Below, one piece after another: positions 1 through 64,000 of a stretch of 64,000 bases of DNA (positions are counted from its first letter, which is position 1; each line of letters starts with the position of its first letter). The stretch lies in assembly GCA_965153355.1 (NCBI GenBank), contig OZ231126.1, forward strand, positions 28,644,001 through 28,708,000, in the 5' to 3' direction. The position numbers and the translations under genes were made by a program. The stretch is from Flaccisagitta enflata. Lineage: Eukaryota. Below the pieces are notes generated by a model. That model was not told the origin of the DNA. It worked only from the letters and a program-made list of their open reading frames with translations, and searched no databases.

Positions 1-332
1 TAGATCTTTGGAAGAGCTTTCCAAATGTCACTGATTTTTTGTGGATTCATCAAAAAACAACCTCGTTATGACTTGCCAAAGTTGATACGGTGGTACAAGT
101 TGATGTAGCATTTCATATTTTACATAAACACCCTAGTTTTACCTATAATTGCCTAATGGATAAACCTGCAGGCCTCTGAGTGGTCTCATTTGGAAGATAT
201 TTTGAAGTAGTATATCAAATTTAAAAAAAAATAAATATGTTGGCCCCTTTAGATCCTCCAAGGCTTTGTTAAAGAGGATCCAAAAATACAAAAAATCTAA
301 AATCTACCAATTAAAGAGATTTGCTTGTTTTT

Positions 333-1037
333 GGGCAGCGGCCCCAAAGGGGCCCATTACGTATGCTTTCACACAAGAGAAATTTCTCCTCCTTCTACGT
401 ACCCCCCCGTTGAGACCCAAATTCTAGTCTTAAGGCCCTTATCCTAGCCCCAGAGCTCAAATCCCAGCCTCAAAGCTCAAATCCCAGCTTCAAAGCTCAA
501 ATCCCAGCCTCAAAGCTCAAATCCCAGCCTCAAAGCTCAAATCCCAGCCTCGAGGCTCAAATCCAGCCTCGAGGCTCAAATTTCAGCCGTGAGGCTCAAT
601 TCCCAGCCTCATGACTCAAACCCAAGCCTCAAAGTTCAAATCCCAGTCACGAGAGTCAAATCCCAGTCACCAGGCTCAAATCCCAGTCACCAGGCTCAAA
701 TCCCAGTCTCCAGGCTCAAATCCCAGTCTCCAGGCTCAAATCCCAGCCTCGAGGCCCAAATTGTAGTCTTGAGGCCCAAATTCTAGCCTCAAGGCTCAAA
801 TCCCAGCCTTGAAGCTCAAATATCAGCTCGAGGCTCTATTCCCAGCCCCAAGGCTCAAATCCCAGCTGCAAGGCTCATATGCCAGCCTCCAGCCCCTGAT
901 TCAAGCTTTGAAGCTCAAATAAAAACAGCATAGGTCAGCGGCCCCTTCGGGGCTGCTGCCCCTCTAACTACCTCACACCATCATACAGTCACATAGGGGC
1001 AACGGGTACCGCTGACCATCTAATGCTTTTGCGACTA
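333..1037 (+). mobile_element. Helentron-associated (HINE/DINE-1-like) element, GGGCAGCGGCCCC family, with 21-bp minisatellite core
   Basis: Inserted in a T-run with no clear TSD; the empty site is in the other foldback arm (~4000). Has subterminal GGGCAGCGGCCCC / GGGGC(C/T)GCTGCCC inverted repeats and tandem GGCTCAAATCCCAGCCTCAA units. Related copies at ~1849-2451, 5979-6572, 15425-16007, 16298-16726, 31126-31520, 33628-34435, 43473-43620, 43647-44123 and 44160-44730. Confidence 0.65.
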
Positions 1038-2821
1038 TTCTCTGTGTTATTGCAGGATGTTGAAAATTTCTATTAAGTAACTGTTATGTTGCATGTAGAA
1101 ATTAGTTAAGACCAACAATGAAGGTTTAGGGTCCATTGAGGCTCTATCTAAAGAGCTCAAAACGCTCAATATAGACTCAATCTTGATCAAAATCTCAACA
1201 TTTTTGGAAAGTTTTTATTGTTTATAACCAAATGAGTGGTACATTTCTTCTCACTCACTGTTATCCAATGCAGGGTAACTGTGGGGGAACAAATATACAA
1301 GTTGAGGGCCTTTAAGAGGTTCATCAAGGGCTTCAAATGACTCAAAATGACCCTAAAATAGTGAAAATCTTGTTATTTGTGGTCTGAAAGGCCTGCTTTG
1401 AGGTCTTAGGGGCCTTATCCTGGATGTCTGAGGCCTGAGTTGGGTCTTAGAGGCTGGAATAAGAGTGTGGGATGCCTGAGTCTGGTTTGAGAGGCCAGAA
1501 TTGGGGTCTAGGAGGCCTGATTTGGGGAATGAGGGGCTTTAATAATACTTATGGTCTAAGAGGCCTGACTACCGGTCTGAGAGGCCTGGGTTAGGATCTT
1601 AGAGGCCAAAAGTGGGGTCTCATAGACCTGATTTGGGGTCTGAGAGCTCTCTTTCGGCCTAGTTTAGGGTCTGGCAGGCCCTATTTGGGGTCCGAAGGGC
1701 TTCAATTAGGGTCGGAGGGTCTGATCTGAAAGGCCTGAGTTGGGTCTGAAAAGTCTGATATGGGGTCTGAGAGGCCTGATTTAGGATCGAAGAGGCTTGA
1801 TTTGGGGTCTGAGGGCCTGATTTTAGGTGGGGGGACAGAAACTGGAAACAGGTCGCCCAAGGGCAATATGTGGTCAGCGATACCCGTTGCCCTGCTTTGC
1901 ATGAATATGAATTGGAGTGAGAGGAAGCAGGGCAGCGGCCCCAAAGGGGACAAAGTCCTGTAAAACACAGGGGGACTTTCGTTCGTCCCTCCAGGCTCTC
2001 TCAGGCCTGAAATCTGCCCTCTCAGGCCTGAAGTCTACCCTCTCAAGCCTGAAATCTGCCCTATCAGGCTTTGAATCTGAGAGAGCAGATTGCAGGCTTG
2101 AGAGGGCAGATTTCAGGCCTGGGAGGGCAGATTTAAGGCCTGAGAGGGCAGATTTAAGGCCTGAGAGGGCAGATTTAAGACCTGAGAGGGCAGATTTCAG
2201 GCCTGAGAGGGTAGATTTAATGCTTGAAAGGACAGATTCAAGGCCTAAGAGGGCAGATTTCAGGCCTGAGGAGAAGATTTCAAGCCTAAGAGGGCGGATT
2301 TTAGGCCTGGGAGAGCCAAGGGGGGGACAAATGGATGGACAGATAGACGGATGGACGCACGGATGGACGCACGGATGGACGCACGGACGGACAAATGAAC
2401 AAAAGTCCCCTGTGTTCTACAGGACTTCGTCCCCTTCGGGACCGCTGCCCAAAAATCATCCTGTGTGAAATCAAAGGTCATCTGTCTGGCCTCTTAGACC
2501 TCAAATCAAGCCTCTCAGACCCCAAATAAGACCTTTCAGACCCCAATTCATATTCAAGCAAAGCAAGGCAACGGGTATCGCTGACCACATATTGCCCTTG
2601 GGCGACATGTTTCCAGTTTCTGTCCCCCCACCTAAAATCAGGCCCTCAGACCCCAAATCAAGCCTCTTCGATCCTAAATCAGGCCTCTCAGACCCCATAT
2701 CAGACATTTCAGACCCAACTCAGGCCTTTCAGATCAGACCCTTCAACCCTAGTTGAAGCCCTTCAGACGCCAAATAGGGCCTGCCAGACCCTAAACTAGG
2801 CCAAAACAGAGCCCAAATCAG

Positions 2822-3440
2822 CACTGCTCTCTGACAGAAGATTTGTGAAAAGAATGATATCACTCCGGGTTTTTCTGCATTTTTGTGTAGGTTATAGGAA
2901 TACAAATCAAGAACTATCCAGTGGAAAATCATCCTTAGAGCGCATTTTGAAAAAAAGTCAGAAATTTATAATTTTTAACTTCATTTTTTATAAAGAATTT
3001 TTCAATTTGATCTGACTCTTTTTTTAACAGCATATTGTTAATCCTGGTAAAATTCCCCTTCATTTGATAGGTCGCACTATATGGTTTTGATGAAAAATCA
3101 GATTTTCATATTTCAGGCCACCGCTGCATTTTTTGTAACGGTGGCTTAAAAAATGAAAACGTTATTTGTTTTTAAAACCATATAGTGCGACCTATCAAAT
3201 GAAAGGGAATTAGATCAGGATTGACAATATGCTGTCAAAAAATTAGTCAGACCAACCTGCAATATTATTCATGTATGATGAAGCTAAAAATCATAGATTT
3301 TGGACTTTTTTTCAAAATGCGCTCTAGGGATGATTTTCCACAGGGTAGTTCTTGATTTGTATGCCTATGACCTACACAAAAATGCAGAAAAAGCCGGAGT
3401 GATATCATTCTTGTCACAAATCCTCTGTCAGAAAGCAGTG
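2822..3440. mobile_element. Chapaev-like (CMC) foldback MITE, 619 bp, 4-bp TSD
   Basis: TCAG|CACTGCTCTCTGACAGA ... TCTGTCAGAAAGCAGTG|TCAG. The opposite arm of the foldback (~1625-1636) keeps the empty site with a single TCAG. Confidence 0.85.
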
Positions 3441-4743
3441 TCAGGTCCATGAGACCCCACTTTTGGCCTCTAAGACCCTAACCTAGGCCTCTCAGACCGG
3501 TAGTCAGGCCTCTTAGACCATATGTATTATTTAAGCCCCTCATTCCCCAAATCAGGCCTCCTAGACCCCAATTCTGGCCTCTCAAACCAGACTCAGGCAT
3601 CCCACACTCTTATTCCAGCCTCTAAGACCCAACTCAGGCCTCAGACACCCAGGATAAGGCCCCTAAGGCCTCAAAGCAGGCCTTTCAGACCACAAATAAC
3701 AAGATTTTTACTATTTTGGGGTCATTTTGAGTCATTTGAAGCCTCTTAAAGGCCCTCAAACTGTATATTTGTTCCCCGCAGTTACCCTGCATTGAATAAC
3801 AGTGAGTGAGTTTGATTATAAACAAAAACTTTCCAAAAATGTTGAGATTTTGATTAAGATTGAGTCTATATTGAGCGTTTTGAGCTCTTTAGATAGAGCC
3901 TCAATGGACCCTAAACCTTCATTGTTGGTCTTAACTAATTTCTACATGCAACATAACAGTTACTTAATAGAAATTTTCAACATCCTGCAATAACACAGAG
4001 AAAAACAAGCAAATCTCTTAAATTGGTAGATTTTAGATTTTTTGTATTTTTGGATCCTCTTTAACAAAGCCTTGGAGGATCTAAAGGGGCCAACATATTT
4101 ATTTTTTTCTAAATTTGATATACTACTTCAAAATATCTTCCAAATGAGACCATTCAGAGGCCTGCAGGTTTATCCATTAGGCAATTATAGGTAAAACAAG
4201 GGTGTTTATGTAAAATATGAAATGCTACATCAACTTGTACCACCGTATCAACTTTGGCAAGTCATAACGAGGTTGTTTTTTGATTTTTGATATTTTTTTC
4301 GTTTACAACATTACTTAGCGTTCTTAAACATTCTTTTACGTTTTTCAAGCATTTTTTAACATTTACTAACATTCTTCAAAATTTTTTGACATTTTTTAAC
4401 ATTTCTTAACATTTTTTAACATTTTGACATTTTGTGTTATTATATAGGACGAGGCACGCGAATGTTGCCCTCTTGGGCCATGTTGTTCCTCACAAGAAAA
4501 AATGGCCTAGTCGCGTTCAGAACGCGGACGTTAGCGCGTTCACGTGACGGAGAAAAGTGGACACAAGGAAAATCACGTTTCAACAATTAGACTCTATCAA
4601 GATTTGTCTTATGCAATTCTATCTGCTCTACGAAGGCTAACGCTATCACCCTCAAAAAAAGTTTAAATTTTCGCGTTTTGTAAACAAAAAGGCAAGCGAA
4701 AAGGTTTTTGGAATTAGGTAAAAATTGAAAACAACTTGCATAT

Positions 4744-4801
<58 letters not shown>

Positions 4802-5567
4802 TCTCTCCGCAAAATTGACTACCTTTGCTTTACTCACTTGCTTCATTCACCTCACTCACTCACTTGTGGACCAGAAGAAATTTTGCAAATAAATGAAAAC
4901 AAGTAGGCCAATAGGTGCGATGGTGTGGATCCTCGAACGAACACGTTACCGACCAACCGACCGACCAACCAACCAACTGACGGACACAGCCTACTATAGA
5001 GGTCCTTTGTCGCACCTAAAAATTTTATGCCTGACTGCCACGTGTAAAGTGAGAATGGGCCATTGGTCAAAAACGGAGGCGCTCTGCCTCGTCGAGTTTT
5101 AACAAGGCCGGATACACGGCAGTCCAGTCGCGGACGGTTGGGCAGGAGCAGTAATGCAAAAACCGCTCGGAATTCAAAAATGTGACAGACCGACCGACCG
5201 ACCGACCGACACGGCAAGGTGTAGAGTCGCGTGTCCGCAACTAAAAAGATGTGTAAGTTTGAAACAAGCCCGACCGGGCAACGATGCGTCCGGCCATGTC
5301 TCTACGTGTATTGATCAGGTTACATAAATGGAGAGACAGATGTTAAAACAGACGGGTGAAACGACTAAGTGGTAAAGAAGGCTGTCAAAACATGTTGGTT
5401 GATCATTTGATTCAGTATAGAATCTCACAGTGGCCAAAAACAGCCGATAAATGTAGTTTTTGCACTTGCGTAACGGACATACGGACCAACGGACGGACCG
5501 ACGGATGGACCAATGGACAGACAGACCCTCTTATAGAGATGCGTTCCTGACGGACGCATCTAAAAAC

Positions 5568-5760
5568 GATCCTGTCTGGTACTGAAAGCCACCTAAGAGT
5601 GATGAGATCGTGATTATCAACATGTTTCAAATGATTGTAACTGCACACAAAGCGCACCATTTTTCTCTGAAAGGCATCAAGTCTATGTTTCAAGTTAGCC
5701 GGTATCCCAATGTACCATGACGACATACAATAGTCCATGTAGATTGTAGGGCTGGACAAG
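5568..5760 (-). pseudogene. Fragment of a non-LTR retrotransposon ORF2 C-terminal region (CR1/L2-like)
   Basis: YMDYCMSSW...LKHRLDAFQRKMVRFV...LITLRWLSVPDRI matches the post-RT DYC..W..LQ..Q..R..L.WL.V..R pattern. Truncated on both sides by HINE-like sequence. Confidence 0.7.
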
Positions 5761-5941
5761 TACTGAGTACACTCAAAAAACAAAAAAGTAAGAGTGACCG
5801 ACGGGCGGATCAACGGACCGACGGACTGACAAAGCGGGGTGTGCCGGTGTGGAGTCGCGTAGCACGCGTTTCAAAAACAAACAAACAGAAGAGAAAAGGA
5901 AGGAAGGAACCAACAAACAATCAAACAAAGAAAATGAAAAA

Positions 5942-5980
<39 letters not shown>

Positions 5981-7573
5981 TCGCAAAAGCGTTAGATGGT
6001 CAGGGGTACCCGTTGCCCCTGTGTTTGTAAATGTGAGTGTGATGGTGAGAGGGGCAGCGGCCCCAAAGGGGCCGATGATCTATGCTCAGTAAGTTTGGAA
6101 GCTTGAGGCTGAAATTTGAGCCTTGCTGCTAGGATTTGAGCCTTGAAGCTGGGATTTGAGCCTGAAGGTTGGGATTTGAGCTTGAAGGTTGGGATTTGAG
6201 CTTTGAGGCTGGGATTTGAGCCTCAAGGCTGGGATTTGAGTCCCAAGATTGGGATTTGAGTCTCAAGGCTGGAATTTGAGCCTCAAGGCTGGAATTTGAG
6301 CCTCGAGGTTGGTATTTGAGCCTTGAAGCTGGAATTTCAGCCTCGAGGCTCAAATTTGAGCCCCAGGCTGGGATTGTCACTTTGGAGCCTCAAGGCTGAA
6401 ATTTGAGCCTCATGGCTGGGAATTTAAGCCTTGAGGTGGGTATTTGAGCCTCAAGACTGGAGTTTGAGCCTCTGTATGGGGACGGATGGAGGAGGAGAAG
6501 GAGGGAGGCTGAGCAGAAATTACCGTATGTGTAAAGCATAGGTCATTAATATCTCTTCGCCGCTTTTGCCCAAAAGGGAACGAAAAAAGAGAAAGAAAGA
6601 AAGAAAATGAAAAAAAAAGAAAAAAAGAAAGGAAGACAGATAGAAAAAAAAGTATAAAAGAAAGAAAGAAAGAAAGAAGAAAAGAGCGAAGAAAAGAAGG
6701 AAGAAAAGAGGGAAGAAAAGAGGAAAGAAAATGTACGTGATGTAAAAAAAAATCAATATACCACTTCAGCTTCAATAAAAAACAATGAACCAGATATGAG
6801 CTGGCATGTCGGGCCCACAGTGTGAAAAACTTGCGGCCCGACAGTAAAAATTTGGGCCTCGGGCCCGCGGGCCCGCTCTATAATCAGGACTGGTTATATG
6901 GTCTCACTGTCTAGGGTCTTACTTTATACAGTCTCACTTAATATAGTCTTACTTTATGCGTTCTTTCTTTATACGACTGCGACGATTTTAACAACGATGA
7001 TGATGCATGATGACGCTGATGACGAAGATGATGACGACGACAATGATGACGACAAAGGTGACATAAAAGACGATAATGACAACGATGACAATGACGACAT
7101 GATGAAGATGATGATTATGAAGACGACGACGATGATTATGATGATGATGAAGACGATGATGATGATGATGGTTACGATGATGATGATTACGATGATGATG
7201 ATGATTGTGAAAATGATAATGCACTTTTACATCAAAATAATGACAAATTTCGCGATATTGATGAATGCATAACCGACCAACCTAGTCGCGTGTCTTTAAC
7301 GTTTAACTAACAATGGCGACAGTTGAAAAAAAAAGCAAAAAGAAAGATAAATTCCAAACGTGATCACATATGAAGACAAAGAACACTATCGCGGGGTACT
7401 TATGCAGAAAAGAGAAAAACATATTGTCCTTAGCATCTGATCATGCTTCTTTCTTGAGGGGCTATGGTGAAAAAAACGCGACCACGCCCGCGTTTTGCCC
7501 TCTTATCACGCTATGGTTTTGGCTGACGACATATCTCTCTTGGGCTTGTTTAAAGAGAAAGAGAGAGAAAGGG

Positions 7574-7717
<144 letters not shown>

Positions 7718-8442
7718 AAAAAAGTTGAAGGGTAACCAACAATCATTATTTTCAAAGTGTCCGATTATTGTTATGTTTGCCTAGAGAGAATGGTTAAGGG
7801 TGAGAAATGTAATGGAGCGGTGATGGTCTGATCGGTGATGCAGTAACTTCCTTCGTCTTGAGAATTTCTTTGAAATCGATACTGTGAGGTCAAACTCTGG
7901 TCGTCTTGGTTTTCTCAACCTCGATTGCGATTAAGACTTAAAAGCCATGCCTCGAATACTTTTTTTTCCCGTTTTATTCACTCACTCGCTGTCGTGAAAC
8001 GTGATTAACCAAATCCAAAGGCTTCGGTCACGTTTTCTGATTCTTTCATCTTTCCATTCCTTAAAGCGCGGAAAAAGCTACTCTATAGAAGACTTTGTCC
8101 GTCCGCTAGTCAGTTAGATTTTTGTTTTGTTTTGTTTTGTTTTTTGTTTTTTGTGTTTTTAACTTGTTCCTTTTTATGGAAAAGGTCGCGCTTAAAATCT
8201 TATTCCTCATCCGAAGATTTTGTCAAACGATTGTACCAACCGATACATATTGAGAAATTCAAACACTTGGAAAAATTACGTGCTCAAAATAATGAATCCA
8301 TTCAGTGCTGATGCTATGCAGACACATGGCATTGTGCAGTGTGCATCAACGAACCTAATCAATATTTTTTTTGACACATTTGTACACCATGTGAAGTACC
8401 AGCTATATCTATTGCGCGGTGTAATCTTGTCCCATTTTTCAC

Positions 8443-8565
8443 CTTGTCGGCGGCTAGAGATGCGCCGCTTTCGACGAGCTCTTGGATGCGATGCGCGTCT
8501 CCGTCGACGAGCGCATCTCGAAGCCGATCGGCCAACGAGACGCCTAAATCCATCGTCGACGCCAT
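8443..8565 (-). CDS. Probable first coding exon of a host ankyrin-repeat protein (resembles the ANKRD6/Diego N-terminus)
   Basis: MASTMDLGVSLADRLRDALVDGDAHRIQELVESGASLAADK followed by donor AAG|GTGAAA in phase 0; L..A...G....(I/V)..L...GA ankyrin pattern. Later exons not identified. Confidence 0.55.
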
Positions 8566-8608
8566 TTACGTGATTCAGACGAGACAAAGAGTGAGAGTTG
8601 GGAGTCGA

Positions 8609-8830
8609 TCGCCGAGTGGAGGGAGTTGAGCGCAGAGTGGAGGGAGTTGAGCGCAGAGTGGAGCTAGAGGGAGTTGAGTGCACAGTGAAGTAAGTTGAGC
8701 TCTGAGTGGAGGGAGTTGAGCGCACAGTGAAGCAAGTTGAGCGCCGAGGGGAGGGATTTGAGCGCAGAGTTGAGCAAGTTGAGTAACGAACTTAGCCTTT
8801 TGGGAGTGGAGGGAGTTGAGCGCAGAGTGA
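8609..8830. repeat. 21-bp minisatellite (GAGTGGAGGGAGTTGAGCGCA)n just upstream of the ankyrin exon
   Basis: About ten degenerate tandem units. Confidence 0.8.
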
Positions 8831-9434
8831 AGGATTTTTAGAGCGCTGTCATGGTTTCCGACGAGCAATTACCTATGAGCGCATTGACACAGCAAGCCGC
8901 GGGCTTTCTCATTCGTTTCATGTAAGAATCTCGCGTTTCGAATGAGTGAATTCCGTTGGCGCGTTGGATGTGATGAGGGGGGGGGGGGTGAGTTGAAGGG
9001 GAGTGAGGTCAAAAAGACCGGAAGTTTTTCAGAGGGAAAAAAGATATAAAGAACGGATTGGAGGTTCTGGCTGCGTGATCGTGAACGAATAAATGGTCGA
9101 TGAAGAAATCGCGTAAGGCGAAAGTTGTTTCTCCGACCTCCGTCTCGAATATTGACGTCGAAACAAAGACAAAGGCGCAATTCAATTGATAAAAGCGTGA
9201 GTAGGACGGAAAAACATTTCGTCAAAAACGCCTGGAAGTTTTAGCCAGGTTGGGATCCATATTCAATAACGATATTACAGCGCAACATATCCGATAGCTT
9301 TTCAATCTGATTGCCGACGGAATTGACGTGACGTGTAATCCATGACTGATCTCCGGGGATGCCGATATTACGGTGACGTAAATTGACTTTATCGTGAGGG
9401 ATAGATGATATATATCCGGTGAGTAGGAGTGAGG

Positions 9435-9557
<123 letters not shown>

Positions 9558-9851
9558 AGAGACAGAGAGACGGAAAGAGAGAGAGAGGCAGAGAGAGACA
9601 GAGAGATTTTAGACTTTGTCAACGGAAGGAAGGGAGGGTTCAATTCTGATGCCTTGGGGAGAAACGCTATTAGCGATTTGCGATTTGCGATTAGCGGTTG
9701 GCGATTAGCGATTAGCGATTTGTATCAACAACTTCGCCACAAGATACTTTCTCTTTCTTTCCGGCGGCTCTAAAGTGGATACAGGACTGTAGCTTGATGC
9801 CTTTATCACGGCACACGTGGGAAGAGGTTATTTTTTTCGGACGAGTTTAGG

Positions 9852-9949
<98 letters not shown>

Positions 9950-11658
9950 ATGCGGTTGTTATGCTGTTGTTTTTTTGTTACAAATGTTGCTGTCGTTGTT
10001 ATTATAGTTTCTGTTGTCGCTGTTATTTTGTTTATGCTGTCTAACATCGTTTACTTTTTCACAATAATCATTTCCCTTATTGTTGTCGCTGTCGTTTATT
10101 CATGCAAAGCGTTGAATGACCGGCTTCCGTTCCACGAGACGTGGTTTCCTCGCAACGCATCGTCGACTCCGAGTCGTTGGTAGACCGAGGATGGCACTGG
10201 AACAGGAAACGTTACAGTTACACGCTACTGGCGACACGGACGCTGACGCCTCGAACGCTGACGTCATGGGTTGAGATGCAAACGACGATGACGATAACGA
10301 CGATAGAGATGACGGCGATGACGACGATGGCGACAAGGAGGATGGCGATGGGAGGGAGTTCGTTGAAGTCGACAAAGTTATCGACGCGGAGATTGCCGAA
10401 ATGCAGCTTTTCCGCTCCATCATGTCAATAAGAGCTTTTTGTTTGTTTGTTTGTTTGTTTGTTTGTTTGTTTGTTAGTGGCATCGATTTATTGATTGGTT
10501 GGTTCATTGATTTTGTTAATTTTCTTCCGCGAGTTTAGGTGTACACATTATCCGATCATGTGTTAAATTTTCAAATTTTTCAGATTTTTTTTTCTTTAAA
10601 TTTGAGTTCATAAAGATTCAGGCTTAACTACGAAAGGGAACACATCCTGACTCGTCTTCATCTTCTTCTTCCATTTGGGATTTTGTGACGAGGAATTTAA
10701 TTGACGAGAAGCCGACAGCGCTCTACGTCATCAAATTACCCCTATTTGAACAGGAATCCTTCAAATGGAACAAACTAGAAAGCGTTCAAAACCATGAACT
10801 TCTTTCTTGTAGGTCCTTGGCGTCGGCACGTGGGGAATAATCCGCTATATAATGTTAAGTTAATGGTAATGTTAATGGTAATGTTTATGTTAAGTGGTCT
10901 TTCTTTTTCTACTTGAACAATTTTCTCCTCTAGCTCCAGGTCGATGTCCAGTTTCCAGATACACGAGCGCTCTCTCTCTCTCTCTCGCGAGTCGAGTCTG
11001 ATGGAGGTTTATTCACTTCTTTTTAAATTTGTTTGCTTTCTGTTGAAAGGGGGGGGGGGAAGAGATGGTCAAAAAACGAATACATAGCATTAACATAGAA
11101 AGAAACGTGACCGGCAATAGGTTACCAACGTGATGCTCGTTATTGACGATTTTTTTTTCTCATATTTCTCCCTTCTTTTTAAGTGCGTCCTCGCACTTCT
11201 ATAAGAGGTCATGTCCGTCGGTCGGTTGGTCGGTCGGTCGGTCGGTTGGTCGGTTGGTTGGTTGGTCGGTCACTCAAACGTTTGAAATGCGCAAAACGGC
11301 TGATTCTGACGTATTTCTTCATTCCTATCACCTTTCATGCCTCACCACATTCATATTCATTCATTCAATCATTCATTCATTCATTCATTCATTCATTCAT
11401 TCATTCATTCATTCATTCATTCATTCATTCATCAAAAACGTTCATTCACAAAATCTTAATCAAGCGAGGCGCCCTTATTGGCCTTCACTTGGCCTTGTTT
11501 TTCTTGATTTTGTCTCTTCTTAATTCTTCAAGCAACTGTATTATAAACAGGGCTACTTACTGAATGAAGGGTTAACAGACAGACTATTTGGGAAAAAAAG
11601 TCATGCCTGCTGCAAATTTTCTTATGTAATAGTGTTGTGCCCTAAACATTTTGTGTCG

Positions 11659-11800
<142 letters not shown>

Positions 11801-12302
11801 TTTTTTTGGTTCGACAAAGCACCTCTATAACTGGCTCTGTCTGTCGGTTGGTTGGTTGGTCAGTTGGTCGGTTGGTCTGTCTGTAACGCATTCATTCTAC
11901 GATCAACACGTCGCACCTATTGGCCTACTTGGCCTTGTTTATTCTTTTATAGTTGCGGACACGCAACTCTATAAAAGGCTTTGTCCGTCCTTTGGTCCGT
12001 CCGCCTGTCCGTCCGTCCATCCATCCGTCCATCCGTCCTTCCGTCTGTCCGTCCGTCCGTCGGTCCGTCCGTCCGTCCGTTGGTCTGTACTACCTAGGAA
12101 AAAAGTATATCTACACCTGGGATACAATATGATTTAGTGACCTAATATTCATTCAATCATTATACAAAAAGTGTTAATATATAATATAACTTATTTTTCA
12201 ACTAAAAATTCTTATGAAAGTTTTGGGAAGCAATATCTAAAGCCATTCTAACTTATTATAGAAGATATGGTGTTAACACTCATAGGCAAATTTATAATTT
12301 AG

Positions 12303-12751
12303 GAAGAAGTTTATATTTATATCTGCCATTTCAAAACGTACAAAACCACAGAAACCAGAATGAGATTTTTGCTTGGTGCGGTGTTGTCATTGGCGCTACG
12401 ATACTTGTCAGTGAATTTATTCTGGCGAGTTTTGTTCTCATCAAATTGAGAATGAGACGGAATTCGGTCGATCGTGAATTCCGGACATCAAGCGAAGTGG
12501 ATTTTGAAAGATTAGTCGCGCTCGTGGCTTTGGTCTTCTGTTGTAGCTTGGTTATCAATTTGATTGATTATGTCGACCGTTTACATGCCAAGGATGAGTT
12601 GAGTGCGAACAGTAATTTTTGGAATCATTGGGGTACAATATCTACAATCGTCAATTCGAGCATTAATCTCATTATTTACCTTACTGCTTCTCGTAATTTT
12701 CGCGCCGCTTTTATCGTATTTGGCGCAAAAGTCAAAAGATGCATTGCCTAG
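12303..12751 (+). CDS. Terminal exon of a rhodopsin-family (class A) GPCR, TM5-TM7
   Basis: Acceptor taatttAG at 12301-12302. The open frame has three hydrophobic helices and ends ISTIVNSSINLIIYLTASRNFRAAF (NPxxY-equivalent plus helix 8), with TAG at 12749-12751. Upstream exons not found. Confidence 0.7.
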
Positions 12752-13830
12752 TAATACCTAATGGTCATAATGCTTTGTAAAACAAATGACTGATCTGTAA
12801 ACTGTCATCTGCCCTTTACATGCATGGAAAAAGAAGAAAAAAAGTTTCCTTCGCTGTTAGCGTCTACTTAACTGTTAGCGACAAATTGTCATTTTGAATA
12901 GGTTTGAAAAAATATGATAGAATCTTACATCTAGCGATGAAAGGGCCTCTTTCTTTGAAATTTGAATCTAACCTAACACATAGATACATAGAAAATCAAC
13001 GTCCAAGGATTAAATGAAATCCGTTTCAATAGTTCCAACAATTTCAATCTGGTCCTCTCGTTTTGTTTTCACGCGCTTTTGAATGTTACCATTAGCCATA
13101 GAAACTCAAATCAACATGGAAGCCCGATACAGGGCCAACATCGGTATTTTTAGTCACACTTTCTTTGCGTGTTATCCAGTGACACACCCACGTACACAGC
13201 TAGCACGTGATTTGACATTCTAGGCACTTCTATGGCATAAAATGACTTCTACGGCTTCGACTGCTTAGAATTAGAAAGCGGATTTTCTTGCGCGTCATTT
13301 GCCTCTTTTTTTTTCTTTTATTTCCAGCGTCATTTCCTCCGTTTCAGCCAATTGAACCTTTTTGCGCCTTTACTCACTTTGTTACTCTACTCAGTGGGGA
13401 GATGACGGGGAAGAGTTAAAATGAGGTGGGGCGTAAAGAAGAGAAATGAAGCGTGTTAGTTGTAAAAATGATATGGGGCGTATAGAAGAAAGATAGAGTG
13501 TGTTAGTTGCTAGGTTGTGGTGGGAAGTAAAGAAGAAAGATGTGTGTTAGTTGTTGAAATAAGGTGGGGCGTAAGAAGTGAATGGGAGGCTAAAGGCGTG
13601 TTAAGCGCCAAAATGAGGTAAGGCATGAAGAAGTGTAACGAGTTTTGTTAGGTGTTAAAATGCGGTGGAGCGTAAAGAAGTGTGTGGGTGGATTGAATTA
13701 GGTGTTAAGATGGGGTGGGGCATGATAAGTGTGACGGGGTGTGTGAGGTGTTGAAGATAGGAGGGATACTAAAGTGTCATAAGAACGTGGCACGTAACAA
13801 AAACTAAGCTGGGTGTTCGGATTATTGCTA

Positions 13831-14239
13831 CTACTCAACTCAATAAAAAAGCCGCATTTTTAAAATTTTGATTGACATATTGAATTTCAAAATAACTAAT
13901 TGAAATCTTAGATCATTACAAAGCTCTTGAAAAGATCTTTCATTTGGCTCCAATCTGGCAATTCTAGCTTTATTCGTTTAGAAATGGCATAAGAAATGAT
14001 AGAAACATTGTCATTATCAATTTGCAATCCCATTGATAAATATGCATTCTTACAAATTTGAAGATAACTTTTACAAGCTCTAGCTCCTAAACCCTTTGAG
14101 ATACAGATCTGGGATTGGTCTAGAATGAGAGAAAATATAAAAATCTATGAAAATACTTCAACAAAAAAATGTGTTATCGATTTTTTTTTCTTTTTCATCA
14201 ATTCAAAATAGGGTGCGGCTTTTTTTTTCAGTCGAGTAG
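13831..14239. mobile_element. TA-flanked MITE (~409 bp)
   Basis: TA|CTACTCAACTCAATAAAAAAGCCGCA ... TGCGGCTTTTTTTTTCAGTCGAGTAG|TA. Confidence 0.65.
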
Positions 14240-14413
14240 TAATAGAGGTGGGTTTGTTGGTAGGTAGGTTGGTGTGCAGGTAGTTCTTGAGATAGTTGTA
14301 CAAAAGTGAGAGTTTGCTACGCACCGGAAGGTGAAATAGGTAAATTGATAGAAAGAGTTCAAATCGCGTGTCAATTCAGAAGAAAGAATGAATGGAGCAA
14401 AATCTTTTCCACG

Positions 14414-15095
14414 CGCGTCACCGACTTTTAGATGTGACAAAAAGTTCACTCTAGGATGCGTTTAGATAAGATATGGTCTGATGTGTGTTACAAGCTTTTA
14501 AGTGTGAAAAAAGTTCACTCTGGGATGCATTTGACTAAGATATGAACTGATGTGTGTCACTGACTTTTAGGTGGGTCAAAGTTCACACTGGGATGCATTT
14601 AGAGGAGATATGGTCTGATGTGTGTCAATATCTTTTAGGTATGATGCATTTGAATAATATGTGAACTGATGGTCTGATGTGTGTCACAGACTTTTATGTG
14701 TGAAAAAAGTTCACTCTAGGATGCATTTGAATAAGATATGAACTGAAGTGTGTCACCAACTTTTAGGTGGGACAAAGAATTCACCATGGGATGCATTTGA
14801 AAAAGATATGAACTGATGCGTGTCACTGACTTTTAAGTGTGAAAAAAGTTCACTCTAGGATGCATTTGAATTAGCTATGAACTGATGTGTGTCACTGACT
14901 TTTAGATGTGACAAAAAATTCACTATGGGATGCATTTAAAAAAGATATGAACTGATGTGTGTCACCAACTTTTAGGTGGGACAAAAAATTCACACTGGGA
15001 TGCATTTAGATAAGATATGGTCTGATGTGTGTCAACAACTTTTAGGTGTGATGCATTTGAATAAGATGTGAACTGACTTTTAGGTGTGACAAAAA
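14414..15095. repeat. ~65-bp tandem satellite, about 10 units
   Basis: The unit GTGTCACTGACTTTTAGGTGTGACAAAAAGTTCACTCTGGGATGCATTTGAATAAGATATGAACTGATGT recurs with variants and deletions. Confidence 0.9.
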
Positions 15096-15424
15096 TAGGC
15101 ATAGATGTTTTTCAAAAAAAGTTAGGCTCAGAAACGTTTTCACCTTCTATGGAAAATCAACTGCCTGAAAGAAGTATCCAAAACCATGCTATTATTTTGA
15201 AGATTGACCCATTCATGACATAACTTAGTCGTTTGTATCCTTTGGTGTGATATTGTTTAAAGAATGGAACCATTCAATAACAGCATGACATAACTCAGTC
15301 ATTTGTATCCTTTGGTGTGTTTTTGTGTTAAGAATGGAACCATTGAAGCGGCGTCTTAATGAAAGCTTTTTCAGAAGGTCATAAAGGTGAATGAAAGGCG
15401 TTGGCACCTTTCACTCCTCTTTTT

Positions 15425-16007
15425 GGGCAGCGGCCCCGAAGGGGACGAAGTCCTGTAGAACACAGGGGGACTTTTGTTCGTCCGTTCGTGTGTGTTCGTT
15501 CGTTAAATGCGTCCCTCATTAGGCCTCAAGCCCCAAATCTGGCCTCTGAGACCTCGAATCTGGCCTCTCAGGCCTCAAATCCAGCCTGTTAGGCCTCAAA
15601 CCTGGCCTCTTAGGCATCAAATAAGGCTTCTCAGGCCTCAAACCTGGCCTCTCAGGCCTCAAATTAGGCCTCTCAGGCCTCAAATCAGCTATCTAAGCCT
15701 CAGTTTATTGCTCTCAGGCTTCAAATCAGTCCTCTGACCTTTCAAGCCTGAATCCAGCTCTCTCAAGCCTCAAGTCAGCCCTCTAAAGCTTCCCATTGGC
15801 ATTCTGAGGCATTATATTAGCCTTCTTAGGCCTCAGTTTAGGCTCTTGGAGACCTTCAGTAAGCCCTCTATAGCATCTTATCCACTTCTTCAGGCAGGAC
15901 TTCGTCCCCTTTGGGGCCGCTGCCCTGCTTCCCCTCACTCCAATTCACAATCACTCAAAGCAGGGCAACGGGTATCGCTGACCACATATTGCCCTTGGGC
16001 GACCTGT
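15425..16007 (+). mobile_element. HINE-like element, GGGCAGCGGCCCC family copy
   Basis: Starts TTTT-GGGCAGCGGCCCCGAAGGGGACGAAGTCCTG and carries the inverted CAGGACTTCGTCCCC..GGGGCCGCTGCCC. It ends with the hairpin TTGCCCTTGGGCGA followed by TT. Confidence 0.65.
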
Positions 16008-17595
16008 TACTACCTCCCAACCCCCCCCCCCCATCCTAAACGCTTCCGCCATTGCATCTTCCAAAATAAAGCATCTTTTTGTTTGCTTTTTTTTTTTCAC
16101 CTTGCTTTTAAGCTTAAAATCATCTGGAACAGCACTGTACTCTTTTTCCCTTCATTTAATTCCTTTCTAAGTTAAAAGCGGATAGAAGGAAAGGCGGGTG
16201 TCCCAATCTTTGTAGTGTATTGGCATAAAGCAGATAAAATTTGTTGGTCCTTTGTCATCCGTTATTGCGGGGTTTAAATCTATATGGACATGCTTTTGGG
16301 CGATGACCTATGTTTTTACACGTCGGGGAAATTTCTCCTCCTTCTTATCCTTCTCCGTCCGTCCACCCCCCTCCCCTGGAATTACAGTCTCGAGGCCCAA
16401 ATTCTAGTATTGAGGCCCAAATCTCAGTATCAAGGCCCAAATCCTAGCCTTGAGGCCCAAATCCTAGCCTCGGCCCAGAACCCAGCCTTGAGGCCCGAAT
16501 CCCAGCATTGAGGTCCAAATCCTGGCCTGGAAGCCCAGATCCCAGCCTTGAGGACCAAATGCTAGGAGACAAACGGAGGAGCAGAAGGAGGAGGAGAAAT
16601 TTCCCCTATGTGTGAAAGCATAGGTCATTGGTCCCTTTGGGGCCGTTGCCCTGCTTTCCCTTCAACTTCAAGCACAACCTCCTTAGGCAGGGCACGGGTA
16701 CCCCTACCCACATAACGCTTTTGCTACTTTTTTTTCCTTTCTTTGCCCCTACATTTTTAGTCGCGGACACGCGACTCTACACCTTGCCGTGTTGGTCGGT
16801 AGATCGATAGATCGGTCGGTCGGTCCGTCACATTTTTGAATTCCGAGCGGTTTTTGCATTACTGCTCCTGCCCAATCGTCCGTGACTGGATTGCCGTGTA
16901 TCCGCCCTTGTTTTTACTGGAAATCGTTTCCACCGTTTCGTTTGTTACTTTTATTCCATTTGAAAAACACTTTTTTTTAAGATTTCCTCTTTTCACTTAA
17001 TTCAATTTCGCGTTTGTCGCAGATTTCTCTCTGACGTCAGTGAGTAATGCCGGCAGCAGCGGAATTAAAGAACAAAATTAAATTTCCGATTAAGTTTCTT
17101 TTAAACGTTCATTTGATTCATATAGAACTTGATCGACCATCTGTGGCTCAGAAGCTGAGAGGATACTTCTTTCTGTCTTTCCTTCGTTTCCTACTTCTTT
17201 CGCCTTTTTCGTGTTTCTTTTTTAGGTCGCGGACACGCGACTCTACACCTTGCCGTGTCGGTCCGTCCGTTACGAATAATTTTGAATTTCGAGCGGTTTT
17301 TTGCATTACGGCCCTTGCCCAACCGTCCGCGACTGTTTCGCCGTGTATCCGGCCTTGTTTTTCAACAATCTCCAAAATAAGATGAACAACAAATAAAAAT
17401 ATTCGTTGTTGTTGTTGTTTTTTTTTTTTCTCATGGGAATCCGGTTCGTCATCCAGGTTTACCTGACATTCAAGAACTTTTCCCTCGTCGCTGTCGTCGT
17501 CTCTTTTTCCCTTAAATCTCCTCCTCGCTGTCTTTGCCTCTCCTTTCCCTTTATTTTCCTCCTCGCTGTCTTTGCCTCTTACAAATAACTTCCAT

Positions 17596-17998
17596 TTTCC
17601 TCCTCGCTATCTTTGTCTCTTCGCTTTGTTCTTATTGTCACTATCTTTGTCTCTTCGCTTTATTCTTACTGTCCCTATCTTTGTCTCTTCGTTTTTTTCT
17701 TATTGTCACTATCTTTGTCTCTTCTCTTTACTCTTACTGTCACTATCTTTGTCTCTTCGCTGTATTCTTATTGTCACTATCTTTGTCTCTTCACTTAATT
17801 CTTACTGTCACTATCTTTGTCTCTCCGAAATATTCAATCTTTCGCTTCCTTTATCTCTCTGCTTCATTCCATCTGTTGCTACCTTTGTCTCTCCCCTTTA
17901 TTTCACTCGTCTCTATCTCTGTCTCTCCCCTTTATTTCACTCGTCTCTATCTCTGTCTCTCCCCTTCATTTCGTCAATCTCTATCTCTGTCTCTCCCT
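17596..17998. repeat. 36-bp then 33-bp CT-rich tandem repeats
   Basis: TTCTTATTGTCACTATCTTTGTCTCTTCGC units followed by TTTCACTCGTCTCTATCTCTGTCTCTCCCC units. Confidence 0.75.
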
Positions 17999-18165
17999 GC
18001 TCCATCCCAGTTCGGTTTTGCTCTGCTTGTTCCGTCGCCGCGGCAACGGCACCAGAATTCGTGTCTGCGCCAAAACGAGGCAAAAATTGGGTCCAAACTC
18101 GGTTCAGGTCCATCCTTCAATTTCAACTGTTTAGCCCAGGCAAACTCGATTAAAATCAATCATAA

Positions 18166-18271
<106 letters not shown>

Positions 18272-18358
18272 AATCAAATAAGCAGATTTGCCTTTTGTCA
18301 ACTCAAACGCCGGAAAGCGGATGACCTTTGCTGTTGATTTTGATGATGGTGATGATGG

Positions 18359-18417
<59 letters not shown>

Positions 18418-18447
18418 GAGATGGTGATGGTGATGATGATGATGGTA

Positions 18448-18525
<78 letters not shown>

Positions 18526-21500
18526 TTGATGTAGAATATATTGTATAACAAAGGGTGATATCCACATTCAACAGGATCACATTTCAAAATACATAGGTGA
18601 TGGTGGAGGTGATGATGGTGGAGGTTACGTTTGAGATGGTGGTGATGGTGGTGGAGGTGGTGGCGGTGGCGGTGGCGGCGGCGGTGGCGGCGGTGGTGGT
18701 GGTGACGGCGGTGTTAGTGATCTCATTTCAATGTAGATGGCGTTATCAAAGCCAGAGTTAATTGGATCCCAAGAAAATTCGGCGATCACAACCGATAACA
18801 GAGAAAATCCTCGTTCATGTTGAGGTAAAGGAAGGTGCTTAAAAAAGGTTGCCCCTTCCTTTTGATTTTATTTAAAGAAAAAGATAAGTTGGGGTTACAA
18901 TATAGTTATAAACGGGTGGGTAGGGGCGTACAACTTTCACACCCAATATTTAAACACACAAACACTAACAAATAGCATCTTAAACGCGCGTTTTAAGTTT
19001 TTTCAACTTGAGCATAATGGACCGACCAACCAATGGACCAACGGATTGACAAAGCCTCTTACAGAATTGTGTGTCCGTAACCAATACAGCTTTTAATGAA
19101 CGACCTGGTATGCTCAATTGCCAACAAATCACTACCATCAGCTAAATGTTCACGCCATAAAAAGTTACATTTATCAATTACAGTTATTATTACAAATCCA
19201 GCAAGCACATTTGCGATTTGTAATTTCGACCTCCAGATGATCATTTCTAGTTCTACAAATTTGGCTTTCATTCTAATTTAGTACAAACACATCTTCCATT
19301 CTTCTCTCTACTCTATTGTATTCGGCGTTTCGATTTAATCAGCGATTGCATCAGGAGGTTCAGCGGCCAGCGGCAGATGATCAAGAGTGAACTTTGTGCT
19401 CAGCGCCTCAGCGGCGGATGTTAAGACGCCAAATGTTCCCGACTTTTGTTTTTCTTTGTTCTGAATGAAAACCCCGCCCTCAACTTGAGACTCAAGCGCC
19501 ATTCTTCTCAACTTTACACCTTGGCCTCTGCCCACGCGCGCCGTAAACTCCAAACCTGAATACACCTGCTCACAACCCTAGCGACCCTCTTTCTACCCAC
19601 TACCCCCGTCCTCCCCAATCGGCCTTCATACCTCACATATCCTTCCATCCTCATATCTAGCGCCCATCTCCTCAACCTCTCAAATTGGCTCGGTCCAAAG
19701 CGGTTTTTTTCGCCTATAAATCTTGCCCCCGGTTTCTAAGTAGCGCAATTCTTTTTGCTCTTTATTCTTTCCCTTGGAGATTCCTGATCATCCAGAAATT
19801 CACTTTCAGATTTGGATTCAGGGATGGCCCATCAGACATAAAATCAGTTCTTAGGAAAACAAGGCCAACACCTATAAGATGTGTGCGAGACTTGGATTTA
19901 GAATGACTTAGAATGACGTAGAATGATCTAGGATGACTTAGTATACTCTTAAATGACCTAAAATGACTGAAAGGAAAAAAATTGATAAAAAAGTAAAAGT
20001 GTGACGGACCTACTGACCAATGGATGGACGGACAGACGGACGGACAAGGTGTCCACGACTTAAAAAAATACATTTACTTCTCCCACTTATCAATGAAACT
20101 GCTTTCATGAAGAAGCTACTATCAACCACATCAATCAATTGTATCAATTTTAATTACTCAGTAAATTTTTAAAACGTTTTTGTCCGTGTTGTTCTGTAGA
20201 ATAATGAATTCATCTATTTGCACAAGTAAACTTACAAGTGACGCGGGGCCACAAGGTCGTTGCGAATGGGTGGGCAGGGGCAGCCAACCCTCATCCACAC
20301 CCAACGCCCCACCCAACCCCCTCCCAGCACAGACACACACACAAAAAGCTTCTAAAACGCTCGTTTTACCACTTTCGACTAGTGCTCACGGACGGACCAA
20401 CGGACAGACCGATGGACCAACGGACGTTCAAAGCCTTTCAAAGAGTTGCGTTTCCGCAATTCAAAATGATTTTAAAAAGTGAAACATCGGGGCAACAAGG
20501 GCGTCAGTTTCATTCCTTCCCCCTTTGCCTTTTTTTTTTTACGATTCTCCTCCAGTTCTCAATTCTAACTCAGCAAAACCTGTTTTGTCACGGTCTATGT
20601 CTATATTAGAATAAACGTTTTAACCCGATTCTTTCATTCACCAATGATAATTCTTCAACTTTTTAGTCTCTTTAAAAGAAAAGGTGTTTAATTCAAAACT
20701 TTAAAGCGAAAAACGATGCAGGAGTGCGAAAATCCTGCCTATCCATTATTATCTCCTTCGTTGTCTCAGACACGGTCTCTGCCTCAACCTCTTGCTCTGA
20801 CTTTGTCTTAGGTATTCCCTGCCTCTCTGTCACTCTGTTTCTGTCTCTCTGCCTGTCAGTCTCTCCGTCTCTCTGTCTCTCTGTCACTCTGTTTCCGTTT
20901 TCTTGTCTCTCTGTCACCCTATCCGTCTCCTTGTCGCTCTGTTTCTGTCTCCCTGCCTGAGCTGTGTGTCTGCCTGTATTTCTGTCTCTCTGTCTCGCTG
21001 TCTGTCTCTCTGTCCAAAGCAAGCCATACATGTGATTCCATACAGATGAATTTCATTTGAATCTCTATCTAAACACAATAAAATTCCAATTCATCATCCT
21101 TCAGCTTTCATTGGATATAAATCGTGATTAAAAATGAAAATCACAGACTGGTCTCAAACAACGTCTTGAAACGTTTTTCCTCCAAAGAAAATATGATGGA
21201 TGAATTCCTCCTGCATTCTTAAAACATATTCGCCTTCGTCTTTATTCACGTTTTCTTTCTGTTTCTTTTTACGTCTACAATTTTTCACCCGTCCGTTTCG
21301 TCGTGCATCCGGCCTTGTCTTTTAGCATGCTTGATTTGTCTTCTGACAAAAGTAATGGCCATCATTAATCGGTCTCTAATGAAATCGGATCACAGCAAGT
21401 GACGCGGGGTCACAATATCGTTGCGGACGGGTGGGCAGGGGCATCCAACCCCCATCCACCCCTCAAACCCCACTCCATATACAAATATACATAAAAAGTA

Positions 21501-21692
21501 TCCAAAACGCTCATTTTTCCACTTTTTGACTCGATCACCTCTACGGACCAACGGACCGACGGATGGACCAACGGACCGACGGATGGACCAACGGACAGAC
21601 GGACACTGCCCCTTATAGAGTTGTGTGTCCACCACTAAAAACAAAGGATCTAATTTGCCAATTGCCATCACCTCTCATATTCTACTTTACTA

Positions 21693-22296
21693 ACACCCCT
21701 TCCATAATTAGGCGAACTGGGATGAAAAGGCGTTGTTTAAGGGTTGATAAATACATGTATTATCAATTCAAACAATGTAAAACATCAACATCGGTAAATT
21801 TCATCAACACAATGCAAATAAGAACTAAAAATTTTACTGGCTTTCTCCTGATGAGCTGAATTATGCAAATTAGTGAAAAGTCACATTAAGGCCCTCTCTG
21901 GCCATGATCTCAATATGTCACCTTCTTTTCCTGGGCTTTTGTAAGTTTATGCGGCTTCCCCTGCCCCTCTTCCTGTGCCACTGTCTCTTCTGCATCAACT
22001 GACCTCATTACACGATATATGGCGGATTTTTTGCATCCCATCTTCTCAAAATGCTGGAAGGTATACATCTCCCCCTTTGAAACATTTTTCCCGTAGAAAT
22101 TGGCAACAATTTGACACCGCACTTCCGGTAAAAGACCCTCCATCTCCCTTTACATGCAGGAAAGTCCCCTAAATTACTTTACTACGTCAAAATACTACGT
22201 CTTAGCTATCTCTGTGTCAAATTTCATCACTCTGTGTGCATTTTTACTATCCATTTGGATCCTTTTTTCCAGTTCGCTTAATTATGGAAGGGGTGT
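21693..22296 (-). mobile_element. Internally deleted Tc1/mariner-type element keeping an N-terminal HTH transposase remnant (21910-22143)
   Basis: TA|ACACCCCTTCCATAATTAGGCGAACTGG ... CCAGTTCGCTTAATTATGGAAGGGGTGT|TA. The remnant peptide KSAIYRVM...EGQGKPHKLT resembles the Tc1-like HTH plus GRPR linker. Confidence 0.75.
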
Positions 22297-23834
22297 TATA
22301 ATCACCAAACTCATCTCATTTTTCTGCCCTCACCACATTTCTTAGATACACCCACTTCCAACTCAACACCTTTTCCTTTCGCTTTTTCACTATCTACCCT
22401 ACCCAACACGATCCCCCGTCATCGACATACATCAAATTTCTGACAGTCCCTCTCATCGCCTACCCTTCTCCCCTCCCCTCATCTCTTACATTCCTCTCTT
22501 TCCTATTATAACCTACATTCCCCCTATCCTCTCATCACCAAACATTTTCCTCTGCCTCACTTCCCTCGCGTCATTTCACTTCTACGCCATCCCCCTCCTC
22601 CGCCAATTCCCTTTCCGTTCATCTCCACCTCTGCTTCCCGTCATGAATCTTCTCTTCACCCATCTCTTTAACAAAAGTTTTCTTGTTTGTTGACGCGAGA
22701 AAAAAAATACCATCCAAAAAAGAATAATACTAAAAAAAAAAGAATATAGCTAACGGTGTTTGTAAAAGAAAATTGAATTTCAAATGAAATTTTGTTAATG
22801 ACTTGATTGCGTTTACTTCGAGAACCTGGCTGTGTCCATCTTGCTGTACATAATATGACTGCCTGTGATGAATGATGTGTCTGGATGTCTCTCGATATGT
22901 CTAGTATTAAACAGACTAGATGCTGGACAGCAACAGTAATTTTTTTCTCGCTGGGAACAAGCGAAAAAAAACAATAACCGCTTTTAGGTACAGAATAACG
23001 TGGCCGATATCAGGCCATTAAAAAAATCGTCTGCGGGTGTGTATGGGTTATGAAATAGGCGAATAGAGAACTTGGGATGGTGCTGTTGTGTGAAAAAAAC
23101 GCCAGATAAAAAGCCATTTGTTATGACGAACGGTGAGACGGACCCAGCTACGGACAGACTTTAAAAAGTTGTCCATTGTTAAAAAGACAAACGCCTGATT
23201 GGGCTCATGAGAGTTCGGAAGCAATTACAGCATCGAGGCCGAGGAAGTTAGGTTTCATGATGTCAAGTTATTTGTCAAATGAAAGGAGAAAAAAACAATA
23301 GATGCGTCCTCTTCCGATACAAGAGAAAACCCTCAGAATCCCGATGAGAAACTTTTGTACTACCTATGGAGTTACACAGACGGGCCAACCCACCAACGGA
23401 CAAATCCTCTAATAGAGATGCGAGGATGCGAGGATGTAAGGAAAAATTCAATTCGATGCCACGTTGAAGGCAAGAAGGCTTCATTTGATTTAAATGGTAG
23501 TAGTGTAATATTACCACTATATGTGGACATGGTGTATATGACCTTTTCGTCAACTGAATGACTTGTGACAACATTGCTTTATAAAAAAATACATAAAAAC
23601 AAAGGATGAGAGTCTTGGGAACTCTCAATGGTGCTTAATCCGGACCCCTCACAACTATCCTTTATCAATAAAAACATCACTAAAAAATGATACAGTGGGA
23701 ACTTGACCAAAATTGCCTCTCTCAGCGCTCAATCGAAGCCGAGCTTTCTTTTACATTCGCCGACAAGAAAATGTTTCTAATATTGACGCGTTTCGCGCAC
23801 CCATTAGACAGGAGGATCTGCCATCATTTAAAGG

Positions 23835-24120
23835 CGAGTGGGTGAGCGAGTGGGTGAGCGAGTGGGTGAGTTAGTGGGTGAGCGAGTGGGTGAGCGAGTG
23901 GGTGAGTTAGGGGTGAGCGAGTGGGTGAGCGAGTGGGTGAGCGAGGGGGTGAGTGAGTGGGTGAGCGAGTGGGGGAGTTAGTGGGTGACTGAGTGGGTGA
24001 GCGAGTAGGTAAGTGAGTGGGTGAGCGAGTGGGTGAGCGAGTGGGTGAGTGAGTGGGTGAACGAGGGGATGAGCGAGTGGGTGAACGAATGGGTAAGCGA
24101 TTGAGTGAGTTAGTGGATGA
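23835..24120. repeat. 12-bp minisatellite (GCGAGTGGGTGA)n
   Basis: More than 20 tandem units. Confidence 0.9.
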
Positions 24121-24229
24121 GCGCGTGAGCGATTGAGCATGGGATTGAAAGAGTGATTGCGCACGACATATGTCATGTTATAAATCACGTGATCGTTGAA
24201 GTGAGAACTTGCGTAGGCCAGCAATTATT

Positions 24230-24305
<76 letters not shown>

Positions 24306-24329
24306 CTAGTAACTAGCCAAAATTAAGAG

Positions 24330-24460
<131 letters not shown>

Positions 24461-24585
24461 GCTACTACCTGCGGGTAATATATGAAGTGGGGCGGTCGGA
24501 AGTATGGCGGGGGTCAGGAAATTGGTCGGGGGTCAGATGGTAAAAAGTTATTCGCTCATCTGATAGGATGGTGAAGATGGGAAGG

Positions 24586-24650
24586 AGAAGAAGAAGAAGA
24601 AGAAGAAGAAGAAGAAGAAGAAGAAGGAGAGGAATAGGAAGAAGAAGAGT

Positions 24651-24682
<32 letters not shown>

Positions 24683-25006
24683 AAGAAGAAGAAGAAGAAG
24701 AAGAAGAAGAAGAAGAAGAAGAAGAAGAAGAAGAAGAAGAAGAAGAGAAAGAAGACGACAAAAGAGAAGAAGAGAGAGAAGAAGAAGAAGAAAAAGAAGA
24801 AAAAGAAGAAGAAGAAGAAGAAGAAGAAGAAGAAGAAGAAGAAGAAGAAGAAGAAGAAGAAGAAGAAGAAGAAGAAGAAGAAGAAGAAGAAGAAGAAGAA
24901 GAAGAAGAAGAAGAAGAAGAAGAAGAAGAAGAATTAGAGGGAGGAAAAGTAAAAGATGAAGAAGAAGAGGGAGAACATAGACAAAGAAGAAGAAGAAGAC
25001 AAAAAA

Positions 25007-25037
<31 letters not shown>

Positions 25038-25194
25038 AGAAGAAGAAGAAGAAGAAGAAGAAGAAGAAGAAGAAGAAGAAGAAGAAGAAGAAGAAGAAGA
25101 AGAAGAAGAAGAAGAAGAAGAAGAACAAGAACAAGAAGAACAAGAAGAAGAACAAGAAGAACAAGAAGAAGAACAAGACAAAAAGGAAGACAAA

Positions 25195-25229
<35 letters not shown>

Positions 25230-25328
25230 AGAAGAAGAAGAAGAAGAAGAAGAAGAAGAAGAAGAAGAAGAAGAAGAAGAAGAAGAAGAAGAAGAAAAAG
25301 AAGAAAAAGAAGAGGAAAAAGAGGAAGA
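24586..25328. repeat. ~740-bp (GAA)n-rich polypurine tract; many other microsatellites in the window
   Basis: Direct inspection. Others include (AG)n 7562-7712 and 9437-9606, (GTT)n 9851-9949, (GAT)n 18341-18530, (GT)n 30397-30666 and (CAT)n 62262-62466. Confidence 0.95.
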
Positions 25329-26678
25329 TGATAGGAGGTAATCATACGCGGTTTGTCCGCCAATGTTAGTGTTGGATAATCGCTCGGTGGGTTGTCTGTT
25401 TCGGATCATGGTGGTTTCTGTTTTTCTTGAGTTTTTTTATCCACTCATTTTTTTTCCTTTTTAATTCGTTTTTCTTTTATTTCAACATATCAGAGAGTGC
25501 GGTACTTACAACGGCGAAACACCCAATAACATGCTGTGGTAAAAAATCGAGTCTGCTCCAGAGAGGTCCATTGGAGATTGTAAACAAGTCAAAGGAGGCA
25601 TGCATAAAAACAAGGCTGGATAACCAGCTACCCAAGTCCGGTCGGGCAGGGCTGATGATACAAAAAAGACTCCTATACCCTATAAACGCGAACGGCCGGA
25701 CGCACGCACCGACGGACATAGCGGGTAATAGAGTCGCGTGCAGGCAACTATAAAATGACAGATTGAAGAGCTAACCATACAACTTTATAAGTTGATGATA
25801 GTGAATACAGACTTTGAAATGAGATGGTATGAGAAATTGTTGTGGAACCTAACCGAAGCGCGCATTGGTAAAAGTTAAGTAAAACCAGATTTCAAAAAGA
25901 TAAGATACGCAGTTTGAACGTTGTGGGCACTACGGTTGTGGGTTGTGGGCCACATCCATTTCATCATGGGTTTCACGTAAAAGCTTCCTGTGCGTTTAAA
26001 AATCGGCCTTCCAGCTCATTATTGGAGATAACGATGACGCCATTGTACAAACTTTGGGCTGCAACGAAGAACGCCCAACTCATTACTCGTTTTTGGGCAA
26101 CAGCCTCATTGAGAAATGGCATACAGATGGGGGGGTTCTGTTCCCCTTAAATTCATTATTGCCAACACGCTGGTTTCCGAGGAGGCCTTTTTTTTCTTTG
26201 TATCCTTAAAATCGAATATTGGGGCAAGTGATCATCAACATCATTTGCTGAATGATAATTCAACTGGTTCTTGACATTTAATGGAAAGACGACCATAATT
26301 TCTTGACTTTCTCTACCACCCAGATTCATAATCATGATTGGATACTGGACAGACTAGTTCTTTAGTAATGAAAAGACAAGAATAAAGCCGACCATCAACC
26401 AATTTTGGCATCGATCAGACACGAAATTCTCACCTGCTCCCCACTTGTCGTACCCTGGTACCCTCCACCCTCTTCCACCCCCCCTCCTCCATCGTAAGGC
26501 TATGTAACCCCCAATCATTCCCTCCCTTCCCCAATCACCATCCCTATTCCTGATGTTTCGGCTGATCCCTCTTTTTCGATAGTCTTGTTATAGAGTGGAA
26601 CCCCGCTCTAACGGACCCGCCAGCGACGGAATTTCGCCTATAACAACTACAGATGCAAATTCATAATCCCTTCAACTA

Positions 26679-27645
26679 CAGGGAATACCACGCCAAAAGG
26701 GACAAAAGAAAACGACATATTTCTGCTTCCAGAAATGCAACCTCTATTCTGAAAACAGATCTAGAAAGATAATTTCAGACATTTTTTTTTTCAAAAAAAA
26801 CTGAAAGACTTTTTGGCAAAAGTTTTATGTCATTTTTAGCACTTCACACTTACTTTGTTCAATTGTAAATCGCGAAGTAGTATTTCTTTCGAATGAAAAT
26901 CCTTGAGTTGAAATCTATCGATTTTAGCTTTTAAGTTGCTTGTCGCTATGACTAATTCTTATATGTAAGCTCTAAATCAAGGGATATCCATTTAAGGATG
27001 GATTTAAGCCCAGGATTTCACTTCGCGAATCAGTCGAGTGTGACTTAGGCATGATTTTTTGGCTATTTGGTCCATTTTTAGTGATATCAATATACTCACC
27101 TCTGTTCATTTTAGTCCAGAATCTTAAAAAATCAATCAAAAATGCTGGGAAAAGTTTATTTTAAGTAGTTTTTGCCTAAGATCAGAATATTTTTACTTTG
27201 AAACAGAATTTGTCAGTAATTAGCATGATTACAGGCTGTTTAATCTGTCTGAAAACATTGTTCATCATGCAATTAGCCACATCACACTCTCTGATCTAAT
27301 CAAATTTTCATATATCACTCAATTTTTTATAATTTTCCTATTCTTCATCAAATTATCTTTAATTCAAGAACATCCCCAGCTCTTTAGCTCAATCCATTCA
27401 GAAGCAGAAATGGAATAAGTGATCTCTCCCGGAACCTATTAATGGTGAAAAAAGCTCATTGTAAAATCTGTGCTTTCTCTTTGACTTATGACTGAGACCA
27501 CACTTTTTGAATTTTGCCTATGACATTTTTACTTCAAAAAACTGTCTGTTCACATCTTTCTGAGGCTTTTTTCAGAAATGTGATATGATTTTTTAAAGCA
27601 GAAATATGACGTTTTCTTTTGTCCCCCTTGGAGCGGTATTCCCTG
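26679..27645. mobile_element. Tc1/mariner-type non-autonomous element (967 bp)
   Basis: TA|CAGGGAATACCACGCCAAAAGGGACAAAAGAAAACG ... CGTTTTCTTTTGTCCCCCTTGGAGCGGTATTCCCTG|TA. Confidence 0.8.
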
Positions 27646-27665
27646 TAGTTTTCTCGTATTTCTTA

Positions 27666-28323
27666 TACAGACCGACCGAACCTCCGGTTCGAACTGTTTT
27701 TACTGTACGGATCACTCTCCCAGCTCCGTCACTGAATCCGGAGTCGTCAGTCATCAGTAGGTCACCGAATTCAGTAGGTCAATAAACCGAAGTTTGATTT
27801 TTTGTTCACTTTCCTATCGAACGTGCAAATCGGGACTCCAGAATAGCCCTCTAGCATGAAAGATGATTCCACAACAAAACATACATCTGCCCTTCCTTTT
27901 CCAAACGAAATTACATTGCTTATGCTTCCTTTACAAATGAGATCAATCCCTCCGTTCCTCATCAAAACAAGGCCGGATACACGGCCACCAGTTGCGGACG
28001 AGTGGGCAGGGGCAGAATTGTGTGTTTTCCCACTTTTCAACTCGATAAGTAGGGACCGATGGACGGACCAACAGACGGATGGACAGACGGACGGACAAAG
28101 CCTCGTATAGAGTTGCGTGTCCACAACCAAAAAGGAAAGATCGCCGATCGAGACTTGATGTTTCGCTTGTGACTAAATCCTTGACAGTGCAAATCAATTT
28201 TCTTTTAAAAAAAATTCTTCGGTCTTGTTTGTTCATTTAAGGCTGTTTGTGCCGTCTGTCCCTGTGTGTGTAAGTGTGTGTGTGTGTGTGTAAGTGTTTG
28301 TGTGTGTAAGTGTTTGTGTGTGT

Positions 28324-28383
<60 letters not shown>

Positions 28384-28541
28384 TTGTGTGTACGTGCAAG
28401 TGTACGTGTGCGTGTGTGCATGTTTAGAGATCGTCTGAAAGTTAACTTCGGCTTCAATCTTCGGGTCAGGGTACTAATTAAAATCAGAATCAAAATCAAA
28501 ATTAATTTTTTTTTTTGTTGAAAGCAAAATGCTTCATTTAC

Positions 28542-28632
<91 letters not shown>

Positions 28633-28998
28633 CACACACACACACACACATACAGACAGAAAAAAAAGACATACATAAAAAAGAAGACATATATAGAAAA
28701 AAAGAAGTGAAAAAAAATATCATAGAAATAGGTATAAATATAGATGATTACAAAATGAAAATTATAAGAAAAAATCATAAGACTATCATTTTTTTTATAG
28801 GTTGATTTGAAAGCAAGAAATATATATTAAATTTTTTTCAAAAAATAATGTTAGTAAATAATATTTCATTATATCTCCTGTTACTATTAATAAAAGAGTT
28901 TTATTTTTTAATCATTCACATCTCTACCTGCTTTTATGATTTTTTTTTCTTTTATTGTTTTTTCTCCATATATCCTTTTTGTTCTCTCTTTCTTTCTT

Positions 28999-29029
<31 letters not shown>

Positions 29030-29369
29030 TTTTTCTTTTTCTCTCTTTCTCTTGCATAAAGGAAAATATTTTGCCTACTCTAGTCTGGTCCAGTCGCATA
29101 CTTTAGTTGTATACAGATCGGCAAGGGCAGTGATGGGGAAAATCCTTGTGGCATTTAGGTTGGAGCAGTGAGTTTGAAATGCTAAAAAAATACTAACCAA
29201 AAAAAATGGGAACCAACTGACAGATAAAGCAAAATAGCATTACCTAGAACTAAAAAAAATAACTTCGGTTTCTGACTTCGGTAAACTTCGGTTTCGGTTT
29301 CGGTCAGTTAGTCACTGTAAACTTCGGTTTCGGTTCGGCTTCGGTTTACCTACCTTCGGTCGACCTCTA
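27666..29369. mobile_element. hAT-like non-autonomous element (1.7 kb)
   Basis: 8-bp TSD ATTTCTTA (27658-27665 and 29370-29377); imperfect TIRs TACAGACCGACCGAA / TTCGGTCGACCTCTA; subterminal TTCGGT repeats. Confidence 0.8.
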
Positions 29370-30393
29370 ATTTCTTATGTTGGCAATAACAGAATTCCGC
29401 CTATAACAGATTAACCTTGTTGGTGCCTTGAAATCCGTTAGAGCGGGGTTCAACTTTACCTTAGCCTCTCCCGTTTCATCAACTCTTTGCCCTCCCTCCC
29501 CCACAATCTTACTTGCTGTTATTCCCACTTCTTCCCTTGCTCCATGCTACCATTTTACCTGCAGTTAATCTCGCCTTTTTCTCTCGCCTTCTTCTTCCTT
29601 GTTTAGCAGCCAATAGTAGGGCCTTCTACCCCTACCCCCAAAAAATATAAACTATCCCTCCCCCTCCCTTCTCTTTTCTTAGCTTCCTCAGCACACACTA
29701 CCGCCCTTCCTACCCCGCCACCCACCCGCCCCCTATATGAAACCTTCCCCTATCCCTTTTCTCCTCCTGGCTTCCACAGCACACAGTACCGCCCTTCCTC
29801 CTCCCCCACCCGCCCCCCATATGAACTCCCCCTTACTCTCCTGGCTTCCACAGCACACAGTACCGCCCCGGGCAACAATCAACAAATCTCTTCCATAAGA
29901 TCCAATTTACAACAACTTTTATTATTCCTTTTTTTTTTTATGCATATACACTTTTTTTTATTCTCCGCATATATCGAGGATTCTCGAATTATGTATATGT
30001 AAGGTTTTCAATTGTACATATACAATTTATGATCAGACCGAGAACTCGGATTTATTTCTCTTTTTCCTTTTTTTTTTTTTCTCTTTTTTGACTAAATTTT
30101 TTTTCTTTCTATTTTTATCCGCGTGAGATTACGAACAATTCCCGCCAAATGTAGTTTTAATGAAAAGAGCTCAAGGGTGTTTATCAATGAAAGCCGAATT
30201 CGTGTCTGAAAATCAGAGTCAATCTTTTCTGGCACTGGGAAGATGCCCAAACATTAGATATTAAAATGCTATTTAAACTTTTTTTTTATAAATGAAAAAC
30301 GTGATGATTGGGTTTGGTCTGATGGGCCGGAGGGTGCAAACAATTCAAATCTTTTTACAAAATGGAATCTTTGGCAGGGTGTGATTGTTTTGA

Positions 30394-30544
<151 letters not shown>

Positions 30545-30573
30545 TGTGTGTCTGTGTGTCTGTGTGTCTGTGT

Positions 30574-30646
<73 letters not shown>

Positions 30647-31754
30647 TGTGTGTGTGTCTGTGTGTCTTTGTGTTCTCCATATTCTTCTTCCTTGTTATGT
30701 CATTGTATCATGCCTTGTATGTAATCATTTCCGTATTCTTCTCTTTCATTACTCTTTTTTCTTCTTTTTTCAACAGTTTTAATTTCCTACTCCCTTGAGT
30801 AATCTTCTCCTAATCCTGAACATCTCCTAGTCACCCACTTGACTTTCACCTCTTTGAATGCAATTTCCCCTTTTCACCACTTTTTAGTCGCGTGCTACGC
30901 GACTTTACACCGGGCTTTGTCCGTCGGTTGGTCGGTCGGTCGGTTGGTTGGTCACATTTTACTTTTTTCTTATGATTTTTATTCTTTGACCCTGCTACTC
31001 CTTCCCAAATGGTCAGATAACCTCAAATATATCCCCTGCCCACCCGAACGCGACTGGGGTAGCCGTGTATCCGGCCTTGTTAATGATCAAATGTGCTCTC
31101 CTTCAGTTCTTTTCTTCTCCTTTTTGGGCAGCGGCCCCAAGGGGCCGATGTCCTGTAGGACACAGGGGGGAATTTCAAGACGTCCGTCCGTCCTTTCGTC
31201 CTTCCATCCCCCCCCTTGGCCATCGGAGCCTCAAGTCTAGTCTCAGGCCTGATTTTGGCCCTCTGAGCCCTCCAATTAGCCCTTTCAGACCACAATTTAG
31301 TCCTTGAGAGCTCAAATCAGCTCTCCAGACCTCATATTTGCCCTCAAGACCTCAAATCAACCCTCCAGACCTCAAATCCGCCCTCCAGGCCTCAAATCAA
31401 CTCTTCAGGCCTCAAATTCGTCCTCTAGGCCTCAAGCCTCAAATCTGCTCGTTTGGACTAGATTCTGCCATCCCGACATCAAATCCGCCTCAGGACGTCT
31501 CGAAATTCACCCCTTTGTCCTACAGGTGCGATCCTTGGATGACTAGTTGTCTTTTCCTAAATTTTCTTTCTTTTCTCCATTTCTGTTGTGTATACATTCT
31601 CAATTATCTGGTACCTATACACCCTCTTTTTCTTCTGTATCCTCCTTATCTTTCTCTCTTGCTCCTTCCTCATATTCTTCCAATTCTTCTTGTTTTTTCT
31701 TTTCCTTCGTTCCTTCTTTATTTTTTTTCTCCCTCTCATTCTCATTGGTTGCTA

Positions 31755-32151
31755 CAGTACGATGTGAGCAATGACGACCTAGACTGGAAGATAGATTTTA
31801 GGTATCCTAATTTTATTTGTATCATAAAATATTTGAGATCTAAGCTAATTAAAGGTTGCTTTGATCAGTGAAAATGTTTGCGTCTGTTTATCAAAGATAG
31901 CCGTAAAACCCGTAAAAATGGTCTAGTTGAGCTGATTTTTTTTTCACCTGATCTAGTCAAATAAGTTAGAACCTTGAAAAATGAAATCTTGGTGAGGTCA
32001 AGTCACAAGTTGAAGTTTAAGAGAGGCAAATGCATTTACTCAATTGAGCAACCTTTGATTAGCCTAAATCTCAAATATTTTATGTTACAAATGAAATAGA
32101 ATACCTAAAATCTATCATCCAGTCTAGGTCGTCATTGCTCCCATCGCACTG
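31755..32151. mobile_element. Tc1/mariner-type MITE (397 bp)
   Basis: TA|CAGTACGATGTGAGCAATGACGACCTAGACTGGA ... TCCAGTCTAGGTCGTCATTGCTCCCATCGCACTG|TA; long inverted arms. Confidence 0.85.
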
Positions 32152-32284
32152 TACACATTCTCTATCCTTTTTAATTCTCACCATCTAATTTTTCATTTCT
32201 CATTTCTTCTTTATTTCTTTTGCCCTCACCCCTCATCAATCAGTCCATCTATCAGACACGCGCTCACGCCTCCCCCTACTTTGT

Positions 32285-32387
<103 letters not shown>

Positions 32388-32426
32388 GACAGAGAGACAG
32401 GGACAGAGAGACAGAGACAGAGAGAG

Positions 32427-32514
<88 letters not shown>

Positions 32515-32967
32515 CAATGCGGTGGACATGACACGGATATCGCCAGAAGAAGTTAATCTAAGGGAGTCACAGCGTAATTGTCTGACAAATCAAGTTGATA
32601 CCAACTAGTAAGACTTAATGAAAAAAAGACTACTCGTTTGACGGGGGCAAAGACACAAGCAACGAGAGATTGTTTCAGTAAGACAAATTGAGCGAAAATA
32701 AACCAAATTTACATTCTTCTAATTTGCATTTTAGTTCCACCATCCAAGGAAATAAGACATCTATTTTTCGACTCAGAAAGAGAGAGAGAAAGAGAAAGAG
32801 AGAGAGGGGAGGGAGAGGTATGATATCACCATCCAGAGAAAGAGAGACAAGACGGAGGGGATAGACACTGTATAAACAAGTAATGGAACCTAAGGGCTAC
32901 GACAATTTTTTCGGGTTTAGATTTCCTTAATAGTTTGCGACAATGAATATGAAATGCACATCTTCAC

Positions 32968-34734
32968 CAGGCCTGAGCTATATAGCATTTTTGTCAACTA
33001 TACAATACCAATACAATACTTTCAAGTATTGGGACAATACAATACAATACCAATACAATACAATATCCATTAAAATTGTATACAATACATTATCATAGTA
33101 TACAATACAATACAATATTTATATGATTTTATATAGTTTTGATAATAAGTATCAATATATATTAAACCAATTATAGTTAGATGATATACTAATGATTTAA
33201 AATGAATGTAATAATCTTGATCATTATATAAATAATTTGTTATATAGGAAGAGCTGAAAAATTTTCATATTTTTTTTCATTTTGATAAAAGTTTTATTTC
33301 ATTTTTATGTTATTCTGTCTTTATCCTTAATATTTTTTTGTTTTTTTTTAACACTCATCTATTTGTTTCTTTTTTTGTTCAGATCTGATTCTCTTTTTTT
33401 TCATTTTCTTTTGTTTGTTTGTTTGTTTGTTTGTTTGTGTTTTTCATTGTCTTTCCCTGTCTCTTTCTCTCTCTCTCCTGTAGATTCTTCATTTTCTTCC
33501 TCTTCCTCCTCTTCTTCCTTCCAGCTACTAACCACTGATTGTTTCTTTCATAGATTCTTATTCTTCTTTTTCTTCTTTGTCTATATTTCTACTCCACCTA
33601 ATCTGTCATAAGTTATTCTTCCTTTTTGGGCAGCGGCCCCGAAGGGGGCGAAGTCCTGTAGAACACAGGGGGAATCTGTCCGTCCGTCCGTCCATCTGTA
33701 CGTCCGTCCGTCCCCCCCCCCCCGCTCCACCCTCGGCTTTGTCTCCTTTGGGGCCCAAATCCAAACTGTATAGCCCAAATCCGAGCAACATGGTCCAAAT
33801 CCGCCCGAAATTGGCCGAATCCAGGCAAAATGGCCTAAGACCAGGTAAAATGGGTCTTTTCTGGCTAGAAAACCTGAATTCTGGCCTGAGTTCTATCATC
33901 TTGGCCCCTTAAACTTAGATTCAAAAACCCACATCCAAGCCTTAAAGACCCAGATCCTGACCTTTGGGACCCAGATTCTGACCTCCAAGACCTAGGTGCT
34001 GGCCTAAAAGACCTAATTCCTAGCCTAAGAGGACCAAATCCTAACCTCAGAAACCAAAATCCTTGCCTCTGAGACCAAGAAATTGGTCTCTGAGACCCAG
34101 ATTCTGGCCTCAGAGACCCAGATCCTGGCCTGCTCCTGCCTCAACTTAACCTACAAACTATACAAAAATGGCAAGGGTACCATTGTGCATATTCTGCCTT
34201 TTGTCAGTTCTCCTTGATATTCAATGAAAATTTGAATAACAGGGTATCCTAGACAGAAGGAAGGCAAACAGGACGGACGGACGGACAAACAGATGGACGG
34301 ACGAACAGATTCCCCCTGTGTTCTACAGGACTTCGTCCCCTTCGGGGCCGCTGCCCTGCTCCCTCTCAACCTTCATCACTTCCTACTCAAGCACGGGCAC
34401 GGGTACCGCTGACCACTTACTGCCTTTGGGCTGCTATTCTCTTTTCATCCCTCACCCACTTTTACTTTCCGCAAATCCTCTTCTCCTTTTATCTCTCACC
34501 TTCTCTACCTCTTTTATTCTCCCTCAGACCTAGGAATGCTTTTCCTCTTCCTATTCATCTCCTTCAGTCTTTCTCTCATATATTTCATTTTTCTCAGATC
34601 AGCTTTTTCGTAATATTGTATAGTATTGTATTGTATTGAAAAAATAATAAAATAAACTTCATGTATTGGGAAAACCCAATACGCAAGAATATTGTAAACC
34701 CAATACCAATACCCAATACAATCGCTCAGGCCTG
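32968..34734. mobile_element. hAT-like non-autonomous element (1.77 kb)
   Basis: 8-bp TSD ATCTTCAC; TIR CAGGCCTGAGC / GCTCAGGCCTG; subterminal (CAATA)n repeats at both ends. Confidence 0.85.
33628..34435 (+). mobile_element. HINE-like element, GGGCAGCGGCCCC family copy nested in a hAT element
   Basis: Same termini and subterminal inverted repeats as the other copies; (GTCC)n tract and 21-bp repeats. Confidence 0.65.
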
Positions 34735-35183
34735 ATCTTCACTACACATACACTTTTTTTTATAAGAACCTAGTTTATAAGAACATCAAGGCTTCGAATA
34801 GCCCCAAAATCAAGAACATCTTAAGAACATACAAAGGCTTCAAATCTTGAGAAAAAAATTTTGCTATAGATTATATATAAAGAACATTAAAAAACCACTT
34901 GAATTTTAGTATAATTAAGATAATATCTTATAATCTTTATGGTAAATACTATGATAATATCCCCAGACTTTTAAGTTTAGCATTTGTTTCAACAGTATTT
35001 GAAAAAATATATTTAGTATGATTGAGTAATAATCGGGAAAAAAGTCGAAGTCAGTCTTCGACTTTTTGACATACAGTGGAACCCCGCTTCCTTGACAACG
35101 CCGTTAACGGCAACCCGCCATTAGTGTACAACAAGCTGAGGTCCCAAATTTTTCTGGCCTTTTGTAATGCTAAATTGCCCCTA

Positions 35184-35275
35184 CACTCAAAAAAATTTCC
35201 AAAAATACAATAAATAAATATCGTCTGTTGTATTTGAACGGACGTTATTGTATTTTAGATAATACAACGAATTGT
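35184..35275 (+). repeat. Left TIR of the giant element, followed by a TACAA/TTGTA-rich subterminal region to ~35560
   Basis: Reverse complement of 60003-60094 apart from a short mismatched block after the poly-A. Repeated AATTGTA(C/T)AG and AATACAATAATTGTA motifs follow. Confidence 0.9.
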
Positions 35276-36116
35276 AAACCGAATTGTACAGCAGTTGTAC
35301 AGCAAATACACGAGATGTATGACGATTGTATAGCAATTGTATAGGAAAAAACAAAAATTGTATACAAAAACGACGATATTCAATTATTGTATAAAAAAAG
35401 GCGACGATATTTAATTATTGTATTCCATAATTTATACAATAATTGAATAAAAAAGGAGCAGGCAGCGAGCAGGAAAAAAAAAATACAAAAATTGTATTTC
35501 AGCGCCAGAACCCATAGTAAATACAATAATTGTACATTTCAATACAAAAATTGTATAGCTGAAAAGCCAGTGAAAAAAAACCAGCAAAGAAACTACCCTG
35601 ACCGCAGGGTAGTTTCCTTGCTGGCTATAGCAGTTCACTAATACAAGGCCGGATACACGGCAATCCAGTCGCGGACGGTTCGGCCGGAGCAGTACTGCAA
35701 AATTCGGGCGGAATTTATCAATGTGACGGACAGACGCATGGACGGACCGACCGACCGACCGACCGACCGACCGACCGACACGGCAAGGAGTAGAGTCGCG
35801 TGTACGTGACTAATCTTGCCAAGACCATTAAACTGGATCTGACAGTTACTATAATCATTTTAAATGAACGCCCATTGTTCTGACTGAGCTAACAAAATTA
35901 TCACAGGTACTAGCAAAATCAGACACGAACAAATTTGTTGCTTACACAAATCAACAAAACGTGGGAAATAAATGGTTGTAGTTTTTGTTGTTTTGGTTTT
36001 TAATAATAACAAAACAAAAATATCACACTGGAAACAGAAATAAAGAAAACGAATGTAACGATCCCAATATTACAATGCCATAACGTGTGGCATAACAGTC
36101 CATCATACAGTCACTA

Positions 36117-36673
36117 CGCTGTGTTTCACATCAAATTACACAAAAGAAAACGTTGCCATTCGACTATAAATTGTCATAAATCAATTCTGAAAAGAAAATT
36201 TTGCAGAAAAATAGTTCCAATTTTTTATAGAAAAATTTTGTAGGGCTGGGCGGAAAATTTTGATTGCTAAGCCAATTTGAATTATAGTCAATTTTTAGTC
36301 CAATAATAAATAAATATTTAAATTGATTATTTCTAAACAATTTTATTTTTGTTTTTGTACTTCTTTTTTTTATTTGATAGTTTAGGTCATATAATTTGAC
36401 AAAAACGAATTAACAGAATTTTAGTAGCACTGATTCAAAGTTTCTCTGTAAACATCAAATAATGAGCATTTTTAACAAAACTTATTGTCTCCAAAATCTA
36501 AAGATTAATATGAATTGATCTAGAGAACAGAATTCTCAACTCAGCTCTATGAAATTTGGCGTCAAAAAATTGGAACAATTTTTCTGCATGAAACTTTTTT
36601 CAGAATTGATCTAACCTGTTTCAAAGTAAAATGGCAACGTTTTCTTTGGTGTAATTTGATGTGAAACACACTG
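36117..36673. mobile_element. Tc1/mariner-type MITE (557 bp) downstream of gene D
   Basis: TA-flanked; GTGTTTCACATCAAATTACAC..AAACGTTGCCATT is inverted at both ends. Confidence 0.8.
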
Positions 36674-36823
36674 TATGACTGGACGACTAACGCCAAGAAA
36701 ACAGAAATACAGTAAACAAACAAAACGATGTGAATATTACAATGTCATAACAATTTGTTGCATAACGGTGCATCATACGCTTTGCTTAACCATGACTGCC
36801 CGACTACTGACAACGAAACAAGT

Positions 36824-38126
36824 TCAATTTGCTGAGGCTGATGGTGGCGCCGGCGCCGGCGGAGACGGCGGAGGTGGCGGCGGCGACGATGGCGACGATG
36901 GTGGCGTCGTCGGTGAAGGCGCCACTTTGTCCTTGGCTTCCAGCGGAACCACGTAGTGTTCGGAATGTTTTTCTCTGTAGAACCAATCACATGAAAACTT
37001 CTTTACATTTCCGCTACTCAAAATATTAATCTCAAACAACTAAATTTTTACATACAGTAGTCCATTCCATCACCCACCCCCACACGCCTCCCCCACCAAC
37101 AACAAACACAAACATGACTTACATCCAGCATGAGCGGCAACCCTCCTTGGAACAGTCAACACAAAAGATCTCGATCTCTGCATAGTCATGGACGACGCAG
37201 GCCGGTTTGGCGTTCTTCAGCGTCTTAGCAATGATGTTCATCGTTGGAGAACGCACAAAACCCTCCAAGGGAAGCTCCAACCTGCCCATGAAAATAGCAT
37301 ATGTTATAAGTACAGTTGCGAGCATAACAAATATGAACCAACCAACCAACATACATACATACATACATACATACCTACTAAGGGACAGACCCTCTTATAG
37401 ACATGCGAGGACGCATCTAAAAAGAGACATATGTTGCTTTCAAGTTTTTTTTTTCGGCTAGTCTCAGTAGATAAAAACCTCATTTGCATATTGCCGTTTT
37501 TTTGATTAAGTTCGCCCAAACCTGCCTAATAAATAAGAAAAAAAGAGTTTCTCACCCAAATAAATATCGCCATTCTCATGACTACAGAAAAACCATATTA
37601 ACATTGTGAATAAAAAAGTATGAACAAATAAATTAGAAAACCATTCAATTTTAAGGCACGCTTTTGTTTTGTTGGAGGGGATGAACATACACAAAAAAAT
37701 CAAGTGAAATTTGGAATAACAAAACGTCGTCGTCCTCTTCTTCTTGGCAGAGGATGCTAACTGGCAGCTTTGAGCCTTTGACCACCATGTTGGTGTTGGC
37801 CCCCAGGAAGTTAAACCATATGACATTCCGGTTCATTTTCATAAGTGCAGTAGCAATCATAACAAATATCATCCCATTGGGAACAAAATACAACAGTTAA
37901 AGAATAGTTACAACATATGTACAAAGCATCGCTGTAACAGACATTACCTGCAGTGTGGGCAGGACGCGACGTCGTAGACTTCGAAAGCGGTGCCGATGCA
38001 GCCGTAGCAAAAGGGTTTGTGGCATTTCCGGCAAATGTGTGCGTCGGTTGGCAGAGCCAAACATATGAGGCACCGTACATCCAGGATGAGATTGTCTAGC
38101 ATTTCTCGAGGCATCATCAAAGACAT
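36824..38126 (-). CDS. Element gene D: 162-aa RING + B-box (TRIM-like) putative E3 ubiquitin ligase with Pro-rich tail
   Basis: Exons 38126-37948, 37281-37123 and 36974-36824 (phase-2 junctions, 489 nt). RING CLIC..CRKCHKPFCYGC..CPHCR has spacing like the TRIM37 N-terminus. B-box CVVH..FCVDC..GCRSCW|IEKHSEH is split across exons 2 and 3. Confidence 0.85.
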
Positions 38127-38485
38127 ATTTGGAATTTAGTTGTGCCTGTCTGTCAAAAAACAAATGAGTGGAATCTATCACAGCTTGAAGCTTTGATCGG
38201 ACTAAAAATCAGAAATGTATCACAAATGCAGTTTATTTTGATGACAATTTTCGCGATTACGGGAAATTTTCTGTTTTTAGCTTTCGCCCCGCCAAATGAA
38301 AATGACAAATGGGTACGAACGTAAAAGTACTATCGCCGTATACTACTATCTATATTACCACTAAACATCTGGAAGGAATAACCGAAAACGCTGGAGGACA
38401 AAAAACGCCAAAAACGAAAACAAAAAAATCGCTGGAACGCCACAGAAACCACGCCACAAGGTAACAACGCCACAACGGAAGAAAA

Positions 38486-39113
38486 TCAATCGGAATCGAC
38501 AGTGCCTATATCTGGCGATGGAGTAGAGGAGGATCGATCGCCCGTGACTAACGCTCGAGAGTACCTAATCCTGGTCCTCATTCTTTTTGAACCGACGCTC
38601 CAAAAGTCGGAAATCTCAGAGTCGGAGGAGTCCCCCGTCATTTCACCATCAGTGCTTGTCACCAATGTCGGGGAGGATGAGGATGCAGCTAAAAAAAGAG
38701 TTTTTGCAAAGTCACCCACTTTTGCCAGAGACTTTTTTGGCTACAAAATAATTGACAGTGCCATACTGTGCAAACTATATCTGCTTACATGTTCATACAC
38801 CTTGCAACAATATGGATATGTCATTTCTATTAAAGCTACAAAAGTCTCGGGCAAAAAATGGGTAGAATGACTAATGATTAATAATATGGTTTGGCTAAAG
38901 GATAAAAAGAATTTAAAATCTTGACCACTTCTTACCTACGACATTTAGTATGTCTGACAAGGTTTGTCGAACAATTTCCTCGATGTTCTCCTTTTCCTTT
39001 AATTTCTTTTTCTTACGTCTGATGGCAAAGAAAAGCCGCTCGCACGAGCGTTTTGTCTCATGTATGGAAGGGGAGGTCGACTCTGAAGACTCTGAGGCCG
39101 ACTCTGAAGACAT
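38486..39113 (-). CDS. Element gene C: ~142-aa Ser-rich protein with basic NLS-like RRKKKK, function unknown
   Basis: Exons 39113-38940 (donor GTAGGT) and 38740-38486 (acceptor ttttgTAG) join in phase 0. An acceptor-like tttcTAG lies 18 nt upstream of the ATG. No recognisable domain. Confidence 0.45.
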
Positions 39114-39339
39114 CTTATTTACAGGGGGAAACTAGAAACTAGCTAAACATGTTAAATAAGTTGAGAAAAAACATGAAATAGAACCATGAGAAATAAGTTT
39201 AGCATTTTGATGAATTGGATGCGAGCGCAGTAAGGCTGTCATGAGTGATGAGCTGCGGGAATTTTGGGGCAGTTTTGCACTTGATGCTCGGCCATGAGAC
39301 GCTTACTCATCAACATACTGCAGCTCAGCATTCATCACC

Positions 39340-42100
39340 CTAGTCGTCGTCAGTGGTTCGTACGTAAGCCACTGACAGGCCGCCTTTCTCGTCTTCTTCG
39401 TCAATAGCTTGGAGCCGATGGTAGTAACTTTCGGACCGCGGGTCGAGTAACCCCTTTTCTCTGCGGAACTCCATCGCCTCCCTAATGATTCTTTGACGTG
39501 ATTGTCGCATCAAGGCTTCCGTTTGGGACCGATGATGTTTGTTGACTGTCCTCAGTTTGTTGATGTATTCCAGGCGATGCTGGCGACGGCTTATGCGTAA
39601 TTCTGGACTGATTTGGAACGCGTAGCTGCAATACATGGACAAGTGTAATATTAGTCAAACTGTGTTAACAGTATAATATGAGCATTATGATGTAAATAGT
39701 AAAATCTCCATACCATTATATCTACCTAATGAGAAGCAACATAATCATATATTATCATATCGCATAATCATCAAAACAGTAACAAGAACAATAACAATCA
39801 ACACTACAATATTCACACTTACATTTCCCAAAAATTCCAGTACGCATCCAGCGTGACGCGGTAGCGGTCTTCATCTGTAAGGTCAATATGGTACATCCGT
39901 AGAAAGGACATGGCGTACGTGTAGAGGTTTCCTCTCACATACACGTCTCGCGTCCCAGTCGCATCGTCTGTTGGGGTTATCCTCCAGCGGATTTTCTTGT
40001 CGAAAGACACGCCGAGATCCTTAGAGCGAGTATGCGGATCCTTCCTCAACAACACCACCTTTGGATGCGTGGACAGTGTCGTTTCGTCATCGAGGACGTC
40101 GAACATGATCTGAAAGACGACAGAGCTGACTCAATACATCATTTGTTGTAAGTTAAAAACAATGATGAGAGTTTTTTAACGGGATAAAAATGAGATTATG
40201 CATCTATATGAACACTACACATTTATACATTTATTGTTTTATTCGTATACATTTTTTTTTTAAAACTTCATTACAATTTTTGTTTAATCTCAACGGCAAT
40301 TCTCACATGTATGAACACAACAAAGACATGTCAAATACCTGCACGGGGGGCACTGACAACATCTTCCGCAACCACGTTTCAACGTAATGACCGTGGTAAG
40401 GGTGCGGTCTTCCATTAGGGTCGTATTCGACCTTCGGGAAATCGTCCATTGCTTTTGGAAAGAGAAAGTGCTGCAATTCCGACATGCCCGACGCCGCTAT
40501 GTCGTAAACGTCGTTGGGCGTTTCTCCTTTGATCTGAATGATGCTGTGGTACTTGAAGATGTAGTTGATGAGTTCGTTCGTAAAGTCCACTTCGAACAAA
40601 AATGGCAAATATCCACGAGGATCCTAGTGGTGGGAAAGGGAGGTCAGAAATCCAAATAATTATCCAAATGACATCATCAAAATGACACTATCAAAATGAC
40701 ACTATCAAAATGACTCTGTTATATGTACATCCCAGTGTTAATCCTTACCACTACTGGGTTTTGGCCTAAGACGTTGACTGCACTGCTGAATAAAAGCATG
40801 AATGAACTTCTTTGGGCCCGATACTCCTTGGTGACGGGGCCCTCGTCCTTTGGCGCTTTTGGTCGCTTCTCCATCAATTTCATCAGGAGTTCCTTTTCTT
40901 TCGCAAAGGTTGTGTGCCACATCGTCACCTCGCCGGGAAACGCCAGGTCCAGACTCATTTTGATGAACTGAGGGCGTTATTACAACATATGAATTGTGTC
41001 AGTCAGTAATAAGTAAATTGTTTCAAGTTAACATGCAAAATGGACAAAACCAGCGCAACTTACCACTAGTGTGGACTCACAAGTCAACCACTGATAGGCC
41101 GCCACGAAGCGTGCATGACCGGGTGGTCTGTAGACGTAATTGTAGAAATTAGTCGGGCGATCCTTCGGCGCGTCTTCAATTCTCTTCCAGACTTCATTGA
41201 TTTGGTTTTCTGGGGGTTCCTCGCGGCCCTCCTTTTCAGCACTGTTCCTGACAGCCTTGGAGAAGCTTTGCTTCACGATCGCAAGGGGTTTGGCCGTTGG
41301 GACGGGCGTATCGATAGGGGCGTATTGCCTTTCCCGCGGTGCCGATGATTCATTTGGAGTCTCCATTGGCGTTATATCGCCAAGCACAACGCTGTAAAAA
41401 TAAAGAAATTTTCTTGGTTGGTTATACAATATGAAGAAAATGCCTTGTCGTTTTAGTACACAATCAAATGTCACAACTCACCGAGGAGCCACATCTTCCA
41501 TCGGATCCGTTGAGCATGACTGTGGATCCATTGCACCGGAATCCATTCCTGTAGTCGACGCCACTGAGGTTAAATTGCCAGGCCGGGCGGTGGAACTGCA
41601 AATGTGCAAAATACGAAGCAGTGAAATAAATGCAAAACATTTCTCTATAATATGTTTCACTGGACACAACAATTTTGCAATTTGTCCCAAAATACCTTGG
41701 AAGACGAACGGCACGTTTCCTACGGGACCGCGAGCCATCCACTAGGTTGCCTAACCGATCATTTTCGGCATCGTCAGGCGGGCTGGGTTCGTCAACGGTT
41801 TCGCCACCACGAGCGGCGTTGAAAATTGATCCCGTGGTACTCGCGACGCGACGCCCCGATCGCGGAATGGGTGGCGCACATCTGAATCAAGAATGTTATT
41901 GTTGTTGTGGTTGTTTTGGTTGTTGTTTTTCTTGTTGTTGATTTTCTTTTTCTTGTTCTTGTTTTTCTTGTTCTTCTTCTTCTTCTTCTTCTTCTTCTTG
42001 TTCTTCTTCTTCTTCTTCTTGTCTCTGTTGTTGGTGTTGGTGTTGTTGTTGTTGTTGTTGTTATTGTTGTTATTGTTGCATTGTTATTGTTATTGTTGTT

Positions 42101-42161
<61 letters not shown>

Positions 42162-43062
42162 TAAATTTTCTGTAGTGTATTGTAGTAGTTTACCCTCTTT
42201 TGTTTTTCGTCACGCCAATCGATTTGCTCCTATCTTTTTCAGCTTCAGCAGCGCGATTTGAATGGGGCCGAGGACGGCTTTTCATTTTGTTGCCGTCATC
42301 GCTGTCTCGTTGCTCTGCATCATCCGCCTTGACCAACCCGACCAACTCGTCCAACTGTGCGTCGTCGGTTTCTCTATTCAGTGCTTCGAATGTGGTCTGT
42401 GATTGGCTTGTGCGAACGGGAGTACAGTTTGGGGAAACCCCTCTGAAATAATACAATGAATATAATTTACGACGACCTACCAATTTTGTGAGTTATATGT
42501 ATACAATCAATGTGCGGTAGTTGGTAAGGATATTCAAAGATCACCTCACGCCGTGAGAGCCGCCAATCCTAGCTTCGTTGGACGTGTTCTTTGCGGTGGA
42601 TGATTCATTTGTGGCGGTTGAACCATTTGTGGCACTTGATGATTCGTTATTGTCGCCCACGGAGTCAGCGGTCGACAAGGGGGAGCGGATTGCTCCATAT
42701 ACGTTTTTGTCGCTGGCCCGGCTTGTGAGGTTTCCACCACACTATCAGGAAAAGTGATAGTCGAACATTATGTCAGTCTTCTAACATTATTATATGTTTC
42801 GGTTATTGATTGTAATGCATGACTATTAGGTTGGGTCCACCATGACGATTTTAGAAACACTCTTGCTCCAAGCACTTTTCATGTTCCTATCATATAGTTA
42901 GAGTCATATCTACTTGTAAAATCCATTATGACAAAATTTCGCCAGACCGTCATTGTTATTTGTACAGTGAATTTTAAGGAAAAAACCCCTTTTTTTTTCC
43001 TCAGAAAAAAAAATGTTTTCTGGGTGCATGGCCACTTCGTAATTGCGCGCGCTTATTGTGCT

Positions 43063-43131
<69 letters not shown>

Positions 43132-46053
43132 TCTTTATTGGACTAAGCGAATATCAGCCTGCACAGTTGAGCTTGAGGCCGGGTGGGTAGGCCGGAGGCC
43201 TATCTAGCAGATTTGAGGCCTTGAGGGCTGCTTTGACGTCTTGGAGGGCCAAACTTAGGCCTGAGTGCTGAATTGAGGCCCCAAAAGCAAGACGGGGGGG
43301 GGGGGTGAAAGAACAGACGTAGGAAATTCAACCCTGTGTCCTTCTGGACATCGGCCCTTTTGACCGCCACCCAAAAAGACGGACAGTCAGACAGAAACAA
43401 GACCAGGGGCAGTGTTTAAAGTCACTAGAGTATTTGGGCAGGAGCAGTGAGGCCAAAGACCGTACACTGAAACAGGTCGCCTGAAAGTAATCTGTGGTCA
43501 GTGATACTATGCTTTGCATGATTGTGAATTGGAATGCGAGTAGGCAGGGCAGCGGCCCCAAAAGTGTAGAAGTCCTGTAGAACACAGAGGGACTTTCGTT
43601 CTCCCTCCAGATTTTAGGCCTGAGAGGGCAGAAAAGAAGTTTAATAGTCACAAAAGCGTTAGATGGTCAGCGGTGCCTGTGCCCTGCTTAAGAAGGTTGT
43701 GGTTGAAGTTGAGGGGGGAGCAGGGCAGCGGCCCCCAAGGGGTCGATGACCTATGCTTTCATACATATGGGGAAATTTCTCCTTCTCCTTCTCCTCCTCC
43801 TCCTCACCCCCCTCCCCCCAGCCTCAAGGCCCATATCTCAGCCAGGAGGCCCATATCCCAGCCTCGAGGCCCAAATCCCAGTCTTGAGGCCCAAATCCCT
43901 AGAGACTGGAATTTGGGCCTTAGGGTTGGGATTTGGGCCTTAAGGGCGGGATTTGGGCCTCAAGACTGAGATTTGGGCCTCGAGGCTGGGAAATGGGCCT
44001 CCAGGCTGAGATATGGGCCTGGAGGCTGCGGGGAGGGGGGGTACGAAGAAGGAGGAGGAGAAGGAGAAAATTCCCCATATGTGTGAAAGCATAGGTCATC
44101 AACCTCTTCGGGGCCGCTGCCCAAAAGGGCTTATCATGGGCCTCAGGCTGAGAAGTCATAGATTAGGTTTGAAAGGCAGATTTCAGGCCTGAGAGGGCAG
44201 ATTGCAGTCCTGAGAGGGCGGATATCAGGCCAGAAAGGGTAGATTTCAGGCGAGAGAGGGCCGATATGAGGCCTGGGAGGGCAAATTATGGGCCTGAAAG
44301 GGCAGATTCCAGGTGTGACAGGGCATATTTAAGGTCTGAGAGGCTTGATGGGAGGGGGGAAATACTTAAGCTGCCTTATGTTGTACAGGACCTCGTCCCC
44401 TTTGGGACTGCTGCCCAGAAAGTGAATAGTCGCAAAAGCGTCAGATGGTCATCAGCGGTACCCGTGCCCTGCCTAAGTAAGTTGTGATTTGAGTTGAAGG
44501 AAGATGCAGGACAGTAGCCCCCGATGATGCATGCTTTCACACATGAGTAAATTTCTCCTTCTTCAAGCGGTTGGGATTTCGGCCACTTTTGGAATATGAT
44601 TTAGGAATTTAGGTCTAAGAGTTGGGATTAGGGCCTTGGGGCTGGGATTTTAGCCTTGAGGCCAGGGGAGGGGGGTGGACGACGAAAAGGAGCGGGACAA
44701 ATTTCCTCATGTGTGAAAGCATTGGTCATTAGAATGGGCACAAGTTGGGAATTTGAATGAAACATAATTTCCAAGCACTTTTCTTGTTCCTTTTGCATGT
44801 TAAGAGCCCAATCTCTTTGGAAAATCGATTTGGGCTTGATCTAGACACTCCGTCACTAATGCTGTAGTTGTATAGATTTGATTGCTGGAGTCAGGAGAAA
44901 AATTTCTTCCATAGTAATGCTATGCAACTACAGCATTGATGACGGAGTGCCTAGATCATGTCCAAATCGATTTTCCAAAGAGATTTGGCACTTAATATGC
45001 AAATGGAACATGAAAAGTGCTTGGAAATAATAATTCATTCAATTGCCCAAATTGAGCCCACTCTATTGGTCATCTGCACCCTTGGGTTTACCATCGACGA
45101 AGAGGAACAGAAGCAAATTGACTCAATGATCAATTCGATGATGCTATTTCTTTAGATCAAACTAAAAACCCTATTCCCGCTATTTTATGTTGGAAGGTTC
45201 GTCAAAGAAAGAGTGAAGTTGCCAAAAAGCTGGTTGATGCGCCAGTGCCCTCCATCACAGCATGGGAAAATTTACATTCATAAGCGGAAGTCCGACAGTA
45301 CGTGTCTATGCCCCTTATGATTGATGTTCCCTCAATCAAACATATACAGTAGATCTCGTCTAGACTTGAGATAACGGGGGCGAGCATTGTAGGAAAACAA
45401 ATAAAGCTAGGAGAGTGATATTTCAAACATAGACTAATAATGGGATGCTTTATTGCCCATGATAGCTGGTTGCCATGGAAACACATTTCTAAGTATTCTC
45501 GCTAAAGTATCAATATTTTGAGAGATTTTTTTAGGGAACATTGCTTAAAATAAAATTTGCTACAACTTTCCCACAGTATGTTCTGTAAAAATGTCGCTCG
45601 TTTAGCGGTTGCTAAGGGTTGTCACACATGGAAACGCTCTCTAGCAACGGCCAAACGAGCGACATTCTTACAGAACATACTGTAGGAAAATTGTAGCAAA
45701 TTTTATTTTAAGCAATGTTCCCTAAAAAAATTTCTCAAAATATTGATACTTTAGCGAGAATACATGGAAATGTGTTTCCATGGCAACCAGCTATCATGGG
45801 GAATTAAGTATCCTTTGATTAGTCTATGATCTAAATATCGCTCCCCTGCCTTCATTCGTCTTTCCACAATGCTTGCCCCCGTTATCTCAAGTCTAGATGA
45901 GATCTACTGTATAGTAATTCGTACAAATCAGCGCGAAGGTTGGCATCAAATCAGCGTCCATCAAGGCAGGAGATATACTATTAGCAAGGCAGGAATATTC
46001 AGAGAAGTAAAGCAAGCAAAGCCAAAGGGAAAAATGTAAACACATACAAGAGG

Positions 46054-46093
<40 letters not shown>

Positions 46094-46172
46094 AAACAAC
46101 AACAACAACAATAACAACAACAATAACAACAACGATAACAACAACAATAACAACAACGACAACAACAACGAT

Positions 46173-46218
<46 letters not shown>

Positions 46219-46294
46219 CGGCCATGGCAGCAAAAGTAGAAACACAGACAGTTGTAACAACACAAAAGACAACGGCAATAACAACATCAACATC

Positions 46295-46334
<40 letters not shown>

Positions 46335-49300
46335 TCCACAGTCGCCTATTGAACGACAAGCAAAAGTTCTAGAACAAAAGATTCCTGTTATCAACAATGA
46401 GGTATTCTCCCCAGGAATAATTGTTCATGTTTCAATTTTGAAAGCTGTAGTTATTGTTTAAGTAAACGGATTTCGTGTTTACTAAGTTGAAAAAAGATTG
46501 AATCCCACGATCATTAGAGTATTCTCAATCTAAAGTTGTAGGTTCAGTAAAGCATTTGGTGATGGAAGGAAGAAAAGTGAAAAAAGGTATTTTTTGCTTC
46601 AAAGCTGCAATTTTTTAACCCAATGACGGTCTGCAAAGATCATGTTGGAATTGATTTTGCGAGTAGACTGGGCTCTAATTATGCATGTAGAACATGAAAA
46701 TCACTTGGAGTAAGAGATATTTTGAAATGGCCAAAATGAGCCCAGCCTAATGACTATGTATGCTTACTCATCATCCATGGAGTCTGCATCATCGCTGACG
46801 ATTTCTTTAGAGATGGCGGTTCCCTCGTCATTAACGGCCAGCCCCCCATGTACGGCCATAAATCTCCGGTACGTCTTCTTGTAAGTTGAGTCATTGTAGA
46901 ATTTCTTTCTCAAAGAGGCGCGATCTTCACTGAAAAACGAAATGGGAAATTATTTTTAAAAATGGCAGTATGACGTAATAGTGCATCGCACAACAACAAC
47001 TACGATTACTACTATAACAACAACAATACCAACAACATCAACAACCAAAACAACAACAACAACAAGATGAGCTTACAGGTGCTCGGCTTCAGCCTTTATC
47101 TTCCTTTCCTCCTGCTCATTGCCGCCTTTCACTTTGACTGCCATCCAATTTGCGTAATGTTTTCGTTGGTTCTCCTTTATGTCTCTGGTGAGATTGGCCA
47201 CTTCTTCAATGTCGTGTTTGTTCAACTTTTGTCTGGCTTTGACCTCGGCCAGTCTCAGTTTCATGGCCGTCTGGAGCTTGGTGTAATTGGCTCCGTTTTT
47301 GCCCAGTCTGTCCATAATGAAATTGGTTTATGCTTGTATAATCATTGCACTGGGTTCGCAAATAATGATTGCGTCGAAACTTAATTCATGCCTTCAAAAC
47401 TTACCGGTCCCGAATTAGGCACGAAATCGGAATTTCTGCCATTTTGTTAGGCCATTGGAACACCGGGAACCCTGTCCTTCTCAACGCATGCTGGTTGACG
47501 CCGAAGAAGAACTCCCAGTAGGTGGGCTGAGTAGGCGCAAAATGACAATCCTTGTGGAACAAAGCGTCCTGAAGTAGAAATAGTAGATAACAAAATGGAT
47601 GAAACATGTGGGGATGCATGTGGGGAAAGCGCTGTACAACTCACAATAACACCACTACACCACTACGCGCCATCACTGACCTGGATGTTATGGAACAGGC
47701 GTTTGCAAGCGGCCAGGATGAATTCTTTCTCCGGCTTTTTCACGTTGTCCATGCCATGCTGAGATATAAATGGGAAATGTGGTTATATGATATCACCAAT
47801 TAGCAACGATATCACCAATTAGCAATGGAAACGCAAATTATTAAAACCATTCTCTAAGCGTGGAACTCACAGCTTTCGCGATTATCTCCAGCGCGACATC
47901 CAGCCCTTCGTCTTCTTCAATAAATTTCGTCAGACCACCTGATTTGGCCAAGAGCTCGAACTGTTCCTTACAAGTTAGCTCTCCTAATAGAAACAGGAAA
48001 TACAACAGATGTAATAAGTACCAATACAACGGTTTTAATTTGGAAGTCAGTAAGCAAGATAGATTTACAGTTGAGCTTCACTAGAGCGCATTTAACTATG
48101 AAATGTCTCATTAACAATAACTTGCATGCCTTTTAAGAGGTCATGCCTTATTGGCGGGTGCGCGAAAGTGAAGCTCAACTGTACCTGAGGACGCAGCTTG
48201 CAGTTGTTGAGGTACAAACGTCGCCGGGTTCCCATCTCCTTCGAGGTGCAGATCGCCCAGTGTGTTAAAGTGGTAAACGTCCCGGTCTTTGTCGTAGTAA
48301 CCCACGTTGCCACCGGAGGGACACCACAACTGGTCGTAGGGCAGAGCGGGAGGTTCTGGGTTTCCGTCAGGCCCAGGAAGCATTTCTGGCGGCTGCAGCC
48401 ACATTCGATGAGGGTTTTCAGGGTCTACTGCCGATCTATAGGCTGCTGGCGGCAACAGACTGGGATCTGTTTGGAGGGAATGAGGTAATTATTCAATTAC
48501 TCATTGTGTGTGATGGAAGATTGTTTGTCGAAATGAGACATGATTACTAGACGAGTTTAAATATAATTATTAAAGCAATTTCGAAGAATTGAGTACAAAC
48601 AATAAACTACTTTGGCCCAGTTTACAGAGTAGAAAATTAGCATCATTGGCACTAAAACAAAATAATAACTAACGTACCTCTTGTACAGGGTTTTTCACGC
48701 CAAAACGCCGATTACAAAACGACGTTTCTCAGCCCCTAGACATGATAATTGATTTCTGAAAAATGGTCTAAATAGTTCTTGAGCTCCGATTTTGTTATCT
48801 AAAATTGTGATGGTTTGATTTCTAGTGGTTTACCCGTCATAGATGAGTAAATAAATCCTCAGAATTTGGACAAGTGCCATTAAGTTATTACTTCGAGAAA
48901 GCAAAGCTTCGTCCTTGGGCCATATCAAAGCAATAATTCAGTCTAAATTTCAAATTGATTTAAATTAGTTACCTTTGGTAGAATATGTGAGCTGAAAAAA
49001 TACCATGCAGTTGCATAGTATTCCTTATTTGAAATTAAACTGTTCAAAGACGTTTTTCCCAGTGTTGCAGCTTCACATTGTGTTCTTCCTCCTTATGGTC
49101 CTTATATTGTTCCACCAGTAAGCTGGTTGGTCAGTCCGTTAGTTGGTAAAGCCTACTGTTTGTACTCAAACATCATTTTGGTAATCGTCAGCATTTTGAG
49201 CGTCTTCACCTTCGCCAGCTTGTGGAAGTTGATGGTTAGGGCGCTCCTCCATGATCTCATGGGGCCCATTTTCACCACCGAGTATCATCAACTTTGGAGA

Positions 49301-50297
49301 AGCACTGCTTCGAAATGAATGAGCTACAGACCTCGGGTTGGTCGCATTTTAAAGAGCAAAGAGAGATCTTTAAAATGGGACTAATCTGAGGTCTATAACT
49401 TTATTTGTTTAGAAGCAGTGGTCCTTTAAAGTTGATGCTTGTTTCACGGAGCAGAGTATTAATTTTTTTGAAATGGAAAAATTGAGTTCTTTAAAAAAAA
49501 ACTACTAATGGGTGAACGTCATGGATTCTAACCATAAACAAAGTCAACTGATAAAATCGGAGCTCACGAGTTGTACAAACCTTTTTTCAGAATTTAATTC
49601 TCATATCTAGCAGCTGTAAAATTTCGTTTTGTAATCGGCGTTTTGGCGTGAAAAACCCTGTAGCAAGGAAGCTATTCTTTGCCTCGGGATTCTTTTCCAA
49701 CATTATCTTCAAAGCAGTTGCGCTCATCCCATTGTTGGTTGCGATCTTTGCGATGCGGCGTTTCTTCATTTCCTGTTGACACTGATTGAAGATCCCTTGT
49801 GCTTCCGCGTCACCGATGCCTTCATCTTGGCCGCCGCCGATGTCAACTCCACCGTCGCCGATGTCGCCAACTTGGCCCCTTTCTCCTCCATCTTCCTCAC
49901 TCATGACTTCATCCTCAACCCTATCTTCGTCCTCCACCTCCTCCTGGACATTGTCACTGGTTCCAACGTCTGCACGCGACCGCTTAGTGCGGGTGAAGGC
50001 AGGCACATCTGCACCGTCGTCATCCTCTGGATGTGATGTTGGTCGTTTTCGTTGACGACGAGTTGTCCTAACGGCCTTACCACGTGACGGCGCCTCCTCC
50101 TCCATCTCCTCCTCCTCGCCGCTCTCTTCGTCCTGATGAGGATCACAGTTTGATCGACGTGATGTTTTCGAGGGTGGTTGATAGTCGTCGTCTTCCTCTT
50201 GAAGAAGTCTATCGCGATGGCGTTTGTTTCCACGCTGGCTGGCTCCGTATTTGGCGTTGGGACATTCTTTGTAAAAATTCGAACGTTTCGACGACAT
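39340..50297 (-). CDS. Element gene B: 16-exon ~1272-aa accessory protein (likely TnpA/ORF2 equivalent), exon 1 interrupted by a MITE in this copy
   Basis: Exons 50297-49661 plus 48683-48678 (MITE removed), 48466-48185, 47983-47871, 47758-47681, 47568-47405, 47307-47077, 46929-46768, 42741-42550, 42442-42194, 41881-41696, 41595-41482, 41391-41064, 40967-40749, 40623-40339, 40109-39823 and 39625-39340. All 15 introns are GT-AG with matching phases and there is no internal stop (3819 nt). The C-terminal AMSFLRMYHID...YWNFWEIYAFQI recalls the tail of ORF2/SAMD3-like proteins of animal EnSpm elements (from memory, not searched). Confidence 0.75.
44730..45065. mobile_element. Palindromic hAT-like MITE (336 bp)
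   Basis: 8-bp TSD TTGGTCAT on both sides; TAGAATGGGC ... GCCCACTCTA termini; arms complementary almost to the centre. Confidence 0.85.
45347..45909. mobile_element. Palindromic Tc1/mariner-type MITE (563 bp)
   Basis: TA|CAGTAGATCTCGTCTAGACTTGAGATAACGGGGGC ... GCCCCCGTTATCTCAAGTCTAGATGAGATCTACTG|TA; near-complete foldback. Confidence 0.85.
48686..49660. mobile_element. Tc1/mariner-type non-autonomous element (975 bp) inserted in exon 1 of gene B
   Basis: TA|CAGGGTTTTTCACGCCAAAACGCCGATTACAAAACG ... CGTTTTGTAATCGGCGTTTTGGCGTGAAAAACCCTG|TA. TA TSD; removing it restores the exon and donor GTACGT. Confidence 0.9.
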
Positions 50298-50311
50298 GTT
50301 TTAAGTTTATC

Positions 50312-52955
50312 CTAAGTCAAGTCCAAGTTCCTTACACTTATCACGTTTAATCTGTTTGATTCGTTGCATACGTGGTAATCTTGGACAAGAACGAGAGAAG
50401 GGACTAATAATTGCCGCTGAACACTTGAAGTTGATTCTCTTACTTTAAATATGCCCAATTCTGTAATTGGGAGAGCCGTTAACTTTTTGGAAAGGAGGAT
50501 TATGTCTGAGTCACTTTGGGCAATGCCTAGGATTCTGAAAAAACGCCCATCTGGCTCCCCATCTATATTGGGCAGGCCATAAACCGAGTTGAGGTGAAGC
50601 ATGTAACCGTTGTGCTCAACGGTTTTGAGGCACTCAGCCGCTCTATAGCCTTGATAAAAAGTTAAAGCTTCATGTGGTAAATCTTCTTCATTTGTTAAAC
50701 GACTAACCTTCCTTGGTTCAATGATTGCTTGACTGCGCGCATGTAGTTTCAAGTCAATTCTTCGGAGAATAGTGTATAGAACGTTCTTTGTGCAACGAGA
50801 GTTTCCAAAAGCTCTCTTGACGAACTGGTGGAATTGTTCGCATAATGAAGAACTCTGTAGGGACAAAGGGCCTGCCAACCGAATTGCTCTTGGGTAATGG
50901 CACAGATTATGCTCTTTATATTTTATTTTGGGATCATACTGTCCATCTGCGGTTCTGGTGAGACTCATCCTCAAAGTCAATGTAGTTACTATCGTTTCTT
51001 CCATTTCTTGTAAAGTCTCGTTTGTGTGGTTTAGAGTGAGAAGAAGTCGACTTAGATACAAGACTTGTAAATAGAAGACCCAAACAGGGTCAGCCGTGTT
51101 TCCAATGACCGGATAGAGTACAGTGCTGAACAGAAGAATAAATGTGCGCACGTGTGCGACTTTATTACATATACGGACTGTTTTCTTCGCCATGTCAAAC
51201 TTGAAATAAGGACGATTTTTTGAATCATGGCCACGGAATTTGAAACGTTTCCACAAACTTTTCATTGAGGAAGCAGAGATCCATTGTAAATCGAAAACGA
51301 TTCTATTAGTGATGATTGTCATCCAAGTTACTGCGCAGCCAAGGAAGAAGTCGTGGTGGAGATCTAATGAAAAGGTAGTCTTGTTCATGGGGAACCATGG
51401 AATGCGATGTAAAGCAGGCACATGAGTAAAGCCATACGGAAGCATTAAGTCATTTGCTTCTGCTGCAATGACATCAATATATTCTTCAGACGTACGCGGT
51501 GCAGCTGGTGCCATATCTTGCACAGAGTTAGGAGTTACTAAATCCGCCATACGGAAATGGCAATATCTACAGGATTTCCCACTTGTCCATGATCGTGTTA
51601 TCCCACAGAGTTGGTTTTGGCTCAGGTTATCGCCGATAACCATAAAGAATCTGACTTGATAGTGGTCACCGTTGTATGTAATGCCATTTGAGACAACATC
51701 TCTCAGTCGAGATACAATTGCCTCAGTTATGACCTTCAATCCCACTTCCCCCACATCTTTTGTGTAGAGTAGGCATAAAGGGAAAACTTGTTCCAACTTG
51801 CGTTGGTTTGGTCCTTCAATTAAGATAACTATATAAAAATTATATAACTTATAATTGGCGTTACGGGCATACAACGCCTGCAACGGTAAGACCTCATCAC
51901 AGTACAAGCCCAGAGGAATTACAGGTTCACCAGAGTGGATGGCAATGTCTCTAAATATTTCAGAATTTTTAATCGAATTGAACTGGCCGGCCGTGATGGG
52001 TTTCTGATGAAATTCTTTCAATCGATTGCAATTGTCTTTACTTTTCAACCATAATGTCAACATTTCGTCGATTTTGTAAAAATGCACTTGGACATTTTCG
52101 TCCAAAAGTATATCGTTTCTTATGGGAAGAGTTACACTTGCACGATAATTATTTTGTAATTGTTTCTGTTGTCTTCCACGACCATAACTGGTTCTGATTT
52201 GGTTCATGCGTTTTTTCTGTTGTTGTGATAAGTTACATTGCAGGGCATTGAGAATACTGATTGTTTGTGATACAACGTAGGAAATAAGACATTCCGTGGC
52301 AGCGTATGTATTCGTCATTTGGTGTACAGTTTCCTCCATTATTGTAATTACATGTTCTGGAATGATACCACCACCGCATCCACCACCACCGCCACCACCA
52401 CCACCACCACCACCACCATCACCACCACCACCACCACCACCATCACCACCACCACCAACACCACCACTTGAATTATTCTCACCAACATCCTCCCAATGAT
52501 GAAGAACAAAAACATCTCCCTCGTCATTGTCAACAACTTCATCATCCTCACTATCTTCTGAATCGGATTCCAATATATCATCGACGTCCTCCTCCCTCTC
52601 CTGCTCCTCTTTCCATAAAATATCACCTCGATCCCTGTGAAAGTCGAGATGTGGGACGCTTGTTGCGCAACGTTTATTTGTGAGAGCCTCATAGGGGCAT
52701 ATTTGGTGGCTTGGCTCAACAAATTGGTAGTGTAGTTTGAGTGCGTTATAGTTTTGTTGGTCAGTGTAAAAAGGCAGAGATTCCTGACACACAGGGCACT
52801 TGTATATGCGTCTATAGTGTTGGTCGACGTGGGTTTCAGCAGATACAAAGTCTGTCGTTGTTGTCCTCTTGTGGCAAAGGGCGCATACGGGCCTTCTTAC
52901 TTTGTTTTGACTTTTGAATAACAGTTTGTCAATGAGAGTCTGTCGTAGAGTCATT
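50312..52955 (-). CDS. EnSpm/CMC-type DDE transposase, main exon (~880 aa), with two N-terminal C2H2-like fingers
   Basis: Uninterrupted ORF. Motifs typical of animal EnSpm-like transposases: LGLYCDE, FFMVIGDNL..NQLCG....SGKSCRYC, DLHHDFFLG, KEHNLCHYP..I...GPL.....CEQFHQFVK. N-terminal CALCH..H..H and CPVC..H motifs and a poly-Gly linker. Acceptor ttttgctgaacAG lies directly before 52955, with ATG at 52954. Confidence 0.9.
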
Positions 52956-53093
52956 CTGTTCAGCAAAATTTGAAAAAAATTTGATGATACTTGTAAAAGC
53001 TAGTCTATTCTATTCTATTTCATTCTATTCTATCATATTTTATTTCACCCAGGCACGAGGTCAGTTCTAAAACAATTATTATATCACATTGTC

Positions 53094-53618
53094 ACATTGA
53101 CATCCACTCTACTGAACCTGTAATTGCAGTGGGCCTAATTGCCATATACAACTTGGACCAAATGTTCCTTTTGCCTCAACTTTACCCAAAAACATGCAGG
53201 GGAATCAGGGTCATTGCCGCCAATCTCTCGGCAAATAAAGTATCGGTGGACCAGTGGGAAATCCCAACATTCTTATATGTATAGCAAATGGCTTCATTCA
53301 TGTGCCTGCTTTCCAGGGCATTTCAAATTTCAACATGAACACGACTACCTTTTCATTGGATCTCAACCACAACTTCTTCCTTGTCTGTAAAGTATGTTGG
53401 ATGACTACCATTAACCCATGATTCAAATCGTCCTTATTTCCAGTTTTACATGTGGAAGAGAACAGTACGTATTTGCAATAAAGTCGCACACATGCGCACA
53501 TTTATTGTACTGTTCAGCACTTTACTTCATCCCAAAAAAGATACTGTCCGAATATTAATCATACATACATGATACAGACAGAGCAATTCGGCTGGCAGGC
53601 CCTTTGTCCCTACAAAGT
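53094..53618 (+). pseudogene. Inverted, internally deleted patchwork copy of the adjacent transposase CDS
   Basis: Plus-strand pieces translate to IDIHSTEPVIAVGL, VIAANLSANK, WTSGKS, GFIHVPAFQGISNFNMNTTTFSLDLNHNFFL, HDS-NRPYFQFYMWKRTVRICNKVAHMRTFIVLFSTLLHP and RAIRLAGPLSLQS. They are collinear with transposase 51948 to 50851. The last block differs at only 2 of 40 nt. Confidence 0.9.
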
Positions 53619-53792
53619 TTTTCATTTGGCGAATAATTTCATTTTACAGTTCTCAATGCACAAAGAACAATCAAGCAAGCAAGCAAGCAAGCAATCATTG
53701 ACTATGTTTTATGTAAAAACTGCTAATTGGTTAACAATAACCAACAGTGAATGAGAACAGGAATAAACAAGAGATGATGAAAAGTATACTAC

Positions 53793-54100
53793 CTATATCT
53801 TTTAAATCTGTAAGTTGTCTGTACTTGGTACTTATATCTGTTATCCAAACGTCGAATGATGAAATTGACGGCAGCAGCTACCGAAAAAAAATTAAAAAGT
53901 CGCGGAATAAACAACGACAATAGCCATTAACGGAGTGAAATCAGACAATTAATAAATGCAATCTAACCTCTAAAACCCGGATGTTCCCAAAGGCGATGTA
54001 ACGCTATTCCAACGCCACCATACGCCCCAATCAAAAAAAGCTCACGGAAGGAAAGTTCAACCACCATCTGGTGGCCACGGAAATTAAGGGACATGATCAT
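53793..54100 (-). CDS. Two small exons (54100-53968, 53877-53793): probable 5' exons of the transposase (giving 953 aa), or a separate 73-aa ORF
   Basis: Acceptor tttCAG lies 8 nt before ATG 54100. Translation MIMSLNFRGHQMVVELSFRELFLIGAYGGVGIALHRLWEHPGFR|AAAVNFIIRRLDNRYKYQVQTTYRFKRY with a phase-1 junction. Donor ag|GTAGTA (phase 2) matches the phase-2 acceptor at 52955; if unspliced it ends at TAG 53789-53791. Confidence 0.5.
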
Positions 54101-54160
54101 TGTTAAGTCTGAAAGCTAAAGCATAATAATAAGAATGCTAATAAGACGAACACCATATGT

Positions 54161-57100
54161 TTACAACGGAATGGGTGGCGGTTTTAACGAGCTAATTTGT
54201 GTGGTATTGGGAGGCGCCAATGAAACCGAGGAGTTGGACGCCATCACAGATGCTTGGGACGCGTTTTCAAAAAAAATCATTAAGTCCTGAGCGTCTTCTT
54301 CATATTTGGTCGCCGCCGATTTCTTCCCACCTCTTCCCCCCCTCGCCGACTTCCCTCCCCGCTTCCTTCCCCCCTCCCCCACCGCTGATTTCGCCGACGA
54401 TTTATTCGGAGTCGCAGTGGTCCCATGGGGTTTAGCAGTCGAAGTCGCCTTGTTTGGTGTTCTGGGTTTGGGAGGCCGACCCGCCAACTTCTTCTTTGCT
54501 TGTTTTGTGTCCTTTCCCGCATCACCCTCCTCATCGTCGTCATCCTCCACCACCTTAGCGGACAATCTTTTTTCTCGGGTAGAAAGACGAAACGATGCGC
54601 GTCTTTCATGGTCGTCGGCGAACCGGTATCCCGCGTCTGATTCCACCTCGTCGTCCATATCGTCTCCAACGCTGGGACGGCAAGAAGAAACGCTGGAAGT
54701 GCGAGAAGAGACGCTGGAAGAGCGAGAAGAACCGTTGGAACGCCGGGTCAACAACGTTGAGCCATCGTCGTCAACGAGAGGAATTTCCACCATGTCTGTA
54801 CCTAACGACAATGGTGAAACATTGATTAATACATTTTGTTTTTGTTTTGGTATTACATGGTGGACACAATAGTTTGTAGTCGTGCAAAATCTAATTAATG
54901 TTTTTATTTATCTTATCCGCGACTGAGGGAAGTTTGGGCAATACAATTTTTATATTGGGCACGACAACCATTCCATCGCACGCGTCATGTTCAATACAAC
55001 CATTGTATTGCGCAAGTCGTGCTGATTTAGACGATAGAATTGCACGAGTCGTGCTAAATACAACCATTGTATTGCGCAAGTCTTTCTGAGTAAAACGATA
55101 GTATTGCACGAGTGAATCAGCACGTCCATAACATGAACGTCTGATTAATAATTCTAACAATATAATTAGTAATTAATAATACTTAATAATTCATAATTCA
55201 TAATTCATAGTTCATAATTCATAATTCATAATTCATTATATTATCTTTATTGATACTGTCCTTGTTAGAATTATAAATTTTTAATGATTAATTATTACTT
55301 CTTAATTATCAATTATTAATTATTAATTATTAAATATTAATTATTAATATTAATTCTAAAATTTTAATTAGTAATTATTAATTATAAGTTGTTAATTGAT
55401 TATTAATTACTAAATTATCAATCATTAATTATTAGTTATTAATTATAAATTATTAATTATCAATTCTTAATTCTTTATTGTTGATTGATTAATTAATTAA
55501 TTATTGATTATGAATTATTAATTAATCAATAAACAACTAATAATTAAGAATTGATAATTAATAAGTAATAATTATTAATAAAAAATTAATAATTCTAACA
55601 ATGACAGTATCAATAATGATAATATTAATACTAGTAATAATAATACTTTTATTTACATGAGTAATGAGAGGCAAATGAGCACACCTGCTGCGTTCACAGG
55701 ATTTGTGAAATCCGGAAGCGGAGAGCAGGATCGCGAATTCTGAGGACGCGGAGGCGTAAGCGCAGGAGGAGTAGGCGCAGCAGACGTTGAAAGCGCAGGA
55801 AGCATAGGGTTAGGCGTAGGCGCAGGAGGTGTAGAAGGCGCATTATGTGGCGGCTGCGGAGTAAGAGATTCTGGTGGCTGAGTTTCAGTCGGGGAAGCCG
55901 TAGATGGCGGTGAGGAAGCGCGCGATGAATTGCGTGATGAGTTCAAGCTTAACAGCAGATTTGCGCTTGAGACATCTTGATTCGACAGATGCAACCTCGC
56001 CGGCCTCGACACCGCCTCACCCAACGGGACCGTAATTTGTAAGCCGTGATGATGTTCGGCGAAATGGGTTTGTAAAGCGGCGGCGTTGTCAAAATCGATG
56101 AGACATTTGTCACAACGGGCCTTTGACTGCCAATTTCCATTTTCGTCCAGTGCATTGGGGCCCATATTCGCCACGTCATGCGTAAGGGTCTCCACCTCTC
56201 TGTCATTGTCCTCGTCATTTCCTACGGTCGAGTTGTTTCCAGCGTTGCTACCACCGGAGGCACCCGCATCACCACCCGAATTTGACGCGGTAGAGGAGTC
56301 GTCGTCATTTCCTACGGGCGAGGTGGTTGCAGCGTTGCTACCACCCGAAGCACCCGAAGCACGAGGCGAAGTCGATGCGGTAGAGGAGTTTGGATCTATG
56401 TCGTCCGGGACTGATCTTAAAGAGTCATTGTCCTCGACGAAATTTTTTACGGGCGAGTTGTTTGCAGCGTTGGTACCACCGGAAGCATCGGAAGCGCCAT
56501 CTGAATTTGATGCGGTAGAGGTGTTTTGATCCATGGCACTGGGGACGTGGGTCCCAGCCGAAGTCGAAGTCGACGCGGTGGAGGTGTTTGGCTGAGTGAC
56601 GCTCGGGACGTTGCCACCACCTGTAGTTCCACCCGAAGTAGACGCAATAGAACCCGTCGTTGATAATGCTTGTCTCTGCACCGAGTCCACAATGAGGCGA
56701 GCTGTAGAACAGTGAGAAACATTTATATAAGAAATAACGAGTACAATTTTGTTTTTGTTAAAAACCGAGTTTGTAAGAACACCAAGGCTTTGAATCGCCC
56801 AAAAATTATGAACATCTTAAGAACATACAAAGGCTTAAAATCTTTAACCAAATTTGTGGGTAATGGTGATATTTAAAGAATCCTATGAAAACAGATGACT
56901 TGCATTATAATTTAGGTTAATATTACATATGTTGTACTAACATTGATCTAATATGCATATTGTCATTTTATGATGACTGGTCTTGTGTAACTTATTTGAT
57001 TAGAAAGACTATGAGTTTCTATTTACAATACAATGATAACTGCAACGTTTATATTGTGGAGTAATAAACGTAAATCTTTGTTTCATGGAAAACTTCACAA

Positions 57101-59291
57101 CATGCTCATGTATTTCATCTAGCCAACGGTTGAAAACTGCATAGTGATGATTAAAGTAATGAAAAAAAGAATTAACTCTGGAATTCGTCGCTTTCTACCT
57201 TTTCGCAATTTCGACATATGTGCGGAGGTGGAAGCCGGTGTGGGCTTTATTTTTCCAGTTAAACAATGTATATCACTGGGAATTTGTGTGGCATTGGGAG
57301 GCGCCAATGAAACCGAGGAGTTGGACTATTCAATAAAAATAAATTTGTTTGGAGTTAATAATAGTAATTTAAAAGGTTACTTATACTGAATAAAGCATAT
57401 AGAATAAAGAACGTGCTAAGAACGTTTAAAACTTCATTTGCTCTAAAACATGATAACATAAAGCCTTAGAAAAAAAAAACATTGTTATAATACTCCAAAA
57501 ATAAAGCGACATTTAACGCATATGGTGTCGTTGGAATCTCCCCATCTGGATTGACAAACTAACCTAGGACTGCTTTCTGACGTTCATGAGGCGGCATGGA
57601 TTTCACTGTGCCATCTTTTTCGTGATAGATGACGCTGGTTGAGGGCACACGCAACTCGCGTTGTTTTCGGGTGACGGACTCGGGGGTGTCATTCCGATTG
57701 TCGGACAGGCCGAAGAGAACGTTGTTTGTCACGAGAAACGCGTCGAAATCCTCAAGCCACAATTTCTGTTAAGGGCAAAGGGCAAATACAAACACATTAA
57801 AGAAAAAAGATATTTTAGATGTTTGTGTTTGTAAAAAGAATCCCTTTAACTAAACCCGGGCTAACAGAGAAAGACAAATACACTTTCAGTTTCTAAATGA
57901 CCTAGTTCATAAGAACATCGTGGCAAATAGAGAGCCAGACTGACAAACAGGCAGACAGAGACACAGACACAGACAAACACCGAAACGGAGAAACGGGTCA
58001 AACACAGTCACGTACACCCTCATTTACATATACTTGCGCGAATCAAAACAAGGATTTACGTGGACCCACCTGACAACTTGCGATATAGTGACCAATTAAC
58101 CGCGCCGGTTTCCCAGCAGGAAGAATCACGAACAAGGCCGGTTCATTATGGGGGAGGTATCCAGCCGCCCACATTAAAACGTAGCCGTTAAACATGAAGT
58201 GAGATTGAACGCTGGGATCAGGTATCGGAAAAGTGGCAAGGTCTGTGGGAAAAAGAGAAATAAAACATGTAAAATAAGTTTTATTTTACTAGTAGCTATA
58301 TTTCTTGAATCGATTGTAAACTTGATTGTTCCCCAATTAGGAAGAACATGTCTTTCAACATGTCTTCCTAGGAACAACCTTAAAATAGAACATGATGAAC
58401 ATGTTTTCTTCCGGCAATGGTCACTTCAAAAAATATAGGAATTAACGAATGACGACTTAAAAGTATTTTCTTCGTCATTCTTAACTACTATTCAGCTGAA
58501 AATGGTTTAACAATTACAACAAACTAATAGTTTTTCCTATGATTCCATTTTCTCCCTTTCACAATCAATTAAAAAAAAATTATATTGACTCATGGACAAA
58601 GGGCTTTGATTAGTCACCGCAACATTTTCCTTTGATTTACACTGCGATATGCAAATTCTTTTACTACGTTTTTAAAACGGTATAAGTAATTGCCTTGACC
58701 TTTACAAACGGGTTGAACTCTTGAAAAGGCACTTTTTATTGCTAAGAAGAAACAGAAACCGGTTTAATGAGACCAAATTATATTAGCTAAAGTTTTAAAA
58801 GTGTTACACATCGAATTATGCATTGTTAATAAACAAAGTTTCGAGTAATATGGATGGCCAACTGTTATCTTATGATGTCCGTTTGCCGATTACATCTCGA
58901 TTACATCATCCCAAAAGCTATTGAGTGGCTTCAAGGCCAAAAATGAGTTCTTATATAAGACAAAGTATAAGCCTTGTAGCACTCACCGTAGTCTTTGTCA
59001 AATGGCTCCATGGTTTGGTAGACGACAACTTTGTGACGGCTACGTGAATCTTTCTCGACGGCTTCCCGACGGCTTCGCGTTGAGAAGATTTGTTGCAGCT
59101 TCGCGACTTTTTGCTTTATGTGAACAGCGCAGTTTTTAAAAAGCGACGTAAAATCTTTCGTAATCTGTCGATAAAAAAGAGGTTATTACATTTGGGCAGC
59201 GTTTTCCCCGGGCGCGTATAAAAAAAAAAGCGTATCCAATTTTTTTTTTTCGTACGTCGATGTTCAGCCTCTTCCTGATCCTCTTCCTCAT
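54161..59291 (-). CDS. Element gene A: ~748-aa low-complexity protein with one C2H2 zinc finger and an AT-hook-like/RGG basic region
   Basis: Frame-consistent GT-AG exons 59291-59256 (uncertain), 59164-58987, 58242-58070, 57765-57564, 56701-55685 and 54801-54161. Contains CDKCLIDFDNAAALQTHFAEHH, LAGRPPKPR, GRKRGGKSARGGRGG, repeated SSTASNS/ASGGSNA peptides and a Pro-rich tract. The start codon is uncertain; an alternative is accATGG (MEPFDKDY) near 59011. Confidence 0.65.
55150..55650. repeat. Extremely AT-rich, partly palindromic intron segment in gene A
   Basis: TTATTGATACTGTC(C/A)TTGTTAGAATTAT at ~55247 is inverted at ~55589-55616. An inner inverted pair TAATTATCAATTCTTAAT / ATTAAGAATTGATAATTA spans 55454-55560. 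Confidence 0.7.
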
Positions 59292-59540
59292 CCTCTTCCT
59301 CTTCCTCCTCCTCTTCCTCTTCCTCTTTTTTTTTCCTTTTTCTGAATCTGCGATCGCGACTGAGGGTAAAGTAACAAAAGAGCAATATAATGTTTCACCC
59401 ACGGAGGGCGTCTTTCCTTGATTGCAGCGAAGCGAGAAACAAAAGAACAAAATCGGACTCTATTTCTGCGCAAAATACAATTTTTGAACAAGCTTGAAAC
59501 TTTACGAAAATCTGGTTTTTTTTTCGTTTTGCTTGAAAAA

Positions 59541-59825
59541 GTTAGAGTCCCCTAAATACAAAAATTATATTGTTCATGGACTCTAATTTTTTTTTTGGTG
59601 GTCTGGAAAATTTTAGAGTCTGTAATTACAATAATTATACTGTTCCTGGACTTTAACTTTCTGTTTTCGAGGGCCGAAAAATTTTAGAGTCTCGTAAATA
59701 CAATTATTAAACCGTTTTTTGACTCTAATTTTTTTTCGCGATGGCCGAAAAAGTTTAGAGTCTTTTAAATACAATAATTATACTGTCTATGGACTCGAAA
59801 ATTGCCTTTTTTTGGCAGAGTCCAA
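59541..59825. repeat. Subterminal array of four 71-bp units, each AGAGTC-N~29-GACTC(T) around a TACAATAATTATA-like core
   Basis: AGAGTC starts at 59544, 59615, 59686 and 59757 (exact 71-bp period), each followed 34-35 nt later by GACT(C/T). A partial fifth half-site lies at 59817. Confidence 0.8.
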
Positions 59826-60002
59826 ATTTTTTAATAATTGTATTTTTGTTTAAATAATTGTACAGCAAAGAGACTCGGTTTCTCGGTCATCTTCCCGATA
59901 CATTTTTTGTTTTTTTTGCATTTTTTCGGGGGAATCAGTACAATTATTGCAATTGCTATCCAATTCGTTGTATTTGCTGTACAATTTGTTGTATTTGCTG
60001 TA

Positions 60003-60094
60003 CAATTTGTTGTATTAGCTGAAATACAATAACGTCCGTTCAAATACAACAGACGATATTTATTTATTGTATATCGTCCTTTTTTTTTTGAGTG
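60003..60094 (-). repeat. Right TIR of the giant element
   Basis: Inverted copy of 35184-35275. It is preceded by tandem 21-bp TGTACAATTTGTTGTATTTGC-like units (59960-60015). Confidence 0.9.
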
Positions 60095-60253
60095 TAAATA
60101 ACGGGCATGCATTTAGCGGTAAATCGCCAATATCGGTCAAATATTTTATGCCAAAATGACCCTAAACTCTTTGATAAGGGCAAACATACTGAAGCCCACC
60201 AACAGAGAGAGAGAAAAAAAGGGAGAGAGAGAGATAAAGGGAGAGAGAGAAAT

Positions 60254-60330
<77 letters not shown>

Positions 60331-60542
60331 AAGAGAGAGAAAGAGAAAGAGAGAGAAGAAAGAGAGAGAAGAAATTTATGAGTTATGAGTTACTATAGCA
60401 TGAAAAAACTTTTTCTTAAATACAGCATGACAAATCATAAAACTCATTGGATTTGATACACAAGTCTGGATAAGGGTCAAGAGCGTTAGTTTGAACTGGT
60501 TTTCCCTTTACAACAACCATTTGATTAGTGCACACCTCTTTT

Positions 60543-60792
60543 TAGTCGCGTGCTACGCGACTCTACACCCCGCTTTGTCGGTCCGTCGGTCCGTCGGTCC
60601 GTCGGTCCGTCGGTCCGTCGGTCCGTCGGTCCGTCGGTCCGTCGGTCCGTCGGTCCGTCCGTCCGTCACACTTTACTTTTTTGGCGTTAATGGGGTTTTT
60701 GGCCTTACTGCTCCTGCCCAAATGCTCCGTTGACCTCAATTATGGCCCCTGCCCACCCGCACGCGACTGGGGTAGCCGTGTATCCGGCCTTG
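60543..60792 (+). mobile_element. HINE/DINE-1-like short element, TAGTCGCG...GTATCCGGCCTTG family
   Basis: T-rich flanks, 5' palindrome AGTCGCGTGCTACGCGACT, (GTCC/GTCG)n tract and 3' GCCGTGTATCCGGCCTTGTT. Copies at ~5102-5243, 16758-16911, 17222-17357, 25608-25750, 27968-28128, 30885-31080 and 35644-35812. Confidence 0.65.
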
Positions 60793-61594
60793 TTAACTCT
60801 AATTTTCCATCAAACTGTCTCTGTCAGTCTGTCCTTCTGTCTTCCCATTTTGCTGTCAGTTTTTTTTTTCTCAAGATACAATCTCAGCATCAGACTTTTT
60901 AGCTTTAAGTTGGTTTTTCAATCAGAGGCATTGCAAAAAATCTGCTTCAATCTTATTTTTTTCACAATTCAAAAATGTCACTGACAATTTCTTTCCTCAC
61001 TTTTCTTCCCTCGAGGCACATCTTCTGAACCCACTATCATGCAATTTTTAGCTTGTGTACAAATGTGGGGTATAAATTTAGTGTGCCATATATTTGTTTG
61101 TCTATAATGTTTTGAGCCATTCTGCATACATTTTATAAATCATCTAAATCATTTATACTTATTGATAAAAAAAAAGAAAGAAAAAACATTCAATTACCAA
61201 TTAAATTTGGAAGTAGTGGATGCTATGGTAAAAAAAATCAGTTAGCCAAATAGCATTTCATGATAACGGTGCCCTGTGATAAAGGCCAAATTTGAAGGGT
61301 CCCCATGGGGCCGTTATCAAGGGGCAGGGCTGTATTCGAGAGAAACAGGGTTTTCATTTTCTTATTAGGAAGTTGAGCATCTCCATCGACCGATTGCACC
61401 CTCAAACAAAATTCATCGGATAAGTTAATTTGAAAATTTTCTTTCATTTGGCGCCATGCAGAATGCTCTACGACAAATATTTTTCGCACTATGATTTTTT
61501 AAAAATTTATTTACAAAAAATTCGAATGAAATTTTTTCCGATTTTTTATGATTTTGTGTAGGATCAATAAAAGAGTGTATTTACGTTTACTTGA

Positions 61595-62050
61595 GCTAGC
61601 AAATAAAAAAAAACATGTTTATGAGCACAGCTGCTCATCTGTGAAGGCGTTTTTGAGCATTTTAGCTCATTTAGCTCACTAAGCTCAGTCTATCCTTTCT
61701 GATCTCAAATGGGATAAATGAATAAATATTTTCATACTTATTTAACCAAGCAAATAAAAAAAACATGTCAGTGAGCAGAGCTGCTCATCTGTGAGAGTGT
61801 TTGTAAGTATTCTAGCTCATTTAGCTCATTTAGCTTGCTCTTTTTCTTTGATTTTAAATAGGATAAATAAATTAATGTTTTGATTTAAGCGTGCAAATAC
61901 AAGAAAGCATGTCTGTGAGCAAAGCTGGTTATCTGGTTGAATTTTTTTGAATATTTTAGCTCATCTAGCTCATTTGGCTCAGTCCTATTTTTCTCTGATT
62001 TTCAGTGCAATCAATACATACAATTGCTTTTGATTTAATCGAACAAATAA
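61595..62050. repeat. Three ~150-bp degenerate tandem units with GCTCAT/AGCTCA motifs
   Basis: AAATAAAAAAAACATGT..TGAGCA.AGCTG(C/G)T.ATCTG..TAGCTCAT.TAGCTCA recurs at ~61600, ~61750 and ~61895. Confidence 0.65.
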
Positions 62051-62261
62051 AAAAAATTTCAGTGACTTAAGACAAAAGCATGGTGAAAAGTGACCAATGC
62101 TTACTACTTTTTTCCTCACGGCGACAGCCGCCACTACTGGTATATTATCAGGTTTCTTATAGTTTATATAGTAATTCAATTTAAGAACGCTCTAAGAATG
62201 TTGAAGGCTTCATTTAGCTTCGAAAATAAGAACATGAAGCCTTCAAAAAAAAAAAGTGTAG

Positions 62262-62327
<66 letters not shown>

Positions 62328-62353
62328 TCATCATCATCATCATCAAAATCATT

Positions 62354-62455
<102 letters not shown>

Positions 62456-64000
62456 TCATCATCATCAATTCATCAACATGGTAGGTAGCTGTAGCTGTAG
62501 CTGTATCCGGCCTTGTTTTTCTTAGAATTATAATAATCATTAAGAATCGCATGCACGCGACTAAGACTGAAGAATATATATCGTTTGAGGACATGCCGTA
62601 GGCTGAAGGCAACACGACTTCAGACTTCAATGGATGCTTCCAACGAACATCCAAAGAATGCCAATTTTAAAAAAGATTTAGGGGTTTCGATCATACAAAT
62701 CTATGACCGTTTTGTTTTATGGATTTGATGGTATTTGACGATAATCCATCTGTTTGCAAGCGCCCTATAGTTGATGCGGAAATCCACTGACTAAGATGAT
62801 GATCATTGCTGCTTAAACGGTGTTCTTGTTCGATGAACTTGTTCTTGTTTGTTAAACTGTCATGTCACGCGACAGATGTCAGCATAAAGCTGATTAAAAA
62901 CGAAGACCTCTCAAATGGAAAAAAAACGTTTAGTGAAGACGAGAAGATTTTTAATGAACCTGTGTGTCTCTCTCCTCCCTAACGTGCCCACTTTGATATG
63001 TTTCACATTTCTTCGCGACTGTTTACTTGTCATGGGTGTTTAAATAGATGTTGTTGAAATTCAAAATTCAATTCTTGTTCGATAATACGGTAGGATGCGT
63101 GGTGCACTAAATCAAAGTCAGTCCGTTGGTCTCTCCGTCGGTTGGTGGGTCGGTCGGTCGGTTGGTCACACTTAGCTTTTTAAACGTCCACGAGCATTTT
63201 TTGCATCAGCGCCCCTGCAATTCGATGGGGGCATCAAACATTCCTCTGACAGATATCTTTAACTTATTGAAGCACTCTAATGACGGCAAGTGGGTGATGA
63301 CAACGATCTTCCAAACTTTTTGCTTGATGAATAAGTAAAATTGTTTAGATCTTTTTTCTTGTAGAATTATCTGTAACTCAGCGATGATAAACATATGAAT
63401 CCCATGCAGACCCACGCCTCCCGGGGAACAAAGCCTAGGTAGAAACATCAACAAGTCGCGTGCAAGACATAAATAATTGAATTGATCAGCAAACCAGAGG
63501 GATTGTATTGGGTAATGGGTATTGGTATTTGGTTTACAATAGTTTTTTGTAATGGTAGGCATCCAATAAAGCGAGAATTCCGGGATCTAGGGCACATGGG
63601 GGGGTCTTAACTTTCAGTTTAGACGTCAATTTTACCTTTTCATATCGAAAATCGCCAAGCGCCTGAGCCTTTTTTAAATTAGTTATTATCTATAAGGTTA
63701 ATGTCATATTTTCATTTTTAGGAGATGGCGAAAAGGACCAATTTCAAAATTGAGAAAATTTGACAAAAACATTCATAATCAGATAGCTTACGGCAATATG
63801 AACATAGTTCAAAAATTGAATTTTGTTATCAATCCTCGATTTTTATGTAAATTAGGCTGAAATACGACAAATAATGATCGAAAATAAGCAAAAATTGAGT
63901 TGTTGTAGTCAGCAAAACCAAAAAAATGTGAATATTTTACTAAATCACAGTTAGAGAACTCAGACCCGATTCTGCTGAAAAAAATTGAGATTTCAATTTT

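Follow-up and report, generated by a model that had tools for sequence, protein, structure and literature searches.

Maize En/Spm elements produce, by alternative splicing, a transposase (TnpD) and a protein that binds the element ends (TnpA), and Transib elements have target-site duplications (TSDs) of 5 bp. TSDs of 3-4 bp are described for Chapaev and Chapaev3, that of Chapaev3 being TWA (PMC4079192), and the CMCT clade as a whole spans 2-5 bp according to PMC12730594. The same paper reports CMCT-clade transposons that carry an extra enzyme gene, the extra genes there being TET/JBP, and describes ESTA from rust fungi (PMC12730594). CACTA/EnSpm-type elements that end in CAC…GTG and have a 2-bp TSD are known from animals, for example ENS1_Cis of Ciona savignyi, as described in PMC6004678. 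Enlarged En/Spm families of 16-20 kb with 4-5 ORFs are reported from Chondrus crispus, a red alga (Kojima et al. 2013, as summarized in the review PMC6431247), and the same review gives Pack-MULEs, plant CACTA elements and Helitrons as DNA transposons that capture gene fragments.

Here we describe what is probably a large transposon of the cut-and-paste type, one copy of which, assigned to the CACTA/EnSpm–Mirage–Chapaev group (CMC, or CMCT in the wider sense), was found in a 64-kb stretch of DNA (the whole of which we call the window) from a marine eukaryote, probably an animal (Table 1). Its additional reading frames would be accessory or captured sequences rather than a proven functional payload of five genes. 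An animal host is plausible from the TRIM-like RING–B-box gene and the marine runs. The preliminary description suggested that the element may stand for an undescribed lineage, which overstates its novelty because large En/Spm elements with several ORFs, animal CACTA elements with 2-bp TSDs and CMCT elements with an extra enzyme gene have all been published (see above).

Table 1. Features of the element and its immediate flanks (positions in the window).
Feature	Position	Strand	Details
TA abutting the left end, putative 2-bp TSD	35182..35183		one copy only
Whole transposon copy	35184..60094		length 24,911 bp
Left terminal inverted repeat (TIR), opens CACTC	35184..35310	+	end sequence, alignment, core count, blastn
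Left subterminal region	35184..35783		repeated TTATTGTAT / ATTGTATTT motifs; 31-bp tandem repeat (35357-35423)
Short interspersed repeat fragment, also in flanks	35640..35813		74-80% to 16757-16914, 5102-5244, 60542-60635
RING–B-box mini-gene, three exons	36824..38126	-	38126-37948, 37281-37123, 36974-36827 + stop
Exon-sized ORF run, no family	38916..42767	-	e.g. 40306-40623, 39822-40130, 39343-39654, 41031-41477
Nested hAT-like non-autonomous element	42827..46749		TIRs TAGGTTGGG… / TAGGCTGGG…
Further exon-sized ORFs, no family	46767..48488	-	48144-48488, 47844-48077, 47076-47327, 46767-46949
Nested Tc1/mariner-type MITE, 975 bp	48686..49660		TIRs CAGGGTTTTTCACGCC…; TA at 48684-48685, 49661-49662
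Small basic/acidic ORF (P0004)	49587..50300	-	ATG 15 nt past transposase stop
Transposase gene, 880 aa, single uninterrupted ORF	50312..52954	-	ORF, profile, fold
Inverted, internally deleted piece of a related transposase copy	53288..53751	+	81-89% to 50829-51435, opposite strand
Ser-rich acidic/basic ORF, AT-hook-like GRPPKPR (P0003)	54161..54907	-	no Pfam match
AT-rich tandem repeats between two upstream ORFs	54978..55594
C2H2 zinc-finger gene (gene A)	55653..57217	-	ATG 57217; exon 1 to 57199; exon 2 56701-55653 (P0002 ORF)
Right subterminal arrays	59535..60021		71-bp x3.7 (59535-59796); 21-bp x4 (59938-60021)
Right TIR, closes GAGTG	59969..60094	-	end sequence, alignment, core count, blastn
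TA abutting the right end	60095..60096		pairs with TA at 35182-35183

The element opens with CACTCAAAAAAA… and closes with …TTTTTTTTTTGAGTG, that is, with the 5'-CAC…GTG-3' termini of CMC/CMCT elements. Aligned to the reverse-complemented right end, the left end has its first 12 nt in common with it, then about 10 nt that are different and then a long near-identical stretch, the identity by local blastn being 88.7% over 106 nt (35205-35310 against 60072-59969). A core of 51 nt is identical in both TIRs and occurs exactly twice, in inverted orientation, in the 64-kb window with up to three mismatches allowed (shuffled controls, 0/100). There is no third or fourth end core in the window, and we therefore take the two ends to pair with each other. 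A 36-nt end pattern had no match in metagenome_contigs. Subterminal repeated motifs, a mark of EnSpm/CACTA elements in the narrow sense, are present at both ends, and 9/9 and 8/9 of the copies in the element of the 9-mers TTATTGTAT and ATTGTATTT lie in the outermost 600 nt at the two ends.

The TA found on both sides may be a TSD of the 2-5 bp kind described for CMC/CMCT elements; it is seen on a single copy, and a 2-bp match has a chance of 1 in 16. The 3-bp flanks (CTA and TAA, in this one copy) do not match as a Chapaev or Chapaev3 duplication of 3-4 bp would, nor do the 5-bp flanks (CCCTA and TAAAT) match as for Transib. A search for a paralogous empty site within the window returned self matches and microsatellite matches only. 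Since neither a second copy with other flanks nor an empty site for the whole element was seen, the putative TA duplication and past mobility rest on one copy. This is also the sole point in favour of taking the two ends for parts of two separate elements with host genes enclosed between them, a possibility that the preliminary description had raised itself and that we find barely credible, as the core is found just twice, inverted and TA-flanked both times, no partner end lies near either of them in the window, the subterminal motifs are the same at both ends and a transposase of the matching superfamily lies in between. The paired CACTC/GAGTG ends with their TA flanks were thus described correctly.

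Part of the length is due to later insertions. The hAT-like element is flanked by an 8-bp TSD, ATGACTAT (42819-42826 and 46750-46757), and is absent from the contigs of two other DNA runs, X6 (from a named organism) and X1 (a marine metagenome), in which 42818 is joined to 46750, skipping 3,931 nt with 8 letters shared. The preliminary estimate of about 5.6 kb of nested insertions is consistent with these 3,931 bp, the 977 bp of the MITE including TA and some smaller repeat pieces. Once the two verified insertions are subtracted the element measures about 20 kb, slightly above the 19 kb or so given before, and the length is unusual as had been stated.

The transposase has C2H2 fingers at the N-terminus, followed by an acidic/poly-Gly linker and a DDE core (D368, D457 and E721, with C477xxC480 and H697xxxH701; numbering on the 895-aa ORF), and is colinear with a relative of 908 aa (P0009). 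The profile search recovered 2,533 relatives at E<=1e-3, 1,055 at E<=1e-10 and 18 at E<=1e-30; in viral_contigs, metagenome_contigs and genome_contigs the transposase profile had no relative. Eight close relatives in the protein collection have identities from 97 to 44% (97, 89, 79, 70 and 55-44%). In an alignment of 60 family members D368, D457, H549, D550, K695, H701 and E721 are invariant, and C477, R478, C480 and H697 are conserved in at least 90%. The DDE triad in an RNase H-like core, seen in the alignment, the model and the fold match, and the C(2)C and H(3-4)H motifs (C477-x2-C480, H697-x3-H701) are features of the CMC/CMCT transposases.

In the AlphaFold model (pLDDT 83, pTM 0.77) D368 and D457 lie on strands or at their ends and E721 in a helix. 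The best Foldseek matches were RAG1 (E 2.3e-11, ca. 620 columns), BbRAGL (4.5e-7) and HzTransib (5.4e-6). When the PDB was searched by sequence, the N-terminus matched pairs of C2H2 fingers (E 2.8e-14), and there was no match for the catalytic core, neither RAG1 nor Transib being retrieved. Pfam was similarly silent, with no family for the transposase itself (P0001) at E<=0.01, which thus lacks the Transposase_21 or DUF4218 match of EnSpm/CACTA in the narrow sense. Among the 60 relatives Transposase_21 (tnp2) was hit in eight (best 1.1e-4), DUF4218 in two and Plavaka in two, all below the cut-off, and the Atlas feature neighbours include some clusters with PF02992, PF06869 and PF18759. Membership in the CMC/CMCT clade is supported by the motifs and by the RAG1/Transib-like predicted fold, even though Pfam is blind to it. 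The EnSpm/CACTA-like identity first proposed holds in the form of a TIR-bounded CMC element with a predicted fold closest to RAG1/Transib. We have here a transposase branch, related to RAG1, for which there is no Pfam model yet thousands of relatives in public data.

There are also signs of a family with other members. The inverted transposase fragment within the element has a tail that resembles the odd C-terminal tail of a truncated relative, P0008 (12 of 17 residues).

The contigs of X6 and X1 were compared over 36900-56899, an interval that includes all the genes, the element ends lying outside it. They keep the same order and differ from the window by 0.5-4.3%, the divergence being 0.5-0.6% in the transposase core versus 1.8-4.3% in the regions of the extra ORFs; one X1 contig (record 1) covers exon 1 of the RING gene together with the ORF region that follows (37432-39044). 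The share of words of about 0.5 found in all the DNA runs that carry the stretch fits a divergence of ca. 2% over the whole stretch (0.98^31 ≈ 0.53), and we set aside partial presence of the stretch as its cause. Contig depth was alike over the RING gene, middle ORFs, transposase and upstream ORFs (ca. 1,900-2,400 in X6 and 17-30 in X1). Copy numbers taken from these depths (ca. 2,000 and 20-30, respectively) were rejected, as depth is not copy number and there is no single-copy baseline.

In another reading the element no longer moves and is a relic, fixed or single-copy, or has been domesticated, and the other runs would show allelic variation at a single locus of a marine species with high polymorphism. 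X6 and X1 each have one or two contigs at the variant places listed for element-specific sequence, within the above range of divergence from the window, the hAT-like insertion varies in presence as an ordinary polymorphism would, and divergence in the transposase core is 4-8 times lower than elsewhere, as it would be under purifying selection at the level of the host. However, both the TIRs and the subterminal repeats are preserved intact, the element contains a diverged transposase fragment, and the protein collection holds many relatives at graded distances plus a truncated derivative, all of which makes a relic or domesticated locus improbable in our view.

All the ORFs of the element are on the minus strand between the two ends. 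In the RING–B-box model the introns (666 and 148 nt) are both GT..AG and in frame, and the 162-aa product has the B-box2 pattern straddling the junction of exons 2 and 3. Its Pfam matches are below the cut-off (zf-RING_2, E 2.7e-4; zf-B_box, E 2.3e-3), and Atlas RING clusters score 0.95. The TRIM/RBCC order of RING, B-box2 and coiled coil is not found in this spliced model, in which a Pro-rich tail and the stop follow B-box2. Most likely the gene derives from a TRIM-type host gene whose 5' part was captured. For gene A a model in which an ATG exon upstream is joined in frame to the C2H2 ORF is plausible, the predicted intron (57198-56702) being GT..AG. Six related metagenome proteins of 342-353 aa, 86-95% identical in the finger region, keep the ORF open with indels in frame. 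Pfam searches with 20 ORFs of the element gave only the sub-threshold RING and B-box matches and a few others at chance level, and the several extra ORFs, among which a TnpA-type second gene may lie, have no recognisable family. Some of the middle ORFs can be chained through splice sites in frame (e.g., 40623-40339 / 40109-39823 / 39625-). Such chains are expected by chance with so many candidate sites, and for this reason they were discarded as evidence.

Could all of this be a functional cargo? The preliminary description proposed five spliced genes (transposase, TnpA-like, C2H2/AT-hook, small basic and RING–B-box) as the payload of what may be a cargo-rich CMC lineage; on this reading all five would be functional and travel together in every full-length copy. 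The common strand, the gene order kept in the contigs of two other DNA runs at similar depths, the C2H2 ORF open in six relatives and the two in-frame splice models speak for it. Nevertheless, depth does not measure copy number, and apart from the sub-threshold RING and B-box the extra ORFs have no Pfam family. The small basic ORF is cut by the MITE, inside which its last 26 codons or so and the stop are found, and other runs have a 7-8-nt insertion in the tail of the AT-hook ORF (54241-54243) and a 1-nt indel that strikes the ORFs at 42.5-42.8 kb. The extra ORFs are also more diverged than the transposase core (see above), one of the middle ORFs (40306-40623) has a single relative (P0162, 87/95 residues identical, i.e., 92%) versus transposase relatives down to 44%, and, in a small and selected sample of listed substitutions, the residue changed in 4/5 within the RING exons and 3/3 in two middle ORFs. 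The divergence, the AT-hook indel and the 8/95 differences of the middle ORF are best read as weak constraint on the extra ORFs; some of these genes may be functional, to judge by the in-frame C2H2 indels and the intact RING–B-box exon structure.

The RNA libraries bear on the same question. Contigs from them ran straight through each of the predicted splice sites that they crossed, being colinear with the DNA at the donor at 37947, the intron 37122-36975 and the acceptors at 39625 and 40623. No splice junction of the extra-gene models is among the 15 joints listed out of 569, and RNA runs appear in two of those 15, one a repeat joint and the other on the opposite strand. The metatranscriptome runs X12 and X17 gave contigs of 217-440 nt at depths of 3-6 over ORFs and non-ORF stretches alike; metatranscriptome libraries may contain DNA, so we draw no conclusion about transcription. 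Of the five spliced genes, then, the transposase ORF is certain, the RING–B-box model holds as an in-frame structure, the C2H2 gene is plausible, the AT-hook and small basic frames exist as ORFs and the TnpA-like region consists of exon-sized ORFs without a family, while the splicing itself finds no support in the RNA contigs. That the five travel as one functional set seems doubtful to us.

We favour a transposon whose mobility, past or present, would be driven by its own 880-aa DDE transposase. The N-terminal fingers and the RAG1-like core would bind the CAC-terminated TIRs and the AT-rich subterminal repeats, and the element would be excised and reinserted at a TA dinucleotide, which would be duplicated. 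The transposase strand carries lineage-specific frames, with the C2H2 gene and the AT-hook ORF upstream and, downstream, the acidic/basic ORF, the orphan exon-like ORFs and, at the far end, the RING–B-box gene, all of them best taken for sequences, accessory or captured, that are under weak constraint. A TnpA-like helper that binds the ends might be found in one or two of them at most, the C2H2 and AT-hook DNA-binding proteins.

As it stands, the element is a well-preserved mobile element of an ordinary kind. Being complete, with its two ends, subterminal repeats and intact gene, this copy is of use as a reference when such elements are annotated in marine genomes and metagenomes. Should the extra genes turn out to be expressed and carried by every copy, the element would extend the multi-gene enlarged En/Spm from algae and plants to animals and provide an example of a cut-and-paste transposon with a TRIM-like E3 ligase module. 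A bolder version, which we hold to be unlikely, is a CMCT family of ca. 20 kb in an abundant marine animal that, beside its RAG1-fold transposase, has stably recruited a host-type RING–B-box ubiquitin-ligase gene and zinc-finger/AT-hook genes for DNA binding and expresses them off its own strand as true cargo, e.g., for binding the ends or blunting host silencing, a multi-gene cut-and-paste lineage new to animals.

With Transib, RAG1 and ProtoRAG the element shares the CAC termini, the C(2)C and H(3-4)H motifs and, in its predicted fold, the best structural matches, but the 5-bp flanks differ and sequence searches do not return RAG1 or Transib. Like maize En/Spm it has subterminal motifs at both ends and, around the transposase, several ORFs of the same strand for which a common transcript is conceivable, whereas Pfam gave neither a TnpA homologue nor a Transposase_21 match above the cut-off and the flank repeat is 2 rather than 3 bp. 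The TRIM-like 5' gene part with introns inside the element (RING, B-box2 and an unrelated Pro-rich tail) is reminiscent of the gene-capturing transposons in the review cited above; here, in contrast, the element also keeps its own transposase. Compared by description only, it resembles the animal CACTA element ENS1_Cis in the 5'-CAC…GTG-3' termini, the 2-bp flanking repeat and the CMC transposase signature, and differs in being a far longer, multi-ORF copy, the putative TSD being seen on this one copy. The CMCT elements and ESTA likewise have the TA flanks, the RAG1 likeness (here by predicted fold), the C(2)C and H(3-4)H motifs and, in some, an extra gene; the extra ORFs are here zinc-finger, AT-hook and RING–B-box ones, not the TET/JBP described for that clade. 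As for the enlarged En/Spm of Chondrus crispus, the host belongs to another kingdom and the comparison is one of size and ORF number, not ORF content; the superfamily is the same, and both the size (ca. 20 kb net here) and the number of ORFs are comparable.

The two ends of the element read as they had been reported in the preliminary description, with the TA dinucleotide outside both (Table). When the left end is aligned with the reverse complement of the right one, the first 12 nt agree, about 10 differ and a long near-identical stretch follows; local blastn gave 88.7% identity between the inverted ends over 106 nt. Both ends have in common an identical 51-nt core, which occurs exactly twice in the 64-kb window when up to 3 mismatches are allowed (no third copy was found at this threshold), and 0 of 100 shuffles gave a match. 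Since no further end copies are found nearby, the ends belong together as a pair, as had been proposed, rather than to two separate elements, and they delimit 24,911 bp. Subterminal repeats are present at both ends of the element: all nine copies of the motif TTATTGTAT in the whole element, and 8/9 copies of ATTGTATTT, fall within the terminal 600 nt of either end.

Table. Features of the element and of its flanks (window positions).
Feature	Position	Strand	Details
Left end	35184		starts CACTCAAAAAAA; TA immediately outside
Right end	60094		finishes TTTTTTTTTTGAGTG; TA immediately outside
Tandem array	35357-35423		31 bp unit; near left end
Tandem array	59938-60021		21 bp unit; near right end
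Tandem array	59535-59796		71 bp unit; near right end
Transposase, longest ORF	50312-52999	minus	
Transposase gene	52954-50312	minus	880 aa
Gene A (C2H2)	ATG 57217; GT donor 57198; acceptor 56703-56702	minus	in-frame join to 387-codon ORF 55653-56816
AT-hook ORF (P0003)	54161-54907	minus	Ser-rich, acidic/basic, GRPPKPR motif
Middle ORFs, exon-sized	38.9-42.8 kb and 46.8-48.5 kb	minus	
RING–B-box gene	exons 38126-37948, 37281-37123, 36974-36827	minus	GT..AG introns, 666 and 148 nt
hAT-like element, non-autonomous	42827-46749		3,923 bp; ends TAGGTTGGG… / TAGGCTGGG…
Tc1/mariner-type MITE	48686-49660		975 bp; CAGGGTTTTTCACGCC… inverted repeats at both ends; TA flanks (48684-49662)
Diverged transposase copy, inverted fragment with an internal deletion	53288-53751	plus	81-89% identical to 50829-51435
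Smaller repeat pieces	35640-35813 and 56752-56923		
Inverted-repeat arms	49-332/4001-4284		99%
Inverted-repeat arms	1038-1219/3821-4002		99%
Inverted-repeat arms	1329-1631/3441-3743		97%
Inverted-repeat arms	1646-1918/2540-2812		96%
Inverted-repeat arms	2822-3128/3134-3440		85%
20-bp satellite arrays	373-929, 6075-6410, 16360-16570, 43794-44047		consensus CCCAGCCTCGAGGCCCAAAT
Short interspersed repeat	4855-5301, 11134-11560, 16757-16914, 27774-28172, 30803-31237, 35640-35813, 60431-60730		

In the longest ORF, the methionine at residue 16 lines up with the point where a 908-aa relative begins, so we take the transposase gene to begin there and to be uninterrupted. A Pfam search of this protein returned no family, and scans of viral, metagenome and prokaryote-genome collections gave no match. 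A word-indexed protein search recovered eight relatives (97, 89, 79, 70, 55, 54, 53 and 44% identity), all from ENA-sourced assemblies. Their profile matched 2,533 proteins at E<=1e-3, 1,055 at E<=1e-10 and 18 at E<=1e-30; the transposase thus forms a small, distinct branch within a very large family. We aligned 60 mostly full-length members, chosen from 150 listed profile matches plus the close relatives. D368, D457, H549, D550, K695, H701 and E721 are invariant among them, and C477, R478, C480 and H697 are at least 90% conserved, exactly the signature given for EnSpm, Mirage, Chapaev, Transib and RAG1 (Kojima 2025, PMC12730594). Pfam matches of these members, all below the curated cut-offs, were to Transposase_21 (tnp2; 8/60), zf-C2H2 (7/60), DUF4218 (2/60) and Plavaka (2/60), and the Atlas feature neighbours of the transposase include clusters with PF02992, PF06869 and PF18759. 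A sequence search of the PDB matched nothing but the N-terminal pair of C2H2 fingers (E 2.8e-14). The AlphaFold model built on the 60-member alignment is confident (pLDDT 83, pTM 0.77), and its best solved-structure match is RAG1 (E 2.3e-11, ca. 620 columns), with further matches to the amphioxus RAG1-like protein (E 4.5e-7) and Helicoverpa Transib (E 5.4e-6). The element is placed in the CMC/CMCT clade by its CAC…GTG termini together with the motif signature and predicted RAG1-like fold of its transposase.

An 8-bp duplication, ATGACTAT, flanks the hAT-like element (42819-46757 with the duplication included). This insertion is absent from contigs of an organism-labelled DNA run (X6) and a marine metagenome (X1), in which 42818 is followed immediately by 46750 (8 letters shared at the joint); it is either an insertion polymorphism or specific to this copy. 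It is full of other repeats, including an inverted repeat with 272-nt arms at 45343-45913. The MITE belongs to a repeated family, as seen from the many contigs per place in its bins of the DNA runs. Without these two insertions the element measures ca. 20.0 kb, close to the ca. 19 kb net size estimated earlier. A high-copy repeat piece also lies inside the first intron of the RING gene. The tail of the inverted transposase fragment matches (12/17) the aberrant C-terminus of P0008, a truncated relative of the transposase in the protein collection, indicating that diverged and truncated family members existed in this genome. The 525-aa P0008 has an unrelated terminal tail (…QFSIHKQQASEQASKQ…) that recurs in the inverted fragment (53482-53751, plus strand), which points to a shared deletion derivative that spread.

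Outside the element, the nested, long and near-perfect inverted repeats at 49-4284 together make up a palindrome or foldback structure of ca. 4.2 kb. The 20-bp satellite recurs both in the flanks and inside the nested hAT-like insertion, and a short interspersed repeat with a (GTCG/GTCC)n-type microsatellite has many copies on both strands. No obvious host gene was seen in the transposon flanks within the window.

Among the extra reading frames, the gene A ORF encodes one C2H2 finger in a Ser/Thr/Pro-rich protein. Its six relatives (342-353 aa) are 86-95% identical over the queried finger region; over the whole alignment, identity to the ORF is 92-93% for five of them and 73% for the sixth, whose N-terminal part lies in a different frame and so lowers the value. 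The relatives differ by in-frame indels, and the frame is likewise kept by a 9-nt deletion that other runs have at 56340. With these in-frame indels, the C2H2 gene is the strongest candidate for a genuine accessory protein. In the AT-hook ORF a 7-8-nt insertion at 54241-54243 in other runs means that the 3' end is not conserved in frame. This indel directly adjoins one copy (54194-54239, the end of the ORF) of a duplicated 46-nt segment (97.8%), the other copy of which (57281-57326) is preceded by an AG and lies a short way upstream of the proposed exon 1 of gene A. The AT-rich subterminal motifs suggest that the C2H2 gene or the AT-hook ORF may have a TnpA-like, end-binding role. The small basic ORF (P0004) starts 15 nt after the transposase stop, and its last ca. 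26 codons and stop come from the MITE; had the MITE not inserted, the frame would reach a good donor (…AGAG/GTACGT). If P0004 is a gene, it is broken in this copy. Pfam found no family in the exon-sized middle ORFs, and a search with one of them (40306-40623) gave a single relative, identical at 87/95 residues. The RING–B-box model gives a product of 162 aa, with a C3HC4 RING, a B-box2 pattern that needs the joining of exons 2 and 3 to be complete, and then a Pro-rich tail and stop. Its Pfam RING and B-box matches are below cut-off, and the Atlas placed exon 1 among RING clusters (0.95). Unlike TRIM proteins, the product has no coiled coil. We read the gene as the 5' part of a TRIM-type gene, probably captured, or else as a small RING–B-box gene.

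Eleven DNA runs, two from one coded organism and the others marine metagenomes from several studies, shared 0.42-0.56 of the words of the stretch 49500-57500; three further DNA runs shared 0.13-0.28, and two metatranscriptome runs 0.33 and 0.15. By our own calculation, a share near 0.5 is expected at ca. 2% divergence for 31-letter words. We also compared the region 36900-56899 against contigs of two RNA and two DNA runs. The DNA contigs cover this region and keep the order of the window. The transposase core differs from them by 0.5-0.6% (9/1589, 5/959), the RING gene surroundings, the N-terminal transposase part and the upstream ORFs by 1.5-2.1%, and the middle ORF region by 3.1-4.3% (49/1592, 62/1782, 31/728). 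Residue-changing substitutions were 4/5 in the RING-gene exons, 3/3 in two middle ORFs and 1/3 in the transposase, counted among 40 listed of 554 differences, a small and selected sample. Contig depths, which are not a copy number, were similar across all element-specific bins of each run. The contigs of the RNA libraries are short and shallow, lie on ORFs and non-ORF stretches alike, and are colinear through the predicted donor at 37947, the intron 37122-36975 and the acceptors at 39625 and 40623; there is no splice joint among those listed for 36900-56899. Splicing and expression of the gene models are therefore not confirmed, and the spliced genes of the preliminary description were not borne out at any of the predicted sites that these contigs cross.

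The best-supported reading is that of a complete CMC/CMCT transposon of ca. 20 kb, possibly still competent, with a RAG1-fold transposase. In this reading it carries accessory ORFs specific to its lineage as well as a RING–B-box module acquired by capture; the hAT-type element and the mariner MITE inserted into it later. The transposase is several times less diverged than the rest, which fits selection on the transposase alone during the spread of the family, as well as weak or no constraint on most of the extra ORFs.

The 2-bp flanks of this single copy match (TA on both sides), and a TA target duplication is putative, resting on one copy. Chapaev and Chapaev3 have duplications of 3-4 bp (TWA for Chapaev3; PMC4079192), which the 3-bp flanks here (CTA / TAA) do not fit, nor do the 5-bp flanks (CCCTA / TAAAT) fit Transib. 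An animal CACTA element and MITEs related to it are reported to have a 2-bp duplication (PMC6004678), and TA duplications are given as the defining feature of the fungal ESTA lineage (PMC12730594). The element had been proposed to be an undescribed, cargo-rich kind. This overstates its novelty; already published are large multi-ORF En/Spm families of 16-20 kb with 4-5 ORFs in a red alga (cited in PMC6431247), the well known capture of gene fragments by DNA transposons (PMC6431247), and CMCT elements with an extra enzyme gene (PMC12730594). The interest would be greater only if the extra genes turned out to be cargo that is conserved and expressed in an animal; the element is a new family of an already known sort of transposon.

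Follow-up and report, generated by a model that had tools for sequence, protein, structure and literature searches.

A eukaryotic DNA transposon typically has one gene or two. CMC/EnSpm elements have terminal inverted repeats (TIRs) which start with CAC(T) and end in the complement, and are flanked by a target site duplication (TSD) of 2-3 bp; the transposase signature is a DDE triad with C(2)C and H(3-4)H motifs. In maize En/Spm, TnpA and TnpD are produced by alternative splicing. Enlarged En/Spm elements of Chondrus crispus are 16-20 kb long and carry 4-5 ORFs, according to the cited passage of PMC6431247. The excerpt of PMC2481426 used here presents RPS14-PCNA as an operon in another chaetognath, and places a poly(A) site 3 bases from the next acceptor in a chaetognath operon. 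PMC10275272 gives a stop and a start codon that are out of frame and no more than 20 nt apart as the mark of reinitiation downstream of a long ORF.

The window (the whole 64,000-nucleotide stretch of DNA analysed) contains an entire CMC/EnSpm transposon of family F1 at 35184..60094 on the minus strand, 24,911 bp long. The host genome is chaetognath (arrow-worm) in type and the F1 element is a young CMC/EnSpm transposon. It is present in ten copies, the others being 20.5-22.3 kb long. The termini CACTC...GAGTG are found in eight F1 copies and in one copy each of F2 and F3; a 2-bp TSD (TA in the window copy) flanks all ten full-length copies checked, seven by script and three by eye from a printout. 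The imperfect 5' TIR of about 190 bp lies at 59904..60094 and the 3' TIR at 35184..35370, both on the minus strand, with four subterminal repeats about 71 nt apart at 59536..59834 (strand unassigned).

Five families share this genome: F1, F1b, F2, F3 and F4. Their transposases are 44-71% identical between families, and the gene order A-S-T-B-C-RING/B-box is common to F1 and its four sister families. The window element has six or seven genes arranged head-to-tail; the clade ranges from 6 to 9 co-oriented genes, most of them with introns. Two insertions are private to the window copy. Firstly, a 974-bp MITE-like sequence with TIRs and a TA duplication (48686..49658), missing from the nine other copies, splits exon 1 of gene B; the joint of the uninterrupted site also turned up in the RNA-run data. 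Secondly, 3.9 kb of host repeats (42827..46749) lie inside a gene B intron. The stretch at 36126..36769 stands in for the second RING/B-box gene, E, of the other copies.

The transposase, T, is an 880-aa single-exon gene at 50312..52954 on the minus strand, with DDE, CxxC and HxxxH. D135, D224, E488, C244/C247 and H464/H468 are invariant in a 40-sequence alignment (662-aa query numbering). T has 1823 relatives at E <= 0.001 and is 22-28% identical to those outside its own clade. Pfam Transposase_21, Plavaka and DUF4218 gave no match for the window T and sub-threshold matches in 4 of 30 homologs.

We put at about even the chance that the element is a polycistronic unit in which leader trans-splicing serves most genes and reinitiation serves the T-B pair. 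Transcription from a single promoter near 59460-59170 would produce a long precursor. The spliced leader of the host would be joined at the outron acceptor 59164 for gene A, at acceptors a few bases upstream of S and C, and probably also for T and the RING/B-box genes, yielding separate capped mRNAs in the style of a host operon. B would be kept on the T mRNA; ribosomes finishing at the T stop would begin again at the ATG next to it, tying B output to transposase output. The short A-S and B-C gaps, the outron acceptor of A and the good acceptors at 17 of 24 downstream starts favour an operon. The fullest version, a true eukaryotic operon throughout a giant EnSpm clade, with one promoter, 6-9 genes, leader release, T-B reinitiation and a regulatory, continually refreshed antisense copy of T in an upstream intron, is more tentative and somewhat doubtful; on that version, operon logic would have allowed a DNA transposon to acquire RING/B-box and dUTPase cargo genes with no new promoters.

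The putative single promoter and outron (59165..59460, minus strand) end at an acceptor that is strong (8.4) and unpaired, with its AG at 59166-59165. Two 5' motifs occur in the promoter regions of all four families compared and in none of 11 long intergenic gaps; these and the gap motifs described below were selected after the sequences had been viewed. The outron acceptor is located 134-156 nt upstream of the A ATG in all three families tested (8.4, 9.9 and 5.4); it fits trans-splicing, and had been overlooked in the original prediction. Gene A (54161..59011, minus strand) encodes 685 aa in five exons: 59011-58987, 58242-58070, 57765-57564, 56701-55685 and 54801-54161. The block 57325-57199 was rejected as an A exon as it breaks the frame and duplicates the end of A. 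Gene A was assigned to no family.

The A-S gap (54101..54160, minus strand) is U-rich and contains no AATAAA. As originally reported, the TAA of A ends at 54161 and the next ATG is at 54100, leaving 60 nt with an AG at 54110-54109. This gap is 51-117 nt in four of the five families, and B-C is 65 nt in F2 and 72 nt in F4. The distance from stop to acceptor is 36-62 nt for A-S in F1, F1b and F3 and for B-C in F2 and F4; the shortest of 27 element introns is 88 nt, so these gaps are too short to hold one. The A-S gap of F4 has no GT sufficiently far upstream of its acceptor. The acceptor at 54108 scores 4.6 and is unpaired, since no intron fits. Overall, a short gap with an unpaired acceptor before the downstream start is found for A-S in four of five families and for B-C in two of four; T-B does not follow this pattern.

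The reported spacing to ATG 54100 was right; this ATG opens a separate small gene, S (53834..54100, minus strand; exons 54100-53968 and 53877-53834), of 58 codons with a hydrophobic stretch. The S stop is lost in the window copy and kept in all six other F1 copies read; S also has its own stop in F1b, F2, F3 and F4, and 54100 was therefore rejected as the transposase start, which is 52954. The S-T interval (52956..53792, minus strand) contains a weak donor at 53792 (0.7), a palindrome at 53744-53727, which has a CCAAT core in four of five families, and a strong acceptor (AG 52957-52956, 6.5) one base upstream of the transposase ATG.

Acceptors were scored with a model whose training set was 39 coding introns from these elements; a good acceptor scores at least 2.35 (the lower quartile of true acceptors) within 60 nt of a start. 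Gene starts were chosen by eye and by homology. Good acceptors precede 17 of 24 (71%) downstream starts (S, T, C and D/E in five families) and the other seven fall below threshold; in the background the same threshold is passed by 9.3% of other ATGs (n = 1845) and by 16% of ATGs with AT-rich surroundings (n = 543). The model is small and gives only 0.4-2.3 to two host PCNA control genes, so a low score cannot exclude a real site. All four AGs first proposed are kept in every copy holding the region (8/8 or 9/9; nine copies compared). As a set they are commoner than chance; site by site, only some hold.

In the B-C gap (39114..39339, 226 nt, minus strand) the AG at 39133-39132 lies 18 nt upstream of the C ATG at 39113, as reported, but the acceptor at 39131 scores only 0.2, those nearby are also weak, and the gap has weak donor-like sites (1.6 and -0.4). 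In the C-D gap (38127..38485, 359 nt, minus strand) the reported AG (38151-38150), 23 nt upstream of ATG 38126, gives a strong acceptor at 38149 (7.7); this gap has one AATAAA and one donor-like site (2.9), with which the acceptor may be paired. The weak C acceptor and C and D gaps roomy enough for an intron count against an operon in the window copy. Gene C (38486..39113, minus strand) has two exons and 126 aa. Gene D (36824..38126, minus strand) has three exons and 162 aa with RING and B-box domains, called from Pfam matches under the curated cut-offs.

The 3' core of the published chaetognath leader has 187 exact matches in the genome (control, 0), with 84 further leader matches that differ in the next base. 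Thirty loci were cut out: nine proved to be leader genes, which have a GTGAGT donor and stand in arrays of about 730 bp, and in 21 the leader is joined to other sequence. The latter represent dispersed copies of leader-mRNA junctions. The tandem host leader genes make trans-splicing available to the element. Among 112 of the 271 matches (lists of 32 and 80, a few in both), no leader-tagged locus matches an element gene start, a comparison of little power. No leader gene is near 5S rDNA, where the 5S unit is a tRNA array, and Rfam assigned no hammerhead family to the leader-tagged hammerhead-like cores. The host RPS14-PCNA pair has a 360-nt gap lacking AATAAA, within the range of the element gaps. 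In four RNA runs searched over 47100-60100, the raw-read run gave seven reads, in repeats; the three contig sets are unspliced with evenly covered introns, and contain neither a splice joint nor a leader-like loose end.

It is also conceivable, though unlikely, that expression is partly monocistronic: only A-S and T-B would be co-transcribed, with T, C and the RING/B-box genes having internal promoters and outrons which receive the leader. The element gaps have a median of 292 nt, and nine of the 18 gaps other than T-B exceed 250 nt; the ones that precede C, D and E frequently measure 225-1253 nt. Internal promoters are possible because the long gaps are CpG-rich (observed/expected 1.2, near the 1.41 of the 5' promoter region; introns, 0.77) and have motifs of their own: TGTGATA and GCGTT each occur in 6 of 11 long gaps, compared with 0 and 3 of 28 introns. 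The CCAAT-core palindrome between S and T and the passage of the E cassette between F1 and F3 as a unit point the same way, and in plants Spm genes can have CAGE starts of their own, according to the part of bioRxiv 10.64898/2026.08.24.746577 cited. On the other hand, the 65- and 72-nt B-C gaps of F2 and F4 speak against this arrangement, the 5' motifs are absent from all 11 gaps, and a host operon-type gap is likewise 360 nt.

The T-B gap (50298..50311, minus strand) is a candidate translational coupling site. The T TAG ends at 50312 and the B ATG is at 50297, with 14 nt between them as reported. Spacing across the five families is +14, +4, -1 (TAATG), +1 and -1 (TAATG), out of frame; TAATG is found in nine of ten F2 loci and both F4 copies, and +1 in seven of nine F3 loci. 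T-B thus stays between -1 and +14 nt in all five families, whereas the 18 other gaps measure 51-1253 nt (p = 4.5e-4, although the families are not independent of one another). Such overlap or abutment points to translational coupling, and the spacing published for reinitiation is found in every family. Fusion of T and B by readthrough or a fixed frameshift was rejected, as the two are never in frame and the offsets vary between families. TURBS-like UGGGA is absent from the last 120 nt of T in six of six copies. At none of 46 informative distant EnSpm loci does a 150-codon ORF adjoin the transposase stop. Because 15 introns lie beyond the T stop, nonsense-mediated decay would be expected, which counts against a bicistronic T-B mRNA.

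T-B was the lead example of trans-splicing in the original prediction, in which the AG of the T stop codon could serve as an acceptor. The score of this AG (50311), -4.5, is lower than that of any of the 39 true acceptors (minimum, -3.0), and in sister families the stop codon overlaps or adjoins the start, and no usable AG separates them; these scores do not bear it out as a splice site. There is a rather low probability that the leader nevertheless releases every cistron including B, through the stop-codon AG or an acceptor within the end of T. The host machinery is present, the model under-scores host control sites, and the excerpted chaetognath operon (PMC2481426) has its poly(A) site just 3 bases from the next acceptor. 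Only one family, F4, has a good acceptor before B (6.1, 23 nt upstream); F1 and F1b have moderate ones (1.5-3.2) about 82 nt upstream, with one upstream ATG. Against this, F2 and F3 have no AG scoring at least 1.0 within 530 nt of the B ATG, candidate sites differ in position from family to family, and release by the leader gives no reason for T-B to be at most 14 nt in five of five families while other gaps are at least 51 nt.

Gene B (39340..50297, minus strand; 16 exons, 1296 aa) is intact, with no internal stop, in the copy at G000:C5:64.14-64.15 Mb, and is broken in the window copy by the 974-bp insertion; an end of B at 49587 was rejected as an artefact of that insertion. Spliced full-length B gave no protein-database match, no family was assigned and no similarity to TnpA was detected. 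ESM Atlas look-alikes of one B exon (AMP-binding clusters, 108-116 of 256 features in common) were not accepted.

Cis-splicing in the manner of En/Spm, from a shared 5' exon or the S exon 2 donor to varied acceptors, with an antisense fold that may favour skipping of T, is improbable. A donor-like site ends S exon 2 in five of five families (0.5-5.9); because it can pair with the T acceptor, an S-T mRNA is plausible. Inverted pieces of the transposase core at 53288..53641 (plus strand) are about 85% identical to the element's own T, and an equivalent antisense block in all five families pairs with the central part and the end of T. One Arabidopsis Spm gene gives both TPase and TnpA by alternative splicing, in the cited part of bioRxiv 10.64898/2026.08.24.746577. 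However, the shared leader exon originally placed at about 59300-59400 finds no support: in F1 no donor from the TIR up to the first acceptor, 59164, scores above -1.3, a value lower than those of 40 of 41 true donors, and F2 and F3 have none near the corresponding site. B has no conserved acceptor, mismatches in the antisense block show no G-U excess (101 G-U against 81 A-C in six copies), and no conserved frame results when the last donor of the upstream gene is spliced to the acceptor of S or of C (read by eye).

It is very improbable that U-rich gaps and size-limited packing produce the acceptor-like sites incidentally, with genes transcribed singly from promoters in the upstream gene: 16% of ATGs in AT-rich context pass by chance and 7 of 24 starts fail, but 71% stands against 9-16%, the sites are kept across families with transposases 44-71% identical, and size pressure is weak, given the kilobases of introns and insertions that the elements accommodate.

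Of the proposal that one transcript is resolved by a spliced leader or a shared leader, the first half is thus partly borne out, by the host leader genes, by A-S and by B-C in two sister families, with T-B as the exception. If the reading of leader trans-splicing with T-B reinitiation is correct, a mobile element uses host trans-splicing to run a multi-gene operon. The five families of this genome, which have gained, lost and swapped cassettes independently, would be a natural test of whether trans-splicing lowers the cost of gene capture, and T-B would be another instance of termination-reinitiation following a long ORF, here in a nuclear transcript that is spliced. A search of titles and abstract openings, with most subscription journals and Repbase Reports outside its scope, returned no DNA transposon with operon-type trans-splicing.

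Like the chaetognath operons (PMC2481426, PMC12460157), the element has same-strand genes, short gaps, acceptors before downstream starts and the same leader type, and nine of the 18 gaps other than T-B fall within the 250-nt operon definition of PMC12460157; those operons consist of housekeeping genes with RNA support, whereas this is a mobile element known from sequence. T-B resembles the retrotransposon SART1 and the caliciviruses (UAAUG termination-reinitiation, PMC10275272) in a stop and start that overlap or lie at most 20 nt apart, out of frame, after a long ORF; it differs in belonging to a spliced nuclear DNA-transposon transcript with no TURBS-like motif found. In having a large accessory gene of many exons behind the transposase, the element resembles the TnpA-TnpD arrangement of En/Spm in Arabidopsis (bioRxiv 10.64898/2026.08.24.746577, as excerpted) and in maize, but it lacks a shared leader donor, and B is not preceded by a conserved acceptor. 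The Chondrus crispus elements are also large En/Spm elements with several extra ORFs; the present ones are larger, have an animal host and carry RING/B-box cargo, and the passage cited from PMC6431247 is silent on operon-type expression. Animal EnSpm (CMC = CACTA-Mirage-Chapaev) elements share the CAC..GTG termini, 2-bp TSD, subterminal repeats and DDE transposase of about 800-900 aa with CxxC and HxxxH; in contrast, the elements described here have 6-9 co-oriented, mostly intron-bearing genes, while all 46 distant loci lack a long ORF abutting the T stop.

The window contains a copy of transposon family F1 at 35184-60094 on the minus strand, with imperfect terminal inverted repeats of ~190 bp that have CACTC at the start and GAGTG at the end. 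A search of the host's own genome finds 10 copies with 97-100% identity across the transposase; the 9 other copies extracted can be aligned over most of the element (about 88-98%). Full-length copies among those extracted are 20.5-22.3 kb, and a 2-bp target duplication is found in 10/10 full-length copies from three families. Four sister families (F1b, F2, F3 and F4, each represented by one to three extracted copies) are present in the host genome; their transposases are 44-71% identical. The transposase ORF, gene T (52954-50312, 880 aa), has 1823 relatives at E <= 0.001. D135, D224, E488, CxxC and HxxxH are invariant in a 40-sequence transposase alignment; this combination is the CMC/EnSpm signature. 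A Pfam search with the window transposase protein gives no match; for 4/30 homologs it gives matches to Transposase_21, Plavaka or DUF4218, all below threshold. By its termini, target duplication and catalytic signature, the element is assigned to CMC/EnSpm.

Gene order is common to all families (A, S, T, B, C, then two or three RING/B-box genes), with F1b decayed beyond B and the ends of F4 outside the reach of the comparison. In F1, gene A encodes 685 aa in five exons, S has 58 codons in two exons, T is a single exon, C encodes 126 aa, and D encodes 162 aa with RING and B-box matches below threshold. Gene B encodes 1296 aa in 16 exons without internal stop in the F1 copy on host sequence C5. 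The copy in the window has suffered damage: exon 1 of B is interrupted by a MITE-like insertion of 974 bp, one of the B introns holds an insertion of 3.9 kb, other sequence stands in place of gene E, and the S stop codon is missing. The private insertions carry fold-back MITE-like repeats at 45343-45913, 44727-45068 and 36115-36675 (arms of 272, 149 and 170 nt). The S stop is retained in 6/6 other copies read (two further copies were missed by the anchor and one lacks the region); ATG 54100 is therefore ruled out as the transposase start. The end of the last A exon (54248-54200) is duplicated in an upstream A intron at 57325-57199, behind an acceptor-like site.

The RING/B-box cassette of an F3 copy on host sequence C4 (L077-L079) is nearly identical to that of the F1 copy on C5 (L032-L034), at 83-100% aa over pieces, although the transposases are only 56% identical; this is explained by exchange of the cassette between the two families. 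F3 has an additional ORF, dUTPase-like as judged by eye, of which F1 keeps a remnant.

The original prediction was of operon-like packing, with an unpaired splice acceptor before each downstream gene; the four distances it quoted are all exact. A small acceptor model and a donor model were trained on 39 coding introns and 41 donors, all from these elements. A start passes if, within 60 nt of its ATG and with no intervening ATG, there is an acceptor whose score reaches the lower quartile seen among true acceptors. Across five families, 17/24 starts pass (S 3/5, T 4/4, C 4/5, D/E 6/10), counting window values for F1 and leaving out the second F1 copy and the ATG-less T of F1b. Stop-to-acceptor distances at A-S (F1 52, F1b 54, F3 36 nt) and B-C (F2 55, F4 62 nt) all lie below 88 nt, the minimum length in a set of 27 introns. 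The A-S gap of F4 has no GT far enough upstream, and that of F2 (460 nt) contains no good acceptor. Within the window copy, the acceptor before S (54108, score 4.6) is convincingly unpaired; that before D (38149, 7.7) is strong yet has a 2.9 donor upstream in the gap, and that before C (39131, 0.2) is weak.

The host genome itself indicates leader trans-splicing. A degenerate pattern built from the leader table (Table 3) of PMC2481426 finds an exact form-3 leader, whose 3' core of 19 nt is matched exactly at 187 sites in the genome (control 0); many of these sites belong to ~730-bp arrays. Among 30 leader loci cut out, nine are followed by a GTGAGT donor; in the other 21 the leader is joined to unrelated sequence, the pattern expected for retrocopies of trans-spliced RNAs. 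On these grounds the host is regarded as a chaetognath. Of 80 dispersed leader-tagged insertions (L156-L235; e.g. L159, L165, L197, L207, L229), 16 reach a minimal hammerhead-like core within 10 nt (shuffle rate 0.0006); this suggests that ribozyme-bearing retroelement RNAs of the host are trans-spliced. An Rfam search of these cores gives no hammerhead match. The repeat unit of the 5S rDNA, 5.3 kb long, combines a single 5S gene with more than 30 tRNA genes of diverse types (L107, L109; G000:C4 ~75.9 Mb and ~87.9 Mb).

For a different chaetognath, PMC12460157 gives trans-splicing at close to half of the genes and places 18% in operons, which it delimits by gaps <250 bp. The RPS14-PCNA pair, an operon in PMC2481426, is adjacent in this host too, separated by 360 nt that contain no AATAAA; a second PCNA paralog lies 778 nt downstream of an RPSA-like gene (gene names from translations; the two PCNA loci are L318 and L316). 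The host PCNA controls score only 0.4-2.3 in the acceptor model, so a low score has limited meaning.

The reading that we prefer has, in our judgement, about an even chance of being right: the element would be an operon in which the host leader is joined at A, S and C, and probably also at T and D/E, while T and B would be coupled at translation, the B start being reached by reinitiation after the T stop. Since RNA over window positions 47100-60100 amounts to 7 reads in a raw run and unspliced contigs in three plankton metatranscriptome sets, and 112 leader-tagged genomic loci give no match to element genes, we infer co-transcription, leader addition and reinitiation from the DNA.

Alternatively, internal promoters might lie upstream of T, C and D/E and drive these later genes. 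CpG is frequent in the long gaps (o/e 1.2 vs 0.77 in introns), which have motifs of their own; against this, two motifs present in 4/4 element 5' regions occur in 0/11 long gaps, the motifs having been chosen after viewing the sequences and the gaps being partly homologous. Overall this explanation is unlikely.

The S-T interval has further features. A weak donor (0.5-5.9) closes S exon 2 in 5/5 families; the T acceptor may therefore be usable both in cis and in trans. A palindrome, TTGGTTA-N-AACCAA (window 53744-53727, minus strand), lies 39-87 nt past this donor in 4/5 families and occurs in none of 28 introns and 11 gaps; it might be bound by a protein, form a hairpin or belong to an internal promoter. 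Just upstream of T, an inverted copy of the family's own transposase core is found in the window (53288-53641, plus strand) and in the S-T interval of F1b, F2, F3 and F4 (alignments of 350-940 nt at 75-90% identity, reaching 95-98% in parts of F4 and F1b). Each copy is most similar to its own family, which argues for renewal or homogenisation per lineage. Self-control through a hairpin or siRNA is possible; the block has no G-U bias.

At the T-B junction, the gap is +14 (F1), +4 (F1b), -1 (TAATG, F2), +1 (F3) and -1 (TAATG, F4). By locus, it is -1 in 9/10 F2 (the tenth +2), +1 in 7/9 F3 (two frameshifted) and -1 in 2/2 F4. These gaps are shorter than 18 others of 51-1253 nt (p = 4.5e-4, the families not being independent). 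Release of every cistron by trans-splicing, B included, is quite improbable here: the AG of the T stop (50311), once proposed as an acceptor, scores -4.5, beneath all 39 true acceptors, and the 530 nt before B contain none above 1.0 in F2 and F3; only F4 has a good one (6.1 at -23). Two points count against reinitiation at this junction. With 15 introns downstream of the T stop, the mRNA would be expected to be prone to decay if B is left untranslated, and a UGGGA motif sought nearby is absent. Metagenomes supplied 80 distant EnSpm loci for comparison, 46 of them informative: at the stop of the transposase, none of the 46 has an ORF of 150 codons, and two have ORFs of 72-76 codons.

A strong acceptor lies 134-156 nt upstream of the A ATG in F1 (59164, 8.4), F2 (9.9) and F3 (5.4). 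The shared 5' exon expected at 59300-59400 is not borne out: between the terminal repeat and 59164, the best F1 donor scores -1.3, below 40/41 true donors. Cis-splicing from a shared leader is consequently very doubtful, and the sequence before A reads as an outron; the best donors upstream of the first acceptor are 1.7 at 290 nt in F2 and 3.1 at 650 nt in F3. Chance occurrence of the acceptor-like sites can be dismissed as highly improbable, as the 17/24 compares with pass rates of 9.3% for other ATGs (n = 1845) and 16% for ATGs in AT-rich context (n = 543).

At some junctions, then, the element appears to work like a host operon. Literature searches at the level of titles and abstract openings turn up no description of a DNA transposon organised like an operon. 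Accessory genes of plant Spm arise from alternative splicing or separate promoters (bioRxiv 10.64898/2026.08.24.746577), and reinitiation after long ORFs has as its signature an out-of-frame stop and start within 20 nt, with the retrotransposon SART1 as an example (PMC10275272); the T-B junction resembles such systems in this spacing. The large En/Spm elements with 4-5 ORFs described in a red alga (PMC6431247) are, like this one, large elements with several ORFs.

Follow-up and report, generated by a model that had tools for sequence, protein, structure and literature searches.

An old inverted partial copy of the transposase gene, probably a hitch-hiking relic, inside a CACTA/Mirage/Chapaev-like DNA transposon of Flaccisagitta enflata

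The 64-kb stretch of Flaccisagitta enflata DNA analysed here (the window) contains a DNA transposon in which the transposase gene is preceded by an inverted partial copy of itself, riddled with deletions (hereafter, the patch), and the same arrangement occurs in other copies of the element. We think it reasonably probable that the patch is what remains of an old rearrangement, a relic that the master copy of the element has inherited and that has a latent hairpin potential; with similar confidence, we regard it as neutral or at most mildly self-limiting, and not as a module selected for pairing.

The patch occupies 53058-53701 on the plus strand and is colinear with transposase codons ~340-760 (51984-50718, minus strand), its plus strand being transposase-sense and its minus strand antisense. 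A gap-tolerant global alignment of the patch with the transposase arm gave 571 identical columns out of 682 (83.7%) in a single colinear block order and, together with blastn (best E 6e-30), defined seven blocks, A to G, with 73-94% identity to that arm (Table 1). An inverted-repeat search of 49000-55500 returned five inverted pairs, each linking part of 53094-53641 to the long minus-strand ORF. When 53000-53800 was compared by blastn with the whole 64-kb window, the four main blocks were matched at E 6e-30, 2e-27, 2e-14 and 1e-7, and all matches beyond 50700-52000 were at E 0.15 or worse. The inverted patchwork described in the initial annotation was recovered by all three methods (repeat search, blastn and global alignment), each of its pairings being reproduced within a few bases. 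The limits of the patch are nevertheless wider than those given there, with faint similarity starting at 53058, block F reaching 53641 and an additional block, G, beyond it.

Table 1. Positions in the window of the transposon genes, the blocks of the patch and the inverted pairs
Feature	Position	Strand	Paired positions	Remarks
ORF0	54164-54796	minus		upstream of the transposase and co-oriented; ~210-aa basic, Ser-rich protein with a GRP(P/S)KPR motif
Spacer, transposase ATG to patch	52956-53057	none		TCTATT-type microsatellite at 53000-53045; public-run contigs break here
Transposase CDS	50312-52955	minus		ATG at 52955, stop TAG at 50314-50312
Transposase arm complementary to patch	50718-51984	minus		from blastn, global alignment and fold
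ORF2 (P0002)	49587-50297	minus		starts 14 nt after the transposase stop
Block A	53091-53134	plus	51951-51908	36/44 identical; duplex -57.4 kcal/mol, z -11.3
Block B	53149-53204	plus	51800-51746	small indels, ~80%; duplex z -7.0
Block C	53210-53264	plus	51640-51572	contains the second-Asp motif, GD changed to AA
Block D	53288-53411	plus	51435-51312	101/124 identical; duplex -149.7 kcal/mol, z -16.9
Block E	53415-53532	plus	51231-51111	86-87%; duplex -153.7 kcal/mol, z -23.1
Block F	53579-53641	plus	50891-50829	55/63 identical; sole 22-nt perfect run; stop codon directly after the retained catalytic Glu
Block G	53646-53700	plus	parts of 50828-50719	internal deletions, expanded (GCAA)n tract
Inverted pair	51312-51435		53288-53411	124 nt, 81%
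Inverted pair	51111-51218		53425-53532	108 nt, 87%
Inverted pair	50829-50890		53580-53641	62 nt, 89%
Inverted pair	51908-51948		53094-53134	41 nt, 85%
Inverted pair	51572-51589		53247-53264	18 nt, 94%

Relative to the ~1,267 nt of the transposase arm, the patch is compressed to 644 nt. Five gaps of 80-219 nt are each replaced by 3-46 nt of filler, and a search of the deletion junctions for clear microhomology found none. The segment around the first catalytic Asp (D368) is absent between blocks A and B, the second Asp motif has been altered, the reading frame shifts from block to block and a stop codon interrupts block F, all of which bears out the earlier statement that the patch is unable to encode a transposase. 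Colinear internal deletions, as in an internally deleted non-autonomous derivative, are present; that identity was rejected, as flanking termini of the patch's own were not found. The patch begins at codon ~340, ~100 nt from the ATG of the intact gene, and its far end runs, with no terminal repeat, into sequence common to other copies of the element (represented by the protein P0010, see below).

The source of the patch, an ORF of 895 codons (52999-50312; 880 codons from the ATG), is a real DDE transposase. In the encoded protein (P0001), C2H2-like fingers at the N terminus are accompanied by acidic and poly-Gly tracts and a DDE core (D368/D457/E721). A word-indexed search retrieved seven relatives at 52-97% identity, all of them unnamed ENA proteins, and a profile search of 1.84 billion representatives retrieved 2,219 (E 0.001 or better). 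An alignment of 42 sequences, a subset of these profile relatives, shows D368, D457, C477, C480, H549, D550, K695, H697, H701, Y702 and E721 to be invariant; the conserved D, D, E triad lies on an RNase H-like core, as in CMC transposases. An AlphaFold model built on this alignment had a mean pLDDT of 80.4, and its top matches among solved structures were RAG1 (E 1e-10), ProtoRAG and Transib (E 1e-10 to 3e-6), with the P-element transposase weaker. The RAG1/Transib fold gave the best structural matches of the predicted protein (TM 0.45-0.60, normalised to the target), whereas sequence identity was only 11-15%; judging from the model, this is probably a matter of the closest DDE fold solved so far, and not of shared family membership.

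Pfam gave no match to P0001 at E 0.1 or better, and the close family did not match Transposase_21 (PF02992) or Plavaka (PF18759) even at E 10. Among the 42 distant relatives we found weak matches to Transposase_21 (2/42), Plavaka (1/42), DUF4218 (1/42) and zf-C2H2 (2/42), the first three at E 7e-5 to 6.5e-4, and the Atlas neighbours of the transposase include Plavaka clusters. The transposase likely represents a distant branch, lacking a Pfam model, near the CACTA/Mirage/Chapaev group; membership in that superfamily is likely and not proven, because the element termini were not found. The family as a whole, which has no Pfam model of its own, comprises more than 2,000 unannotated relatives.

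Some variation within the gene is worth recording. The (GGT)n tract at 52366-52472, which encodes the poly-Gly stretch, differs in length among copies, and many family members in the databases (P0176, P0178, P0180, P0183, P0186 and P0187) are N-terminal fragments ending in frameshifts at this tract. The window's own transposase copy is drifting, 15 of the 19 listed coding differences from the contigs of other sequencing runs being non-synonymous.

The window holds one copy of the element. In it, ORF0 and the transposase, two conserved genes with the same orientation, are separated by a 1.2-kb spacer that contains the patch. ORF0 has four clusters of homologues, at 93, 91, 59 and 53% identity, tiers that resemble those of the transposase; Pfam and Atlas assignments were sought for it and none was obtained. 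It is probably a second gene of the transposon. An ORF0 homologue (P0202) and one N-terminal transposase fragment (P0180) each come from a contig of 3,116 nt and, since this is the only length match among the members listed, the two probably reside on one contig. ORF0 and ORF2 were compared for kinship and are unrelated.

The last ~30-50 codons of ORF2 fall within a very high-copy short repeat. Two inverted copies of this ~115-nt unit (83%) are found at 49553-49667 and 48680-48793, one of them providing the final codons of ORF2; its contig depth in one public DNA run (X6, see below) is ~118,000, versus ~2,000 for the transposon, and it is probably a MITE- or SINE-like family.

We searched for terminal inverted repeats (CAC... 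termini) and a 2-3 bp target-site duplication of the element and did not find them. A 26-nt inverted match (43432-43457 and 60698-60723, 25/26) was considered as a pair of element ends and rejected, the surrounding sequence being unrelated; the two stretches are probably pieces of a different repeat family. Only one side of the element, immediately upstream of ORF0, carries four copies of ATTGCRCRAGT at 32-nt spacing (55007-55113), accompanied by GTCGTGC motifs in both orientations (54879-55113). From their sequence and arrangement, these repeats could be subterminal binding sites or promoter repeats. Farther out lie an AT-rich palindrome of ~390 nt (55134-55625), 77% self-complementary and built of 7- and 14-nt repeat units, and a 387-codon open frame (55653-56816, minus strand) rich in Ser, Thr, Ala and Gly, with one weak C2H2-like finger (E 0.058), which could be a host gene or a further gene of the element.

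Public sequencing data allowed us to look for the patch outside the window. Twenty of the 24 runs listed, from 11 studies, contain part of the stretch, and contigs were compared from four of the 24: two metatranscriptomes (X12 and X16), one marine metagenome and one single-organism run. In both DNA runs (X1 and X6), which belong to different studies, one contig each joins the 5' coding region of the transposase, the spacer and the patch. The X1 contig (record 6) covers 52473-53658 with 18 differences at a depth of 20.9, versus 29.9 for the transposase contig; the X6 contig (record 31) covers 52473-53827 with 24 differences at a depth of 2027, versus 1852-2361 for the transposase contigs, contig depth being used solely as a within-run ratio, distinct from copy number. 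Because diverged transposase fragments in the same 1.18-Gb X6 run have depths of 78-122, the main form of the transposase must be many-fold repeated, and the patch equally abundant. Upstream of the patch the X6 depth is 1,700-3,600 as far as 54200, the end of the stretch compared. A total of 739 contigs were found in X6; as most belong to the microsatellite or to the very high-copy short repeat, their number was not taken as a measure of family size. Contig cover was missing from 50044-50687 in X6, from most of 52298-54200 (except the microsatellite bin) in X16 and beyond 53586 in X12. The same contigs revealed a form of the transposase gene that lacks 243 nt in frame (50969-51211), at a depth of 7.6 in X1 and 2329 in X6, the latter similar to that of the undeleted form; this is probably an abundant defective derivative.

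Two proteins add to this picture. P0010 (106 aa, from a JGI metagenome contig) was the sole protein retrieved with the patch's 90-codon ORF. It matches 53604-53927 over three reading frames of the window, with 28 of 29 residues identical across the junction of the deletion between blocks F and G; its downstream flank is 83% identical over 47 residues (8 of 47 differ), with 13/13 at its end. By its sequence, P0010 represents a second, diverged copy with the same deletions and flank. The other protein, P0006, belongs to a sister subfamily and is 89% identical to the window's transposase. For 464 residues its sequence equals that of the full-length sibling P0173; the next 33 residues include 4 differences, and the protein ends in a frameshifted tail resembling block G (12/17 residues, the same deletions and a (GCAA)n tract). 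The block G deletions are thus found in the tails of both proteins. When JGI metagenome contigs were scanned with the transposase alignment and with P0010, no relative appeared; among ENA contigs no patch ORF was found, a result to which we attach no weight, as such short ORFs are rarely called.

Taken together, depth, unbranched contigs and the two proteins suggest that the patch is present in most copies. The initial annotation had proposed to look for the patchwork in other copies, and had held its absence from them against a built-in module; it was found in them, and is indeed built into the repeated element. An event confined to the window locus, be it an inverted duplication that later decayed or a defective copy nested head-to-head, would agree with the single element copy in the window, and the pseudogene state and many deletions of the patch fit a dead fragment; nonetheless, the bridging contigs of two studies at transposase-like depth, the shared junction and flank of P0010 from another metagenome and the diverged patch-type tail of P0006 make such an event scarcely credible.

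P0006 itself is either a recombinant or gene-conversion product of a transposase and an inverted relic, or an assembly chimera; in either case, it requires a diverged patch-like sequence adjoining the transposase of that subfamily. It also bears on the idea that the patch serves as a recombination substrate, exchange or gene conversion with the transposase flipping the intervening segment or transferring the defects of the patch, so that truncated transposases result. The abrupt change in P0006, from identity with P0173 to clustered differences and a patch-type tail, is what such an exchange would leave. However, this is one protein on one contig and may be a chimera assembled through the shared block, and a strand-changing joint is absent from the contigs of the four runs; we regard this explanation as quite improbable.

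The patch is also old. The two arms diverge by 11-27% per block, while the window copy and the contigs of other runs differ by 0.5-1.8%, meaning that the patch is older than the latest spread of the element. In a tree computed on the 150 patch-covered columns, the patch diverges within the P0001/P0004/P0006 radiation, later than P0005 and P0007-P0009; its branch is long (0.50), and its placement has a support of no more than 46%.

The differences between the arms are evenly spread over codon positions 1, 2 and 3 (22/112, 13/114 and 18/113, respectively), and transversions account for 42 of the 68. Of the transitions, 17 would preserve a G:U pair in a minus-strand hairpin and 9 are of the opposite kind, a difference that is not significant, and there is one perfect complementary run of at least 20 nt. 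Where the window and the alleles of other runs differ within the patch, two changes go towards complementarity, two away from it and one neither way. This substitution pattern fits neutral decay, with no sign in the sequences of maintained pairing. The retained blocks correspond to transposase segments that are more conserved in the close family (0.843 vs 0.751), a value reached by 2 of 375 circular shifts; superfamily-wide, the same test is weaker (53/375). This excess hints, at most, at selection on what is kept.

In silico, the sequence has the potential to form a hairpin. Block by block, duplex energies lie between -45 and -154 kcal/mol (z -5.5 to -23 relative to dinucleotide shuffles). 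In the minimum free energy fold of a hypothetical 3,094-nt minus-strand RNA (53793 to 50700), 463 of the 644 patch bases pair with the transposase arm, and all seven blocks are paired to their cognates. The multi-stem pairing predicted for a minus-strand transcript was hence reproduced in silico, for seven blocks out of seven. An Rfam search of 49000-57000 gave no match at E 0.1 or better.

Regarding expression, contigs of the X12 metatranscriptome match the transposase (five pieces, 0-3 differences) as well as the patch (at a transposase-like depth of 3.3-4.0), while those of X16, where cover is low, lie on the transposase and not on the patch; depths in these RNA runs are 3-5, and the contigs are not strand-resolved and may stem from carried-over DNA. 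RNA-run contigs bridging both arms were absent from X12 and X16. The patch had been proposed to sit in an intron, and splice-like signals are indeed readable from the sequence, namely a donor-like AG|GTAGTA at 53793/53792 and an acceptor-like ...ttgctgaacag| at 52957/52956, the latter abutting the transposase ATG on the minus strand, within the spacer. The contigs of the four runs, however, contain no matching joint. The only joint in them is that of the 243-nt deletion variant (50968 to 51212, ends CC..GG), which was considered as an intron and rejected, being present in both DNA runs. A-to-I editing was rejected as well for the sites listed: six patch differences were listed for X12, three of them A>G, and since both DNA runs carry the same letters, they are alleles rather than edited sites.

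These data can be set against the possibility that the patch is a selected, built-in hairpin, by which the primary transcript forms double-stranded RNA with the transposase exon and thereby limits the element's own activity, through siRNAs or piRNAs, ADAR, or a block of splicing or translation. Its location in an amplified unit and in a second, diverged copy, the patch-type sequence in the sister subfamily, a position between co-oriented genes that makes a read-through pre-mRNA plausible, the pairing of all seven blocks, the conservation of the retained segments in the close family and the splice-like sequences on either side all speak for this. On the other hand, the arms are merely 73-94% alike, most of their differences are pair-breaking transversions with no significant excess of wobble-keeping transitions, half of the original length has been deleted, the conservation signal is not robust, splice joints and RNA-specific A>G changes are lacking and X16 covers the transposase with no contig on the patch (weak evidence, given the low cover). 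We consider a selected hairpin unlikely, though not negligibly so. Of the self-silencing module put forward in the initial annotation, what stands is that the patch is built in and that pairing is possible in silico; splicing, editing and maintained pairing found no support, and a silencing role as such is conceivable.

A bolder version is, if anything, a little more doubtful. It pictures an animal-type CACTA-like family in which an internal antisense pseudo-copy, located between two of the element's genes and predating the subfamily split, would fold onto the transposase exon within a single primary transcript, act as a cis brake (by double-stranded RNA processing or a splicing block) and also yield small RNAs against all copies, in other words a 'Mu killer' inside an autonomous element.

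According to the relic explanation that we favour, an inverted partial duplicate of the transposase gene would have become fixed long ago in the master copy of a CACTA/Mirage/Chapaev-like DNA transposon, having arisen by aberrant or alternative transposition, or by template switching during repair. These processes are known to make inverted transposon fragments. The patch would then have been copied along with the element while eroding, accumulating frameshifts and a stop and losing about half its length through many small deletions. As a consequence, a minus-strand primary transcript starting upstream of ORF0 would carry the patch, in antisense, ahead of the transposase exon and could fold into an imperfect multi-stem duplex of ~460 bp. 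Elements of the superfamily typically form a single, alternatively spliced transcription unit, and by analogy with Spm and SmTRC1, a minus-strand pre-mRNA running through the patch is plausible. Among the observations that weigh against a pure relic, a function would equally account for ~640 non-coding bases having outlasted a subfamily split, and the X12 contigs over the patch leave room for its transcription.

Known systems offer partial parallels. The arms of the maize locus Mu killer, with which the initial annotation compared the patch, are nearly identical to MuDR. Complementarity of that near-perfect kind is not found in the patch, with its 73-94% identity and its one run of at least 20 nt. 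Mu killer is a partial inverted duplication of a transposase gene from which read-through transcription can make a long hairpin RNA (PMC3440606). Both are thus inverted duplicates of transposase sequence. Mu killer, however, stands apart from the autonomous element at a locus of its own, where a flanking gene drives its transcription, whereas the patch belongs to the element that amplifies, has diverged by 11-27% and has lost about half of its length.

A plausible route for the origin of the patch is offered by alternative transposition of maize Ac/Ds, which generates composite insertions with inverted duplications of fractured fragments, transcribed into double-stranded RNA from the promoter of the element or a flanking one (bioRxiv 10.1101/2020.01.07.897926). 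Those insertions are recent, local and near-identical, and silence Ac; the patch is old, decayed and propagated with the element.

A single, alternatively spliced transcription unit makes up most of the element in Spm/En and in SmTRC1, a CACTA element of animals, and the portion of the source consulted does not mention an internal antisense transposase copy (PMC1636069). The element in the window resembles them in having several co-oriented ORFs and a distantly related transposase (Transposase_21 in 2 of 42 relatives), and differs in that its transposase has no Pfam match and CACTA termini were not found. A literature search, the sources being represented by excerpts, turned up Mu killer and the Ac composite insertions and no autonomous eukaryotic DNA transposon with an internal inverted transposase copy, which is no proof of absence.

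Fragments of transposons in inverted orientation are known to trigger silencing, but from loci that arose by accident outside the element; here such a fragment is part of the copied unit. In bacteria, the RNA-OUT of IS10/Tn10 is an element-encoded antisense RNA directed against the element's own transposase mRNA; it is short, perfectly complementary and overlapping, and its action has been proven experimentally. If the patch is active, it would share with RNA-OUT the principle of built-in self-limitation by element-encoded antisense, and the element would be a DNA transposon from a eukaryote that passes on an antisense regulator directed at its own transposase, a counterpart of the bacterial system and a natural test case for self-limitation versus host-triggered silencing. 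If it is inert, the patch would show that a sizeable rearrangement relic can ride through a transposition burst, and would serve as a warning against inferring function from foldable transposon structures.
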